Shown here: piece after piece, positions 1-64,000 of the stretch | Numbering within the stretch: position 1 is the stretch's first letter | Layout of the letters: each line of letters opens with the position of its first letter | Assembly: GCA_051294905.1 (NCBI GenBank) | Contig: CM119371.1 | Span: forward strand, 22,384,001-22,448,000 | Source of the DNA: Botryllus schlosseri | Taxonomy: Eukaryota | Length of the DNA: 64,000 nucleotides | Direction of reading: 5' to 3' | Program-made: the position numbers and the translations under genes | The notes under the pieces: model-generated | Databases searched by the model: none | What the model saw: the letters and a program-made list of their open reading frames with translations, nothing else | Told to the model about the DNA's origin: nothing

Positions 1-1766
1 ATAAATAACGACCATGTTATCAAGGTTCTGCAGCATGTTGCATCAACTCAATAATGCGCGGCTCGGAATCGCTATGCTTGCAATATAGGTGAAAATGCTC
101 AACATCTCTAGCAATAAGGAGCCGCTAGAATCGCCAATAATTAACTCACAGCATTGCCAGAAAATACGATACCGGAATATGCACGGTCGAAAAAAATACC
201 CACGTATCTATTTTTAAGTAGCATTGACTTTATATTTATGTATGTATAGTAGCGTATTTATGCATGTATATTTATGGTCGCATAAAGTGTACTGTGCACA
301 GTTGAACTTTTCACCCCAGCTATACTGTAATTGTGATGTCATCACTTGCGATACTCGAATACTCGACTCGACACATGATGCTAGGTTCAGAATCGAATCA
401 TTCAGGTACTAGATTTCCACCAACCCTGATGTCCAGTTAAATCGCAATCAACCATAACACTAGCTTCTTCATTGGTGTATCGTGAGTATTCATGGTGATT
501 TCTGGAGTGACGAATGGAAGCTAAAAACTATGCCGGGATACATGGTTTTCCCATAATACTTCACATTCACGCATCTCTCCAGAATACAACATGACAACAA
601 AAAATCAATAAAATCTGCAAGATGGAATGAAAGTCAAAATTTAGGGGGTGAAAGCGAGACTTGACTCGCACTGATTTGAATCAGCATAATGTAAATCGTA
701 ACCACAGGTTTTGTCGTACCGCACTAGTTAGCAGCAGGGAACCCAACCCTGATATGTTCATCGTTATACCCACCCTCATCTACACGCCAGTACATGCAGG
801 TTCTCGATCTGAAGACGCTGAATGCGTTATCGGCGCGGTTAATTTTGGTATGCGATGTTGTTAGCTATAGAAGTGGCGAATTTTTCACTCGAATGCAGTA
901 GCTTCCGCCTTCGCATCAAAATCGAACCTCCCCCATGCGAGCGTTGCTGTATTCTGCGGGGATAGATGCAATAAGGTTGCTGAGTTCTCCCCCACTACAT
1001 AAACAGATTCTATCTGAATTCAACTGAAAGTTACGAGGGATGACAAAACAAAGGGTGTACGCAAACCAAACAAATATTCAGGGTCATCGCACAAAAAAGT
1101 TCGAGAACTTCTTGACCTAGGCCGGGGGTATCATAAAATCAACTGATGGTGCATTATTATCTTCGTATCGCCAAATCAAGTCCCTCACTCTTTGATAAAA
1201 CTGCGCTGTGTTTGAAAATTACTTTTCAAAGGTCTAAGATGTTTTAACTGTTTCTGAATCATTTTTTCCGCTGAACTCAGAAATGAAACCAGTTATTTTT
1301 TCTTGTCAGCATGAATGTGTGAAGTGTGAAATGAAAACGAAGTGTTCAAAAAAGCTTAAAAAAGATAGCGTCGCGTTGAATATGATGATATTAAGACCAT
1401 AAATACAACAGCATTATAAGAAGGAAATTATTTATGCTGACAAAAATGTCGCTTCAAAGATTTTCCGCCATGTGTGAAGTTATGTGGATCTCCCTTTAAG
1501 CACCAACGGTAATCTACAGGGGAATTAAATTAGCTGGAACTTGAAGGTTGGGCCATCTTTATCAAGTGCTCAGGTATAGTGTTTTATGAGACCAAGTTTA
1601 ATGTGGAGAGGTGACAAAAGAATATCTTGCGGATCAACTAAGTAATCAGATAGGACAGTTTTAAAACCGAATTGTAGAATATGCCCAAAGCTGATATTAT
1701 TCCTTAAACATCTTCACAGTATACTATAGGGAATGGTCTTCGTAATAATTGAAATATTTTCTAAAC

Positions 1767-2144
1767 CAGTGGTTCCCAACCTTTTTCGACTCATCGCCCC
1801 CTTTTCACGCTCTACACCGATCATCGTGCCCCAAATTTTGTGAACCGAAAAATGGGCATACACTCTCTAATCACCGGCGGGTTGACTGAAAAAAGGTCAA
1901 CTTTTCGGCTCGAATTCGAACTTAAACAGTTTTGCAGCTATAATTTGGCGAAAAAAAGGTGATTTGTCCGACTTGACTCCAATACTGCCATTGCGCCATC
2001 GCCCCCCCCCCATCGCCTCGTTGGCAATTTTAGCCCCCGTCGCCCCCTTTGTCCGCTGTCGCCCCTACCGAACCGTCGTTATTTTCTCCCCTAAACCGCC
2101 AAGCCGCCCCTCGGGGGCGATATCTCTCACGTTGGGAGCCACTG
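1767..2144. mobile_element. Non-autonomous hAT (Charlie-like) MITE
   Basis: TIRs CAGTGGTTCCCAAC / GTTGGGAGCCACTG; perfect 8-bp TSD TTCTAAAC (1759-1766, 2145-2152); subterminal ATCGCCCC repeats; same ends as 5894-7071. Confidence 0.9.
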
Positions 2145-3352
2145 TTCTAAACTTTTCATCAAAACGTCATTGCTAAATCCTTATTATGAGGTCACAAATC
2201 CCAATCGCATAACGCTGAAATCTGAATTTTTAGAAAATTCAAGTGCTATTTGCGAACTAAACTGGACGTGATCGAAGAAGAAGGATAACATTTTTAGATT
2301 CAGGATCAAAATGTACACTAGGAACCGTCAATACTTTAGGAACCTTAAAATTAACGCAGCACAGGGTAATATTAATGATATATTTCCCACTTACATCCTA
2401 GATATGTGTATTTGTTTTCTCATCGTTAATCTAACTGCTAGTCCAGAATGATGGTGAGCCGAGCCAGCAACAAGTAACAAATAACAAGAGAGGAAGTGCA
2501 CTGTTTCCTCAAAGACACGGGGCAGTCTGCTTGATTTATCGTGCGTCACTTGATGTTAATTTTAACATCGTAATTTTATTTTCTACCTGAACATTACAAA
2601 ATCATTGTCGTGGTGCACGTGACCTTAATAGTCGATAAGGATCACTGCTGTACGTGTGAAATGAGCAATTCATAAAATACCTTACGCAGGACACTGAAGT
2701 TGCCTACCAGACAGGATCGCGTTGAGAAATCGTATTAGTTTTTGAGTCACAGTCAACAAAACGCTAATTATAAGTACGCATACATGTAAATCCACTCGCG
2801 TCATCAAGCGAATACAAATATTTACATCTGTATCTGTTGCTAGCCACACCTATAGCTGGCGTCTTGTTGGCGTCTAGTGAGCAGCGTTCCATGTCCCATT
2901 ATTTGACAGATACCTACTCTAATCAGTGGCAGTGTTTTGAATGTTAAGCAGACGTAATGTCCATTGCACCTCGATGTGAAAATTCAGTTGAAGATCGGAA
3001 ATATATGATTGAGCAGTTGTAAGAAGGTGGAAGGAAGAGGGTAAGAAGGATATAAAGTTTATTCAGTTCCGACGCAAGATCGGATACCTTGAACGAATGA
3101 TTTTAACTATAGTCATCAACAGAATTGCTTAAGCGATTAGTTGGTTCGTTGCCCCATCAGATTGAAATACAAAAATTAGCACTTGGCGGTAAGCCTAAAA
3201 CAAGCTGGCCTGGTTTCTGTCTCAAATATGCTATCCATGATACAGAACATAGCATAATCTCTCATCCGGTGACAGAAACTTTGACTAGAATCCAGCGGTT
3301 ATCAACCTGTGGGCTGATTACCCCACATGGGTAATTTTCGAATATTCTACTC

Positions 3353-4149
3353 CGGGGGTGGCCAACTTTTTCGGCCAATGGGCCGCATGAGATTTACGAA
3401 CCATTGCGCGGGACACTTGAATGTTGATGTCCTATTTTAGTCGTCCGATAGGAGCGAACCGGATTAAGTAACAGTAAAATAGCACTTATATTACTACACA
3501 CCAAAATCGAGAAGGACTATGTCACGAAAACTGTGTGTACACGCGCAAGTCGTGCGAAGCGCGAAGTTTTTTGAAAGTTAAGGTATAAATGCTGTCAAAA
3601 ATAATTTAGTTACATATCTGGTGGGACGCCTCTGTATACCACGGGGCTCATTTGGCCAGGACATAATTAATCGGCGCTTTGACATATCAATATCGAGGAT
3701 TTAAGTGCACTGCACATGCACGACGCACGTTCTCCCATAGTTCTCCCATAGACGCATTATTGATTAAAATTTCCAGTGGAGGAGGCACCAATACTAAAAG
3801 CGAGAAAAAAAGTAGCAATAAATCGCGCGAAATGCTATGAAAAAATATCATGTTAAATATATCTACCATGAAATATACTACTTTATGGTTATGTACGAAG
3901 ATCTACGAAAATTATTGATGGCCCATTGCTACGCCAGTGCGTCGGAACTGATATGTTAGTCATCAACAACCTAAAGTTCGTGGTCAGGCTAATTAAATTT
4001 TAGGTTAGTCTCTCAAGTTCACAATAAATTTCCTGGATAACGTATTTTTTGATATTATAACTGATTTCTAGAATTACTTCACGGGTCACTCAAAACCTTC
4101 TCGCGGCTACATTTGGCCGGCGGGCCACTGTGTTTGAGAAAAAAAACTG
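3353..4149. mobile_element. Degenerate hAT MITE related to 37090-37815
   Basis: Left end (C)GGGGGTGGCCAACTTTTTCGGCCAATGGGCC; 3' part 3880-4130 resembles 37570-37800; right TIR and TSD decayed. Confidence 0.6.
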
Positions 4150-4434
4150 TACTACAACCTCAAAAAGTATTTCAACTAAACAGAATCCCCTTCACCCCCG
4201 GATATTATCGAATCCATTTCATGCGCTATTGCGTTTTGATCATTTTCACGCATTGTATGTAAAAGGCAAATGATTGGAACCGGATTTCGAAAAACTATGA
4301 TTCCGTACATCTTTAGTCCAGTCAACCCCTGAAACTGGCTCACGAAAGTTCTAGTGTTCAATGGAACACGGTTTAACAACAACTGGACAGTATTTTGAAT
4401 GTTAGGATCAATGTGGAATTGTAAATAAACATAG

Positions 4435-4503
4435 TTATGTACGAAGAAGATCGATCTCCAAGCAATGGCTACCTCTCGAATACATCAAACCGCGGTGATC
4501 AAA
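4435..4503 (+). CDS. Candidate upstream or first coding exon of the ZU5 gene (MYEEDRSPSNGYLSNTSNRGDQ)
   Basis: AG acceptor at 4433-4434, ATG at 4437, open frame, strong donor GTGAGT at 4504; ends in phase 1, compatible with the downstream exons. No homology support. Confidence 0.35.
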
Positions 4504-4749
4504 GTGAGTATACGATGATCGATATATATTAATTGCAGAAGATTGGGGATATTTCTGGGTTGAAGCCTCTAATTTTACATTCTAAAACTGTGCATGTAGT
4601 ATAAATTGTTATGATGTCCTTTGTGATAAACTATATGGTTATAATCACACTTGAGCATTTTTGGCATGTACGAAAAATAACAAAATAGCTCATTTTTCAG
4701 ATTTATTTCTAAAGTCGCCGCAAATTAACACTCGAATTAATCTTATAGG

Positions 4750-5589
4750 TACGGCGTTTTTTTACCTGAAAAAGGGAAAATTTTGACCTAAAAAATCAAA
4801 ATTTTGACTTTTTGTGACCTAAACAAACTGAATGTTGACCAAATTTTGACTTAACGTATGCAAATTAGGTGTTTTCCCACATTGTGTCAAAATTGTACCA
4901 CTTATCTACATTTGTGGTTGGAACTGGCTGTCCTAACGAAGTAGTTTGGCCTGAAAAAACGTTTTTGGCATATAAACAGGAAACTTTGTACATAAAAACA
5001 ACACAACATTTTTAACGAAATCTGGCCCTATGAAGAATTCCAGTAGTTGCAAGACGTATTATGGTGGAAATAATTAAAACGTTTTGTAGTACGAGAGATA
5101 CCTTCCTACATTCTTGGGTAGAAAGTGGTTGTCCTTACTAAGAAACTCGCCAAGGACGTTCAACAGCAGCAGTTCTTTGCTCACAACAGTCAAGTTGTGC
5201 GTACACTGCTGGTGACACACCATGTTGCTTCATTCTGACAATGTTGTCTACATCACAATTTTTCATCATGCGCTTCTCAATATAAGAATGATGCAATACC
5301 CAAGAAGTTTTTCTTCAGTTAGGATATTGCGGTACGTTAATGATAATACCATGTCTGCCGATTTGTTTTATTTGACCATTTATGATTTAAAATGAGCAGA
5401 AAATTAGCTGTTTACAATAGTAGGCTTATTAAGTAGGCTGCAAGCCGTAAAATTTGAAATGATACGCTCATCGGCAGTGCAATATCTACGATACTAACGA
5501 AATAAAGACGCCAATTTTTTTTGGACTTTATATACAATTTTGACAACATTTTGACAAATTTTGACATGTCAAAAAAAAAAAACGTCCTA
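4750..5589 (-). mobile_element. Internally deleted hAT element carrying a transposase C-terminal remnant
   Basis: TIRs TACGGCGTTTTT / AAAAACGTCCTA; TSD CTTATAGG/CTTATAAG; GACCTAAA/TTTTGAC subterminal repeats; minus-strand broken translation at about 5090-5290 (SPAVYAQLDCCEQRTAAVER...LSKDNHFLPKNVGRYLSYY) resembles the hAT dimerisation motif TSxxVERxFS. Confidence 0.7.
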
Positions 5590-5893
5590 CTTATAAGCGT
5601 TTCCTGTTGTTTGTTGTTGTTGTTTTTGGTGTTCGTGGTATTTTAACTACCATAATTATTTTCGTCAGGCCGATATTTATTATTATGATTCCTGATTTGT
5701 CTTGGCTTCCGTTCTATACTTTTGAAGAGCTTCTTGGAGGTACATAACTTCAATATACAATTGAATAGTATATTCATATTGAAATAAACCCGAATATTTT
5801 CGGCTGCCACTCGTCAGATGTATCGTCAGCAACTAGTAGAGAATTCAAAAGAACATCGTATATCAACAATCGTTCAATGTACAATATTTAGAT

Positions 5894-7071
5894 CAGTGGT
5901 TCCCAACCTTTTTCGACTCATCGCCCCCTTTTGAAGCTCCACACCGATCATCGCCCCCCAAATATTGGGAACCGAAAAACAGCACTTCGTCACCCCTCCC
6001 CCCCCGAAAAAACGTTGGTATTTGGCCCCATGGAGTGATAAACCAAACCCCAGACCCCCCTCAGCCAGTGGGCTTTTTGTCGGTACATATCAGCTATACC
6101 CTATTTCATGTACTGTTTGGTGGGTGACCGTATTTCGCCTATACGCGCGAAGCGCGACAAATTTATATAATTCATGTTTGAATCGGTCAATATGGTCGAT
6201 GTGGCATGTTGGAAAAGGTAGGACCCCTAAATAATAATTAAACATATTCGGGCGGAATCGTTGTTATATTGACTTCTTTACATGATGCTATTTCGTGACC
6301 TCCTATATCTGTTATGTCAGAAGATATGGAAATGGTCAAATGTACCAAACTAAAAGACGCACATGATTTCATATTGGTATTTCTTTACTGGAAAATAATT
6401 TTTTCCTTGCGGGATGTCATTTGTCCTGTAGGGTTTAGGTCGCCAGGACAGGAACATTTGACGCCAGCAATTGAGGCGCCTATGGACAATTAAAAATATA
6501 TGCATATATATCGAAGTTTTCGGTCAACACAAGGACATTCCTTTTCGGCCAAGGTCTTCTCGCTGCTGATCGTTCTGGCACACTTCTCGGAGTCGCATGT
6601 TACATGGCCTCTAACTTCATATGTCTTAATGCGTCGTGGCGCATTAATGGCCGGCGCCCAAGTCTCACATTTCCATAAATCATGCGTATTTTTGTTGGGT
6701 GACGGGGACCCCAACAGCAAGATACATGAAAATATTAAATCGCGCAGAGCGCGAAAATTTTTTGAAAAAGTCGCGTGAATTTCTATATAATTACTCTATC
6801 ATTCATGTTAATTCACGAAATAATTTTGAGCTTCCTTCGATTTTGGGCCCCCACCCCCAATTGGGGGGTTTGGGGTGCGGTAGTTACGGTCCCGACTCCA
6901 ATGTAGGTGTTTTAACGCACCATCGCCCCCCTATCGCCCCCTTCGTTGTTTTCGCCCCTATCGCCCCCTTCGACCGTTTTCGCCCCCCTATCGCCCCCTT
7001 CGTTATTTTCGCCCCCCTAGACCAACAAATCGCCCCCTGGGGGGCGATATCGCCCACGTTGGGAACCACTG
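5894..7071. mobile_element. Non-autonomous hAT (Charlie-like) element
   Basis: TIRs CAGTGGTTCCCAAC / GTTGGGAACCACTG; perfect TSD ATTTAGAT; ATCGCCCC subterminal array; internal ~6230-6895 is homologous to ~39885-40565. Confidence 0.92.
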
Positions 7072-7091
7072 ATTTAGATGATACACGAACT

Positions 7092-7258
7092 CTTTTTGTT
7101 GACACAGCCTTGGATGGTGTATTTTGATAAAAGTCGATTCCAAGGCACACAAATGAAAGTGTGAGCGCATACTCGAAAAGGGTCGCTCACACTTTCATTT
7201 GTGTGCCTTGGAGTCGACTTTATCAAAATACACCAGCCAAGGCTGTGTTAACAAAAAG
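7092..7258. repeat. Near-perfect hairpin (~75-bp arms, 16-nt loop)
   Basis: 7092-7167 is the reverse complement of 7184-7258 with only a few mismatches and one indel. Confidence 0.9.
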
Positions 7259-7942
7259 GCCCACAGGCCTCGTGTTTGAGACCCCTGTTATAGGGTATAT
7301 AGGCTATGTCAAATGTGCCCGTTCCATAATTTCTTTAAAGACTAGGAAATACTTGTTTTTTTTCTTCATGTTATCGTAGTACCTAACACTGAATTGGCAC
7401 CAAATTCGCGTTATAAAATTGACCTGCTCGTTATTCCCTGTAATAGGACTTGGTGCTTGGAAAATGTCACTATTGTCGGGTCACAACTGCTATCCGGTAT
7501 TCGCGGAATAGAGTCAAGTCAAGTTACTCTCTTTTAGAATTAGCTCAAGTCATGTCAAGTCAAATCAAGTTAAGTCAAATTTTCGGGTTACTTCGCGTGA
7601 TATAAATGAGGAAACCGGAAATCATACCGATTGCTTACGCATTGAAGTTTGCGATGGCTGAAGTACGGATTGAGGTGTTCTTAATCGATCATCGAATATT
7701 AAGCTGATTATACCCGGCACTAGTCATAACAGCTGGCGCCGAAGCGCATGGATTGCTGAACAGTCATTGGTGTCCATCTGTCCAAAGTCCAAACGCAACG
7801 AATCATGTCGGAGAAGTTCCGCAAATAGTCTATTGTCTAGTTATCCCTAAAATATTATTGCAAAGTCATCATCATTATATGAACAAATGAGAATTCTCCT
7901 ATACGAGTGAAATCACGCGATATACCTACCGATCACCGCTAT

Positions 7943-10398
7943 CAGCTATGATGATTGCGCATTGTGGGTGTTAAAAAATTTGTTTTTTCAAATTTCATTG
8001 GCGCACACCAAATTTGACTCAAGTACAGTAGACGGTAGAAGCGCAGATCAGTCAAATTGAAATGTGGGTCATTTCTCAAATACTAGAATTTACTGTGACC
8101 AATTTAGTCACACCGTCATGACCAAAAATCGTGTTCCGGGTACGCTTGAAGATGCGGGGATGTCTTTCTCACGTCTTTTGATCTTGACAAACGCCTATGG
8201 GGGAGTTTAGAGAAATACATCGTCAGTAAAAGAAATAAAAGATATGACACGGATTAGCTGGAAATTTGTCCGCTTCATTGGTATAGCTACGTTAAAACAA
8301 TGGTGAGAAAATTTTCAAATAGAGTACTTTACGCACTGAAATTAACGTCCACGAAAAGGAAATGAACTGACAAGCTAGTAAGATACGGGTAAATATATTT
8401 CTCTAGTGATAATCAATATCTATATATTCTTTGTCGGTAGCCTATGTCTTCATGATACAATTTCATATTATATGATATTATATCATTTGCTCTGCAGCAT
8501 TCCTATTGACCTCTCACGGGCGATTTATAAGACTAATGGGCATCGCGACAGATCTTCATCCTATCAAAAGTTATCGTCCTGTGTCATCCTCCATATTCGG
8601 TTATTACCGTCTAATTGTGTCCATATATCGTGGTAAAACACCAATGATGTTTATTACTCTATGACAAGATGGTTCAGGTGATATTAAGAGACCAGATAAT
8701 GGCAAACGTGCTTTATAAGCTCAGATGGTTACCGTTTGGTTTCTCTGAAGATCGCAAAGTTTCGAGCAGACCAAAAGCTCTAGCATCAACGCTTATATGA
8801 AGTACCAGAAATGCTTTTTCAACTCATGAATACTATTCAGTGACATAGCCCAGTGGTTCTCAAAGTGGGCGCCAGCGCCCCCTGGGGGCGTTCGTGAGCT
8901 TGAGGAGGGCGCTAGCCGTGAATTGGGCGATTAGGGGACGCTGTCTATAACTTCGGGCGGTAGGAGGGCGCTGAGAGCCAATGGGTGCGGTGTAGGTTTA
9001 GCAGGCAACTGCTTCGTAGCGTTGAAATGATTGATAAATAAGACAGCTGAATACGCAGTAAAAATGCAAAATCGATTCAGTCGGGGTCGTCCGTTTACTT
9101 AATCAGTTGAACCGGAAATGTCCACAGTTACTTGACAATGCTAATCCTGCCCATAGATGGACTAATTTATTAGTTGACAGAATCCCTGGAACGCATGGTT
9201 CATTGTGTGCTGTGATAACTACGAAGTATTTGAGCAGTTATTGCTCACTGCAAGGTGTGATGGCTTTTTAAGGACCTCTTCGTCCTTACCCTTCCTGGGG
9301 ACATCTTCCTCGTTACCCTTCCTCGGTCATATTTGATAGAACGTGTTTTCAGTGTCATGACAGAGTTTCTGACTCACAGCAGAAACTGACTTGACAGTAC
9401 GGACGGGGAGACTGGGGATTTCAGAATGAGATTGTTCTTATGAAAACTCAAACTCAATAAGACGAGGGTGACGAGGATAATACACCAGCTTCGTCCGTCT
9501 CATTATTAGCTGCAATGAATGCAGAACTACTTTGGTTTCATGATTTAGGCGAGGTGAGGTGGAAGGGGGGGGGGGGTCGGTGGCGCTGGTAGTTTTTTCG
9601 TTGTCCAGGGGCGGTAGCTCAAGAAAGTTTGGGAACCATCTGACATAGCCCATTCTAAATAGCAATCACCACCATTTTTCACGCCCTGGATCAGTCAATG
9701 TCAAGTAGTAGAGAGTCATTAAAACTAACCCTGAGCTGCTGAGGACTGCAACTGATGTCTCTGTGGATGAGATTGCGGGGATGGCAACTTTTCAATCAGT
9801 ACAACCTTCGAATCAAGGCAGAGAGACATCGGTACGACCTGCGTAACTGGGATAGATTTTGTGAAATCTAAATTGGTCCGACAAACAAACTTCTATATAT
9901 TACTATCACTTAAGAAATATATTTACTCGTATTTTACCATCTTTTCAGCTCATTTCCTTTTCGTGGTCGTTAATTTCAGTGCGCAAAGTACTCTATTTGA
10001 AAATTATTTCACCATCCTTTTAACGTTGCTATTTCAACGAAGTGCACTAATTTCCAGCTAATCCGTTTCATATATTTTCTTTTTCTTTTACTGGCAATGT
10101 CTTCATCCAAACTCCGCCATAGGCCCTTGTCAAGATCAAAACAAGTGGAAAAGACATCCCTGCCTCTTCAGGCATACCTGGAACACAATTTTTGGCCACG
10201 TCGGTGTGACGAAATTGGTCACCGTAAATACTACTATTTGAGAAATGACGGAAATTTCAATTCGACTGACCTCGGCTTTCACTGGTTGGAATTGAGTCAA
10301 ATTCAGTACATCTTTTTTTTAGGTAACCTGACGATTTGACAACCAAGCCGATGAAATTGAAAAAAAAAATTTAACACCCCTATTGCGCATTGTAAGCT
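7943..10398. mobile_element. Old long-inverted-repeat (foldback or Mutator-like) element
   Basis: ~7943-8425 and ~9890-10398 are diverged reverse complements (e.g. CGGATTAGCTGGAAATT / AATTTCCAGCTAATCCG; TCAAATAGAGTACTTT / AAAGTACTCTATTTGA); nested MITE at 8851-9642. Confidence 0.7.
8851..9642. mobile_element. Non-autonomous hAT (Charlie-like) MITE
   Basis: TIRs CAGTGGTTCTCAAA / TTTGGGAACCATCTG; perfect TSD ACATAGCC; inverted relative at 56678-57261. Confidence 0.88.
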
Positions 10399-10805
10399 GT
10401 TTGATATGCAATATTATAGTGTACGCAGTTATGCAGGAATTTGCAATATGTGTGCTTGACGTGCCCCTAATAATAATGCAATTATCTTTAGTTTTTCTGA
10501 AACAAATTATTGTGTAATTGCTCGTTAATGCATCAAAAACTCTAATCTATACATTCCTAACTCGGTCAATTGCGTGAGTCACATGTCACAGAATGAATAT
10601 AATTTACAATTCGAAATCTCTGACGTACGAACAATGACATTTCGGCAATCAGTACCACCCACCTTACACCCCGATCTCGTGTATGCTTTCTCGAAGTTTC
10701 AAATTGGATACTGAGAAACCATGGCACTGTTCTGATATTTGTACACGAAAACGTTATTAGAGTGTCTATCATACATCGTATTCATCTATTACGGCATTTC
10801 AACAG

Positions 10806-10928
10806 AATCAGTGGTATTGGCTCAAGGCAACAAGGATCATCGGACGATCGAAAATAGTGATATTTATAATATGGCTTCTATCTTCAAAAATCCCGACGCC
10901 TCCTGGTTCGACGCACAAAGTATCCATG
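10806..10928 (+). CDS. Candidate phase 1-1 internal exon (SVVLAQGNKDHRTIENSDIYNMASIFKNPDASWFDAQSIH)
   Basis: TTTCAACAG acceptor, 123 nt open frame, G|GTAAAA donor; same phase as the downstream repeated exons. Confidence 0.45.
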
Positions 10929-11456
10929 GTAAAACACGTACGTATGTAAACATTTCACCGCTATACATATGGTGGTAAAACAGGGGAATGTCAATTTCAT
11001 ATTTCAAATAGATTGATCTAATATGAAGCAATATTTGTATATCGACGATGTAGATTCATCAGTAAGTCTGCAAATGATAAAATACGTTGGTCAACATATG
11101 TTAAGCAAACAAAGTAAAAGTGATGTTTTCCTGGGTTATGACAGACACTGATACCAAATAAAGCATTATATTTTTTCAAATTGGTTCAAGTTTTAGAGAT
11201 GCGGCTTTTTGACTAAAATCTCATATATCAGCCTTATGCTCTGGATAAAAAATCCCATCCGTACAATAAATCTCAGGAATACAATTTATTGCCAAACAAA
11301 GATCTCGCACCAGGTCATGAGAAGTCTAAATTGATTGAATAACTGGACCACATGCGGATTCTTCATAATCAATTATTATATGTCTATGTATGGGCCGTTA
11401 AAAGTAAAAGAAAAATAGGATTTACCCACTAAGCGTAATTGTTTAGGGATAAATGC

Positions 11457-12379
11457 TGGGGATGGTGTGAGCTTGAAATTCTCGTTCGCGTACTGTGTGT
11501 GAACTGCAGAAATTTGTAGGATATCGTTCGCAAATGAGCTTCAAAACTTTTACGCATATTACAACGTTTGCCGCTATTACAACCTCTTTGGTTGCTATTC
11601 CTTCCATTAAAACTTTGTACTACTCTTTTGATGGTGATGGAAGCGAGAAAATAAATTCAGCACTAAACGAGCTGACACCCTGCCCTTTTCCAAAATGCTA
11701 TTAGCTTTGTTAGAAACGTTTGCTCAAAATATTCAACTTTCCGTTCGTGAATATTTATTAACTCTATGTTCTGATCTTGGTCCCGATACCGATAAATGGA
11801 TCATATCAACTAAAGTGATATAAAGAATGCATTGTGTGCTAATATAAAATGCATAGCAGATATCGATCTTGATATGATATGTTTATTGGCTCATATAAAC
11901 CAAATACGTCCGATTAAGGTGTTGGCTACTATGAAACTTGATTTCGAGGTCATATCTGCAGCAAGTATAGACACCGGTACTTAACCCTGATCAATATCAA
12001 TGTAGCAATAGTCTTGAGAATACATTGTACGGTCTAGCCTGCCCTAGACCTTTAGGGCGTAAGCTTATATTTCATAGGCATAGCAGGGGCTTGTGACAAT
12101 TATTTACAAAGCGACGTAAAATATGGATGCCATGGAATTTATAAAAAAATTGATTTTTCCAGGTGATGAAGTTAGTAATGCATAAAATGTGAGCTTTTAG
12201 TTCAGCATTGTGGCTAAATGTGGCAATAGTCGTCGCTAGGTATTGTGGATAATATTATATTTCATTACGTAAATGTAGGGTTGGAATTAGCAATATGACA
12301 TCCTGTGACGTCACAGGTTTGTGTCCAAGATTGCGTTCATATAGAACCATTCACGGGTTCGATGTTCGCACCATTCCTA
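11457..12379. mobile_element. Old hAT element embedded in the tandem duplication unit
   Basis: Termini TGGGGATGGTGTG / CACCATTCCTA; same family as 41979-42919; duplicated copies or fragments near 17460, 23940, 26950, 45690-46058. Confidence 0.75.
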
Positions 12380-13011
12380 GTAAATACGGTAAATTCGGTT
12401 CATTGAAGGATATTGGTAACTTCTAAACTAGAATCAATCGGGCAAAACTAATGTCGCATTCGTCGTTAGAAACAACAGAAAACACAGTCAGATGTACGGA
12501 CAATTTTTTTCTCATTTTGTTGACCAGTGATATGACGAAATTCGATATGCAGTGTTATGTTGGCTGCGCTGCGCGCAAATAAGTCCCACGACCACAATCG
12601 AATTTCTCACACTAAAATTGTTTTTGATATACCTGTATTGTTCACTTTCTATGTTAACGATAACAATCTATTAATAAAACAATGATATTACAGTCCTGAT
12701 GAAGTATTTTCAAAAGTTACAAATCATCATCATTTGCCAAGTTATTTTCTGTCTGCGCATTGCTGTGCTATTCGGGTACGCAAGGTCCATCCATATCTTT
12801 ATACACGGCTGAGGAGCCGACATATTGGACTGATAGAAGGACCGATATATGAAGAAATTGAACTTATAGATATCGTAGGTTTCAGAACGAATATCAATGG
12901 TTAATTGTTGAATTAGGGAGTATATTTTTTTTCTGTGCATTTACTGTAAATTGTGCGGCAAAGCTGAATGACTGAATGTTTTATGTGATGTTAATAATTA
13001 CCGTGTTTCAG

Positions 13012-13128
13012 CTACTGACACTTTTAAGCTGAGCCCAGAGTTGGGCAATATACATGCGAAAAGTTCAAGAGCAGAAGAACATGGAACAGATACTCCAAAC
13101 GCATCCACTCTCGAAAAGGATGCACCAG
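13012..13128 (+). CDS. Repeated linker exon R1 (TDTFKLSPELGNIHAKSSRAEEHGTDTPNASTLEKDAP)
   Basis: GTGTTTCAG acceptor, CAG|GTGAGT donor, 117 nt, phase 1-1, open; splice sites and frame kept in five paralogous copies. Confidence 0.8.
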
Positions 13129-13276
13129 GTGAGTCCCGTTTTGTTGTGTGATATTTAGGGATGAGCTTAGAGAATGACAGATTTTATTCATATATCATGT
13201 CCTCACATTTGAATCGGGTATGCGTCGAATCGCTACAACAGAAAATTCAAATTTGATGTGATTTTCTTGAGCACCA

Positions 13277-13558
13277 GTTTGTTTGTTTGATGTATTTATG
13301 GTGTGTGTCGACTATACTATGGTCATTTACACCAGGCCCAGAGTTTATTTTATGTATGATTCCGTAACTGCCGATTTGTAGCACGGCCCACTTCTAGGCT
13401 TTTCGTAAGACACCGCTCACGCGGATTAGTTGTCGAGAAAGAACCTAGATAAACCTCCAACACTTAGGTTGGAATTCCAGCATCGACCTTGGTCGGACTC
13501 GAACCTGCAACCCATTGGTGTTGCAGCTGTGGATTATACCACTACGATATTTCGCCAC
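13277..13558 (-). mobile_element. tRNA-derived SINE
   Basis: Minus-strand A-box-like TAGTGG and B box GGTTCGAGTCC, (AAAC)n tail; further minus copies at about 19451-19728, 21753-22033, 24768-25034, 27921-28193, 48160-48420. Confidence 0.8.
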
Positions 13559-14964
13559 TTAAGCAACAGTTGTAAGCTTGTCGACGTCTAAATCGCTATG
13601 AATTTCGTCTTGAATAACCCCGTTCTCGGTCAATAAAAATATTATTTTGTTGTGGAAATTGACGACCTAATTTTTACGGGTGTTTTAGAACCTGCGACCC
13701 TCCTGCGTGTGAAGGCGCACAACATAGCTTAAATTGCAATTGTGTATGGACAACTGCAATGACAAAGCGGATTATCAGGATTGTAACCAAGTCAAGGTTC
13801 CGACTCACAAATGAATTCTACTTTCATAGTTTTCACTCGAGTCAAATCATTTTCACATTACCACTGATTTAAGTCCTAGTCTAACCCAAGTCAAGGTTCA
13901 CTGTATTCACTTGTGTTCACGGTTCATTACCGAGTTCAATCCTGTTGAAGCCACTGAATAGAAAGGCTCGCAATACTGCCAAAGTTATTTTTCTCCGTTT
14001 ATCAGTTCACGGCCCTATTTTCCAAGTATTAGGACTGATAGAAACAGCAATAATGTGTAATTTTACTATTCGAAGTTACAATGTGTCCTGTCCGTCATAT
14101 GACTTGGTTCGAGTCATTTTACTCATTTGAAAAACTGAATCATTACAATCCTGCTATTTGTTTATTTGAATCATCTGTGGTTCGATTTTGCTCATGCCAG
14201 TCATATTGCATAGAAACTGCAATATCCAGGATGAAAATAAAATAAACTTATATATGCATTTTTTTGGTAATATGATGCAATATTTATTATAGTTATCGAT
14301 CGTTTGACAAATATTTTCGTCCATTAGAGAGCTTATCACAGAAATGTGTTGATCGATAATGTTTATCTCCTTAAATGCTGCGCCTATTCGATAAAATATT
14401 AGCTTATTAGTTCATTTCATCGAAATGATTGAAATGAAAAGGGGTACAATAATGTACGTTTCCATTTTGCCTTCATATGAGGAGAGCGAGGATGATAACA
14501 ATGTTGTATGCGATGATGAACTTTTGCTGAGCTTCAATGATATTGCTTTATGGTAATAAGACAAGCATAATTTATTATTTTGCAGTCGCAGCCAAATCAT
14601 TCACTCTTAGCAAAAAGAATGTGTGTTTCCACCCTTGTGCAACCCCTGATATACGGATGTGTTAATGCGTAGCGCGTCAACAAATTCTCTGATCCTACTC
14701 CGATCCTATTTTCTAAAGCTCCGGTCCGACTCCGGTCTGACTACTAGGCCGGATCCTGGAAATGATCACTGTACTCTGGTCCCAAAAACTTCGATAATAA
14801 TTATTTACTCACAGGATGGTATTGAATATTGGTTGAAACAATGCAAAAAGGAAATTGAATACTCAAAGTTCTAACTCAACCCGTATCTGAAGTAATTATG
14901 CCAACTTAAACTTAATATGTGGTATATTTCCATGATAGTATCACTTTAACTATTGACTCCAAGT

Positions 14965-16069
14965 CAATGGTTCTCAACAGGGGGTCCGCGGACGGGGTGT
15001 GCGAAGCATTTGCGGGGTCCGCGAAGCCTCTAAATTTACAAAATGTTTGATAACCTCTAATTCGAATTGTTGTTAATTTGAGAAATCAAGAGACAGTTTT
15101 GCTTAATTAGTAGTAAAACTCCAGGACTCACATTAACAGAATGGCCGTCTGGGGTGAAATATCCTACTGTCTATGCAAACTCATTTTAATAGCTAAAGTG
15201 CCAGCCTATATACTAATACAAACAAAGTGCTGTTTAGATGTGTTTTGTTGAGGGTTATGGAAGAATAGAAAGTTGTGGAGTAGTAAGGTCGACAACTTCG
15301 AAACACTTGCGGAAATCCATTTTCTTCTGTAATATAGGCTTCATATAACCACTATTTCATAATAAATTCGAAATGAGCTGTTAGATAAAATGACCAGGCT
15401 GGACATCATGTGTTAATTAAAACTTCTTTTTTCAATATTGGTGCCATATTTGTTGCTATCATACCCAAATGTGTCGTCGGAAGCGTTACGCGCTAATATC
15501 ACATTCACCAGCACCTATCGTCGTGTAAATCGATTTGATGCACCCATTCATATCAAGTCGAAAGCGCGAATTTTCAAGACACAACCATGTATGCAGTTTC
15601 GGGATTCATTTTGAACTATTAATAGTCCACGCAATTTGTACATAAATAGTGTGCTGCTATTTTCAAGAAATGTCATTTTGTTGCTTCTCATCACTAGCCT
15701 ACAGTTAATATTTGCACAAGACAGACGACGACTTCACGATGGTTGAGCTAAATTTGAACTAAAAGCTGAGGGGGTACGCGGGCGGCCGTGACGGTCTAAA
15801 AGTGGTCCGCGAGAGAGAGAGAGAGAGAGAGAATTTTTTATTCATCATCGCAAAATAACAAAACAGGCAACAAAATAGCATAAACTGGACACATACAAAA
15901 AAATGGTTACAGTGTCAATTTCAAAGTAAATGAGATGTGTACGAATACGATTTACAGTTCATAGGATTGGCCAATATGTTTTACGATTGCAAGATGAAGC
16001 TGCAGCGAAGTGATCTGTTGATCATCGAGTCTGCTGCAGCAGCGAAGAATAAAAGGTTAAGAACCACTG
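14965..16069. mobile_element. Non-autonomous hAT (Charlie-like) element with nested retro-insert
   Basis: Ends CAATGGTTCTCAAC / GTTAAGAACCACTG; TSD decayed; right end recurs at about 22497-22567 and 25498-25569; same left end at 51638. Confidence 0.75.
15811..16041 (-). mobile_element. 5'-truncated retroposon 3' end with (CT)n tail
   Basis: Minus strand ends GATGAATAAAAAATT(CT)n, like the LINE tail at 35910-35936; absent from the paralogous empty sites near 22540 and 25543. Confidence 0.7.
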
Positions 16070-16611
16070 CTCTAGGGTTTACCACGCTTTTCGACCTTTG
16101 GATGTGAACATACATTCTTTCCGCTAAGAGTGTATGCCCTGAAAATATACTAGCTTGCGACCGAATGAAATGGTAAAAACTGAACTTAGGCCAAAGCTGC
16201 TTTCTCCTTGAATACGAAAATATATAAGACGAATTAAAATGTGGTCCGGGCATTGTAATCGCCAATATCCCCAGCCAAAGTTAGAATTGCAACGGTATTG
16301 CTCCAATATTTTAACTACGCGTTTGCGGCATGGGTATGCACGAGGTTGCGCGACCAGCGTTTATACAAGGCCCGTGAGTGCTTCAAGTCGTCGTGATTGG
16401 CAGAAACAGGATTGTATAGTTCTATGTATGCATGGGCGGAAGATTTGCAGCAATATAACCGAGGTATAAAACCAATGTTTGCTTAGCTAAATAGGCACGC
16501 TGTACATGTACATTATACAGCGTATTTACGAAAGAGGTGTGGATGTGGACGTTGACCTCAGTCAACGCCTCACTTGGTGTTTCGACTTCCTTGTTGCCAT
16601 ATTACTCGCAG

Positions 16612-16945
16612 CAAGGCATTTTTATAAAATAGGTTGTATCGACACGCTTTGTGTGACTTATGCCTCGTACCCGAGAACGTGGATCACTTCGTCCTCACAT
16701 GCCTAAAATACGATTGGCACCGATCATATTTGACTGGTTTCTTTTTAGGCTTGAAAGTTGAGTTCACTGCAGATAACGTTCTCGTGCGGACAGAACTCCT
16801 ATCGCCTCTCGTTCAGTACATCTTGGCCAGCAATGTGTTGATTTAGGGAATTATATTTTTAGGTTCACGATTTGCGACATGTAAGACCAAATTTTTGTTG
16901 TGGCGCACCAAACCGATAAGTTGATAAGCGCCACAATATCCCATT
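16612..16945 (+). mobile_element. 3' fragment of an I-group-like non-LTR retrotransposon (CCHC C-terminus plus 3' hairpin); copies at about 23095-23428 and 26110-26420
   Basis: HLFKVGCIDTLLCDLCLIPENVDHFVLTCPKY motif (23095 copy) typical of the LINE C-terminal zinc knuckle; GTGGCGC...GCGCCAC stem-loop; absent at paralogous sites near 43110 and 49612. Confidence 0.8.
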
Positions 16946-18299
16946 TTTTTAAACTTTCATTAGATTTTTTGATTTATCAAACTATTTCTTTGTGAATTTT
17001 TTTTCTGGCAAAATACGCTAGTCAACAAATATTAGGCAAACCGTGTAAAACTGATGTTTTCTGGGATTTTGACAAGCACTGATTCCAAATAAAGCATTAT
17101 TTGGAATATCGACCCTAGTTTTTGAGCGGTACCTTTTTGGCTAAAACCTTATATATCGGTCCTTTGATCTAGGTAAAAAAGAGGCCATCCTTGCAAGAAG
17201 CCTCACGAATTCAATTCATTCTTAATGTGTAAACAATGAAGACAATTTACAAGAGTATACTTTTCAAGTCCGACAGAATGCTTCTTTTCCAAAGTAAGAT
17301 CTCGCACCAGGCCATGCAGAATAAACTGATTGAATAACTGAGGACCACATGCGGGTTTTTCATAATCAACTATTATATATCAATGTATGTGCAGTATAGA
17401 ATTTAAAAAAAATTAGGATTTACACATATTAAGCGAATTTTTTTTTTGGTATGAATACTCGGGGTGGTGTGAACTGCAGAAATGTTGCTGTTCGCGTTCG
17501 CAAACGAGCTTTAAAACTCTTACGCATGCCCCAATGTTTGCCGTCATTACAACCTCTTTGGCTGCATTTCCTTTCATTTAAACTTTGTACTACTCTCTGG
17601 ATGGTACTGGAAGCGAGAAAAGAAATTCAGCACTAAACGAGCACACACACTGGCTTTGTAGAAACATTTACTCCCAATATTCAGATTTTTGTCCGTGAAT
17701 ATTTATTGATTCTCTGCTTTGAACTTGGTCCCGATACCGAGAATCGTCAATAGATAATATCAACTATAAAGTGATATATTGAATGCATTGTGTGCTAATA
17801 AAAAATGCATAGCAGGGATCGATCTTGATTTGAAGTGTTTATTGGATCATATAAACTAAATACGCGCGATTGAGGTGTTGGCTACTGTGAAACTTGATTT
17901 GGAGGTAATATCTGCAGCTATAGTATAGGAACCAGTATTTCGCTCTGATCAATACCAAGGTAGCAATAGTCTTGAAAATACGTTGTCTGCTCTAGCCTGC
18001 CCTGGACCTTTAGGGCGTAAGCTTATATTCCCTAAGCATAGCAGGGGCTCGTGGCAATTATTTACAAAGCGACGTAAAATATTGATTTCATGGAATTAAT
18101 AGCACATTTGATTTTTCCTGCTGATGAAGTTGGCAATGCTTAAAATGTCAGCTTTTACTTCAGCATTGCGGCTAAATGTGGCATGAGTCGTCGCTATAGG
18201 TATCATGCATATTATTATATTTCATTGCGTAAATGTAGGCTTGGAATTAGCGATATGAAATTCTGTGACGCCACAGGTTGGTGTTCAGGATCGCGATCG

Positions 18300-18557
18300 C
18301 CGATCCCGCTGTTAACTCAGCATATTGATAAAAGCCCAGAGAAAGAGTGAGCCGAGCTCCGAAGTCGGCAGCTGAGACCCAATGTGAACGCAAGGAAAGC
18401 AAGAATGAATGTATGAAAATGTATGAGTGCGCGAGGATGAAAATGTCCAAAGACCGAAAGCAAAGAGACTGAACTGTACTAAGTGCATTGTCGTAGCGCA
18501 CAAGGCCTACACAGGCGATAAATACCATTGTTGTGATGTGTAATAATAATAATAATA
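18300..18557 (+). mobile_element. Retroposon 3' fragment with (TAA)n tail
   Basis: Present only in this duplication unit; ends GTG(TAA)5; replaces the right end of the embedded hAT element. Confidence 0.55.
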
Positions 18558-19184
18558 GTAAATACGGTGATTTCAGCTCATTGACGGGCATAGGTAATTT
18601 CTAAACTAGGACCAATCGGGCAAAACTAACGTCGTATTCATCGTCAAAAACACCACAAAACACCGTTAAATGTTCCGAAAATTTATCCTCAATTCGTTGA
18701 CCAGTGATATAACTAAAGAGAATAGGCAATGTTATGTTTGCTGCGTTGCGAGCAAAAAAGTACTATGACCTTAATCGAATTTTTCATTCTAGAATTTATA
18801 TTTAATATACCTATATTGGTCACTTTATATTCTACCGGCACCGATATATTTATATCACAATGATATTACAGTCCTGATGAAGTATTTTCAAAACTTACAA
18901 TTCATCATCATTTGCCAAATTATTTTCTATCAACGCATTGCGGTGCTATTCGGGTACGCCAAGTCTGTCCATATCTTTGTAGGCGGTTGACCAGCCGCTA
19001 GATTGGACGGATAGAAGGACCGATATATGTTGATAATAAACTGGTAGATATCGTAGGTGTCGGAACGAAATTCAATGATTGATTGTTTTCCTTGCGAGCC
19101 TATTTTTCTGCAAAATGCGCAGCCTCTTCAGACATAGTTTATTGACTGATATATTTTCTGATGTTGATAATTACGGTGTTTCAG

Positions 19185-19301
19185 CTGCTGAAACTGTTAG
19201 GCTGACACCAGACATGGTCAATATACATGCGGAAAGTTCAAAAGTAGAAGAACATGGGACAGTTCCTTCAAACGCATCCACTCTTAAAAAGGATGTACGA
19301 G
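19185..19301 (+). CDS. Repeated linker exon R2 (AETVRLTPDMVNIHAESSKVEEHGTVPSNASTLKKDVR)
   Basis: GTGTTTCAG acceptor, GAG|GTGAGT donor, 117 nt, phase 1-1, open. Confidence 0.8.
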
Positions 19302-20267
19302 GTGAGTCCCATTGTGTTCTGGGATGATTTAGGGAGGATCAAAGAGAATGACAGATTTTATGCATATATCATATCTTCACATTCGAATTGGGTATGTAAC
19401 GAATTGCTACAACAGAAAATTCAAATTTGACGTGATTTCCTTGAGCATCAGTCTGTCTGTTTGATGTATTCATGGTGTTTGTCTACTACTGTGGTCATTT
19501 ACGCGTTCCGGGAGTTTCTCGTTTTTGATTCTGTATCTTCCGACTCGTAGCATGACCCACGTCTAGACTTCTCGTAAGACGAAGCTCACGCGGATTACTT
19601 TTTGGGAAGGGACCGGGATAAACCTACAACACTTGGGTTGGAATCCTGCGGAGTCGACCTTGGTCGGACTCGAACCCGTAGCCCATCTGTGTTGAAGCAC
19701 TATATTATACCACTATGCTAACTCACCACTTAAGCAAGAGTAGTAAGCTTGCCAGCGTCTAAATCACTATGAATTTCGTTTTGAATAACCCCGCTCTCGG
19801 CCAATAAAATGGACGACCTAATTTAAACGGGTAGTTTAGAACTTGCGACCCGCCTGCCTGTGAAGGCGTATATATAGCATAGCATAAATCGTAATTGTGC
19901 ATGGGCAACGGAAATTTCCAGGATTGTAACCAAGTCAAGGTTCCGAATCACAAATGAATTCTATATCGATGTTTTACATTCGAGTCAAGCTATTTTCACT
20001 TCACCAACGACTTAATATCCGAGTCTAAGCCAAGTCAGTGTTTATAGACTCGGGTCTCCGTTCAAGTCATCGTGTTCACGTTTCATTTTCGATTTCAATC
20101 CTGTTGAATCCTCCTAATTCCACTTTGCACGAGTGATATAGAAAGGCTCGCAGTGCTAATATAGTAATTTCTCTCCGTTTATCAGTTTACGGCCCCATTT
20201 TCAAGTATTAGGAATGATAGACGAAATAGTGATGTGGTAACTTTACTATTCTTCGACGTTACAATGT

Positions 20268-20960
20268 AATGTATGTATGTATGTATGTATATTGGGGTAA
20301 TGGTGCTTACGAACTACGGCCTTGTGCACCAGACCAAAGTGTTGTAGGCATGTGTACTCGATTCTCCTACTACATTGTAGCTGCCTCTCGGTGAGGAAAA
20401 CATAATCAATCACAAGCAAAATTGTGTGAGGGTTGCCGAGAAGTGACACAATGTCTATATATTAATTATCGACTGTGAAAATTGCTCCTGTCTCGGGTGG
20501 CTCGGCTCTGAAGACTATGTCATATCGAGCCTCCCGTCTACCTTGCATGCCGCATTTCACTGTTACATTTTTGTAGTGTTATGTTGATATGTAATGTATA
20601 CGAATAAAGATTCTCTCTCTCTCTCTCTCTCTCTCTGTAAGCACATGGTTCGTATTGCTATGTCCTTAAAATAGTTTCGATGTGAGCTATATTAAAAATA
20701 TTGTAAGAAGAAATGCTCAGCCGTCTCTATAACGCCACATGTTGCACAAAGGCCATCGTCGTGACATCCAATTCTATGTAAGTGCCCGTTCAATTTGCAA
20801 TTCCCATTGCCCAGTCTGAAGCCGTAACAATATTGCTGTTCCCCTTCTTCATAGTCCCAGTTGTTGCGATATATCATGTGCGGCGTGAATTCGCTTGTAG
20901 AGGTTTTCGTAAACATTCGTTTAAAATTTATTTTTCTTTTTTTCGGGAGTCAGTTCATTG
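20268..20960 (-). mobile_element. 3' fragment of an I-group-like LINE with (ATAC)n tail, interrupted by a (CT)n-tailed insert (about 20430-20636, + strand)
   Basis: Minus ORF 20692-20916 contains FRLGNGNCKLNGHLHRIGCHDDGLCATCGVIETAEHFF (LINE zinc-knuckle-like); TATG repeats at 20270-20290; nested AATAAAGATT(CT)n. Confidence 0.72.
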
Positions 20961-21492
20961 ATAATTATTTTAGCAATTTTTTCTCATTTCGTTGACCAGT
21001 GATACAACAAAAGTCAATATGCAGCGTTATGTTGGCTGCGCGACGACCAAATAACTCCTACGATCTTAATCGATTTTTTCATACTAGAATTGTTTTTCAT
21101 ATAGCTGTATTGTTCACTTTCTATGTTACTGATTACAATATATTTTTATAACTATGATATTACAGTCCTTATTAAGTATTTTAAAATCTTAAAAATCATC
21201 ATCATTTGCAAAATTATTTTCAATCTGCGCATTGCGGTGCTATTCGGGTACGCAAGGTCTATCCATATATTTTAACACGGGTGAGGAGCCGTCAGATTGG
21301 AATGATGGAAGGACCGATGTATGTAGATAAGGAGCTTGTAAATATCGTAGGTGTTGGAACGAAAATCAATGATTGATTGTTGGCCTTGAGAGCCCATTTT
21401 TCTCAGTTCATCTACTGTGAAATGTGTGGCCTCTTCATACACAGTCGAATGACTAAAATTTTCTTGTGATATTGATAATTACGGTGTTTCAG

Positions 21493-21603
21493 CTACTGAC
21501 ACTATTAAGCTGATACAAGATATCGACAATATACATGCGAAAAGTTCGTTAGCAGAAGAACATGGAACAGACACTCCGACCGACTCCATTCAGAATGCAC
21601 GAG
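21493..21603 (+). CDS. Repeated linker exon R3 (TDTIKLIQDIDNIHAKSSLAEEHGTDTPTDSIQNAR)
   Basis: GTGTTTCAG acceptor, GAG|GTGAGT donor, 111 nt (in-frame 6-nt shorter than R1), phase 1-1, open. Confidence 0.8.
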
Positions 21604-24507
21604 GTGAGTCTCATTTCGTTGTGTAATATTTAGCGATGAGCAAAGAGAATGACGGATTTTATTCATATATCATGTCGTCACGTTTTAATCAGGTATGTGT
21701 CGAATTGCTACAACAGAAAATTCAAATTTTACGTGATTTCCTTGAGCATCGCAGTCTGTTCGTTTGATGTATTCATAGAGTGCGTCGACTATAACTATGA
21801 TGATTTACACCAGACCGAGAGTTTCTTCTATTCACTTCCGTATCTGCCGGCTTGTAGCATTGGCCACTTCTAGGCTTTTCGTAAGACACCGCTCACGCGG
21901 ATTAGTTGTCGAGAAGGAGCCGAGATAAACCTCCAATACTTAGGTTGGAATTCTGGAGTTGACATCGGTCGGACTCGAACCCGCAACCTATTGGTATTGC
22001 AGCTGTTGATTATACCACTTCACTATCATGCCACTTAAGCAACAGTAAGCTTGCCAACGTCTAAATCACGATGAATATCATTTGAATAACCCCGTTCTCG
22101 GTCAAGAAAAATAGTATTTTGTCGTGGAAATGGACGATCTAATCTATACGGGTGGTTTAGAACCTGCGACCCGCCTGCCTGCTAAGGCGCATCATAGCAT
22201 AAATTGCAATTGTGCGTGGACAAAGGAAATTACCAGGATTGTAACCAAGTCAAGGTTCCGACTCACGAATGAATTCTACTTTCATATAGTTTTGACTCGA
22301 GTCAAGTTATTTTCACTCCACCATCAAATTCAAGTCCGAGTCTAAGCCAAGTCACGGTTTATAGACTCGAGTCTGAGTTCAAGTCATTGTGTTCACCGTT
22401 CCATCCCGTGGAATCCACTTAAATCCCCCCTGCACGAGTAATATGAAAAATTTCGCAATACTCATATAGTAATTTTCTCAGTCCATCAGTTTACGGTCAG
22501 GGAGGTCCGCGGGCAGTCGTGACGGTCTTGAAGGGGTTCGCGAAGAATAAAAAGTCGAGAACCACTGCTCCAGGGCTTACCACTCTTTTCGGCCTTTATA
22601 TGAGAAGATATACATTCTTCGCGCTAAGAGTGAATGCCCTGAAATATACTAGCTGGCGACCGAATGAGATTGTAAACACTGGTCTTAATTTAAAGCTGCT
22701 TTCTTCTTGATTTTGGATATATATAAGATGAATTAAAATGTGGTCCAGGCATTGTAATCGCCATTACCCGCAGCCAAAGTTAGAATTGCCACGGTATTGC
22801 TCTAACTACGGGTATGCAGCATGGGTATGCACGACCAGCGTTTATACAAGGCCCGTGATTGCTTCACGTCGTCATGATTGGCAGAAACAGGAATATATAG
22901 TTCTATGTATGCATTGGCGGAAGATTTGCACCAATATTAACGAGATATAAAACCAATGTTTGCATAGCTAAGTAGGCACGCTGTACATGTACATTATACA
23001 GCGTATTTACGAAAGAGGTGTGCATGTGGACGTTGACCTCAGTCAACGCCTCACTTGGTGTTTCGACGTCCTCGTTTCCATATCACTCCCAGCAGGGCAT
23101 TTATTTAAAGTAGGTTGCATCGACACGCTTTTGTGTGACTTATGCCTCATACCCGAGAATGTGGATCACTTCGTCCTCACATGCCCAAAATACGATTGGC
23201 ACCGATCATATTTGATTGATTTCTTCTTAGGCTTGAAAGTTGAGTTCACTGCAGATAACGTTCTCGGGCGGCCAGAACTCATATCGTCTTTCCTTCAGTA
23301 CGTCTTGGCCAGCAATGCGTATGTTTAGGGAATGTTACTTTTAGGTACACGATTTGCGACTTGGAAGACCAAATTTTTGTCGTGGCGCACCAGACCGATA
23401 AGGTGATAGGCGCCACAATGTCCCATATTTTACCTTTCATTAGATTTTATTATATATCAAACTATTTCTTTGTGAATTTTTTTCTGGCAAAATACGCTAG
23501 TCAACAAATGTTGAGCAAACCGTGTAAAAGTGATTTTTTCCGATATTATGACAAGCACTGAACCCAAATAAAGCCTTATTTTTTCATATTGACCCTAGTT
23601 TTCGAGCTGTGCTTTTTTGACTAAAACCTTATATATCGGTCTTACGATCTGGGTAAAAGGGAGGCCATCTTTGCAAGAAGCCTCACGAATTCAATTCATT
23701 CTCACTGTGTAAACAATGAAGACAAATTACAAGAGTATAATTTTCAAGTCCGACAGAATGATTCTTTTCCAAACAAAGATCTCGCACCAGGCCATGCAGA
23801 ATAAATTGATTGAATAACTGATAACCACATGCGGGTTCTTCATAATCAATTATTATATATCTATGTATGTGCAGTACAGAATTCAAAAAAAAATAGGATT
23901 TACACCTATTATGCGAAATTGTTTTTGGGATGAATACGGGGGGTGGTGGGAACTCGAGATTACCTGGGGGTCATGTGAGCTGCAGAAATTATGCTGTTCA
24001 CATTCGCAAACGAGCTTTAAAACTCTTACGCACACCCCAATGTTTGCCGTCATTGCAACCTCTTTGGCTGCATGTCCTTTGATTTAAACTTTGTACTACT
24101 CTCTGGATGGTACTGGAAGCGGGAAAAGAAATTCAGCACTAAACGAGCACACACACTGCCATTTTCCAAAATGCTATTAACTTTGTAGAAACGTTTACTC
24201 AAAATATTCCGATTTTCGTTTGTGAATATTTATCAACTCTCTGCTTTGAACTTGGTTCCGATACCGAGAATCGTCTATCCATATATTTAAACACGGTTGA
24301 GGAGCCGACAGATTGAACTGATAGAAAGACCGATGTATGTAGATATTGACCTTGTAGATATCGTAGGTGTTGGAAAAAAATCAATGATTGATTGTTGGCC
24401 TTGAGAGCCAATTTATCTCAGTGCATCTACTGTGAAATGCGTGGCCTCTTCATACATAGTCGAATGACTTAAATTTTCTTGTGATGTTGATAAATACGGT
24501 GTTTCAG

Positions 24508-24618
24508 CTACTGACAATATGAAGCTGATACCAGATATCGACAATATACATGCAAAAAGTTCATTACCAGAAGAACATGAAACAGACACTCAAAACGACT
24601 CCATTCAGAATGCACGAG
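24508..24618 (+). CDS. Repeated linker exon R4 (TDNMKLIPDIDNIHAKSSLPEEHETDTQNDSIQNAR)
   Basis: GTGTTTCAG acceptor, variant donor GAG|GTGCGT, 111 nt, phase 1-1, open. Confidence 0.75.
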
Positions 24619-27600
24619 GTGCGTCTCATTGTGTTGTGTAATATTTACTGATGAGCAAAGAGAATGACGGATTTTATTCACATATCATGTCCTCACATTT
24701 TAATCGGGTATGTGTCGAATCGCTACAACAGAAAATTGAAATTTAACGTGATTTCCTTGAGCATCGCAGTCTGTTTGTTTGATGTGCATCGACTACCATG
24801 GTGATTTACACCCGGCCGAGAGTTTCTTCTATTCGCTTCCGTATCTGCTGACTTGAAGCATGGCCCACTTCTAGGCTTTTCGTAAGACACCGCTCATGCG
24901 GATCAGTTGTCGCGAAGGAGCCTAGATAAACCTCCCACACTTAGGTTGGAATTCTGGAGTCGACCTCTGTCGGACTCGAACCCGCAACCCATCGGTGTTG
25001 CAGCTGTGGATTATACCACTTCGCTATATCGCCACTTAAGCAGCAGTTGTATGATTGCCAACGTTTAATCACTATGAATTTCGTTTGAATAACCCCGTTC
25101 TCCGTCACGAAAAAAAGTATTTTGTCCTGAAAATGGACGACCTAATCTATACGGGTGGTTTAGAACCTGTGACCCGCCTGCCTGCTAAGGCGGATCATAG
25201 CATAAATGGCAATTGTGCATGGACAAAGGAAATTAACAGGGTCGAAACCAAGTCAAGGTTCCGATTCCCGAATGAATTCTACTTTCATATAGTTTTGACT
25301 CGAGTCAAGCTATTTCCACTTCACCATCAATTCAAGTCCTAGTCTAAGCCACGTCAGGGTTTATAGACTCGAGTTTGAGTTCAAGTCATTGTGTTCACCG
25401 TTACATCCCGTTGAATCCACCTAAATCCCCCCTGCACGAGTAATATGAAAAGGTTCGCAATACTCATATAGTAATTTTCTCCGTCTATCAATTTACGGTC
25501 AGGAAAGTCCGCGGGCAGTCGTGACGGTCTTGAACGGGTTCTCGAAGAATAAAAAGTCGAGAACCACTGCTCTACGGTTTACCACTATTTTCGGCCTTTG
25601 GATGTAAACATGCACATACATTCTTCGCGCTAAGAGTGAATCCCCTGAAAGATACTAGCTGGCAACCGAATGATATCATAAACACTGGTCTTAGGCTAAA
25701 GCTGCTTTCTCCTTGATTACGAATATATATAAGATGACTTAAAATGTGGTCCAGGCATTGTAATCGCCATTAATCTCAGCAAAAGTTAGAATTGCCATGG
25801 TATTGCTCTAACTACGCGTATGCGGCATGGGTATGGACGAGGTTGCGCGACCAGCGTTTATACAAGGCCCGTGAGTGCTTTACGACGTCGTGATTGGCAG
25901 AAACAGGAATATATAGTTCTATGTATGCATGGACGGAAGATTTGCACCAATATGAACGAGGTATAAAACCAATGTTTGCATAGCTAATTAGGCACGCTGT
26001 ACATGTACATTATACTGCGTATTTACGAAAGAGGTGTGCATGTGGACGCTGACCTCAGTCAACGCCTCACTTGGAGTTTCGTCTTCCTTGTTGCCATATC
26101 ACTCGCAACAGGTCATTTATTTAAAATAGGCTACATCGACACGCTTTTGTGTGACTTATGCCTCGTACCCGAGAATGTAGATCCCTTCGTCCTCACATGC
26201 CCAAAATACGATTGGCACCGATCATATATGATTGATTTATTCTTGGGCTTGAAAGTTGAGTTCACTACAGATAACTTTCTCGGGCGGCCAGAACCCCTCC
26301 CCTCTCGTTCAGTACGTCTTGGCCAGCAATGTGCTTCTTTAGGGAATATTATTTTCAGGTACTCGATTTGCGACTTGTAAGACCAAAATTCTGACGTGGC
26401 ACACTAGACAGATAAGGTGATAAGCGCCACAATGTCCCATTTTTAACTTTCATTCGATTTTATGATTTATAAAACTAATTCTTTGTGAATTTTTTTCTGG
26501 CAAAATACGCTAGTCAACAAATGTTGGGCAAACCGTGTAAAAGTGATGTTTCCTGTGATTATGATAAGCACTGATTCCAAATAAAGCCTTATTTTTTCAA
26601 ACTGACCCTAGTTTTTGAGCTGTGCCTTTTTGACTAAAACCTTAGAAATCGGTCTTACGATCTGGGTCAAAAAATAGGCCATCCTTGCAATAAGCCTCAC
26701 GAATTCAATTCATTCACAATGCGTAAACAATGAAGACTATTTACAAGAGTATAATTTTCAAGTACGACAGAAAGCTTCTTTTCCAAACCAAGATCTCGCA
26801 CCAGGCCATGCAGATTAAATTGATTAAATTACTGAGGACCACATGCGGGCTCTTCAAAATCAATTATTATATATCTGTGTATGTGCAGTATATAATTTAA
26901 AAAAATAGGATTTACTCCTATTCCGGGAATTTGTTTTTGGTATGAATTCTGGGGGTGGTGTGAACTGCAGTGATTTTGCTGTTCGCGTTAGCAAACGAGC
27001 TTTAAAACTCTTATGCATACCCCAATGCTTGCCGTCATTACAACCTCTTTGGCTGCATTTCTTTTGATTTAAACTTTATGCTACTCTCTGGATGGTGCTG
27101 GAAGCAAGAAAAGATATTCAGCACTAAACGAGCACACACACTGCCATTTTCCAAAATGCTATTGGCCTTGTAGAAACGTTTACTCAAAATATTTAGATTT
27201 TCATTTGTGAATATTTATTAACTCTCTGCTCTGAACTTGGTCGCGATACCGAGAATCGTCAATGGATAATATCAACTAAAGTGATACATAGAATGCATTG
27301 TGTGCTAATATAAAATGCATAGCAGGGATCGATCTTGATCTGATATGTTTATTGGATCATATAAACCAAATACACGCGATTGGGGTGTTGGCTACTGTGA
27401 AATTTGATTTGGAGGTAGTATCTGCAGCTAGTATAGAAACCAGTATTTCGCTCTGATCAATACCAATGTAGCAATAGTCTTGAGAATACATTGTCTGCTC
27501 TAGCCTGCCCTGCTTAGGGCGTAAGCTTGTATTTCATAGGCATAGCAGGGGCTCGTGGCAATTATTTACAAAGCGACGTAAAATATTGATTTCATAGAAT

Positions 27601-28396
27601 TAATAAAACATTTGATTTTTCCTGCTGATGAAGTTGGCAATGCTTAAAATGTCAGTTTTTAGCTCAGCATTGCGGCTACATGTGGCATGAGTCGTCGCTA
27701 TAGGTATCATGCATATTATTATATTTCATTAAGTAAATGTAGGGTTGGAATTAGCGATATGAAATTCTGTGATGCAACAGGTTCGTGTTCAGGATCGCCT
27801 TCATATAAAAACATTCAGGGGTTCACAGTTCGCACCTTACCTAGTGAAAACGGTGGGCAAGCGAGTGGCGCAGTGTCCTAAGCGTCACGACACCAATGGT
27901 TACTGGTTCGAGTCTCGGCTCTGTCTGTTTGTTTGACGTGCTGTGCGTCGAATACCATGGTGATTTACACCAGATCGAGAGTTTCTTCTGTTCGCTTTCG
28001 TATCTGCCGACTTGTAGCACGGCCCAGTCATAAGCTTTTCGTAAGACACCGCTCACGCGGATCAGTTGTCGAGAAGGAGCCTAGATAAACATCCAACACT
28101 TAGGTTGGAATTCTGGAGTCGTCCTCTATCGGACCCGAACCCGCAACCCATTGGTGATGCAGCTGTTGATTATACCACTTCGCTATCTCGGCACGTAAGC
28201 AACAGTTGTAAGCTTGTAAACGTTGAATCACTATGAATTTCGTTTGAATAGCCCCGTTTTCGGTCAAGAAAAATGGTATTTTGTCTTAAAAATGGACGAC
28301 CTAATCTATACGGGTGGTTTAGAACCCGCGACCCGCCTGCCTGCTAAGGCGCATCATAGCATTATTTGCAATTGTGCATGGACAAAGGAAATTACC

Positions 28397-28854
28397 AGGA
28401 TTGTAACCAAGTCAAGGTTCCGACTCACGAATGAATTCTACTTTCATATATTTTCGACTCGAGTCAAGCTATTTTCACTTCACCATCAATTCAAGTCCAA
28501 GTCTAAGCCAGGTCAAGGTTTCTAGACTCGTGTCTGAGTTCAAGTCATTGTGTTAAACGTTCCATCCCGTTGAATCCCGAATCCCGTTAAAACCACCCTG
28601 CACGAGTGATATGGAAAGGCTCGCAATAATCATATAGTAATTTTTCCGTCTATCAGTTTAAAGCCCTATTTTCCAAGTATTAGGACTGATATACGAAATA
28701 GTAAAAGTGTGGTAACTTTACTATTTTCGACATTACAATGTAATGTCTGTTCTGGCTTGGCCTTACTTGGTTCGAGTGATATTACTCATTTGAAAAAATG
28801 ACTGGAGTCAAGTAACCATAAAATAGCGACTCGAGTCCAATCATTACAACCCTG
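28397..28854. mobile_element. Old hAT-like element with GACTCGAGTC subterminal repeats (part of the duplication unit)
   Basis: Ends CAGGATTGTAA / TTACAACCCTG; copies at about 13777-14153 and 48624-49091; truncated copies near 19920, 22235, 25238. Confidence 0.6.
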
Positions 28855-30750
28855 CTATTTGCTGATTTGAGTCATTTAGGATTAGATTTTGCTCATGCCA
28901 GTCCTATCGCATAGAAACTGCAATATCCAAGAAAAAAAATAGAACCTTTATATGCATTTTTGATAATATGATGAAATATTTGATATAGCTATCGATCGTT
29001 TGAAAAATATTTTCGTCAATCTCCTGAATCCCCCACCAAAGTTAGTATTGCTACGGTATTGGCTCAGTATTGCTTCTATCGCAGTGACGAGGTTGCGCGA
29101 CCAGCGTTCATTGCTTCACGTCGTCGTGATTGGCAGAAGCAGGAATAAATAATAACCGAGATATAAAACTGATGTTTGCATAGCTAAGTAGGCACGCTGT
29201 ACACTGAACACTGAACAGGGTATTTACAAAAGAGGTGTGGATGTGGACGTGAAAGTCACTCAACGCTATTCCGTTTTTCGACGTCATTGTTTCCGTCTGC
29301 CACTCAAATTATATAAAATGTTATTCATAAGATAGTCTCATAATATCAGTGGCTGATATCTTCCTATAGATGCTACTAAACGTTTTGGTAATCAAAATGT
29401 AAAACATCTGCGTATGGTGTTTCAGGGAAATGCGTTCGGAATTATATGTTATGAAAAGTGACGTCAATGTGTCAATTGACAGTTGCAAAATGCTATCAAA
29501 GCACATCTTGCCCGGTATTACGATTCACAGGTTTTTGCCTGAAATTATTTATTAATAGTGAGCCATTTACGATGCAATTTAGAGGCTTGATTATAACGAT
29601 CCTCACTATTACAATAACGATATCTAAACACCCTTCCCGTAACCGGTTATGAATTACTTGATCTCTATGTACAGTCATCAAATCATATTAAATGAAAATG
29701 TCGTCTATATTGAACGAAACAAGGTACTTTACTTTGTCATTATCATAAAAAACTTGATTGGTTACGTACTTGGTCATGGCAAGTAAAGTCCTCTTTCTCT
29801 GATGTATTTTGATATTAAACTCATTTGTTAGCAGTAAAGTATTTTGAGACCCACAAATCTTTTCTCGTCCATTTGTCTGGACGTCTTTGTCCGACGTTTT
29901 GAGGGATCTTGACCAGGATTGTACCCAATTCACTGTGTTTCGAGTGAGGAGTAACTTCTGAATTTTGACTTTGGAATCGACGGAAGTTGAAATATTTTCC
30001 GTTCGTCATCGAGACGAGCCAAGTCCAATTCTTGGTAAATAAACATTACAAATGTTGCCGTAGACGAAGCCATGTGTGGAAACTCCAGTCCGAGTCATAG
30101 ATTGCCTAGATCTTGCCGTCGTTAAGGCACTAGGCAATCCCATTAATTAGGAAACAATTATACACCCATAACTTTGAGACTAATGAAGCAATCATTCTGA
30201 AGTTTTGACATCAGTTGATTCGCTGGACATCATAAATTTGGTGAAAACTCGTTGGGAAATGATGAAGGTTTTTTTACTTTCATTAGATTTTATGATTTAT
30301 CGGACTATTTGTTAACTGAATTTATTCCTGGCAAATTTTCGAGTGTATTTTTTTTTCTGGGTGCTATATAGATTCTAATTACCACAAAATTCCGGATGAA
30401 ACTTTTTTTTTCAAACAAAGGTGATTCTCTGAAAAAATTTAAACAAGGCATTGTATCCAGTGTAATGCGTACATAAGTTTTATTCCACGATATGTGTGAA
30501 TGTCAAACCGCAATGGAAGGCACAAAAGTCTATTATTCCACGGTTTTCGCACTTGCGCAAAACCCTGTGTAAGTTTGCACAGTTTGCAGAAAACATGCCA
30601 ATCGTTGACAATTTCATACATTTTAATCATAGCTCCCAACGGTTCATTATAGCTGTCGGCATCTTTGAAATCGAAATTACTGCACTAAGTTTATATACAT
30701 ATATATATATATGCCAGAGCTCTCCTATATCTATAACGATAGCACTAGAG

Positions 30751-31911
30751 CAGGGCTGGCCAACCTTTTTGCTATTCACGGCCGCGTTTCGATCAATCAT
30801 GTATAGCCCAGTGCTCTTCAATATGTGCTTTCACTTGAGCAATGAAAATGAAAAAACGGATGAGTACGAATGAAAATAGTGAATAATTGGTAATTTGTCT
30901 GAAGTGGAATAATTCCAATAAACCTATTAGGAAATTCAAGGGCAGTTGTAATTAAGACGCAGTAGTAGAAACTTGCTTAACTTACGACGCACCACTAATC
31001 GTAGCTCTCACAAGCCGCAGTGAATTATTATTTTCGCACTATGATTAATACGTAACCAAAAGCCTGGTTTGGAAGATTATGTAGTGGCAGACACACAGTA
31101 TATCAGCCCGACTGAGTCTGCGACAAACTAGAAAAACAACGTGAAATTGACTTTCTGCCTTCTTTCACTAAACAATCAACATGTTTTCGTAATAACTGTT
31201 TGATTAGCGCGAGGCATGAGGATAGTAGTAAATACCATCATCACAGACACACATTTGCAAGTTACTGTAACGCAAATTTTTACCCCTTTAAGGTTTATTA
31301 AAGTATGGACCGCAAAGAGTATCATTTTCGGTCGACACGGTGCCAGAGCTATCTGTTAATATATACGTAATATTTGATGAATTTATTGCAAAAATCCTAC
31401 GATGGTTTCCACATATCCAAAATCACTGTGTTGGAGTAGACCAGGGGTGGGCAACATACGACCCGCGGGCCGGTTATAAAAGTTATAAAAGAAGATACAT
31501 CTTTGGGTAAAGGTCAATTGTCATTAGTCACTTTGTCGCATGCCGTTATTTATTGACCCTCCATAAGGATTGTCGGTATAGTTGAAATATATTGGAATGG
31601 TTCAAATGTACCCGAAACAAATCTCCTTTGTGGGGCACACAAGATGCGATGACAGTAGGCCTTTGTCTACATGGGGCGCATCACTTTCATCCGATGTTCG
31701 CATCTGTACTGTGGGGATCAGATTGCAGTAGGCGCTACTATCACAACGAAAATGAAATCGAATTGACTCGCCCATAGCACGCAAAAAAATAATTCGAGAG
31801 TCGATGCGAAAATACCATTTGCATGTAGACGGCCGCCAACACATATACCAATTGCATTACGTGTTTACGGCCGCACATATTTCCTTTACGGACGCAGGTT
31901 GGTCACCTCTG
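30751..31911. mobile_element. Degenerate hAT MITE with a nested left end at 31442
   Basis: Ends CAGGGCTGGCCAACC / GGTTGGTCACCTCTG; TSD decayed (CACTAGAG/TACTGAAG); internal CAGGGGTGGGCAAC. Confidence 0.6.
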
Positions 31912-32211
31912 TACTGAAGGTACCCGTAACAACTCGACGCGATTACGTATAGTCGCGTCCAACCTCAGTCAAAAAAAGTGTATACAAGTACATTCGATGC
32001 CGAACCAGGCGAAGAAATTGCAGGAAAGAAGGGAACTCAGCCGTTTTGACACTACAGCGAGGCGGCACCTCTGATGAACAAAAACTGATCTCTCTCGAAT
32101 TCAGAAGATCGATTGTCCTTCTTTCCATCGGTCGGACAGAGAGATTGGTGTCAGCGTTATTAACCAAATTAAATGCGCTTGATTATCATGGGGCTTCAGG
32201 GTTATGACTAA

Positions 32212-32688
32212 AAAATAGAAATTTGCCTGGAGCAGCAATCTCGAAACAACAACCTGGAATTTCATGGTGTTCCCCACTCCGAAAAAGAAAATCTGCCTGA
32301 AACTATCATGAAAATAGCTAACGCCTTGAAAGCTGAGATTACTGCGCCACAGATTGTGCAGTGTTATAGAGTGCGCTTCAGAAATAAGGACAAAACAGGA
32401 CCTGTTATAGCCAAATTCTCTTCAGAGCAACCAAAAAAAGAATTCCTCAAAGTGAAAAAGGCCAAAAGGGATATCAAGGACTTTGGTGTAGAAGGAATGA
32501 AACAACTCTTCCTAAACGAAAATTTAACAAATTACAGAAGAGATGTTTTCTTTGAAGCGCGAGCTGCGAAACAAAAAAAAAGCTTCAAATACCTCTGGAC
32601 TGCAAATGGAAATATCTACATGAAAAAGAATGATGGTGCACCCAGAATCCACATTGAGTCAAAGGATGACCTCGATAAACTCAAATAG
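32212..32688 (+). CDS. LINE ORF1, C-terminal part
   Basis: In-frame LEQQSRNNNLEFHGVP upstream of the tracked Met, and FLNENLT..RRDVFFEAR..FKYLWTANGNIY, motifs typical of CR1/L2-group ORF1; in-frame TAA at 32209. Confidence 0.8.
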   Translation, partial: KIEICLEQQSRNNNLEFHGVPHSEKENLPETIMKIANALKAEITAPQIVQCYRVRFRNKDKTGPVIAKFSSEQPKKEFLKVKKAKRDIKDFGVEGMKQLFLNENLTNYRRDVFFEARAAKQKKSFKYLWTANGNIYMKKNDGAPRIHIESKDDLDKLK

Positions 32689-32735
32689 AAACTGCTATAC
32701 TGCTCTCTCACTGCAAACGCAACCCACACTAAAAA

Positions 32736-35651
32736 ATGGCTCAAAACTTTTTCAACGTGAGCAACTGCAGATCTATCAATTCAACGAATAGTAGTGATAT
32801 CCCATCATCTCAAGGAATTTTACTTGCACACTTAAACACAAGATCCCTCCAAGCTCATCTAGATGAAATTCCCCCCCTGTTTGAAATGTTCAATTGCTCA
32901 CCAACCATCATCGGAATTTCTGAGACCAAGTTGAAAGAACATCCAACGACTAATGTTAACCTGACAGGTTTCAACTTTTTACACTCGCCATCTAAAACGA
33001 ACGCTGGAGGTGTTGGACTATACATCAACGAAGGTCTGAGATTTGACATGATGCCCGACGTAAAATTTGAAACCGAAGGCGTAGAATATATATTTGTCAG
33101 AGTACATGTACAAAAAGCTCTCACAGTGGCAGTCATCTACAAACACCCAGGAACAAAGCAAGAGACTTTTCTTGACGAATTCTCAAATATTCTGGAAACG
33201 CTAACGGCAGCTAACGAACAAATATTTATTATGGGAGACATAAATATTGATTTGCTGAAGACCACCAACTTTAACACAAGGTACCGTGAAATGCTTGATT
33301 CTTATGGAATAGCTCAGATAATTACTGAACCCACAAGAATAACTGATCAATCCAAAACTCTACTAGATCACTTCTACTGCAACACTCATCAATATCACCT
33401 GTCCCCTTTTGTGCTCCAACACAGTATGACTGATCACTATCCCATCATCTGCCACATGAAATTGGCCCTGCCACATTGTGCTAAAGAATTTGAATCTCGA
33501 ACGCCCTTAAACCCACGCGGTATAGAGGAGTATATTGAAATTGTCAGCAATACCTTCAACAACTACAAAATTCCTCCACTCACAACTGACAACTACAACT
33601 GCCATTTTGAAAAATTTATTGAGGAACTGCGGGCAGCCCTCGACACATCTTTCCCAATTAGGAAAGTCAACCGCAATGCAAGGCGCTTGAAATCGAAACC
33701 CTGGATTGGTCATGACATACTAGTTGCGATGAAAACAAGGGATTGGATGCATAAGCACTACTATCTGCAAGGCACCATCGAAGGCAAAAAAGTGTACAAA
33801 AAATATGCAAACCAAGTGACGCATATGAAAGAAAATGCCAAAAAAGCATACTTCCAAAAAAGATTCGAAGAGTGCTCCAAAGATCCCAAGAACACATGGA
33901 AAACCATTGGAGAAATTATCAACCTAACTAAAGGTAATGCTCCCAAGAGTACTGATGACATCGAGCTACTCGAGAATGGCAGCATCATCAAAGACCAGCT
34001 TGCAGTAGCAGAAAAGTTCAATCAGTATTTTTGCAACATTGGTCCGGATCTTGCAGCTTCAATACCAAACTCCTCCGATGACTTTCTCACGTATTTGAGT
34101 CCTGGCCCTCAGAAATCCATTTTTCTTGAGCCGACAAGTGAAGGAGAAGTTGCGATCGTATTATCTGAAATGAAAAGTAACAAAGCAGTAGGACCCGATC
34201 TCATCCCAACTCACTTTCTGAAGCTAGTCTTTAATATTATTGGTGATGTTATATGCATTTTCTTCAATGAGTCGATACGTCTAGGCATTTTCCCAGATGC
34301 ACTGAAAACTGCCAGAGTAATGCCAGTGTTTAAGAAAGGCTGTAAAAAGCTAATTTCTAACTACCGACCAATATCTGTTTTGCCAAATCTTGCCACGGTT
34401 TTTGAGAAACTGATTGACTGCCGACTTAAGAACTTTTTTGAATTGAATGCAGTACTGTCTCCGACCCAGCATGGATTCAGATCCAACCACAACACCAACC
34501 ATGCAATACTATCAATTGTAACGGACTATTACAAAACCATCAAGCAAAAAGAAAGTGGCTGCAGCATTTTTATCGATCTCCGCAAAGCTTTCGACACAGT
34601 TAACCACAGAATCTTAAGATACAAGCTAGAACACTATGGAATCAGGGGTATTGCAGCAACTCTACTTGGAAGCTACCTGGCAAACCGCAAACAATTTGTT
34701 AAACTGGGGACATTAAGAACGACTACCAGAGATATAACTTGTGGAGTGCCACAAGGCTCAGTCCTTGGACCGACTTTTTTCCTCATTTATATTAACGACA
34801 TTGTTAATGCATCTTTATTCCGCACAACGCTATTTGCTGATGATACTCACCTCTTCATAACCTCCAACACTGTCGATGATTTGCATGCATCTGTGAATAG
34901 GGAACTCCCAAAAGTGTCGAGATGGCTGCAAGCAAACAAATTAAGTTTGAATGCAGATAAGACCGAGATGCTCGTTTTAAATAATGCCAGTCATAATTTC
35001 ACTGTGAACATCAATCATAAACAAATCTCAATATGTGACTCAGCAAAATATCTCGGCGTCACCATTGATTATAAATTGTCTTGGAAGCAGCATATTGAAT
35101 GCACAATATCAAAACTAGCTCGGTGTGTGGGAATAATGACCCGTCTCCAATCTTTGGTTTCCAGATCAGTACTACGAACCATCTACTTCTCCCTTTTCCA
35201 CTCGCATCTGCAATATGGAATCGTAGTATGGGGAAATGCATGTACAACATTTTTGTGCAGAATTCGAACCCTGCAAAACCGTGCGATACGGCTGATCTCA
35301 TCTGTACCTTTACGTACCAATTTATCGCCTTACTACCGTAAGCATCGAATTTTGCGAGTTGATGAACTGTATCGCTTCGAAGTATCAAAAGTTGTTCACA
35401 AATATTTTTCCAATAGTCTCCCTCCTGTGTTTGATGACTTTTTCATACCTGCTAAACATGTCCATTCCCATTACACGAGATCTTCGTCTAAAGGAAACGT
35501 CTACTTACCCCAACCCAATAGCAACCTAACTAAGAGATCTATCGACTACTCGGGACCTATCATCTGGAATGCATTACCATCACATATCCGTGAATTGCCT
35601 TATAATAGATTCAAAAAAGCCCTACTTGATCACCTCTTGTCGTTACACTAA
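32736..35651 (+). CDS. LINE ORF2: apurinic-like endonuclease plus reverse transcriptase, 971 aa
   Basis: Endonuclease motifs LNTRSL, GISET, MGDINID, LLDHF, TDHYP; RT motifs NYRPISVL, QHGFR, FIDLRKAFDTV, GVPQGSVLGP, FADD, KYLGVTID; no stops or frameshifts. Confidence 0.97.
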   Translation: MAQNFFNVSNCRSINSTNSSDIPSSQGILLAHLNTRSLQAHLDEIPPLFEMFNCSPTIIGISETKLKEHPTTNVNLTGFNFLHSPSKTNAGGVGLYINEGLRFDMMPDVKFETEGVEYIFVRVHVQKALTVAVIYKHPGTKQETFLDEFSNILETLTAANEQIFIMGDINIDLLKTTNFNTRYREMLDSYGIAQIITEPTRITDQSKTLLDHFYCNTHQYHLSPFVLQHSMTDHYPIICHMKLALPHCAKEFESRTPLNPRGIEEYIEIVSNTFNNYKIPPLTTDNYNCHFEKFIEELRAALDTSFPIRKVNRNARRLKSKPWIGHDILVAMKTRDWMHKHYYLQGTIEGKKVYKKYANQVTHMKENAKKAYFQKRFEECSKDPKNTWKTIGEIINLTKGNAPKSTDDIELLENGSIIKDQLAVAEKFNQYFCNIGPDLAASIPNSSDDFLTYLSPGPQKSIFLEPTSEGEVAIVLSEMKSNKAVGPDLIPTHFLKLVFNIIGDVICIFFNESIRLGIFPDALKTARVMPVFKKGCKKLISNYRPISVLPNLATVFEKLIDCRLKNFFELNAVLSPTQHGFRSNHNTNHAILSIVTDYYKTIKQKESGCSIFIDLRKAFDTVNHRILRYKLEHYGIRGIAATLLGSYLANRKQFVKLGTLRTTTRDITCGVPQGSVLGPTFFLIYINDIVNASLFRTTLFADDTHLFITSNTVDDLHASVNRELPKVSRWLQANKLSLNADKTEMLVLNNASHNFTVNINHKQISICDSAKYLGVTIDYKLSWKQHIECTISKLARCVGIMTRLQSLVSRSVLRTIYFSLFHSHLQYGIVVWGNACTTFLCRIRTLQNRAIRLISSVPLRTNLSPYYRKHRILRVDELYRFEVSKVVHKYFSNSLPPVFDDFFIPAKHVHSHYTRSSSKGNVYLPQPNSNLTKRSIDYSGPIIWNALPSHIRELPYNRFKKALLDHLLSLH

Positions 35652-37089
35652 CACTGTTGCCCTACCTCGTCCAGACATTGCTTCATTGATCATTTGCTAC
35701 CATTGTTTAATTTTTTTTCTATTTTCCTTTCGTAACTAAACATTTTTTTACAGCCAGACTGTTCTGAGTCAAGTGTACCTGTTTGATGCTGGTGTGATCA
35801 GACTAGATGACCTTCACGGTCTTATCGATCATTCCTATCTAATACCGAATACTGTGCACGCATATTTTCTGTACCACCATCACTGCCGTTTGTTATGTAT
35901 TTTGGTTCGATGAAAATAAAGACTCTCTCTCTCTCTGTGGCAGGAATTGATGAACATTATTGGTATAAATTATTAAAATTTGACCGCAAAGGTGGCAGCA
36001 AATAATCTTCGGTGTGAGAGCCCGACCTATATTGGATTTTTGGGTCGATACCGATGAAATCGGTATCTCACAGCTTGACCGAAAACCCCAATACATTCTG
36101 CCGATATTCAAAAAAAGTTGGATGTATCCATAAGCACATTTTCGAAGCTTCAGGGCATTTATTTGAACGTCTTTACAGCCATTGTTATACTTGAACACGA
36201 AATAGACTAGAAAGGCTGCATCTGGACACCTGTAAAGTGTAAGGCATATGAAATATATCAATATTCTCAGTCTAGCGGTCAAAGATTAAAATTTCCTGAC
36301 TTCCTACCGTCATTTTGTGACGTCGCGCGCAAATTGCTGATAATTTTTCCGCTCCAATGCCCGATACCGATAATTCTTTCAAAGTGTTATCATCGACGAA
36401 CCGATAACACTAGCCAGCACTGTTTTGTTGACTTTGATCAGACAATTGATTGAGACTAACTTTTGGGCGATGAAATAAAAAACGACTCCCGTTTTTCTCC
36501 ATCACGTCAATTTTTGGGGTTTGCACCCACCACATTTTCTCATAACCGACATAATAGCACTATTTTTAATATTTTGTGTTTCTTGTATAAAGCGTTTCAA
36601 AAACCACAATCAGTCAAGAGAAAATCAATAGTCTTCAAATAAACATTTGCAGTGCTTTATTTGGCTGATTTAAACTGATATTGCTTTTACATGACAAATA
36701 TAGTGCGAGTTTCAGGGTCCAAACTAACGCTAATAACCTATAATTCTATTTCTTGTCTAGTTTGATACTCGAGCAATAGTCATCTAACACTTGTAGCTCC
36801 AAGCTACCCTGGTATCTTAGCCCCATCATCTTCCCAGGCCCAGGCACGGACTTGTTTGATAAAACAGATTTGTCTGTATTTCAATTCAAGAGCAGGAATC
36901 GTTGTATCAAACTTGTCCCGGAAAGTAGATCTCTCTGTATCTCAACTGAAATCAATGTGTCGTTTTGTGCATTTCACATAACTGTCTGCTTGTATATGGC
37001 CGGTATTTTGTATGTATGCTCGATTGCTCGTGGTGGATTTTATTACAACTAAGACTATAATGAAAACATATCGTTGTGATGTCTTACAA

Positions 37090-37815
37090 CAGGGCTGGCC
37101 AACCTTTTCGGCCAAAGGGCCACATTCGATCGATGAACTTTTGCGCGGGCCACTATCCGCGCGAAGCGCGAAAATTTTTTGAAGTTCATAGGTCAATAAT
37201 ATTGTCACTTGACTATATTGCGGGCCTGCTGTATATCACTAGGCTATGTTTGCGAGGACTGGGCTATTCGGCGCATGGACATATCGATATGGAAAGCTGT
37301 GACCGACACGCGTCAATCATTTCTTGCCTAGGTTTCACGGTGCATGGACGGTCTTACTGCGAGAGCAAACGCAAGGTCGCATATGTTGAACGACACTTTG
37401 TCTCGTAATCGCGAACATAGTTATAGACTTTGATACATTAGGTGTTCTTCCATTTTCACAAAAGGGCAACAATATTAAAAACAAGACATCGAGTGACAAC
37501 ATATTGCGCTAAGCTTGTAGAAACTTTTTACCTTTGATAAATCTATCGTAAATTATTCTGCTTTGTTGTAGTGTACGAAGATGTACCAATATGTGAATGG
37601 CTGATGGACCTGTCAATGCGTCGGAACTGATATTTTAGTCATCACATCTCAAGTATTGCGGCCGGACTATTCAAATTTTTGGTTGGCCTTGCAAGCTCAA
37701 AACCTGTGCAATCCATTTTTGATGATATTAGAAATTTCGGAAATTACCTCGCGGGCCACTCAAAACCTTCTCGCGGGCCACATGTGGCCCGCGGGCCACG
37801 GGTTGGCCGGCCCTG
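37090..37815. mobile_element. Non-autonomous hAT (Charlie-like) MITE
   Basis: TIRs CAGGGCTGGCCAACC / GGTTGGCCGGCCCTG; perfect TSD TCTTACAA; GCGGGCC subterminal motifs. Confidence 0.92.
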
Positions 37816-38233
37816 TCTTACAACATAAGGGTCAGTATGTATGCCAGAAAGCAACAATGATTCAGTTAGCGATATGGCTAATAGCGGTTGTAAGCTGCAG
37901 TAGCGAGCGGGTTAATCGACGGCAACAACCGGTTAATGAGTCTGCGGCAGAAGCGCGAGAATTGTATCTTGTGAAGCATCATTTCGACATGAAATGCGGG
38001 TGATCGCATCCCATTTTGTTGACTGGGGCATACCTGGAACACGTTATATACCTTGTAGAGTAACTTTTAAATGGAAATATAAACATCATTTGACATCTAA
38101 TGCGCATGATACGGCGTGTGATCGCATCCCTTTTTGTTGACTGGGACGCTGCGACGCCAATTCAATTGGCTAGAAAAATTTCCGTTTTATACTTTGTAGA
38201 GTAACTTTTAAATGGAAATCTAATATGTTGCAG

Positions 38234-39061
38234 AAATCGAATACCCATTCGAAGAAAAAAGTGTTAACGTCGATCATACCAGCAAAGAAGTGGAAATAGG
38301 CGAATGTAGTGTTTTCTTTCCCGATGGATGTTTCAATAAAATGGAAAAAATCACCATCCGGGCAGAAATCAATCCTTCGATATACCCTTCTGAGTATGAA
38401 GCAATTACACCAACATTGACGATCAACGCACCAAAATTAAGATTGCCCGCAACAGTCAAATTACATACTTGGTGTGTCTCCGGAAGCGACAAGCAGGAAA
38501 TTTACATCATGCGATGTGACGAATCATCCAATCGATGGAGAAAAATTGAATGCAAATATTTGGAATATTCAAGATATATCGAATTCCGCATTCCCCAATT
38601 TTCCGGATATGCAGTATTCCGAAGTTTAAAAGAGAAATTGCTAAGTTTGATTCATCCTCTACCACCACGCTATTGCTTGCAACCATTCTTTTACTACAAA
38701 GGCGACTCCTTCGCGCTGGCGGTAATTCCTGACAACAAGCTAATGGAAACAAACCTTCAAAAAATCATGGAGAAGAACTATGGGCCGGACGTTGAGCTTA
38801 AGAGACCTAGGGTCATTGAAGCTGATAAACATAGCACTATCAAAATGGATATAAAAAGCTACGAAACTGGTATCAACGTTAAGCCCCAGGATAAGACATT
38901 AAGTAAAAAGGTCAAGGACATAACGCGAAGCCCGACACCAATATATGAATTATTGATCATACAAGGTACTGAATCGATATCGAGCGAATGGATACCCATG
39001 ACATTTAGAGTGGTAATAAATGCAAAGCTAATCAACGGGTCATTTCCTTGTCCGAATCCAG
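38234..39061 (+). CDS. ZU5 domain plus UPA-like region, exon copy 1 (276 codons)
   Basis: TTGCAG acceptor, CAG|GTAAGT donor, 828 nt, phase 1-1, open; ZU5-like pattern SVFFPDGCF...AITPTLTI...LPATVKLHTW...IYIM...W...IEFRIPQFSGY. UPA assignment is positional inference. Confidence 0.8.
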
Positions 39062-39112
39062 GTAAGTTTTTTGGAGAATGTCCTCATCTATACACGTGAA
39101 CACCAACTACAA

Positions 39113-41430
39113 GCGAGATAGCATAGTGAAATAATTCACAGTTACAAAACCAATGGGCTGTGGTTCCTAGTCCGACCGATCTCGAGTCCGGAATTGTTTA
39201 ATTGTTGAAGGTTTGTTTAGGTCAGTGGTTCCAAATCTTTTTCGGTGTGAGGGCCAAATTTAGAATTTCATAGTACGGTCGGGGCCGCACGAATAATACG
39301 GGTATGAAACGGACCCAAACAGTCATCATGGCTATTTCGGAGTAGTTTTATTGCCCTGGCGAGATTTCAAAACTGTACACAATTTACCGCTACTTATCTG
39401 CTGCATTGGTTGTCCGTTGAGTGAATCAGCTTTTCTCGCCTAAACGCGCGAATCACGAGAAATCTCTTTAGTTTCATGACTGAATCGATCAATATGATCT
39501 GGAATTGCATGTATTGCTATCAATTTTCATCCTGTCTCTGTTCACGTATTCTGATTTACCGGTAGAGCTGAGTAAAGTGTGTTTGAATAGGTGTGGGCCC
39601 CCTCAATAGTAATTAAACATATCCGGGGGTATACCCATTATCAGGAACGTAACAGCACTTCGTAAGGACTCCGGGCTCCCATAGGGTGATAAGCTGACCC
39701 CGCATCACGTTGTTCGCTTTTGCTACGAAATTAAAGTTGTACTGTTTAGTGAGACAGCGCGATGCGCGAATATTTCGATAATTCATGACAAAATCGGTGA
39801 ATTAGATCGGGAATTGCATGGTTGTCCTCTTTGCCCAAGTAATCAGATTTACAGGTAGAACTGAGTGGAACTGCAAACCCCGTAAATTAAACATCTTCGG
39901 GCGGGCGGACCCCTAGGTATGACTTCTTTGCATGATGTTATTTCGTGACCTCCTTTCTGCTATATCAAAAAATGTTGAGTTGCCTAAACCTACTAAACTG
40001 AAAGATCACACGATTTCAGATTGGAATTTCTTCACTGGCATATAATTTTGTTTCCTGCGGTTTGGTATTTGTCTTGTGAGGTTTAGATTGTCAAGACAAG
40101 AACAACCGGGGCCTGTCATTTAGGCGCCTATATGGACAATTAAACCTATATGTATTTTGTATGTATAACGAAGTTTTTGGTATTTCGAAGTTTTTGGTCA
40201 GCATAAAAGCCGTCCTTTACGGCCAGGCCTTTATCGCTGCCAATTGTTCTGACACACTTCTTGGAGTCACAAGTTACATGGCCTTTAACTTTATATGTCT
40301 TGGTGCGTTGTGGTGCGGTCATGGCCAACGCTGATATGCCCATTCCTATAAATCTTGCGTATTTTTTCATGGGGAAGAGTACCCAATAATCAATATATGT
40401 GGCGAATCGAAATCGCGGCAAACGACAAATTTTTTTGAAAAAGTTGCATAAACTTTCAAAAAATACTCCCTAATTTATGCTAATTCACGAAATAATTTTT
40501 TGTCCCCTTAGAGCTCGGCCACCCTTAATTGGGAGGTTTGGGGTGCGGCAGTTGCGGCCCTGACTACAGGCCTAGCGGGGACTACCAATTATGCTGCTTG
40601 GATAAGCAGTATGCCTCTCGGCGTATTCAACCGTGAGTCACGTGTTGCACATCTAGTTAGCATAGGGTTACCATACATCCTCTTTTAAGATGATTTGTCC
40701 TATTTTTTTAAAATTTTTTTAAAGTGTTCTCGAAGGACGCCCAAATGTCTTCTTTCTTGAGATTTTGTCTTATTTTTGGGAGATTTTGGTTAAATATAGG
40801 GCCAACTTCGACTGATATACATCAAGTCAGCACTGTAGGAACGCTACGGCGACTATTTCGGGAGCTGGACCGGAAGTTGACCTTTTTTTCAGTCAACCAC
40901 CTGTTAATGTGAAAGAAAAACTGTGTTTTCCGGGAGTTGAGCCTCTTTTTCTTTTTTAGTCAAGCGACCACGAAGCGGGAAAAATTTACCATTTTTCATG
41001 ATTTCCCCCTGGTTTTGAAAGTTATCAATACCTATTCATATCTATAGCAACTGCTCGTTCAATTGGAAAGTTAGGGCACATTGCATTGAAACAGCAGTGA
41101 CGTAACGTTAGCAGTCTATACTCATAACTCTCCTGCAATTCTATAATAAAAAAAAACTACAGAGGCCAAGCCCGACAAGAGTATTTTATAAATATAAATT
41201 TTATTTTTTGTCATAAATCGATTTCTTAATATATTTTTGGGGCCGCGCTTGGGATTCACTGGTCTAGGTTCCTCCTTGCCATATCACCCGTGTAAGCGGT
41301 GTATTAGAGAAGTCGACACGTGGGCCGTGCTACAAGTCGGCAGTCACGGAATAAAAACTAGTAAATAGGCCTGCTGCAAATGACAGTGATAGCCGACAAA
41401 CACCATGAATACCTGAAACAAACAAAAAAA
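39113..41430 (+). mobile_element. tRNA-derived SINE split by a hAT insertion
   Basis: 5' half 39113-39222 and 3' half 41262-41430 with AAAC tail; uninterrupted paralogue at 50647-50880. Confidence 0.8.
39223..41261. mobile_element. Non-autonomous hAT element (composite, with a nested TAGGGTTACCA end at 40663)
   Basis: Ends CAGTGGTTCCAAA / TTGGGATTCACTG; TSD GTTTAGGT/GTCTAGGT; empty site near 50750; inverted relative at 44014-45688. Confidence 0.85.
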
Positions 41431-41978
41431 ACTGCAAGCGCACACACACATAAGAACACCACATACATTGAACCTGATGCAGTGCAGTGTTGGGATGACG
41501 CGAGTTTTCTTTCTCGTCTGACTTAACTTGACTCGATTCATTTTGCTATAATGACTTGACTCGATTTGATTCGGCGTATCAGAAATGTGAATTGACTCGT
41601 GACTCGGTGCAAAATTCACGAGTCAATTTCAATTCCTCAAGTAAATCGTGCTGATAAAAATCACTGTATCTTTCATATGTGTATCTGTATGCCCTGGAAA
41701 TACACTAGCTTGCGACCGAATGAAATTGAGAAACTGGTCTCAGAACAGAGCCGCTTTCTCTCAGATTGCAAAAACATACAATATGAGTTAGAATCTGGTC
41801 AGGGCATATAATAATCCCCAAAATCCCCGCAAAAGTGAGAATTGCTAGGGTATTGCCCAAGTATTGCTTGTAACTATCTGCATGCGGTCTGCACAGGGAC
41901 GAGGTTGCGCGACCAGCGTTTATACATGGCCCGTGTTTGCTTCACGCCGTCATGATTAGCAGAAGCAGGAATAAATAG

Positions 41979-42919
41979 TAGGGATGGCGTGGAACCTCGG
42001 TAATTTAGAGGTTCACGTTCACAAACGAGCCTTGGTAGGTTCTGCACTGTGAACCTTTTTCATAAACGACACTTTATTCGTCATTATATCGTCTTTGGTT
42101 GAAATTTACTGCATTTCAACTGCGGATCACTCCATGCATGACGATGGCAGCTTAAAAAATCAACACTAAAACGAGCATGCACCTTGACAATCACAAAATT
42201 TATCCCTGCTTTGTTTGAAAGTTTGCTCGAAATATCCAACTTTCTGTTTGTGAATATTTAGACTTTAGAGACTCTCTGCTGTGTGACCGGCAAATGAGCG
42301 AAATACACTACATGTAGGTAGTCAGCGAATGATGCTTATTCAAACAACCAATGAAATTGATATCGCGCTGTCTGATGTAAAAAAATCTAACAGGCGTACG
42401 AGGTCCAGCTCGATGTCATATGTTTGCCGAATCATAAAAACCAAATCCGTGCGATCGGGGCGTTGGCTACGTGTGTAAAACTTGTTAATGGGGTAAAATC
42501 CGTTTCACACTATGCTCAATATTAACATAGAAACACTCAGACGCCGAATACATCGTCCGGTCTTGCATTGACCGCGGAGGCGTAAGCTTATGTTCACGTG
42601 CAAGTCCTCGTCCAAATTGTTGGCAAAGCGACGGAAGATATTGATTTTATGGGATTATTCTATCATTTGATTGCACCAGTTTATACATTTGGCGACGTTT
42701 AAAAAGTCAATATACTTCAGCATTGTGGCATTATGTGGCCCGAGTCGTCGCTAGGTATCGTGTACATTAATATATATCACGTCACTGAGATGTAGGGTGG
42801 TAATTAGCAATATGACGTCACGTGACGTCATGAGGTTCACGTTCGCGTTCACACAGAACCTTTCAAAAAGGTTCGCGTTCACACGAACCTGAACCTTTCA
42901 GAGGTTCACACCATCCCTA
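41979..42919. mobile_element. Non-autonomous hAT element with TAGGGATGG termini
   Basis: TIRs TAGGGATGGCGTG / CACACCATCCCTA; perfect TSD ATAAATAG; GAACC/GGTTC subterminal repeats; empty site in paralogous units. Confidence 0.92.
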
Positions 42920-44013
42920 ATAAATAGTTCCATGATTATATGCATGGGCGGGAGATTTGGAGCGATATAACCGAGATATAAAACCAATGTTTGCGTAACT
43001 AAGTAGGCACGCTGTACATTGAATAACGTATTTACAAAAGAGGTGTGAATGTGGATGTAGACGTCACTCCACGCTGCTCGGTGTTTCGACTGCCTTGTGC
43101 CGTATTACTCGCAGCAGTGTTTTTGATACGTATGCGGCGTGAGAGATCGTCTGCCTCTCAAATTATAAAAAATATTATTTATAATAGTGATAGTCTTATA
43201 ATTCGAGATGGTTTAAACGTGAGGTTCATGTTCGCCTTCCTTGTGTGAACCTCAGAGATTCGGAAGTTAACGTTCACAAACAAACCGTGGTAGATTTTGC
43301 ACTGTGAACCTTTTTCATATATTTTCATATATTTTCAATTCATTATCACATCTTTGGTTGAAATTGATTGCATTTCAACTACGGGCCATATAAATATTCC
43401 ACTCGTCACCGCAGTCGAAGCCGTGTGTGGTAGTTCCCGTTCGAGTCATAGATTGCCTAGATCTTGCCGTCGTTAAAGAGCTAGGCTATGCCACTAATTA
43501 GAAAACAATCACACACCCATGACCTGAGACCAATGAAGCAATCTTTTTCGAAGTTTTGACACCAGGTGATTCGCTGGACATCCTAAATTTGGTGACATAA
43601 ATTTGTCGAAAAATGGTGAACATTTTTTTTTACTTTCATTTGATTTTATGATTTATCAAACTATTTCTAAGTGGATTTTTTTCTGGCTAAATACGCTAGT
43701 CAGCCAGTTTTAGGCAAACCGTGTGAAAGTGATGCTTTCTGGGATTATGGCAGGCACGATTCCAAATAACGCCTTTTTTCAATTTGCCTCTAGTTTTTGA
43801 GCTGTGCCCTTCATATCTCAGCCTTATGATCTGGAAAAAACAGGCCACCATTGCAAGAAGTCTCAGAAATTTAATTTATTCTCAATGCGCAAACAATGAA
43901 GACAATTTACAAGAGTGTAATCTTTAAGTCTGACAGAATGCCTCTTTGCCAAACCCAGATGTCGCAGCAGAGCATGCAGTTTGAATTGATAGAATAACTG
44001 AGACCCTCATGCT

Positions 44014-45688
44014 CAGTGATTCCCAACCGCGGCCCGCAGATAGCCTTCTTGCGGCCCCCGCACAAAATATTAAGAAATCGAGTATTGACCAAAAATAAAA
44101 TTTTACATTTATGAAATGCACGTACTTGGCTTGGAGTCCGAAGTTTTTAATTAGGATTGCAGGATAGTCGTAAGTAGACTACTAACGTTACGTCGCTGCT
44201 GTTTCACTGCAATGTGCCCTAACTTTCCAGTTGAACGAGCAGTCGCTATAGATATAGGTATAGACAGGACCATAACTGCGGCACGACACACCCTCCAATT
44301 GGGGGGGGGGCGAGCTCGAAGGGGGCTCAAAATTATTTCGTGAATAAGTATAAATTATAGAGTATTTTTTGAAAATTTGTGCATCTTTTTACTCTAGGCG
44401 TGATTTCATGCTGCCAAATATCTTGACTTTTGGGTACTCATCCCCCCAAAAAATATCATTATCGAAATGGTCGTATCGGCGTTTGTCATTACCGCGCCAC
44501 GACGCACCAAGACATATTAAGTTTTACGCCATGTAACATGCGACTCCAAGAAGTGTGTCAGAACGATTGGCAGCGAGTAAACCTTGGCCAAAAAGGAGTG
44601 CCCTTATGCTGACCGAAGCTTCGTTATATATACAAAATACTGTCTTGGAAATCTGAGCCACACAAGACACATATCATGCCGCAGGGAAAAATTATATTCC
44701 AGTGAAGAAATACCAATTTGAAATAGTGTGCGCCTCTTAGTTTAGTAGCATACGTTTGGGCTATTCTATATTTTTTGATATAGCAGACAGCAGGTTACGA
44801 ATTAACATCATGTTACGGGGTCATACCAACGGGTTCTGCAGTGTCCAAGACACCTCACTTAGCTCTACCGGTAAATATGATTAAGTGAGCAGCGAGGACA
44901 AGGAATTTATAGCAATATGCAATTCCCAATAATATTGATCGATTTTATCATAAATTATCGAAAATTTCGCGCCTCGCGCTTGCTCACTTAACGGTACCGC
45001 TAATTTTGTGGTAAAAGCGAACAAGGTGGTAGGGGTAGGTTTTTTACCCTATGGGAGCCCGAGACCAAAGTTTTTTGGGGGGAGGGAGGCTCACGAAGTG
45101 CCTTTTTGTTCCTGCCAACGGATATACGCCCGGAGATGTTTAATTATTATTGAGGGGTCCTACCTTTTCAAACACACCTCCCTCGGCTCTACCTGTAAAA
45201 CTGATTACGTGAGCAGAGAGAGGATAAAACTTGATTGCAATATACATGCGATTCCCGATCATGTTGACCGATTCAATTATGAATCACAGAAAATTTTCGC
45301 GCTTCGCGCGTTTAGGCAATAAAAGCTGACTCACTAAACGGCCCCGAAAGCAGCATAATTGGTAGTCCTATAGCTCACGATCGGAGTGTCCGAATAATTT
45401 GAAAGCTACAGTCGTACTGATTCTAAAAATACGAATTGAAATCTCGCCAGGGCAATAAAACTGCTCCAAATAGCCACCAAAGGTCGATTGTTCTGAACTA
45501 TGGGAGCGAAGCAACACAAAGACCATAACAATGGCCAAGGGCTTCGAGCGATTGATCGGAACAATGCCAATTTCCATATTTTGATGACTATTTTGGGTCC
45601 GTTTCATTGCCCTGGTATTCGTGCGGCCCCGACCGTACTCTGGAATTCTAAATTTGGCCCCGACATCGAAAAAGGTTGGGAACCACTG
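44014..45688. mobile_element. Non-autonomous hAT element, inverted relative of 39223-41261
   Basis: TIRs CAGTGATTCCCAACC / GGTTGGGAACCACTG; no TSD; flanks indicate an adjacent deletion. Confidence 0.85.
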
Positions 45689-46208
45689 GTCTTGAGAATA
45701 CATTGTCCGGTCTAGCCTGCCCTAGACCTTTAGGGTGTAAGCTTATGTTTCATAGGCATAGCAGGGGCTCGTGTCAATTATTTACAAAGCGACGTAGAAT
45801 ATTGATTTTATGGAATTGATAAAGCACTGGGTTTTTCCATCTGATTATGTTGGTAATGCTTAAAAAGTCAGCTTTTAGCTCAGTATTGATGCTAAATGTG
45901 GCATTAGTCGTCGCTAGGTATCGCGCATAATATTATATTTTATTACGTAAAAGTAGGGTTGGAATTAGCATTATGGCATTCTGTGACGTCACAGGTTCGT
46001 GTTCAGGATCGCGTCCATATAGAGCCATTCAAGGGCTCGCAGTTCGCACCATTCCTAGTAATTGTGGTAATCTAGGCCCATTGAAGGGTATAAGTAACTT
46101 TTAAACTAGAATCAATCGGGCCGAACTAATGTCGTATTCGTCGTTACAAACACCAGAAAACACAATTAGATGTTCTGACAATTTTCTCATTTCGTTGACC
46201 AGTGATAT

Positions 46209-47460
46209 CCAGGGTTGCCATCGCCTGGGACCAAAAAATAAGGACAGTTAAAAAATTAGATTAGCATGAAAAAGCGTTTTTGTACATACTTTGTATCTAT
46301 ATGAGGCGTGGCATATCACATGCCATACTTTTCGCCAGAAATAATCTACGTCAGCAACTCCTTGTTATTAGAAAGTGCTTCATGGACCTTACGACATCTC
46401 AGGTCTAGGTTCACCTTTACTCAAGGCCGAAACAGCACTTCGTCAGTAAACCAAACTTCTTCACCTCGTTGAGATCGGAGGCGTCAACTAAGATGAAAAA
46501 AGTTCATACAAAATAATTTTTGAGCGTACGTAGCAAGAACTCCAGTAACTTATTTACGATGTTGAAATCGGGGAATATTGCCGATTCTCAGACTTTCATG
46601 TGTATTTCAAGGAGGTTCCATTGCCCTGATTAGATTTTGGTGTATATTTTTTCGAATTAGTGAGTTAGTAGCTTTCAAATGAAATGAACATTATTGAATT
46701 TAAGCACGCGGGTCGTCAGCTATGGGGTTAGCAATTATGTTGCGTTCAGATTGCTGAGCACTAATTTCCTCCGGGCAAGCAAGCACGACGACGGGTGCTG
46801 CGTATCTATCCGTAGGTTAGTTATCTATAGTTAGATACCTTTGAATTCTCTCTCATAATCGTCACGAAAAACGTTTTTACGTCTCTGCTCACTTTAACTA
46901 ATCAGATTTAGCCTTATTAGTAGCTAAAACTATTTGCGCAAGTGCAATATAATTTAGAAAAATTTAACAATGATTGATAGCTTTACTACTTAACCAATGT
47001 GTCGACTGCACTGCTTTTTCTTTACTGCGCAATAAATGCTGGCTTCCCCACACTTGAGCTTATTCTGCTGTAGACCAAACAGCAGAAACCTGGTACTACT
47101 GTTTACTGCTAAAATGACGTCCGCTGCTGTAGCTTGGTACAGACGAAACTGCTAAACCACCACTCACTGCCCTAGATTCGCCACTTAGAAGTCAAATCTT
47201 ATGGTGTATACGTCACGAGAGTTCCTTTCATTTATGATGTCATAAAACCTGGACGTAAAAGCATAATTTTAGAATGTTATGCAACACAGATACCCGAGGA
47301 AAACGATCGAAGTTCTGTATGTGGTGGAAAATAAGACAAAATAAGGACGCAAGTCGAAAATAAGGACATTTCTTAGAAATAAGGACAGTTTAGTTTTCTA
47401 AGACGTGGCCCTTCAAAATAAGGACAAATCTTAGGAATAAGGACGGTATGGCAACCCTGG
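46209..47460. mobile_element. Non-autonomous DNA transposon with CCAGGGTTGCCA TIRs
   Basis: Perfect 12-bp TIR, AATAAGGAC subterminal repeats, ATAT duplication, empty site CCAGTGATATAAC in a paralogous unit. Confidence 0.88.
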
Positions 47461-47894
47461 ATATAACGAAAGTCTATACGCAGAGGTATGTTGCCTGTGC
47501 TGCGAGTAAATACTCCATTGATCGAATTTTTCATACTAGAATTGTTTTTGATATACCTGTAATGTCCAATTTCCTTATGACGTATTTTCAAAACTTTCAA
47601 ATATTCATCGTTTGCAAAATAATTTTCTGTCTGCGCACTGCGATGCTATTCGGGCACGCAAGGTCTATCCATATCTTTATACACGGCTGAGTAGCCGACA
47701 GATTGGACTGATAGGGACTGATATATGTACATATTGAACTTGTAGATATCGTAGGTTTCGGAACGAAAATCAATGATTGATTGTTGGCGTTGAAAGCCCA
47801 TTTTCCTCAGTGCATTTACTGTAAAATGTATGGCCTCTCAGACATTGTTGAATGTCTGGAATTTGTTATGGTGTTGATAATTACGGCATTTCAG

Positions 47895-48005
47895 CTACTG
47901 ACACTGGTAGGCCGATACCAGAGACCGAAAATGTACCTGCGGAACGTTCAGAAGCAGAAGTACATGGAACAGACACTCCAAACGACTCCATTCAGAATGC
48001 ACGAG
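47895..48005 (+). CDS. Repeated linker exon R5 (TDTGRPIPETENVPAERSEAEVHGTDTPNDSIQNAR)
   Basis: ATTTCAG acceptor, GAG|GTGAGT donor, 111 nt, phase 1-1, open. Confidence 0.8.
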
Positions 48006-49759
48006 GTGAGTCTCATTGGGTTGTGTAATATTTAGGGATGAGCAAAGAGGATGACGGATTTATTCATATATCATGTCCTCGCATTTTAATCGGGTATGTG
48101 TCGAATCGATACAACAGAAAATTCAAATTTGACGTGATTTCTTTAAGCACCAGTCTCTCATGGATGTGTCGACTACTATGGTCATTTACACCAGAACCAA
48201 GAGTTTCTTATATTCAATTCCGTATCTGCCGACTTCTAGCATGACCCACCTCTAGCTAGGCTTTTCGTAAGACACCACATACACGGATTAGTTGTCGAGA
48301 AGGAACATAGACAAACCTCCAACACTTAGGTTGGAATTCTGGAGTCGACCTGTGTCGGACTCGAACCCCCAACCCATTGGTGTTGTAGCTGTTGATTATA
48401 CCACTTCGCTATCTCGTCACTTAAGCAACAGTTGTAAGCTTGTCAGCGTCTAAATCACTATGAATTTCGTCTTGAATAACCCCGTTCTCGGCCAATAAAA
48501 ATAGTATTGTGTTGTGGAAATGGACGATGTTATCTATACAGGTGGTTTAGAACCTGCGACCCGCCTGCCCGTGAAGACGCATTATAGAATAAATTACAAT
48601 TGTGCATGGACAAAGAAAATTACCAGGATTCTAACCAAGTCAAGGCTCCGACTCACAAATGAATTCTACTTTTATAGTTCACACTCGAGTCAAGCTATTT
48701 TCACTGCACCACAAATTTAAGTCCGAGTCTAAGCCAAGTCAGGGTTTACAGACTCGAAACTGAAATCAAGTCATTGTGTTCACCGTTCAATCCTGTTGAA
48801 TCCACTTAATTCCACTTTACACGAGTGATATGGAAAGGCTCGCAGTTCTCATATAGTAATTTTCTCCGTCTTTCGGCTTACGGCTTTATTTTCCAAGTAT
48901 TAGGACTGATAGACGAAATTGTAACAATGTGGTAACTTTACCATTCTTCGCCGTTACAATGTAATGTCTGTCCTGGCCGCCTTCTCGAGTCATATGACTT
49001 TGTTCGAGTCATTTTACTCATTTGAAAAAATGACTCGAATCAAGTCAAATAACCATAAAATAGCGACTCGAGTCCAATCATAACAACCCTGCTATTTGCT
49101 CATTTGAATCATTGATGCATCGAATTTGCTCACGCCAGACAGATCGCATCGAAACTGCAATATCAAAGAAAAAATACCATAAAACCTATATATGCCTTTC
49201 TTTGGTAATGTGATGAAATATTTCATATAATTATCAGTCTTTTAACAGATATCTCCGTCCATCCCCTATATCCCCCGCGAAAGTGAGAATTGCTTCGGTA
49301 TTTCCCCAGTATTGCTTCTAATCATGCGTATATGCGGCATGCGCAAGGACGAGTTTGCGCGACCAGCGTTTATTCATGACCTGTGATTGCTTCACGTCGT
49401 CATGATTGGTCGAAGCAAATATATATAGTTATATATATGCATGCACGGAAGATTTGGTGCAATGTAACCGAGATAACAATATTTGTCATGCAGAGTAGGC
49501 ACGCTGTACATTGAACAGCGTTTTTACAAAAGAGGTGTGGTTGTGGACGTGGACGTCAATCAACGCTACTCGGTGTTTCGTTTCGACTTCCTTGTACCCA
49601 TATTATACGCAACAGTGTTTGTGATACGTATGTTGCGTGAGAAATCGTCTGCCACTCAAATTATATAAAATTTTATTTGTAGCAGTGATAGTCTTATAAT
49701 ATCAGTGACTGATATATTCTTATAGAATAACTTTTAAATGGAAATCTAATATGTTGCAG

Positions 49760-50595
49760 AAAGCGAATACCCATTCGAAGAAAAAACTGTTTATGTCGAG
49801 AATACCAAAATAGAAGTGGAAATTGGCCAATGTAGTGTGTCCTTTTCCGATTATAGTTTCAATAAAAGGGAAAAAATCACCATTCGGGCAGAAGTCAATC
49901 CTGAGATTCACGAGATATACCCTTCTGATATTGAAGCAATTACACCAACATTGACAATCGACGCACCAAAATCAAGATCACCTGCAACAGTCAAACTTCC
50001 TACTTGGTGTGTCCCCGGAAGTGGCAAGCACAAAATTTACATCATGCAATGTGACCAATCATCCGACCGATGGAAAAAAATTGAAAGCAAATATTTGGAA
50101 TATTCAGGATATATTGAATTCCGCACTTCGAAATTTTCCAAATTTGGAGCATTTCAACGTGTACGTGATAAATTGCGAAGTTCGATTCATTCTCCACTGC
50201 GCTATCGGTTGCAACCAGTCTTTTACTACAAAGGCAACCGCTTTGCGCTGGCGGTAATTCGTGACAACGAGCTCATGGACAGACTACTCAAAAAGATTAT
50301 GAAGAAAGACCTTGGGGGGGGGAAGTGGGATGCTTCAAACCTGAAGCCATGAAAGTTGCTAAACATAGCTTTATCCAAATGGATATAAAAAGCAACGAAA
50401 CTGGTCTCAGCTTCGAGCCCCGGGATATAAAATTATGTGACACGGTCGAGGAAATAACGAGGCGGTCGAGGCCAATATATAAAACATTGACCCTACAAGT
50501 TACTGAATCCATACCGAAGGAAAAGATTACAATAACATATACAGTGGAAATAATGGAAAATCTACTCAACGGGTCATTTAAATGTCCGAATCAAG
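49760..50595 (+). CDS. ZU5 plus UPA-like exon copy 2, frameshifted at a G9 run (real lesion or assembly error)
   Basis: Paralogue of 38234-39061 with intact TTGCAG and AAG|GTAAGT sites; 836 nt; ORFs 49816-50352 and 50325-50660 join across G 50314-50322. Confidence 0.75.
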
Positions 50596-50646
50596 GTAAG
50601 TTTTCGAGGGAATGTCCTGATTTATGCACGTCAACACCAACTGCAA

Positions 50647-50880
50647 GCGAGATAGCATAGTGGTACAATTCCCAGCTAGAACACCAATGGGCTGTGGCAT
50701 CGAGTCCGACCGATGTCGACTCTAGAATTGTTTAATTGTGGAAGGTTTGTCTAGGCTCCTCCTCGCCATATCATCCATGTAAGCGGTGTCATATAAAAGC
50801 CAAGGCGTGGGCCGTGACTGATGTAAATGATCATGGTAGTCAACAAACACCATGAATACCTCAAATAAACAAAAAACCAA
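50647..50880 (+). mobile_element. tRNA-derived SINE
   Basis: TAGCATAGTGG A box, degenerate B box, A-rich tail; paralogue of the split copy at 39113. Confidence 0.75.
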
Positions 50881-52690
50881 CTACAAGCACCCACACATTC
50901 GAATCACACATACATTGACCCTGATGCAGTGCATTGTTGGGATGACTCTAGTCACATTTTTAGTATGACTCGACTTGACTCGAGTCACTTTGCTAAAATG
51001 ACTTGACTTGACTTGATTCGGCGTATCGGAAATGGGGATCGTCTCGTGACAAAATTCATGAGTCAATTGCAAGTCATCAAGCAATCGATGCCGCAAAAAA
51101 TCACTGTATCTTTCAGTTGCTTTGATTATGCGCGAAACCCATGTGTAGCCCGTGGGAGCGACCAATCATTCAACGATCGTGCGCTTTACTGAGCCTACAG
51201 TGTTCTCTCACAAACAAATTGACTGCCAACGAATTGTTCGAAGCTTACACCTTACGCTGTCGTAAACTAGTATGATGAAGTAATTCAATAGGAAAATATC
51301 TTTCTCTGTACTTACCCCAAACCTCTTGCTTTATTGAAATTGAATTCTAGAATAGTTTATATAGTCCGCAACCATCGGTACAATTTGTAAATGGGTTATG
51401 TATTGGATCTAATCAATTCATTTCGCTTTTCTGTATTTCAGCTGGTACCTATAGACTGAGGCTATGCAATTACTTACCTAGTTTAGCAGTTCTACGTATA
51501 TTTCAGAAATACAGTGCCTTCGTGCGTGTATATTTAATCATCATATTTACCGGTACGGCTGGTAGAAGTGGTCTCATCGATCATTAAGGGGGCACACTTG
51601 AACTATATTCATACCATACGGCAAAACTATTTAGAGCAGTGGTTCTCAACCGGGGGTAAGCAAAGCATTTTCAAGGGCTCTGCGAAACCTCCAAATTTGC
51701 AAAATGTTTCATAACCTGATTTTTAGTTTGTTTCAAATTAGAGAAATCACGAATAAGATTGAATAAGACCAACAGTCAATCATTGATATCAGTAGCTCCG
51801 TACTTAGGTACCGTTTTTCTTTATATATCTTCTATGTCGACTTCATCGGCCAATGTGATTAGTGATTGCATATTGTTATTTCGTTAAGTTTGAAGTTTGT
51901 AGACGATAGACATCTCATTCTTCATATGTGAGGTAGAAGGCAATTGTGCACTCTGGCACATGGCACAAATATGAGGCCAATATGTTTGCTTTGAGACAAT
52001 AAAACACGGGGTGTCTGCTGATCCAAATATTGAAAATGCGTATCATGCAAACTTGAACGCGTGTGCTTATCATGCTCATTCTGCTCCAGTCGGGATGTAT
52101 AATATCATATTTCATCGGAACTGGCGAATTTGTTTCTGAACTAATATTCTGCTGAAAGATATTTGATTTATTGCCATAGCATTGAAGGTCATCTTTTATA
52201 TCCAAAATATCTATGAAAACTGTTTATTGATCGCTCCAAACGAACTTTGAGGTGTATGAAAGTATAAGTTGCCATTAAACTAATGCTTTTCAAAACTACT
52301 TCAAGTCGCACACGAAAATGGAAGATCTGGAAAGTATTAAAGTCAGTAAGAGTCTGAAAGTACATACATTTTTTTAAAGAAGCAACACTTTACAAAAGTA
52401 GTACAAATACAACAATAAATATAATGATAATCACTTTCGTTTTATTTTGAACTATGAGATGGGCACGATACCCTGCATCGCTTTTCGTCGAATAATAACC
52501 ACCAAGGAATCAATATTGGGGCTGACGAGACATGTTACTGTAGCTGGAAGACTGACTCCTTATAAAGCTCGATCTTATAGGAAAGCCCTAAGCCGTCTTC
52601 TCAAGTGTCTTCAAGGCAATATGCCCGTTGATATCGGGTGATTCTACCACGATGGCGTGCTGTTGGCAGCATACTTGTACAAACTACTGG

Positions 52691-52808
52691 ATTTTCAAAA
52701 TCCGCAACTAAAATTAGAACTACCTAATTTTCAAAATCCGCAACTAGAACTAGAATTAGAACTAGTCAATTTTCAAAATCCGCAATTACAACTAGAGCTA
52801 CAACTACT
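52691..52808. repeat. Short tandem repeat, three units of about 36-42 bp
   Basis: ATTTTCAAAATCCGCAA followed by (A/C)TAGAA hexamers, three times. Confidence 0.8.
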
Positions 52809-54001
52809 CAAAAAACCGCCAGACATATTTGTATGACGTAATTGTCTCGCTTCTTTCATTACTTTTAAGCATTCAAGGACAACCGAGACGGACGCCGCAC
52901 AGTCGGCCAAACTGGCGGAGGTATGACATTCAATATCGACAACGGCAGACGCATCACAGCGGACATTGTTAATCAAGATCAAGCAACATGTAACCAGACT
53001 AACAACAACACAAGAACGGATATTAGTTAAATGTCTACCTTATATGCGAGGTAGCCATTGACGTGCTACCATCGTTTCATATGGACTGTGGAAAAACACT
53101 ATCTTCGATGTGTATCGTTGGACGAGTTCAGGGATGTTCAACCTTTTTGCAATTCTCGGACGCAATTCGATTAACCCTCATAGTGGAGTGTTGCATTCCT
53201 GCGGAAATTCAATATGGCCCGGCTAGACTGCAGATATCCATGTTAAACTGGCTACTGGGATCTTCGTATCGAGAACAACCCTTCATTTTCAACAGCATTA
53301 ATGAATTCCTTCGATAATGATGGTAGTTGCACAAATATCACTATCAAATATTTACCTATTCTCAGCCCAAGTGATCAGATTTACTGGAAGAGATGCACAC
53401 TACACTGATGATGGTGCATCTTAGTGTGGTAATTAATCACTTTGTCGTATATCATTATATGTTGACCTCCTATCAGGATTATCGGAATAACCAAAATACA
53501 TATTCGAATTGCCCAAATGTACCAGAAAAACCTTCATTCGTGGAACCCACACGATTCCAAATTGGTATTTTCAAATGGGGTGCATAATTTTCCTCCAAGG
53601 CCGCATTTGTACAGTGAGGTCCAGCTGGCAAGAACACTACTATATTCACGACGAAAAATGAAGTCTTTCTGAGTCGCGAGTAGATCGGAAAAAGTTTTTT
53701 TTAAGTTGAATTAAAATCTCTCAACAATTTGGGATCCATACATCATCTTGTAAGTCGGATACAATGATTGCAGAGAAATCGTCATATATTATTTCAAGAT
53801 ATCAACCTTCCCAAGAAAAACCCGATAAGACTTCGTGCTTCATATGAAATCTTGATAAGAAATGCAAACCATCAAATAATCTAGAATTGATATGAATACA
53901 TTTGTGCGTGATGTGAAATTTGATTGACATTCGAAATTATATCTGGTTCAATAGAGACTCCCTGTTTCAGCGGTTACACAGAATCCTCGTTGTGTTGTAG
54001 T

Positions 54002-55267
54002 CAGAGATGGTCTGTAACGAAGTACTTCTACTTTTTGGAAGTACTCAAGTAATTTTTCTCTACTTCTGGTACTTACTCAAGTAGATCTGATTTTCTCTAC
54101 TTCTACTTCGTAATATTGTGTGATCTACTTACTTACTTTTCGCTATTTTCAGCTTGTCAAGTAGAAGTAGTCTAATCCCCCAATACCAAAGATAGCCTGA
54201 GGAAATTCTGGGCTGTTTTCACGGAGTACCAACATTCAATATTCATAAAAGTCGAGTAAAGCCCAGAAATTTTGTTGCGCTTCGCGCACAGTAGTTATGG
54301 GATGACAAATTTGTTTTCACGAAAGTATCAGTGAATATAATTTAGGTACTGGATTGCTAGGTTCCGCTCACACCGCTTTGTTGCCCATATCAAATACTTT
54401 ATCACAGTAAATATGGCGTTTGAAACTACCGTTTCACAATCTAGCAATTTCCTATCATTTTGTAATCTAGCAGCCCTTGGCGTGTCCTGCGAATCTGGAA
54501 AATCTGGTTTTTGTCAACATTACACCTGTTTTAGCAGATCACCTTCGAAGCTTTATGGACAAAGGACAGGAGATATATTTTCCGCTTTTTATAAGTGGTA
54601 TTTGTATTTCACTTTCAATTCCGAGTATCATAAATTGAGTTTTGATTGCTAGCAGTTCTTTTGTCTGCAGAACATACGTGTTGAAGCATAAAAACAAGCG
54701 TAGTATTGGCTCTATTTTCTGAAAATAAAGCTACATTAAATATAACTTTTACGATCCACAATATTTGTTATTAATATATACTAATCGCGCAAAGCGTTGA
54801 AACGGTATCCGATACAACTTCTCCGTATTTCTTTTCGCCTAAACTTGGGGCCTCATAATAGTGGGTAGGGCGCCATCCCATGATATTCTCTAAAATGGAG
54901 TCTTCTAGTGAACGAACGGTTAGATTCATATTTTCATATCAATATTATAATTTGCATCCCATGATGCGAAAGAATGCTTATTCTGTCGAGAATTGATACC
55001 TCCTGGGATGCATCAACAGGAATTAAGTTATCTGCACTTTCCGCATAGCTCCATTTGCAGCTTTTGGCAGTCCATGCGAACAAATTAAAACTGTTTTCAA
55101 AACTACTTACTTACTTGAGTAGATTTAAAGTCAGTCAATTCTACTTCTACTTCAAGTAGTTTTGGGTTGCTCAGGAAAAAAGTACTTCTACTCGTACTTG
55201 AGTAGATTTTTGGTAGCTACTTCTACTTCTACTTGAGTAGGTTTATTGACTACTTTGACCACCACTG
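54002..55267. mobile_element. Non-autonomous hAT element with TACTT/GAGTA subterminal arrays
   Basis: Ends CAGAGATGGTC / GACCACCACTG; perfect TSD GTTGTAGT; related left-end fragment near 56352. Confidence 0.88.
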
Positions 55268-56677
55268 GTTGTAGTCTCTGTGTGTCTACAAGACAGGCTG
55301 TCGCGTATTAGGTCATAGCAATTTATTTGAGTGAGTCAGGTTCGTCGAATAAAATGACTTATACGTAGGGAAATTTGCAAGCAACCTTTTGGAGCCCTGT
55401 TACACTTCAATAACATCACATAAACATTCATTCTGCGTTGAATGGTGCCTTCCCGACTTTTCAATACGACCAACTGAACATTTGCACATTCTTTAATTCA
55501 AATTGCATATTGACGGCGGTCAACACACGTTAATTTAATTATGTTCAGACGACTGCATAATGACGGGTGCAACATGACCACTACTGGATTAGTGTATGTC
55601 TCTCGCAGGACAAATGAAAATGCGGAAAGGAAGTTTACATCCTCTTAAAACTAATTCTGGGTAACGATCTATTACTGACTAATTGGCCGAACCTTACTAA
55701 TATATGTAAATATCAATATTATACATGGTAGCAAAACCTTGCACATAATCTCTTATTTAGGATTTTGGTACATATTTATAAGGATTTTTACATGTCGGAT
55801 CAAGTTTGATGGGCACCTTCTGATATATATTTTCCACCTTTTCTGAAAGTAGTTTTGGGCAGCTTTTGAAAACAAACATAGAAGTGTGATATTTGGAAAT
55901 TTAAACAAACTCAGACCGTGTAATTCGAGATTTTATGTTCAACCAATTCTCAGCATATAAACACTACTTGGAGTGGTGGACTGTAATTGGGCCAGTGTAC
56001 CTTCTTCTAGCCCATGCCCGTTGTTTGATATCATGAATATTATATCAGGACAAAGGGGTATCAATTATGGTGCTATTCTTTAGATATTTAGTATAATAAG
56101 CTTTATATTACCCAATATATTTTTTGAGATGTCCAAATGATATGATCGTATAAATCAGCTGTACTATTAATTTCCTTCACTGCAGACACACAGTGTACAA
56201 AGCTACATATTAAATACAGAGTACGATTTTTAAATAACAAATTGCAGTCTAGCAATCATACATATGAGTTATACTGCTATTGGTCTTCTTTGGAATCGAG
56301 GTTTGTGGGAAATAGTCAAGCATTAGAAAAATTGGACATATGGTGTTAGAACCAGAGGCAGTCAGTAACGAAGAACTTCAACATTTCCCACTACTTGCAG
56401 TACTTACTCAAGTAAATCCAATTTTTAACTAATTTAATGTTGCCATACTTTTTGATTTATTTTCTTTCTTTTCGCTATGTTCAGTTGCCAAGTGGAAGTA
56501 TTATATCCCTTCAAATATATAGAGAAATAGAGACTGATGAATTCTACGGTACGTGCAATTCATTTTACATCAATAAGAATGAATCACTGCTTCCACGAAA
56601 ACATGACGGAGACATCCTCGGTATATATCGCGTGCGGGGCTTGGCAACAGATTTCGATATTTGAGATTGCTTTAGGT

Positions 56678-57261
56678 CAGTGTTTTCCAAACTTTTTTGA
56701 GCTGCCACCCCCTAGACAACGAATAGATTGCCAGCACGCCAAACCCCCTCATCATCCCTAAATCATAAAACGAAAGCTGTTCTGCATTTATTGCAGCTAA
56801 TATTGAGACTGGATGAATCTGGCGTATCAATATTATAATCCCCAGCTTCCTCATATTGGGTTTGAGTTTTGATAAGAACAATATCATGCTTCGTGGTTCT
56901 CACAGCACACGATTAACCACGGTTTTCAGTGATACTGCCGACTGCTAAATTAGTCACTGATGGGCAGGATCAACACTGTCAAGCAACAATGAACTTTTCC
57001 GGTACAGCTGAATAAATAGACAGATGGCCCGAAATTGCCTGACTGAATCGATTCTACATTTTTACTGCTTCATTTATCAATCGTTTCAACACTACGCAGC
57101 AGTTGTCTTCTAAACCTACACCGCCCTAATTTGCTCTCAGCGCCCACCTAACGCTAAATTTTATAGGTAACGCACCCAAAACACCCATTTTATGGCCGCC
57201 GGCCCCTTCACGCTCGCGAACGCACCCAGGGATACGCTGAAGCCCAGATGGGGAACCATTG
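56678..57261. mobile_element. hAT MITE, inverted relative of 8851-9642
   Basis: Ends CAGTGTTTTCCAAAC / GGGAACCATTG; internal homology to 8851-9642; another MITE end follows at 57270. Confidence 0.75.
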
Positions 57262-57321
57262 CTCCAGATCAGTGGTTCTCAACCTTTTTTAGACACGCCC
57301 CCCTTTATGATAGTGAAACTG

Positions 57322-57530
57322 CTCTAGGTCATCATGGCATAGCTCGATAAAGTCATTTTGTTCGGAATAGAAACCTTCCTTAGCAATACTGAGGACTTCA
57401 AGGCTATATGTAAAAACTGGTGGGTCTGTGTAAAACTGGAGTCAAGGTTTTCAAAAGATATCGAGTTCCATTGGTAAAGGCTTCGAAACCCTGGGAGCAA
57501 TAGTCCATTGATTTCGAAGGCTCAGTGAAA
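57322..57530 (+). pseudogene. Gypsy-type LTR retrotransposon integrase fragment
   Basis: Broken translation LGHHGIAR*SHFVRNRNLP..TEDFKAICKNWWVCVKL..LVKASKPWEQ*SIDFEG matches the integrase zinc-binding region through the first catalytic Asp. Confidence 0.7.
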
Positions 57531-58462
57531 GATCAGTTTCGTCGTGCAAGAGTTAATATGTTGTTTTATGGTAGGCTGCAGTTTAGTTGAAGAAGAATAT
57601 CTGAAACAATGCATTACCACAATATTCTGCGCTTGCCTTATAGAAATTCTTGTCATATTTCATACTTTTGCAACTTCTTCAACAGTTAGAAGAACACAGT
57701 CATGCGTTGTGGTAGTCTTGGGCCAATTTTCTATCAGATATAGCAAATACTGTAAAACTGGATCGGTAACTTGGAGTGACTGGCTTCTATTATCGAGGCT
57801 GATAGTGGGATAGTGATATTTTATATATAAACAAAATTCAAAAATATTCGAAATTCAATGCTCCGTGTTCTCAATCTCAATAAATCGACGACACAAAGGG
57901 CGATACGTGACAGATTTACCCTTACAGGACGAGTTTAACTGGGTGAGCATACAGAAAAACTATGCTTCCTGCAATACAATATACATCTACTGGAATGATC
58001 TACAATTCTGTAGCACGTTTTGCTTTTTAGGATATCTCAAATTTCCATGAATGTAAACAATTAGGCAATAATTCTTTTTAATTTCAGTTTTCTCGTTTGT
58101 TGTTCAGCTTTCTGGGGCATGTACGAGTGCCATTTTGCCTAATATATAATATTTTTGGAGAATTCTCTGCTCCTTCCGTATTATTATCGGCCTATGATAT
58201 CGGTTATCGGCCTTGTGAGTGTGTCACAGTGAGTGTGTCACAGCACATTTTTGCTACCACTACGACGCACTATATTATTGCCTTGCCTTTTAAACGAAAA
58301 TCGTGCTAGAGTCCTAAAATATCTGTTTTTGTAACTGTTTACTTTGACAACGGTTTTTCTGGTCACAATATGAACATATAGTCATACTTTTATGTTTGTG
58401 TTTTGCGCATGACATCATGAACGGACGCACTTGACTCGACACGGAATTATAAAGTTACAGAT

Positions 58463-59248
58463 CAGGGGCGTCAAACAGGAGGCAATTCGAGGCAATTCTG
58501 AGTAGATCGAATAATTCTTGTATTTCCCAGCCCATATGTAACAAATTTCAAGATTTTTTTAGTAGGAAATGCTTCCATGTTCATAGTCCCCATTATAACC
58601 ACTCGACTACGGCGCTGTGGTTTCACTCTACCACTAGTAACAAGTCGGTGAAATTGCCATCCAATTTCAAGAAAGCAAAAAGTGCACACTTAGCTAAGAG
58701 TTTTATAAAAATATGGACCAAAAGTAGTTATTCACAGAACCGATATCGCCAATGCGGAACAGTAATATGCAATTAACATGGAAATATATTAGTTGCACAA
58801 ATATATAATTGAAATATCTATGGTCGCACTGCTGTGTGTCACTTTCGATCCAATAGATCCCCAGACATGATAGATAAACCAGTCTCACGGTTATAATAAA
58901 CCAAAATCCAACGCCTGCGTTTCCAATTAAATATCTTGTATTCCTCACAATGCATATGCAGGGCTAACGTCAGATTACGACCAAACCCAAGGGCGGATAA
59001 AAGATGCCAACTTATATCATCGTTAACGCAACTTTCAAACGCCATTGCCATTGATCGTGAATAAAAGTGTTGAAACTTGCTACTTTAAAAACACTATGAT
59101 CCATGTATTGTCGATATATGCTTTTAAGGTATTCAAGTGAAAAGCAAGAGCATGAGCTAACATTCTGGAATCATTTGACTGGTCTGGCCCGCGAGCGATC
59201 TGAATGCCTTTATCAGGCCCGCTACGCAATTTGAGTTTAACACCCCTG
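58463..59248. mobile_element. Non-autonomous hAT MITE
   Basis: TIRs CAGGGGCGTCAAAC / GTTTAACACCCCTG; TSD TTACAGAT/CTACAGAT. Confidence 0.75.
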
Positions 59249-59557
59249 CTACAGATTGCAAACTGACAACTACAAACGAGAAATATCCGCATCTGTTCGG
59301 CCAAACATTTTGCTTTGCAACGACCTGAAAAATGAAAGTCATTTTATTACAGTGCTCTATGTATGCCCGAACTGCACATGCATATGCGCCCGTGTAATAT
59401 CATCCGATTCGAAAGGGTTCAGTCGAGTCGCTCGTATTAAAATACTTCGAATCAATGATACCAATTAACCGCTGATATATTCTTACTGACAGTGACATAT
59501 AATTTGGAAACTTGATAGTTTGATGAGTAGTTCTCTCATGTGGCGCTCTCGAGTCGC

Positions 59558-59633
59558 GATGAGATCGTGGCAATAGTGGCTAGTACCTCACGTTGTGGCC
59601 GTCATAACCCAGGTTCGAATCCCGGTCACAGAA
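59558..59633 (+). pseudogene. tRNA-His(GTG) pseudogene
   Basis: Anticodon loop and T loop retained; mismatched acceptor stem, insertion in the D arm, mismatch in the anticodon stem. Confidence 0.8.
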
Positions 59634-60213
59634 CAGTTTTTACTATATGATCGAATAAGATGTCAGTAATCACGATGAGAATACCATAGTCTGCGCAACT
59701 TGTTGCGTAACAGGCCAGAGTTAAACATAATTGGAATCGTTATTACAGTTTCTGTCGTAACACATTAGCTATATGCCAATGTAGACTGAGCGACATCACC
59801 GAACTCTATATCCAACGAGCTCCTGCTTTTATACGGCAGTGCGGCCGTAGTAAGTAATGGTCAGAAACCTGGAAGTTTACCATGTTCAAATGCCCTCGAA
59901 TTATAATAACAAATATCAATAACAAAGTGAAAAGATGTAAATGACTACCTGGAACAAAACCTTCGACTGATGAGTTTCCCAGCCTAATTGTGACCAACTG
60001 ACTGGCATTTCAATCACAATCTCCCTCGTGATTGGAATCTATAGGATTCAGTGTATGACACACTTCTGAACGAGCGTATGATCGACTTAGATCAGCACTC
60101 CCTGAAGTGACCCTACGTTAGAATGATTGTTATTGATTGGGTTGTTTGATTGTACTAAAGAGTAATCAATTTCCCTATGGATACCGCCGATGGCATATAG
60201 CCAATCGCGCTGC

Positions 60214-60285
60214 GCTGTGATCGTATAGTGGTTAGTACCTCACGTTGTGGCCGTGATAACCCAGGTTCGAATCCTGGTCACAGCA
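60214..60285 (+). tRNA. tRNA-His-GTG: tRNA-His(GTG)
   Basis: 72-nt cloverleaf: acceptor GCTGTGA/TCACAGC, anticodon stem TCACG/CGTGA with loop TTGTGGC, T arm CCAGG-TTCGAAT-CCTGG; T4 downstream. Confidence 0.96.
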
Positions 60286-60485
60286 CCTTTTGCACAACTC
60301 ACGAATACTTACAAGCAAACTAATCATAACATTTCCTATAAAATATTGGCATTGACAACTTTTTTTCTTGTGGTTTTGATATGAATTCATCTACGCTTTG
60401 CTAATAATTTTCCGCACATGATATCGCTTTGTACACTGTTTGGTCGCCCTTGGTAGCTTCATAAAATCAAATTAGAGCTTTGAAG

Positions 60486-60870
60486 TAAGGATTACCATAC
60501 GTCCTCTTTCAGAGGATTTGTCCTCTTATCGTCCTCGGAGGACGCCCCGAATGTCCTCTTTTTTGAGAGTTTGTCCTCTTTTGTGAAAATTTTGGTTAAA
60601 TGTACGTTAAAATTGAACTGAAGATATATGGAATCAGTAATCGCGTAACGGTCCGCCGGGTCTTTGGGACAGTTAACCTTTTTTAGTCTACCAACGGAAA
60701 ATTCAATGAAAGTCTGTTTTCTGTGGTCGAGTAGGAAATATGACCTTTTTTTGGCAACCAACTACAAACTCAAAATAAATTTACCAATTTTCCGAATTTT
60801 ACTCCAGTATTGTAAGTTTTGGAATTTTTAAAAAGTGTTCTCTTTTCAGATTCCCAAAATATGGTAAGCC
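60486..60870. mobile_element. Degenerate hAT-Blackjack-like MITE
   Basis: Ends TAAGGATTACCATA / TATGGTAAGCCGA; GTCCTC subterminal repeats; similar to the end at 40663. Confidence 0.55.
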
Positions 60871-60904
60871 GATTTGAAGGTCGAAGTGGAGAAGGGTAAC
60901 ATGT

Positions 60905-61452
60905 AGGGTTGTGTTTAAAACAAGAAGCAATTTAAAACAAACATGTTTAGAACAAGGCCCTTGTTTAAAACATGTTTTTTATTGTTTTTTATTGTCTTTC
61001 TCCTAAGCCATATCGTCACGCATATTAAATTGTGACGTCATAGTGGATTGATATTCACAATGATAATGTAGGGTAAATATAGCTCCTTTGAGAAAATAGG
61101 CTCCCAATCCCGCTCATATACGGACCAAAAATATCTTTCACCAGGACTGCATCTTCATGCAGTATTTTTACTTTCGGCGGTCATCATCATCAGAACATTC
61201 ATTCCGTACCAATGATCTATCTACGTAATTTAGCTGTTGAACTGACTATTTCGAGGGTTCCAACCTTCCCATATCGTGTACGTCGGTTATATAGGTGGTA
61301 ATCGTCTCCCGTAGGCTCATAAAGCATGTTTTTGAAAGTGTTTACAAAATTATGGCATAATTATGCAACGTAGAAAAAACAGAATTTTTTAAAAAGGGCC
61401 TTTGTTTAAAACACAGTTTAAAACAACACCATTTGATTTAAATGCAGCCGTA
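60905..61452. mobile_element. Degenerate hAT-like element with GTTTAAAAC subterminal repeats
   Basis: Ends TAGGGTTG / CAGCCGTA; no TSD; sits at the junction of the two tRNA duplication units. Confidence 0.5.
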
Positions 61453-61538
61453 ATTGTTATCGAATGGGTTGTTCGATTGTGGTGAAGAGAAATTAATTCC
61501 GCAGTGGGTTCCGTCGATGGCATAGCACTTCGCGTTGC

Positions 61539-61597
61539 GCTGTGATCGTATAGTGGTTAGTATACCTCACGTTGTGGCCGTGATAACCCAGGTTCGA
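61539..61597 (+). pseudogene. Truncated tRNA-His(GTG) pseudogene
   Basis: Matches the 60214 copy except for a 2-nt insertion in the D arm; stops after GGTTCGA, 3' strand deleted. Confidence 0.85.
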
Positions 61598-63250
61598 CAC
61601 TTCGCTGATAATTTTTCGCACATGATATCACGAATGGTAGACTTCGAATCGATATAGCGTTACTGCAGTGCCCGATTTTGCCCGTGCAGTTACAATAAGA
61701 CAATTAGGAACGAAAAATATGTCTGATATCTCGACTTCAAGCGTTCGGCGCAATAAGCTAAATTTAGCAATGATCAGAAAAATGAAAGGCGTTCCCTAAT
61801 CATGGCCCATAAATGCCCTGCCCAATACCGCCTCGCTGTATATACTATTTGGTCGCCTGTAAGGACCAGATGAATCAACCTTGGTAGCAGCAGAAAATAT
61901 TCAAATGGGAGCTTTGAAGGTCGAAGTGGAGAAGGGTTACATGTGAACGCAGTTGAACATGGGTCAGTCGAACCTGCGGAATATGAGAACGCAGTTTTCG
62001 ATCGGTGTGTTGCTCGTCTTCGCTCCAGCGGAGTCCGAAAATAAATGTGGTTAATTTTCGCGAGCCTCGATGCCGAGATTTGTGCTTCGACGGCCAGTGC
62101 AGCAACACAACTGAACTCGGAGATGTGGCGTTATCTTTTTCTTGGTAAGGAGCGGAATCCCTCTTCAGTACTCTGAATTTCGAAATGAATGAATTATTTC
62201 AAGCGCGGGTATACGGCAGGAGAAACGGGACCTTCGCATTAATCAGTAACCAAGAAGTAGCGCTTGGTTTTAAAAAGGTTGTTGATCCTTGCCGTATAGT
62301 TTATTTGTTTATGACTACCAACAATAGAGAGAAATGTGTCAAGGAGAAAAATGTGTCAGTGTTGCTTCTATGTATGCCGTTATGAGGTTCACCGACATAA
62401 GATCAATAACATATTTAATCACAATTTAGTAGCCAGAGATACCACAAGATAGCGACACAGGGTAAACTGAAAAGACAGCGAGGAGTTGAATATACTTGAA
62501 TAGTCTTTCAAACAAACCTACATATATTTGCAAAAGAACATGCTAATTAGAGGCATGTACATCGCACAGTGCACACTCAATGAAAAGTGCCATAAGATAT
62601 CACAAAAAGTACACGCAGTATAATAAGGGAGTGGGAATGTGTCGGTATAGGTGAAGTCGATATGTCAGATTTCTGTCCGGTGATATCAGCCGCATAGCAG
62701 TATTCATTCAGTAGAATCTGCTTATATTTTGTCTTGAATGTGAACAATGAATAGTTGAAAATGCTGTACGGCTGTCGCATTGCCCGTGAAATAGGGATTT
62801 ATAGTTGTGGTCGATCATACTCGAAAGAGCGTGGCGTTCACTGGTAATTCCTACTGATCATAATTGGACGATGAGGAATCAAGTGTACTTGTACTTATGC
62901 ACTAATGAGTATACAGTAAAATTCGAGTGTGTTATCGAACGCTGGTGTAGCCTATATATAACAATTCAATCTCGAACTTCGGAATATCATACACATCCAG
63001 GGGTTGAATAACTCGTTGTTCCTAACAGCACCGTGGTCATAATTCATGCTTCTTCGTCGTTCGACAGACCTGATCCGGTTCAAAACGGCTAATTCGAATC
63101 TCTCGCCCTCACAAATAGTTAGAATTGATTTCGCATCATATATTGACCATTGCTACATTCTCGACCGAAATGTAAATTTCGGAACTTCATAGTTTGAATC
63201 GTAATTTGAATCGGGTGTCTGGTCGTCGGTGGGATAGCCCATCGAGTTGC

Positions 63251-63322
63251 GCTGTGATCGTATAGTGGTTAGTACTTCACGTTGTGGCCGTGATAACCTA
63301 GGTTCGAATCCTGGTCACAGCA
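63251..63322 (+). tRNA. tRNA-His-GTG: tRNA-His(GTG)
   Basis: Full cloverleaf; two substitutions versus the 60214 copy, one giving a U-G pair in the T stem; TTTT downstream. Confidence 0.93.
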
Positions 63323-63926
63323 CGTTTTGTACTATCGTTGCGCAATATGCCAGTAACGATGGTGGGACGACGACGTCTACTACGACCGCGTATACAAATC
63401 TGACATCGGCAACGGCTGAGACGAGATGACCCGATGATGGGGGAAGATTTCCTTTATGAAAAATTTGATATTTTATGTACATATTTGAATAAACATCACT
63501 AAAACGGTATGAAGCCTGATTTTATTTCTTGCGAAAGTGGTTCTCAACCGGGATACCTCTTTCACTGAACAGGAGTGCCGCGAGAAAATGAGGTGAAGAG
63601 GTTTGCTGTCGACATATAGCAAAAATTTAGGACATCCAAATTCTGCGTAGCATTTGGGAAGCTCATGACTAAGAAGAAGGTGATCACCGGCCGAGATGGT
63701 GTGATTACAGGACCCATGTGATCAATTGCGACTTGCGAGCATGATCGCTTTTGAATCACGCGATTACGATTACGATCAAATCGAAACTCGAAGTAGTCAA
63801 TTGCGATAACGATTACATTGAAAAGTCAGGGATGTCCCTGGGAAAAGTACTCAGGAAAAACAAATCCAGTGCACAACTTTTTAGCTCACGATTTTCGAAC
63901 GATTTTCATCCGAACATGGTGTAAGC

Positions 63927-64000
63927 CAGGGGCGGGCAACTTCTCCAGCCGGCGGGCCGGATATATAGGAAAATTAAGTAATTGGCGGGCCGTATTGACG
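63927..64000. mobile_element. Left end of a hAT MITE running off the window
   Basis: CAGGGGCGGGCAAC followed by GCGGGCCG motifs. Confidence 0.55.

Follow-up and report, generated by a model that had tools for sequence, protein, structure and literature searches.

The locus examined here in Botryllus schlosseri is probably a young member, arisen by tandem duplication, of a ZU5-UPA family that has expanded in tunicates, in which the module is encoded by a single phase 1-1 exon and copies turn over by birth-and-death. Three copies of the ZU5-UPA exon are found at the locus. Two lie in the window (the whole stretch of 64,000 nucleotides that was analysed; Table 1), exon A being intact and exon B frameshifted, and the third, truncated to its UPA half, is situated 19 kb upstream of it. 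Exons A and B are open to a degree that exceeds chance, which is not the case for the short acidic exons (R1-R5) found alongside them. The locus represents a further member of a known module family, and its reading as a single-gene sensor is unproven.

Table 1 Features of the ZU5-UPA locus, in positions of the window.
Feature	Position	Strand	Description or basis
E1, candidate first coding exon	4435..4503	+	ATG at 4437, 22 codons, phase-1 donor AAA/gtgagt
Candidate phase 1-1 exon, 129 nt	10806..10934	+	open in phase 1
R1, candidate hydrophilic phase 1-1 exon, 117 nt	13012..13128	+	sequence
Y, retrotransposon-tail fragment duplicated along with R units	16042..18294	+	copies 86-88% identical
R2, candidate exon, 117 nt	19185..19301	+	sequence
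R3, candidate exon, 111 nt	21493..21603	+	sequence
Further Y copies	22540-24278, 25543-27798		86-88% identity among copies
R4, candidate exon, 111 nt, weaker donor gtgcgt	24508..24618	+	sequence
Apparently intact non-LTR retrotransposon	32212..35651	+ (gene strand)	inside the 13.6-kb R4-to-A intron
Exon A, intact ZU5-UPA module, 828 nt = 276 codons, phase 1-1	38234..39061	+	
R5, 111 nt, in partial duplicate R5+B	47895..48005	+	
Exon B, second ZU5-UPA module (KFS), 836 nt, frameshifted	49760..50595	+	

Up to an E of 1, the product of exon A had no match in Pfam (no ZU5, UPA or FIIND), and neither the product (phmmer) nor the family profile matched a PDB sequence at E up to 10. Modelling by AlphaFold2 from a 43-row alignment gave a pLDDT of 93.6 and a pTM of 0.89, while folding without an alignment gave an unusable model (pLDDT 30.8). 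Foldseek matched the former to UNC5B (3g5b; E 4e-9, TM 0.72). Using VIA-align, the same structure scored Z 19.0 (257 aligned residues, rmsd 3.0), followed by ankyrin-B (4d8o; Z 17.8, 250 aligned), the CARD8 FIIND (7jn7_B; Z 15.6, 238 aligned, model residues 5-275 against CARD8 177-445) the rat NLRP1 FIIND chain 7crv_D (Z 10.1) and 7crw_B (Z 9.5). The aligned range of 7crv_D starts at model residue 123, which is the Ser of the dyad discussed below, and chains containing only ZU5 scored Z 11.5-11.8 over model residues 5-133. The Atlas clusters nearest to exon A were those of ZU5, UPA or FIIND families. The model indicates that exon A encodes a ZU5-UPA supramodule, with a fold that is also of the FIIND type, and bears out the preliminary description, which had staked its proposal on the 276-codon exon modelling in this way.

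ZU5-UPA modules self-cleave in PIDD, NLRP1 and CARD8, and this cleavage is the switch of PIDD and of the NLRP1 and CARD8 inflammasomes. In exon A the sequence motif QFS (residues 121-123) lies between strands E114-119 and E124-130, which places its Phe-Ser dyad at the ZU5/UPA junction, as in FIIND domains; the buried Phe and the nucleophilic Ser are thereby both retained. Of 43 rows in the alignment of the family, the motif has H at its first position in 23, F at the second in 34, and S or C at the third in 28 and 7, respectively, and F-[SC] occurs in 29 of 38 module rows when Styela proteins are added and the reference row is counted. The family consensus of this tripeptide is HFS, the sequence being QFS in exon A and KFS in exon B. 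Cleavage of CARD8 and NLRP1 depends on the Ser and Phe; at the first position, H862Q/A had only a slight effect on cleavage of Nup98, and the residue in CARD8 is Ser (in the passages seen of PMC3210808). Judging from motif and model, the exon A module may likewise cleave itself.

The paralogue search called for in the preliminary description found at least 36 exons in the genome that match exon A, four of which follow a NACHT exon in the same orientation, 9-33 kb downstream. These four NACHT-linked paralogues are located at C2:34.586-34.596 Mb, C2:35.006-35.037 Mb, C5:1.398-1.418 Mb and C16:20.351-20.384 Mb. In a representative protein library the exon A product had 32 matches, and the named relatives are uncharacterised Styela clava proteins. 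Among the 27 relatives scanned for domains, five carry NACHT, one a caspase domain and one a kinase together with Ribonuc_2-5A, so that the predicted domain content of relatives supports an immune-type context for the module family. Pfam ZU5 was above cut-off at the homologous place in two of these 27 (P0008 and P0009), and no alignment member (43 in all) matched it at an E of 0.1 or below. Tandem modules are present in single annotated Styela proteins (two full modules in both P0003 and P0009, a ZU5 followed by a full module in P0008). A near-identical annotated or assembled protein of exon A was not found in the protein collection searched. In titles and passages, the literature on ZU5 in ascidians or tunicates held nothing on the module family, and none was found on tunicate NACHT-ZU5 genes. 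Combinations of NACHT and ZU5 are reported in cnidarians in the passages seen of PMC8260672. With relatives annotated in Styela clava and such combinations in cnidarians, the earlier wording of an undescribed sensor was overstated.

Exon A is bordered by a ttgcag acceptor and a gtaagt donor, with phase 1 at both ends. R1-R5 all start after an AG acceptor and end before a GTGAGT donor, except R4 (GTGCGT at 24619); their lengths are all multiples of 3 and the phase-1 frame is the sole open frame in each. E1 and the candidate exon at 10806 are likewise open in phase 1. Phase-1 boundaries had been described for all exons of the locus, and this holds for R1-R5, exon A and both 5' candidates. It does not hold for exon B, which at 836 nt is out of frame and, when read from its acceptor, meets a TGA stop at 50350-50352, only its 3' part being in phase with the donor. 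As every exon is drawn as phase 1-1, any combination of exons would stay in frame, and a conceptual splice of E1, the exon at 10806, R1-R4, A and R5 is open over 530 codons. The N-terminal 218 residues of this conceptual product have a GRAVY of -0.95 and a pI of 4.95. Extended through exon B, the frame ends at residue 728 of 809.

These observations bear on the reading of the preliminary description, in which E1, optionally the exon at 10806, R1-R4, A, R5 and B form one expressed gene whose product would join disordered variable linkers to two ZU5-UPA modules and act as a protease-tripwire sensor in the manner of NLRP1 and CARD8. Common phase, the open splice through R5, the tandem modules of Styela proteins and the absence of an E1-like exon belonging to R5+B would all fit such a gene, and a disordered region is required for CARD8 activation according to the title of PMC7594595. 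Exon B would even be intact if a run of nine G (G9, 50314-50322) were an assembly error. As assembled, however, exon B is frameshifted and stops the frame as given above, no effector follows the last UPA, and the upstream copy, the R exons and the RNA data considered below also speak against this reading, which we regard as quite improbable.

In the upstream copy, a duplicate of E1 lies at window positions -28940..-28760 (identity 96.7%), with five exonic differences, of which two are synonymous and three non-synonymous. This copy comprises one R exon and one module, at odds with a gene built of many R exons and two modules. With its truncated module, the copy points to an ancestral unit of E1, R and one ZU5-UPA exon, and consequently to R5+B as a partial duplicate. 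The exon at 10806 has itself as sole match in the genome and falls within positions 5748-12479, a segment without counterpart in the upstream copy; it is the weakest part of the gene model.

The short acidic exon is present in six copies at the locus, multiplied by segmental duplications of 3-6 kb that include retrotransposon fragments. Pairwise identity among R exons is 0.81, compared to 0.73 and 0.85 in the 400 nt of intron flanking them upstream and downstream, respectively. Their openness in the phase-1 frame is no more than expected by chance (P = 0.11), and pairwise dN/dS varies from 0.6 to 4.0 over very few sites. By these comparisons the R exons show no coding constraint beyond that of their introns, which weakens the case for a single linker-bearing gene. 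The Y fragment duplicated with them had no Pfam match and no similarity to LINE ORF2 in the window. Its ORF gave 1714 first-look candidates genome-wide, of which 150 were scored, and several of the scored matches sit at the end of open frames of 1247-1305 aa; based on copy number, Y is taken as transposon-derived. The retrotransposon in the intron before exon A encodes a 972-aa ORF with RVT_1 (9.6e-34) and Exo_endo_phos and a 158-aa ORF1 with Baculo_FP_2nd. AATAAA signals occur at chance level (121 found, 107 expected).

Three indels distinguish exon B from A (+9, -3 and +2), of which the +2 falls at the G9 run. Over 825 aligned bases the two exons are separated by 169 substitutions, none of which creates a stop, while random substitution in 20,000 simulated trials produced a mean of 6.6 stops and a stop-free fraction of only 0.0009. 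Amino-acid differences are also depleted at conserved positions (they affect 23 of 90 conserved columns as opposed to 83 of the other 180; Fisher P = 0.0014). The absence of stops together with this depletion shows that A and B were under constraint for much of the period after their duplication. The ratio dN/dS itself is about 1 (0.80 and 1.27 in the two parts), and polarised changes (synonymous/non-synonymous) number 14/46 for A and 10/52 for B. A ratio near 1 on both lineages would also be expected from decay.

This last point leads to the possibility that the whole locus is dead, with A, B and the upstream copy as unexpressed pseudogene exons and the R "exons" as duplicated intergenic sequence that is open by chance. 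The dN/dS values, an R-exon identity that does not exceed that of the flanks, the frameshift in B, the upstream truncation, the retrotransposon in the intron before exon A and the lack of RNA in four runs would all be explained. It is less readily reconciled with 169 substitutions without a stop and the sparing of conserved columns, or with exon A, whose splice sites are still canonical and which has kept the F-S dyad and each of the seven residues that are nearly invariant in the family. The RNA sampling that favours it is, moreover, shallow. We therefore consider a wholly dead locus rather unlikely and continue with the birth-and-death reading, in which some copies are decaying and exon A is intact.

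Mapping of RNA-seq junctions had been proposed earlier as a check of the drawn gene. Four runs, selected by species label only and sampled to 6-13% of each (tissues not given, no positive-control gene on the stretch), were inspected over positions 38001-58000. No GT..AG joint was found there, depth was 0 in all exon-B bins and at most 0.1-0.55 in exon-A bins, and nearly all reads placed on the stretch fitted only partly (563/563, 225/227, 401/406 and 713/713). Zero or near-zero depth, missing joints and partial fits together provide no evidence of a gene transcribed or spliced as drawn, and the ZU5-UPA locus is apparently silent in these runs. For the single-gene reading this means neither reads nor joints over A, R5 or B beyond the near-zero depth of exon A. 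Considering also the frameshift in B, the unconstrained R exons and the partial duplicate R5+B, the single transcript [R1-R4]-A-R5-B of the preliminary description was not borne out.

The observation that the window holds no death, CARD or NACHT exon was confirmed and can be extended, as the search within 100 kb turned up no effector domain, be it Death, CARD, NACHT, caspase or another. Of 116 genome-wide matches to Death, none lies in or near the window, and the same applies to NACHT among 94 scored matches of 224 candidates; tblastn with NACHT-bearing relatives gave no match within 100 kb on either side. Pfam detected no Death domain in 131 flank ORFs of at least 100 aa or in 86 downstream plus-strand ORFs of 55-99 aa, and no CARD-like ORF was found downstream, though small or split exons could escape these searches. 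The flanks of A and B share only inverted dispersed repeats with the 9.7 kb downstream of the closest paralogue, giving no conserved downstream exon, and a count of AG acceptors in phase 1 ahead of 28 paralogue exons was discounted, since chance alone would place an in-phase AG within 45 nt in over half of cases.

Following the birth-and-death reading, the ancestral gene would have consisted of E1, R and one ZU5-UPA exon, and its product, as far as sequence and model allow, of an acidic, disordered N-terminus ahead of a module cleaving itself between Phe and Ser. By analogy with PIDD, NLRP1 and CARD8, both halves would remain bound to each other until removal of the N-terminal part. The UPA thus freed would carry a caspase or kinase-RNase in relatives, or the module would follow a NACHT domain. 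Lacking an effector, the copy described here could at most serve as adaptor, decoy or regulator, possibly by pairing of its UPA with effector-bearing paralogues. R5+B would be a decaying duplicate, as would the upstream copy, and the exon A gene may have low or inducible expression or may have been silenced recently. Perhaps tunicates have a self-cleaving module of FIIND-like type, invisible to Pfam, that is joined directly to caspase, kinase-RNase or NACHT domains in single-chain sensors released by N-terminal removal, with this locus as an effector-less bait or decoy whose acidic repeats and module surface diverge quickly and which pairs through its UPA with paralogues that bear effectors; this broader proposal is very doubtful.

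On its own, an effector-less and partly broken copy that is unseen in RNA carries modest biological weight. Its relevance lies in modules beyond the reach of Pfam that keep the Phe-Ser dyad and have NACHT, caspase or RNase-L-like partners in relatives. If dozens of such modules were shown in a non-vertebrate chordate, this activation logic would have originated before vertebrates. The locus also provides an example of genes of this kind being assembled and broken up through segmental duplication and symmetric phase-1 exons.

Among known systems, UNC5B (ZU5-UPA-DD, 3g5b) and ankyrin-B (ZU5-ZU5-UPA-DD, 4d8o) have the same two-domain fold across the whole of exon A, at a sequence identity of merely 10-13%. 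In both, a death domain follows UPA, whereas none was found here and exon A has no Pfam ZU5 or UPA match. The FIIND of CARD8 and NLRP1 has the ZU5-UPA fold and the junction Phe-Ser dyad in common with exon A, and their disordered N-terminus resembles that of the conceptual product. Their motif is SFS as opposed to QFS in exon A (family consensus HFS), and a CARD follows their UPA, while this locus has neither CARD nor NACHT and no Pfam FIIND match. PIDD1 self-cleaves at HF/S after each ZU5; the consensus H-F-S of the exon family equals the PIDD motif (in the passages seen of PMC3210808), and its tandem modules are paralleled in relatives of exon A. The His of PIDD1 is replaced by Gln in exon A and by Lys in exon B, and neither LRR nor death domain is found at this locus. 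True relatives by sequence are the uncharacterised Styela clava proteins (XP_039260780.1, XP_077973547.1, XP_077965983.1, XP_077972327.1 and others; phmmer E 1e-16 to 1e-25). Most of these Styela relatives carry NACHT, caspase, or kinase and Ribonuc_2-5A domains that are absent at this locus, while XP_039260780.1 (630 aa) consists of two modules with no recognised effector domain. What they have in common with exon A is the 270-residue module, at an identity of 27-38%.

The locus is a partly decayed representative of a previously known module type, a ZU5-UPA with the cleavage dyad of PIDD and the FIIND. The surrounding genome is that of an animal (495 Mb). The preliminary description, which had read four short hydrophilic exons (R1-R4), a large exon A, a fifth short exon (R5) and a large exon B as one spliced gene and possible FIIND-like sensor, was right for the most part in what it observed. 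Every exon it placed is found in the sequence, and the phase-1 boundaries hold for R1-R5, exon A, the candidate first coding exon (E1) and the candidate at 10806; they fail for exon B, which is 836 nt long and frameshifted. The R exons measure 117 or 111 nt, and phase 1 is the sole frame open across all five. In alignment with exon A, exon B shows three indels (+9, -3 and +2). The +2 falls in a stretch of nine G (50314-50322), where it shifts the frame, and a stop follows at 50350-50352. The 3' part of exon B is open in the donor-compatible frame, and gaining or losing a single base in the G stretch would make the exon intact. A conceptual splice of E1, 10806, R1-R4, A and R5 is open for 530 codons and, extended into exon B, meets a stop at residue 728 of 809.

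Features of the locus and its flanks (negative and + positions lie outside the window)
Feature	Position	Strand	Properties
Upstream copy	-32572..-27528		matches 1934..5748, E1 within
Upstream copy	-27532..-25649		counterpart of R1, 91% identity
R0 (sixth R copy)	-27049..-26802
Tandem satellite array	-23055..-20805		L039/L040
Upstream copy	-20563..-19679		retrotransposon fragment
Upstream copy	-19317..-18815		UPA half of module only, 71-74%
E1 candidate	4435-4503	+	ATG at 4437, 22 codons, phase-1 donor, phase 1 open
Inverted repeat pair	8011-8437 / 9878-10303		430 nt, 82% identity
Candidate exon	10806-10934	+	phase 1 open
R1	13012-13128	+	tttcag acceptor, gtgagt donor
R2	19185-19301	+	tttcag acceptor, gtgagt donor
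R3	21493-21603	+	tttcag acceptor, gtgagt donor
R4	24508-24618	+	tttcag acceptor, gtgcgt donor
Non-LTR retrotransposon, apparently intact	32212-35651	+ (gene's strand)	in 13.6-kb intron before exon A
Exon A	38234-39061	+	828 nt, ttgcag and gtaagt borders, phase 1 at both ends
R5	47895-48005	+	tttcag acceptor, gtgagt donor
Exon B	49760-50595	+	836 nt
tRNA-His (GTG) x2	60214-60287, 63251-63323	+	ARAGORN
Sulfotransfer_2 x3, tandem	L043:7402-8088, L044:8691-9410, L051:1687-2445 (window +81.4, +92.7, +155.7 kb)	-	E 2e-40 to 4e-39

Pfam gave no match to exon A or to either part of exon B except one sub-threshold DUF, PDB sequence searches with the exon A protein (P0001) gave none, and single-sequence structure prediction produced no usable model. 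From an alignment of 43 rows (P0001, 28 paralogue exons and 14 short database matches, with exon B, the truncated upstream copy and long multidomain matches omitted), AlphaFold2 predicted exon A with pLDDT 93.6 and pTM 0.89. Foldseek placed the cytoplasmic domain of UNC5B first (3g5b, E 4e-9, TM 0.72), with ankyrin ZU5 structures and CARD8 next. VIA-align scored the model at Z 19.0 against 3g5b (257 aligned, rmsd 3.0), 17.8 against ankyrin-B ZU5-ZU5-UPA-DD and 15.6 against CARD8 in its DPP9 complex (238 aligned, model 5-275 matching CARD8 177-445); ZU5-only chains aligned across model 5-133 (Z 11.5-11.8) and the rat NLRP1 FIIND chain 7crv_D across 123-273 (Z 10.1). The nearest Atlas clusters belong to ZU5, UPA or FIIND families. 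Because of these structural matches, the ZU5-UPA fold called in the preliminary description is well supported for the predicted model and proved correct. Sequence lends transitive support only: of 27 database matches scanned, 2 exceed the Pfam ZU5 cut-off at the homologous position.

By self-comparison, R1-R5 sit within units of 3-6 kb sharing 75-91% identity, which include a retrotransposon-tail fragment (16042-18294 and copies; 1714 candidates in a first look at the genome). The R unit is found at this locus only, in six copies. Comparison of the window with 100 kb on either side revealed an older second copy of the whole unit upstream, where the match to the module is restricted to the UPA half and the ZU5 half is therefore absent. 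Judging from the makeup of this copy, the ancestral unit would be E1, one R and one ZU5-UPA exon. The R unit would have been amplified to four copies ahead of exon A, and R5 with exon B would be a partial duplicate, lacking an E1 of its own, inserted behind exon A. The 10806 exon occurs once in the genome, and the stretch around it is missing from the upstream copy; in that stretch the inverted repeats enclose ~1.4 kb and may mark a DNA-transposon-like insertion.

The retrotransposon ahead of exon A encodes a 158-aa ORF1 (Baculo_FP_2nd) and a 972-aa ORF2 (Exo_endo_phos and RVT_1). The satellite array, with many overlapping self-matches of 82-97%, has R0 on one side and the truncated module exon of the upstream copy on the other. 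A duplicate of the ~59.4-61.6 kb block around the first tRNA-His gene lies at -37.4..-35.1 kb with 80-85% identity, which suggests that a tRNA-bearing tail block belongs to the tandem unit. The 160 nt past the donors of A and B (39100-39221 and 50640-50755) are 84% identical and by eye hold strings resembling the A and B boxes of a tRNA, although ARAGORN calls none there; possibly they are a tRNA-derived SINE predating the duplication.

The R exons resemble one another (identity 0.81) no more than their introns do (0.73 upstream, 0.85 downstream), pairwise dN/dS spans 0.6-4.0 on very few sites, and their openness does not differ significantly from chance (P = 0.11). In E1, 5 of the 69 bases are different in the upstream twin, against 1 of 112 in the flank. 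Between A and B, dN/dS is 0.80 before the frameshift and 1.27 after it, and changes polarised with the closest paralogue (L003) are near neutrality on both (14 synonymous and 46 non-synonymous on A, 10 and 52 on B). No stop arose in A or B from the 169 substitutions, against 6.6 expected (simulation, P = 0.0009), two of the three indels have lengths divisible by 3, and amino-acid differences affect 23 of the 90 columns best conserved in the family versus 83 of 180 others (Fisher P = 0.0014). We read this as a constrained fold with a fast-changing surface through most of the time since duplication, which is not proof of present function. Such a pattern is common among immune-type families.

A search of sequencing runs for exon A listed no RNA run. 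Bulk RNA-seq reads from four runs that carry the same species label, with tissue unspecified, were placed on 38001-58000 (20 kb with A, R5 and B), a stretch without a control gene, at a shallow ~6-13% of each run (7-13 million reads per run). At this sampling, depth was 0 in both bins covering exon B in all four runs and at most 0.1-0.55 in the exon A bins. Partly fitting reads made up 563 of 563, 225 of 227, 401 of 406 and 713 of 713 of those placed, and come from repeat copies elsewhere. The preliminary description had itself named missing spliced reads as grounds for giving up its gene, and since no GT..AG joint appears on this stretch in any of the four runs, the result counts against A-R5-B at this depth.

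No Death match of the genome-wide scan falls in or near the window, nor does any NACHT match among the 94 scored of 224 candidates. Searches by tblastn with all multidomain relatives across 100 kb on each side returned nothing beyond A, B and the upstream fragment. Pfam recognised no signalling domain in 131 flank ORFs of at least 100 aa or in 86 + strand ORFs of 55-99 aa past A and B, a search that small or split exons may escape; the nearest recognisable genes are the sulfotransferases on the other strand, starting at +81 kb. Because of the RNA result, the exon B frameshift, the unconstrained R exons and the failure to find an effector domain, the proposed splicing into one gene and the proposed sensor function are weakened, and both are unproven.

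The module family is tunicate-expanded and invisible to Pfam. Scanned in full with HMMER, 1.84 billion representatives yielded 32 relatives of P0001 (best 1.6e-41); those with names come from the ascidian Styela clava and are uncharacterised. The genome that P0001 belongs to holds 36 matches, nearly all uninterrupted frames of 220-460 codons at 28-47% identity. Among the database relatives, NACHT precedes one module in P0020, P0023, P0025 and P0026 and two in P0009; the module stands directly before a caspase domain in P0022 and P0035 and is followed by a protein kinase and Ribonuc_2-5A in P0016; P0003 has two modules and a hydrophobic C-terminal stretch, and P0008 combines a ZU5 with a full module and shows no recognised effector. 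Fusions of the P0022, P0035 and P0016 type would place the effector immediately after the FIIND-like UPA. Four of the paralogue exons in the genome follow a NACHT exon of the same strand at 9-33 kb, a link of proximity; by our own arithmetic (224 NACHT candidates, 495 Mb), fewer than one such case is expected by chance among 36 loci. Genome-wide, Death-domain matches number 116, many as inverted pairs ~10 kb apart, and with NACHT they form large immune-type repertoires. Passages of PMC8260672 report NACHT and ZU5 combinations in cnidarians, and parts of PMC8195603 discuss invertebrate immune-type proteins with ZU5/FIIND autopeptidase modules.

Exon A carries Q-F-S at 121-123, in the gap that separates the last ZU5 strand (114-119) from the one after it (124-130), and exon B has K-F-S in its place. 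Of the 43 alignment rows, 23 have H at the first motif position, 34 have F at the second, and 28 have S and 7 have C at the third. Across all modules of the database matches, reference row counted, 29 of 38 rows contain F-[SC]; two tandem-module proteins are without it in their first module, and the Styela clava modules of P0022, P0035 and P0016 carry EFS. Sections of D'Osualdo et al. 2011 (PMC3210808) give the cleavage as SF/S in CARD8 and NLRP1 and HF/S in PIDD, with the Ser as nucleophile, the Phe buried and needed for cleavage, and the preceding residue of little importance. Because Q-F-S sits at the junction and agrees with these requirements, exon A holds the self-cleavage residues, and its module might cleave itself as do those of CARD8, NLRP1 and PIDD.

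Follow-up and report, generated by a model that had tools for sequence, protein, structure and literature searches.

Retained architecture and apparently near-neutral residues in duplicated copies of a predicted phase 1-1 exon ahead of a ZU5-UPA exon in Botryllus schlosseri

The window, which is the whole 64,000-nt stretch of Botryllus schlosseri DNA that was analysed, contains five plus-strand copies (R1 to R5) of an exon of 111 or 117 nt, in all of which one frame is open and the AG/GT boundaries are kept; a sixth copy (R0) is located upstream (Table 1). This exon pattern is real, but so far it is compatible both with diversifying selection and with an unconstrained spacer. It is best explained by a relaxed spacer, and a pathogen bait is a less probable reading. 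In particular, we favour, at a probability of about 0.5, a lineage-specific phase 1-1 exon that was spread by duplication, kept its architecture with near-neutral residues, and forms a weakly constrained spacer or tail before a ZU5-UPA module. According to this proposal, the exon would encode a polar segment that immediately precedes the ZU5-UPA module in a small protein; its six positions in a tandem cluster of three genes would stem from segmental duplications of 3-6 kb and from a larger duplication at the gene level. Since the exon is symmetric, the copies could be combined freely in frame, and any one of them, or several in a row, would be spliceable onto the ZU5-UPA exon without a frame break. 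Selection would have kept the splice sites, the open frame and a length divisible by three, while the residues would change at about the neutral rate; this combination points to a weakly constrained spacer or tail. Some copies may already be unused. Splicing and translation of the copies, as well as the use of particular ones among R1-R4, are predicted from the sequence.

Table 1 Features of the locus. Positions refer to the window, except for R0.
Feature	Position	Strand	Remarks
R0	G000:C1:22356962-22357129, 27 kb upstream of the window		sixth copy; 108 nt; 9-nt deletion; donor gtgaat
R1	13012-13128	+	117 nt; phase 1-1; positional counterpart of out-of-window R0; no in-frame ATG
R2	19185-19301	+	117 nt; most diverged copy; in-frame ATG at 19214
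R3	21493-21603	+	111 nt; sister of R4
R4	24508-24618	+	111 nt; donor gtgcgt; copy nearest the intact ZU5-UPA exon; in-frame ATG at 24519
R5	47895-48005	+	111 nt; sole copy of paralogous gene B; groups with R3/R4
Two tandem units of ~3.0 kb	21257-24278 and 24273-27263	+	88.6% identical; carry R3 and R4
Older units of ~6 kb	11289-20276	+	carry R1 and R2
Full-length LINE	32212-35651	+	ORF1 and 972-aa ORF2 (endonuclease and reverse transcriptase)
Gene A last coding exon	38234-39099	+	phase-1 acceptor ttgcag followed by AA; 287 complete codons intact; stop 39097-39099
Gene B ZU5-UPA exon	49760-50660	+	80% identical to that of gene A; +2 frameshift at nine-G run 50314-50322

The acceptor side of each window copy ends in ...tttcag, and the donor is gtgagt in R1, R2, R3 and R5. 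Polypyrimidine-CAG acceptors and GTGAGT-type donors are canonical in all copies, with the donors of R0 and R4 weakened. The single frame that is open across the five window copies consists of 2 nt, 36 or 38 codons and 1 nt. All six lengths are divisible by three, so that joint inclusion of copies would not shift the frame, and the idea that the copies are necessarily mutually exclusive was dropped for this reason. The first-pass annotation had described five exons with AG/GT boundaries and no stops, a length difference of 6 nt only, and, between R1 and R2, 17 amino-acid changes and 2 silent-only differences in 38 codons; all of this was reproduced exactly. In-frame ATG codons occur only in R2, R4 and R0, and the one in R4 could start a protein of ~320 aa. 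A role as a 5'UTR or start-codon exon, read in a different frame from a conserved AACATGG, was also considered and dropped, as the ends of the 117/111-nt exons fit the ZU5-UPA acceptor. The encoded peptides have 36-39 residues, of which 68-81% are polar, Pro or Gly, and by the charge-hydropathy line four of the five are classed as disordered. The exon probably encodes a disordered polar segment. A search of the 495-Mb genome in either open frame revealed no copies beyond the six, Pfam gave no match for the small exon, no homologue was found outside the cluster, and Rfam detected no RNA family at the exons.

The last coding exon of gene A lies within a stop-to-stop frame of 291 aa from 38224 and folds as a ZU5-UPA module (AlphaFold2 model, pLDDT 90.7, pTM 0.86). 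The best Foldseek match was the ZU5-UPA-DD structure of UNC5b (3g5b; E 1.5e-9, TMq 0.69), followed by the ankyrin-B ZU5-ZU5-UPA-DD structure 4d8o, with a sequence identity of 10-15% to this supramodule; CARD8 (7jn7_B) and the FIIND of rat NLRP1 (7crv_B) were also among the fold matches. Pfam detected no family in the 291-aa ORF at E<=0.01, ZU5 (PF00791) included, whereas PF00791 does match aligned parts of the homologues P0007 and P0008. In vertebrates, ZU5-UPA is the self-cleaving core of the NLRP1 and CARD8 sensors, and the autoproteolytic site of the FIIND lies between F and S, with a catalytic His. At the ZU5/UPA border, gene A has Q-F-S (codon at ~38599), gene B K-F-S and several paralogues H-F-S. 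The genome contains at least 36 matches to this ZU5-UPA family, which is barely annotated. The probability of the 287-codon frame of gene A staying open after 0.10 neutral divergence is 0.018. As an open frame is so improbable under neutrality, gene A is, or recently was, functional. It has the only intact ZU5-UPA exon of the cluster, with four copies (R1-R4) ahead of it. The other two genes look damaged: gene B, with R5 ahead of it, is frameshifted, by a true lesion or by an assembly error in the homopolymer, and the upstream gene C, preceded by R0, is truncated and lacks the ZU5 half.

In seven of the eight paralogous ZU5-UPA exons that were examined, a phase-1 acceptor is present at the homologous place. 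As none of these exons contains its own start codon, they require an upstream phase-1 coding exon. The phase of the small exon's open frame is exactly the one needed: the frame ends on a single extra nucleotide and continues without interruption both into the ZU5-UPA exon (...E-I-E-Y-P-F...) and into the next copy. No upstream exon with a start codon was identified. A candidate mini-exon ending in ...GATATCGTAG followed by GT is located 128-142 nt before each acceptor in the right phase; its donor is weak, R2 and R5 have stops or a frameshift in it, and of its copies only those of R3 and R4 have an in-frame ATG. The repeat 'X' (11950-12400), although conserved, was rejected as an upstream exon: an ORF exists only in its consensus, and it is dispersed, with over 1000 candidates.

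We screened 369 plus-strand ORFs (150, 115 and 104) of the window and the 40 kb upstream of it with Pfam, and no domain was assignable to the gene. ORFs of at least 40 aa in positions 1-24084 gave no domain and those of at least 55 aa in the upstream 40 kb only a hAT fragment, both being screens in which small exons could be missed. Likewise, tblastn with 32 homologues matched ZU5-UPA exons only, and protein word-index searches with the ZU5-UPA ORF at near, longer and shorter lengths returned nothing at E<=0.001, that is, no close relatives or transcript fragments in that collection. The reading frame of gene A ends 12 codons after UPA, and neither a CARD nor a death domain was detected by Pfam in the plus-strand ORFs of 39297-47734 and 50840-64000. 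A GGTAAGT near the end of the ZU5-UPA exon, which looked like the donor of a splice to further exons, was rejected: it encodes a G-K-F tail whose protein sequence is conserved in distant relatives, so that this tail is coding and not intron. The partner domains implied by the words 'linker' and 'bait' in the first-pass annotation were thus not found, with none detected upstream within 53 kb and no CARD or death domain after UPA.

Within the three-gene tandem cluster, segmental duplications 3-6 kb long and rich in repeats distributed the copies. In each of the two ~3.0-kb units, the exon and its flanks are accompanied by a dispersed short repeat and a fragment of a LINE tail. The intron that separates R4 from the ZU5-UPA exon is 13.6 kb long and contains the full-length LINE as an insertion. 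Colinearity (87-91%) with the 5' part of truncated gene C extends over 1934-16947, a block that includes R1.

Indels are distributed differently between the exon and its surroundings. We counted 11 events in 388 locus-specific flank columns versus two in 117-118 exon columns, so that the neighbouring introns do carry many indels, as had been noted, although their density is moderate. None of these 11 events, and two of 25 flank events overall, are multiples of three, compared with both exon events; given four such lengths among 27 events, the probability of this is 6/351 = 0.017. Neutral simulations on the estimated tree gave a chance of 0.19 for all six copies staying open and of 0.11 for AG..GT being kept in all six. 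These three tests are post hoc, as they were chosen after the data had been seen. Within the flanks, conservation is highest in the 20 nt that precede the acceptor (mean difference 0.10). Taken together, the retention of frame, splice sites and indel lengths exceeds what chance would easily give, all tests being post hoc, and, with a phase that fits the ZU5-UPA exon, it moderately supports the earlier claim that selection keeps the exons.

The residues show a different picture. Exons change only slightly faster than their flanks (rate ratio 1.20, 1.14/0.96, p=0.26), and parsimony steps by codon position (25/15/18, p=0.30) reveal no codon periodicity. The M0 model yielded an omega of 1.94 for the exon copies (LRT versus 1, p=0.073); omega=1 is hence not rejected, while values of 0.7 or below are (2dlnL 8.1 at 0.7; 4.5 at 5). 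The alignment of six sequences and 38 codons is too small for site models. The same substitutions gave omega values of 1.40 and 0.54 when read in the other two frames of the exon, and pseudo-frames in the flanks gave 0.81-1.29. By the conditions that the first-pass annotation had set for its own refutation the case is borderline, and its claim that selection diversifies the exon sequence received no significant support. Relaxed constraint on a disordered spacer, which it had given as the alternative, accounts for the data no less well. Some positive selection on the exon copies is possible.

Near-neutral change would also be expected if the copies were neutral relics, that is, duplication by-products in a decaying cluster in which at most one copy per gene is used and the rest are pseudo-exons that stayed intact by luck at 8-23% divergence. 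We regard this as the foremost rival, though a rather unlikely one. The exon diverges like its introns without codon periodicity, its omega has to be seen beside those of its other frames and of the flank pseudo-frames, genes B and C are damaged, R1 lies in a block copied from the 5' part of a truncated gene, and the donors of R4 and R0 are weakened. Transcription is in line with this as well. Four RNA-seq runs of the same species, each sampled at ~6-13%, were mapped on 19150-39149, which covers R2-R4 and the gene A ZU5-UPA exon. In all four runs the 667-nt bin of R3 had a depth of 0; the bins of R2 and R4 contained few reads, all of them on dispersed repeats, with variants, and none on the exons; depth was essentially zero on the ZU5-UPA exon; and no splice joints were listed at R2-R4 or 38234. 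Gene A appears silent in these four samples. Against neutral relics stand the exclusively in-frame exon indels, the small product of the probabilities for splice-site and frame retention, the conserved 20 nt before the acceptor, and the large exon of gene A, which is clearly kept open and needs such an upstream exon.

Diversifying selection on a bait or tripwire before a FIIND-like ZU5-UPA module, with the four-copy array providing alternative baits, is less probable still. Only 8 of 262 neutral simulations (upper 3%) reach the observed omega, the first 22 codons alone give 3.28 (p=0.033), and tree dN is 0.66 versus a flank rate of 0.47. The F-S dipeptide at the border of the ZU5-UPA module fits this proposal, as does the protease tripwire formed in NLRP1 and CARD8 by the fast-evolving region ahead of the FIIND (PMC7857732; PMC10249858). 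However, the test against neutrality is not significant, and the excess owes as much to low dS (tree dS 0.34 on ~27 silent sites) as to high dN. The youngest pairs have dN/dS values of only 0.61 (R3-R4) and 1.13 (R0-R1). Pairwise values for the ZU5-UPA exon between cluster members are equally high (0.84-1.5), so that the small exon is not alone in its fast protein change. Moreover, no effector domain that could be released was found after UPA, no NACHT, LRR or other domain was found upstream, and the four runs showed no expression of R2-R4 or the ZU5-UPA exon. Finally, it is very improbable that the copies are not exons and that the open frame between AG and GT arose by chance in a non-coding segment that was duplicated, since conservation no higher than in the flanks, missing RNA support and the lack of a Pfam match or outside homologue are outweighed by a phase that fits the conserved acceptor of the ZU5-UPA exon, in-frame indels, canonical splice sites in all copies, and the large exon's need for an upstream coding exon.

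The weakly constrained spacer that we favour can be compared with several known systems. The FIIND sensors NLRP1 and CARD8 have a rapidly evolving N-terminal or linker 'tripwire' (PMC7857732). A polar, fast-changing segment N-terminal of ZU5-UPA and the F-S at the domain border are shared with them, whereas here the frame stops without a CARD, neither PYD nor NACHT nor LRR was found upstream, positive selection is not significant, expression was unseen and cleavage is only putative. The ZU5-UPA-death-domain supramodule of UNC5, ankyrin and PIDD1 provides the best structural match (UNC5b), but a death domain was found neither in the exon nor downstream, and the identity is low. R1-R4 are neighbouring and similar, share a stop-free frame, differ in length by multiples of three and have GT-AG boundaries, and in this they resemble tandem-duplicated alternative exons by all the sequence criteria given in PMC5740500. 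In contrast to mutually exclusive exon clusters, their joint inclusion would be frame-neutral, and in contrast to tandem exon clusters the units measure 3-6 kb and are full of dispersed repeats, with usage that is predicted only and no RNA reads on R2-R4. A further comparison comes from P0002 and P0008, Styela clava uncharacterized proteins by their NCBI names (LOC120334961 and LOC120338482), and related proteins. They have a homologous ZU5-UPA (27-36% identity) preceded by long polar stretches, tandemly repeated in P0002. They also carry NACHT, LRR-like or FN3-like parts, none of which was found at the locus described here, and their linkers have no sequence similarity to the exon copies.

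The locus shows how little six short sequences can tell about selection, and it mainly shows segmental duplication piling up small symmetric exons. We find it very improbable that gene A has an array of four diversified phase 1-1 cassette exons, combinable at will, through which various short tripwire peptides come to stand before an autoproteolytic ZU5-UPA, at a dN/dS of ~2; if this were true, it would be an exon-array way of diversifying bait in an innate-immune gene family of a chordate relative. If the copies are used, the locus would be a young case in which the tandem duplication of an exon gives a ZU5-UPA protein a variable N-terminal tail.

A segment bounded by ...tttcag and gtgagt was detected by a repeat finder and alignment in five copies (R1-R5) in the window, a eukaryotic stretch rich in introns and repeats (G000:C1:22384001-22448000, where G000:C1 is contig CM119371.1; assembly size 495 Mb). 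The AG/GT borders and common open frame that the first-pass annotation had reported for these copies were confirmed, and a sixth copy (R0) extends the series upstream. The six copies share a single open frame, with two nucleotides completing a codon at the start and one spare nucleotide at the end, which makes the segment a phase 1-1 exon. The earlier codon count for R1 and R2 was exact, with 17 of 38 codons replaced and 2 differing silently. R4 and R0 have weakened donors. Across the genome, no further occurrence turned up of the R-exon peptide or of the peptide from the other frame of R5.

Exon copies, genes and other elements of the locus; positions are those of the window unless a contig position is stated.
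Feature	Position	Strand	Description
R0	27 kb upstream of the window		108 nt, in gene C
R1	13012-13128	+	117 nt
R2	19185-19301	+	117 nt
R3	21493-21603	+	111 nt
R4	24508-24618	+	111 nt
R5	47895-48005	+	111 nt
Gene C	G000:C1:22351428-22365167 (upstream of the window)		R0; large exon reduced to its UPA half
Gene A	38234-39099 (large exon)		R1-R4 and intact large exon
Gene B	49760-50660 (large exon)		R5 and large exon with +2 frameshift at nine-G run 50314-50322
LINE, full-length	32212-35651	+	within the intron (13.6 kb) that separates R4 from the large exon
tRNA-His (GTG), two genes	60214-60287 and 63251-63323	+	3 kb apart

Transposon-derived frames aside, the + strand has just two large open frames, 38224-39099 (291 aa) and a paralogue at 49750-50660, which is 80% identical. 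Pfam gave no match for the 291-aa frame of gene A. An exhaustive HMMER search with this frame retrieved 32 relatives, in several of which the aligned part matches Pfam ZU5; NACHT is also present in some, and two are Styela clava uncharacterized proteins by NCBI name. The AlphaFold2 model, built on 22 relatives, reached a pLDDT of 90.7, and its best PDB match was the UNC5b ZU5-UPA-DD structure 3g5b (E 1.5e-9, TMq 0.69), followed by ankyrin ZU5-ZU5-UPA and, lower, by CARD8 and rat NLRP1 FIIND. At least 36 matches to the ZU5-UPA exon family occur in the animal's own genome, over chromosomes C1-C16; open frames of 280-460 aa are present in many of them, and H-F-S is retained at the ZU5/UPA border in several. 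The gene A frame stops 12 codons past UPA and the protein sequence of this tail is conserved among distant relatives, which makes the large exon the last coding exon, with no CARD or death domain after it. Pfam searches of + strand ORFs in 39297-47734 and 50840-64000 found nothing.

The large exon of gene A begins at a ttgcag/AA acceptor in phase 1, a phase found at the homologous place in 7 of 8 paralogues examined. It therefore needs an upstream coding exon ending with one spare nucleotide. Every R copy ends with this nucleotide and reads into the large exon as ...E-I-E-Y-P-F..., and the copies read through into one another too. This fit of phases is the main positive argument for the R copies as real coding exons; they are probably true exons of phase 1-1 that segmental duplication has multiplied. 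In-frame ATGs are present in R2 (19214), R4 (24519) and R0, and a start at 24519 would yield a protein of ~320 aa, as long as the short relatives. Another ATG arises by an A-to-G change that is confined to the R3 and R4 units (21320-21351 and 24336-24367); it lies 11 codons ahead of a weak phase-1 donor-like site (...GATATCGTAG/GT) and shares its frame with the exon that follows 141-142 nt later. This combination may represent a private start mini-exon or a mere coincidence.

Self-comparison and comparison with the 40 kb upstream revealed a three-gene tandem cluster in the order C-A-B. Gene C carries a LINE tail in place of the ZU5 half and one internal TAA. In gene B the shifted frame stays open for 131 codons past the frameshift, which would accordingly be either very recent or an assembly error in the homopolymer. 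Positions 1934-16947 of the window are colinear with the 5' part of gene C (87-91%), while R3 and R4 are carried by a tandem pair of 3.0-kb units with 88.6% identity. The maximum likelihood tree of the copies is ((R0,R1),(R2,((R3,R4),R5))). The duplicated units are made largely of dispersed repeats, plus the LINE tail. Three different dispersed repeats lie in them (11950-12400, 21755-22035 and 4757-5555), with more than 1000 first-look genome candidates for the queries (1292 for 11950-12400; 2256 for query 21605-22100, with ~21755-22035 as its repeat part). One of the three resembled a conserved exon and was dropped on copy number.

The exon is not better conserved than the flanking intron sequence. 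Pairwise differences are 0.09-0.25 in both, and the partition rate was 1.14 for the exon versus 0.96 for the flanks (LRT 1.30, p = 0.26). Parsimony steps by codon position were 25/15/18 (p = 0.30), and the third positions of the open frame had the lowest count. Retention was assessed by indels, frame, AG..GT borders, acceptor flank and the gene A frame, all chosen post hoc with the pattern already seen. The two indels within the exon, of 6 nt and 9 nt, are each divisible by three (hypergeometric probability 6/351 = 0.017), compared to 0 of 11 indels in flanks specific to the locus and 2 of 14 in the repeat portion. Under neutral simulation on the estimated tree, 19% of runs ended with every one of the six frames open and 11% with AG..GT in all six, and the best-conserved flank window is the 20 nt ahead of the acceptor. 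Furthermore, the 287-codon frame of gene A has a survival probability of only 0.018 after 0.10 neutral divergence, which argues that gene A, which the R exons would feed, has been kept. The architecture of the R exons thus looks maintained on the sequence evidence, and the earlier claim that selection keeps them stands to this extent, tempered by the post hoc choice of tests, the weakened donors and the damaged appearance of two of the three cluster genes. That damage, the donors and the flank-like divergence would also fit copies that are pure relics, a reading that we rank second and consider less likely in view of the in-frame indels and the retained frames and splice borders.

Nei-Gojobori pairwise dN/dS ranged from 0.61 (R3-R4) up to 4.1. 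A one-ratio maximum likelihood codon model gave an omega (dN/dS) of 1.94; values of 0.7 or less were rejected (2dlnL 8.1), whereas omega = 1 was not (LRT 3.21, p = 0.073). Neutral simulations conditioned on open frames, with a median omega of 0.87, reached 1.94 or more in only 8 of 262 cases. Reading these substitutions in the other two frames gave 1.40 and 0.54, and six flank pseudo-frames gave 0.81-1.29. Over the tree, dN was 0.66 and dS 0.34; as the latter is below the flank rate of 0.47, the omega excess partly reflects a low, noisy dS on ~27 silent sites. In the large exon, pairwise dN/dS between cluster members is 0.84 (174 codons) and 1.5 (81 codons); fast protein change is a trait of the whole cluster. 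The R exons lean nominally towards an omega above 1, though not robustly, and diversification by selection does not follow from it. Diversifying selection or a bait function, favoured by the rarity of such an omega in the simulations and by a dN above the flank rate, ranks third and is improbable given that neutrality was not rejected and that no effector domain follows UPA.

Four RNA-seq runs of the same species, each sampled to ~6-13%, were analysed over 19150-39149, with R1, R5 and gene B outside. In these runs the R3 bin had a depth of 0, and the R2 and R4 bins held few reads, on dispersed repeats and all with variants. The ZU5-UPA exon of gene A showed essentially no depth in the four sampled runs; no joints at R2-R4 or at this exon were listed, nor was any RNA run containing the large exon. 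Gene A thus appears silent in these four samples, which has no bearing on exon choice. A 40-nt island at 27884-27923 reached depths in the hundreds, with consistent loose ends on both sides that were unmatched in the window; it belongs to an abundant RNA coded for elsewhere, and probably derives from a dispersed repeat. The full-length LINE contains an intact 972-aa ORF2 (endonuclease and RVT_1) and an ORF1 with a Baculo_FP_2nd-like domain. It is heavily covered in all four runs by reads with fixed differences, which assigns the reads to other copies. Each of the four runs has a joint from 34164 to 34851 (70+93, 25+22, 1+2 and 349+408 reads); its ends are CT..AC, equal to GT-AG on the minus strand, so an antisense spliced transcript passes through some copy of the LINE.

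Ahead of the exons, no domain except a hAT fragment was found on the + strand of the window and the 40 kb upstream, and tblastn with all 32 relatives, including their NACHT, LRR-like and FN3-like parts, recovered ZU5-UPA exons only. Within reach of these searches, the segment called a linker in the first-pass annotation would therefore be an N-terminal tail. The R peptides are polar, and the suggested disorder check placed four of five on the disordered side of the charge-hydropathy line. In related proteins, too, ZU5-UPA is preceded by long polar segments, which form tandem repeats in the Styela clava protein P0002; tails of this kind are therefore usual in the family. PMC7857732 describes a fast-evolving region ahead of the self-cleaving ZU5-UPA in NLRP1 and CARD8. 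The fast-changing region before ZU5-UPA and the F-S dipeptide are shared here, but the likeness ends there, as gene A lacks an effector domain that could be released.

These sequences are best read as a spacer under relaxed constraint, with a probability of about one half. Segmental duplication would copy a phase 1-1 exon whose architecture seems maintained, while its sequence would drift at the intron rate. Tandem exon duplication and lineage-specific ZU5-UPA expansion are kinds of change already known, to which this locus adds a new case.
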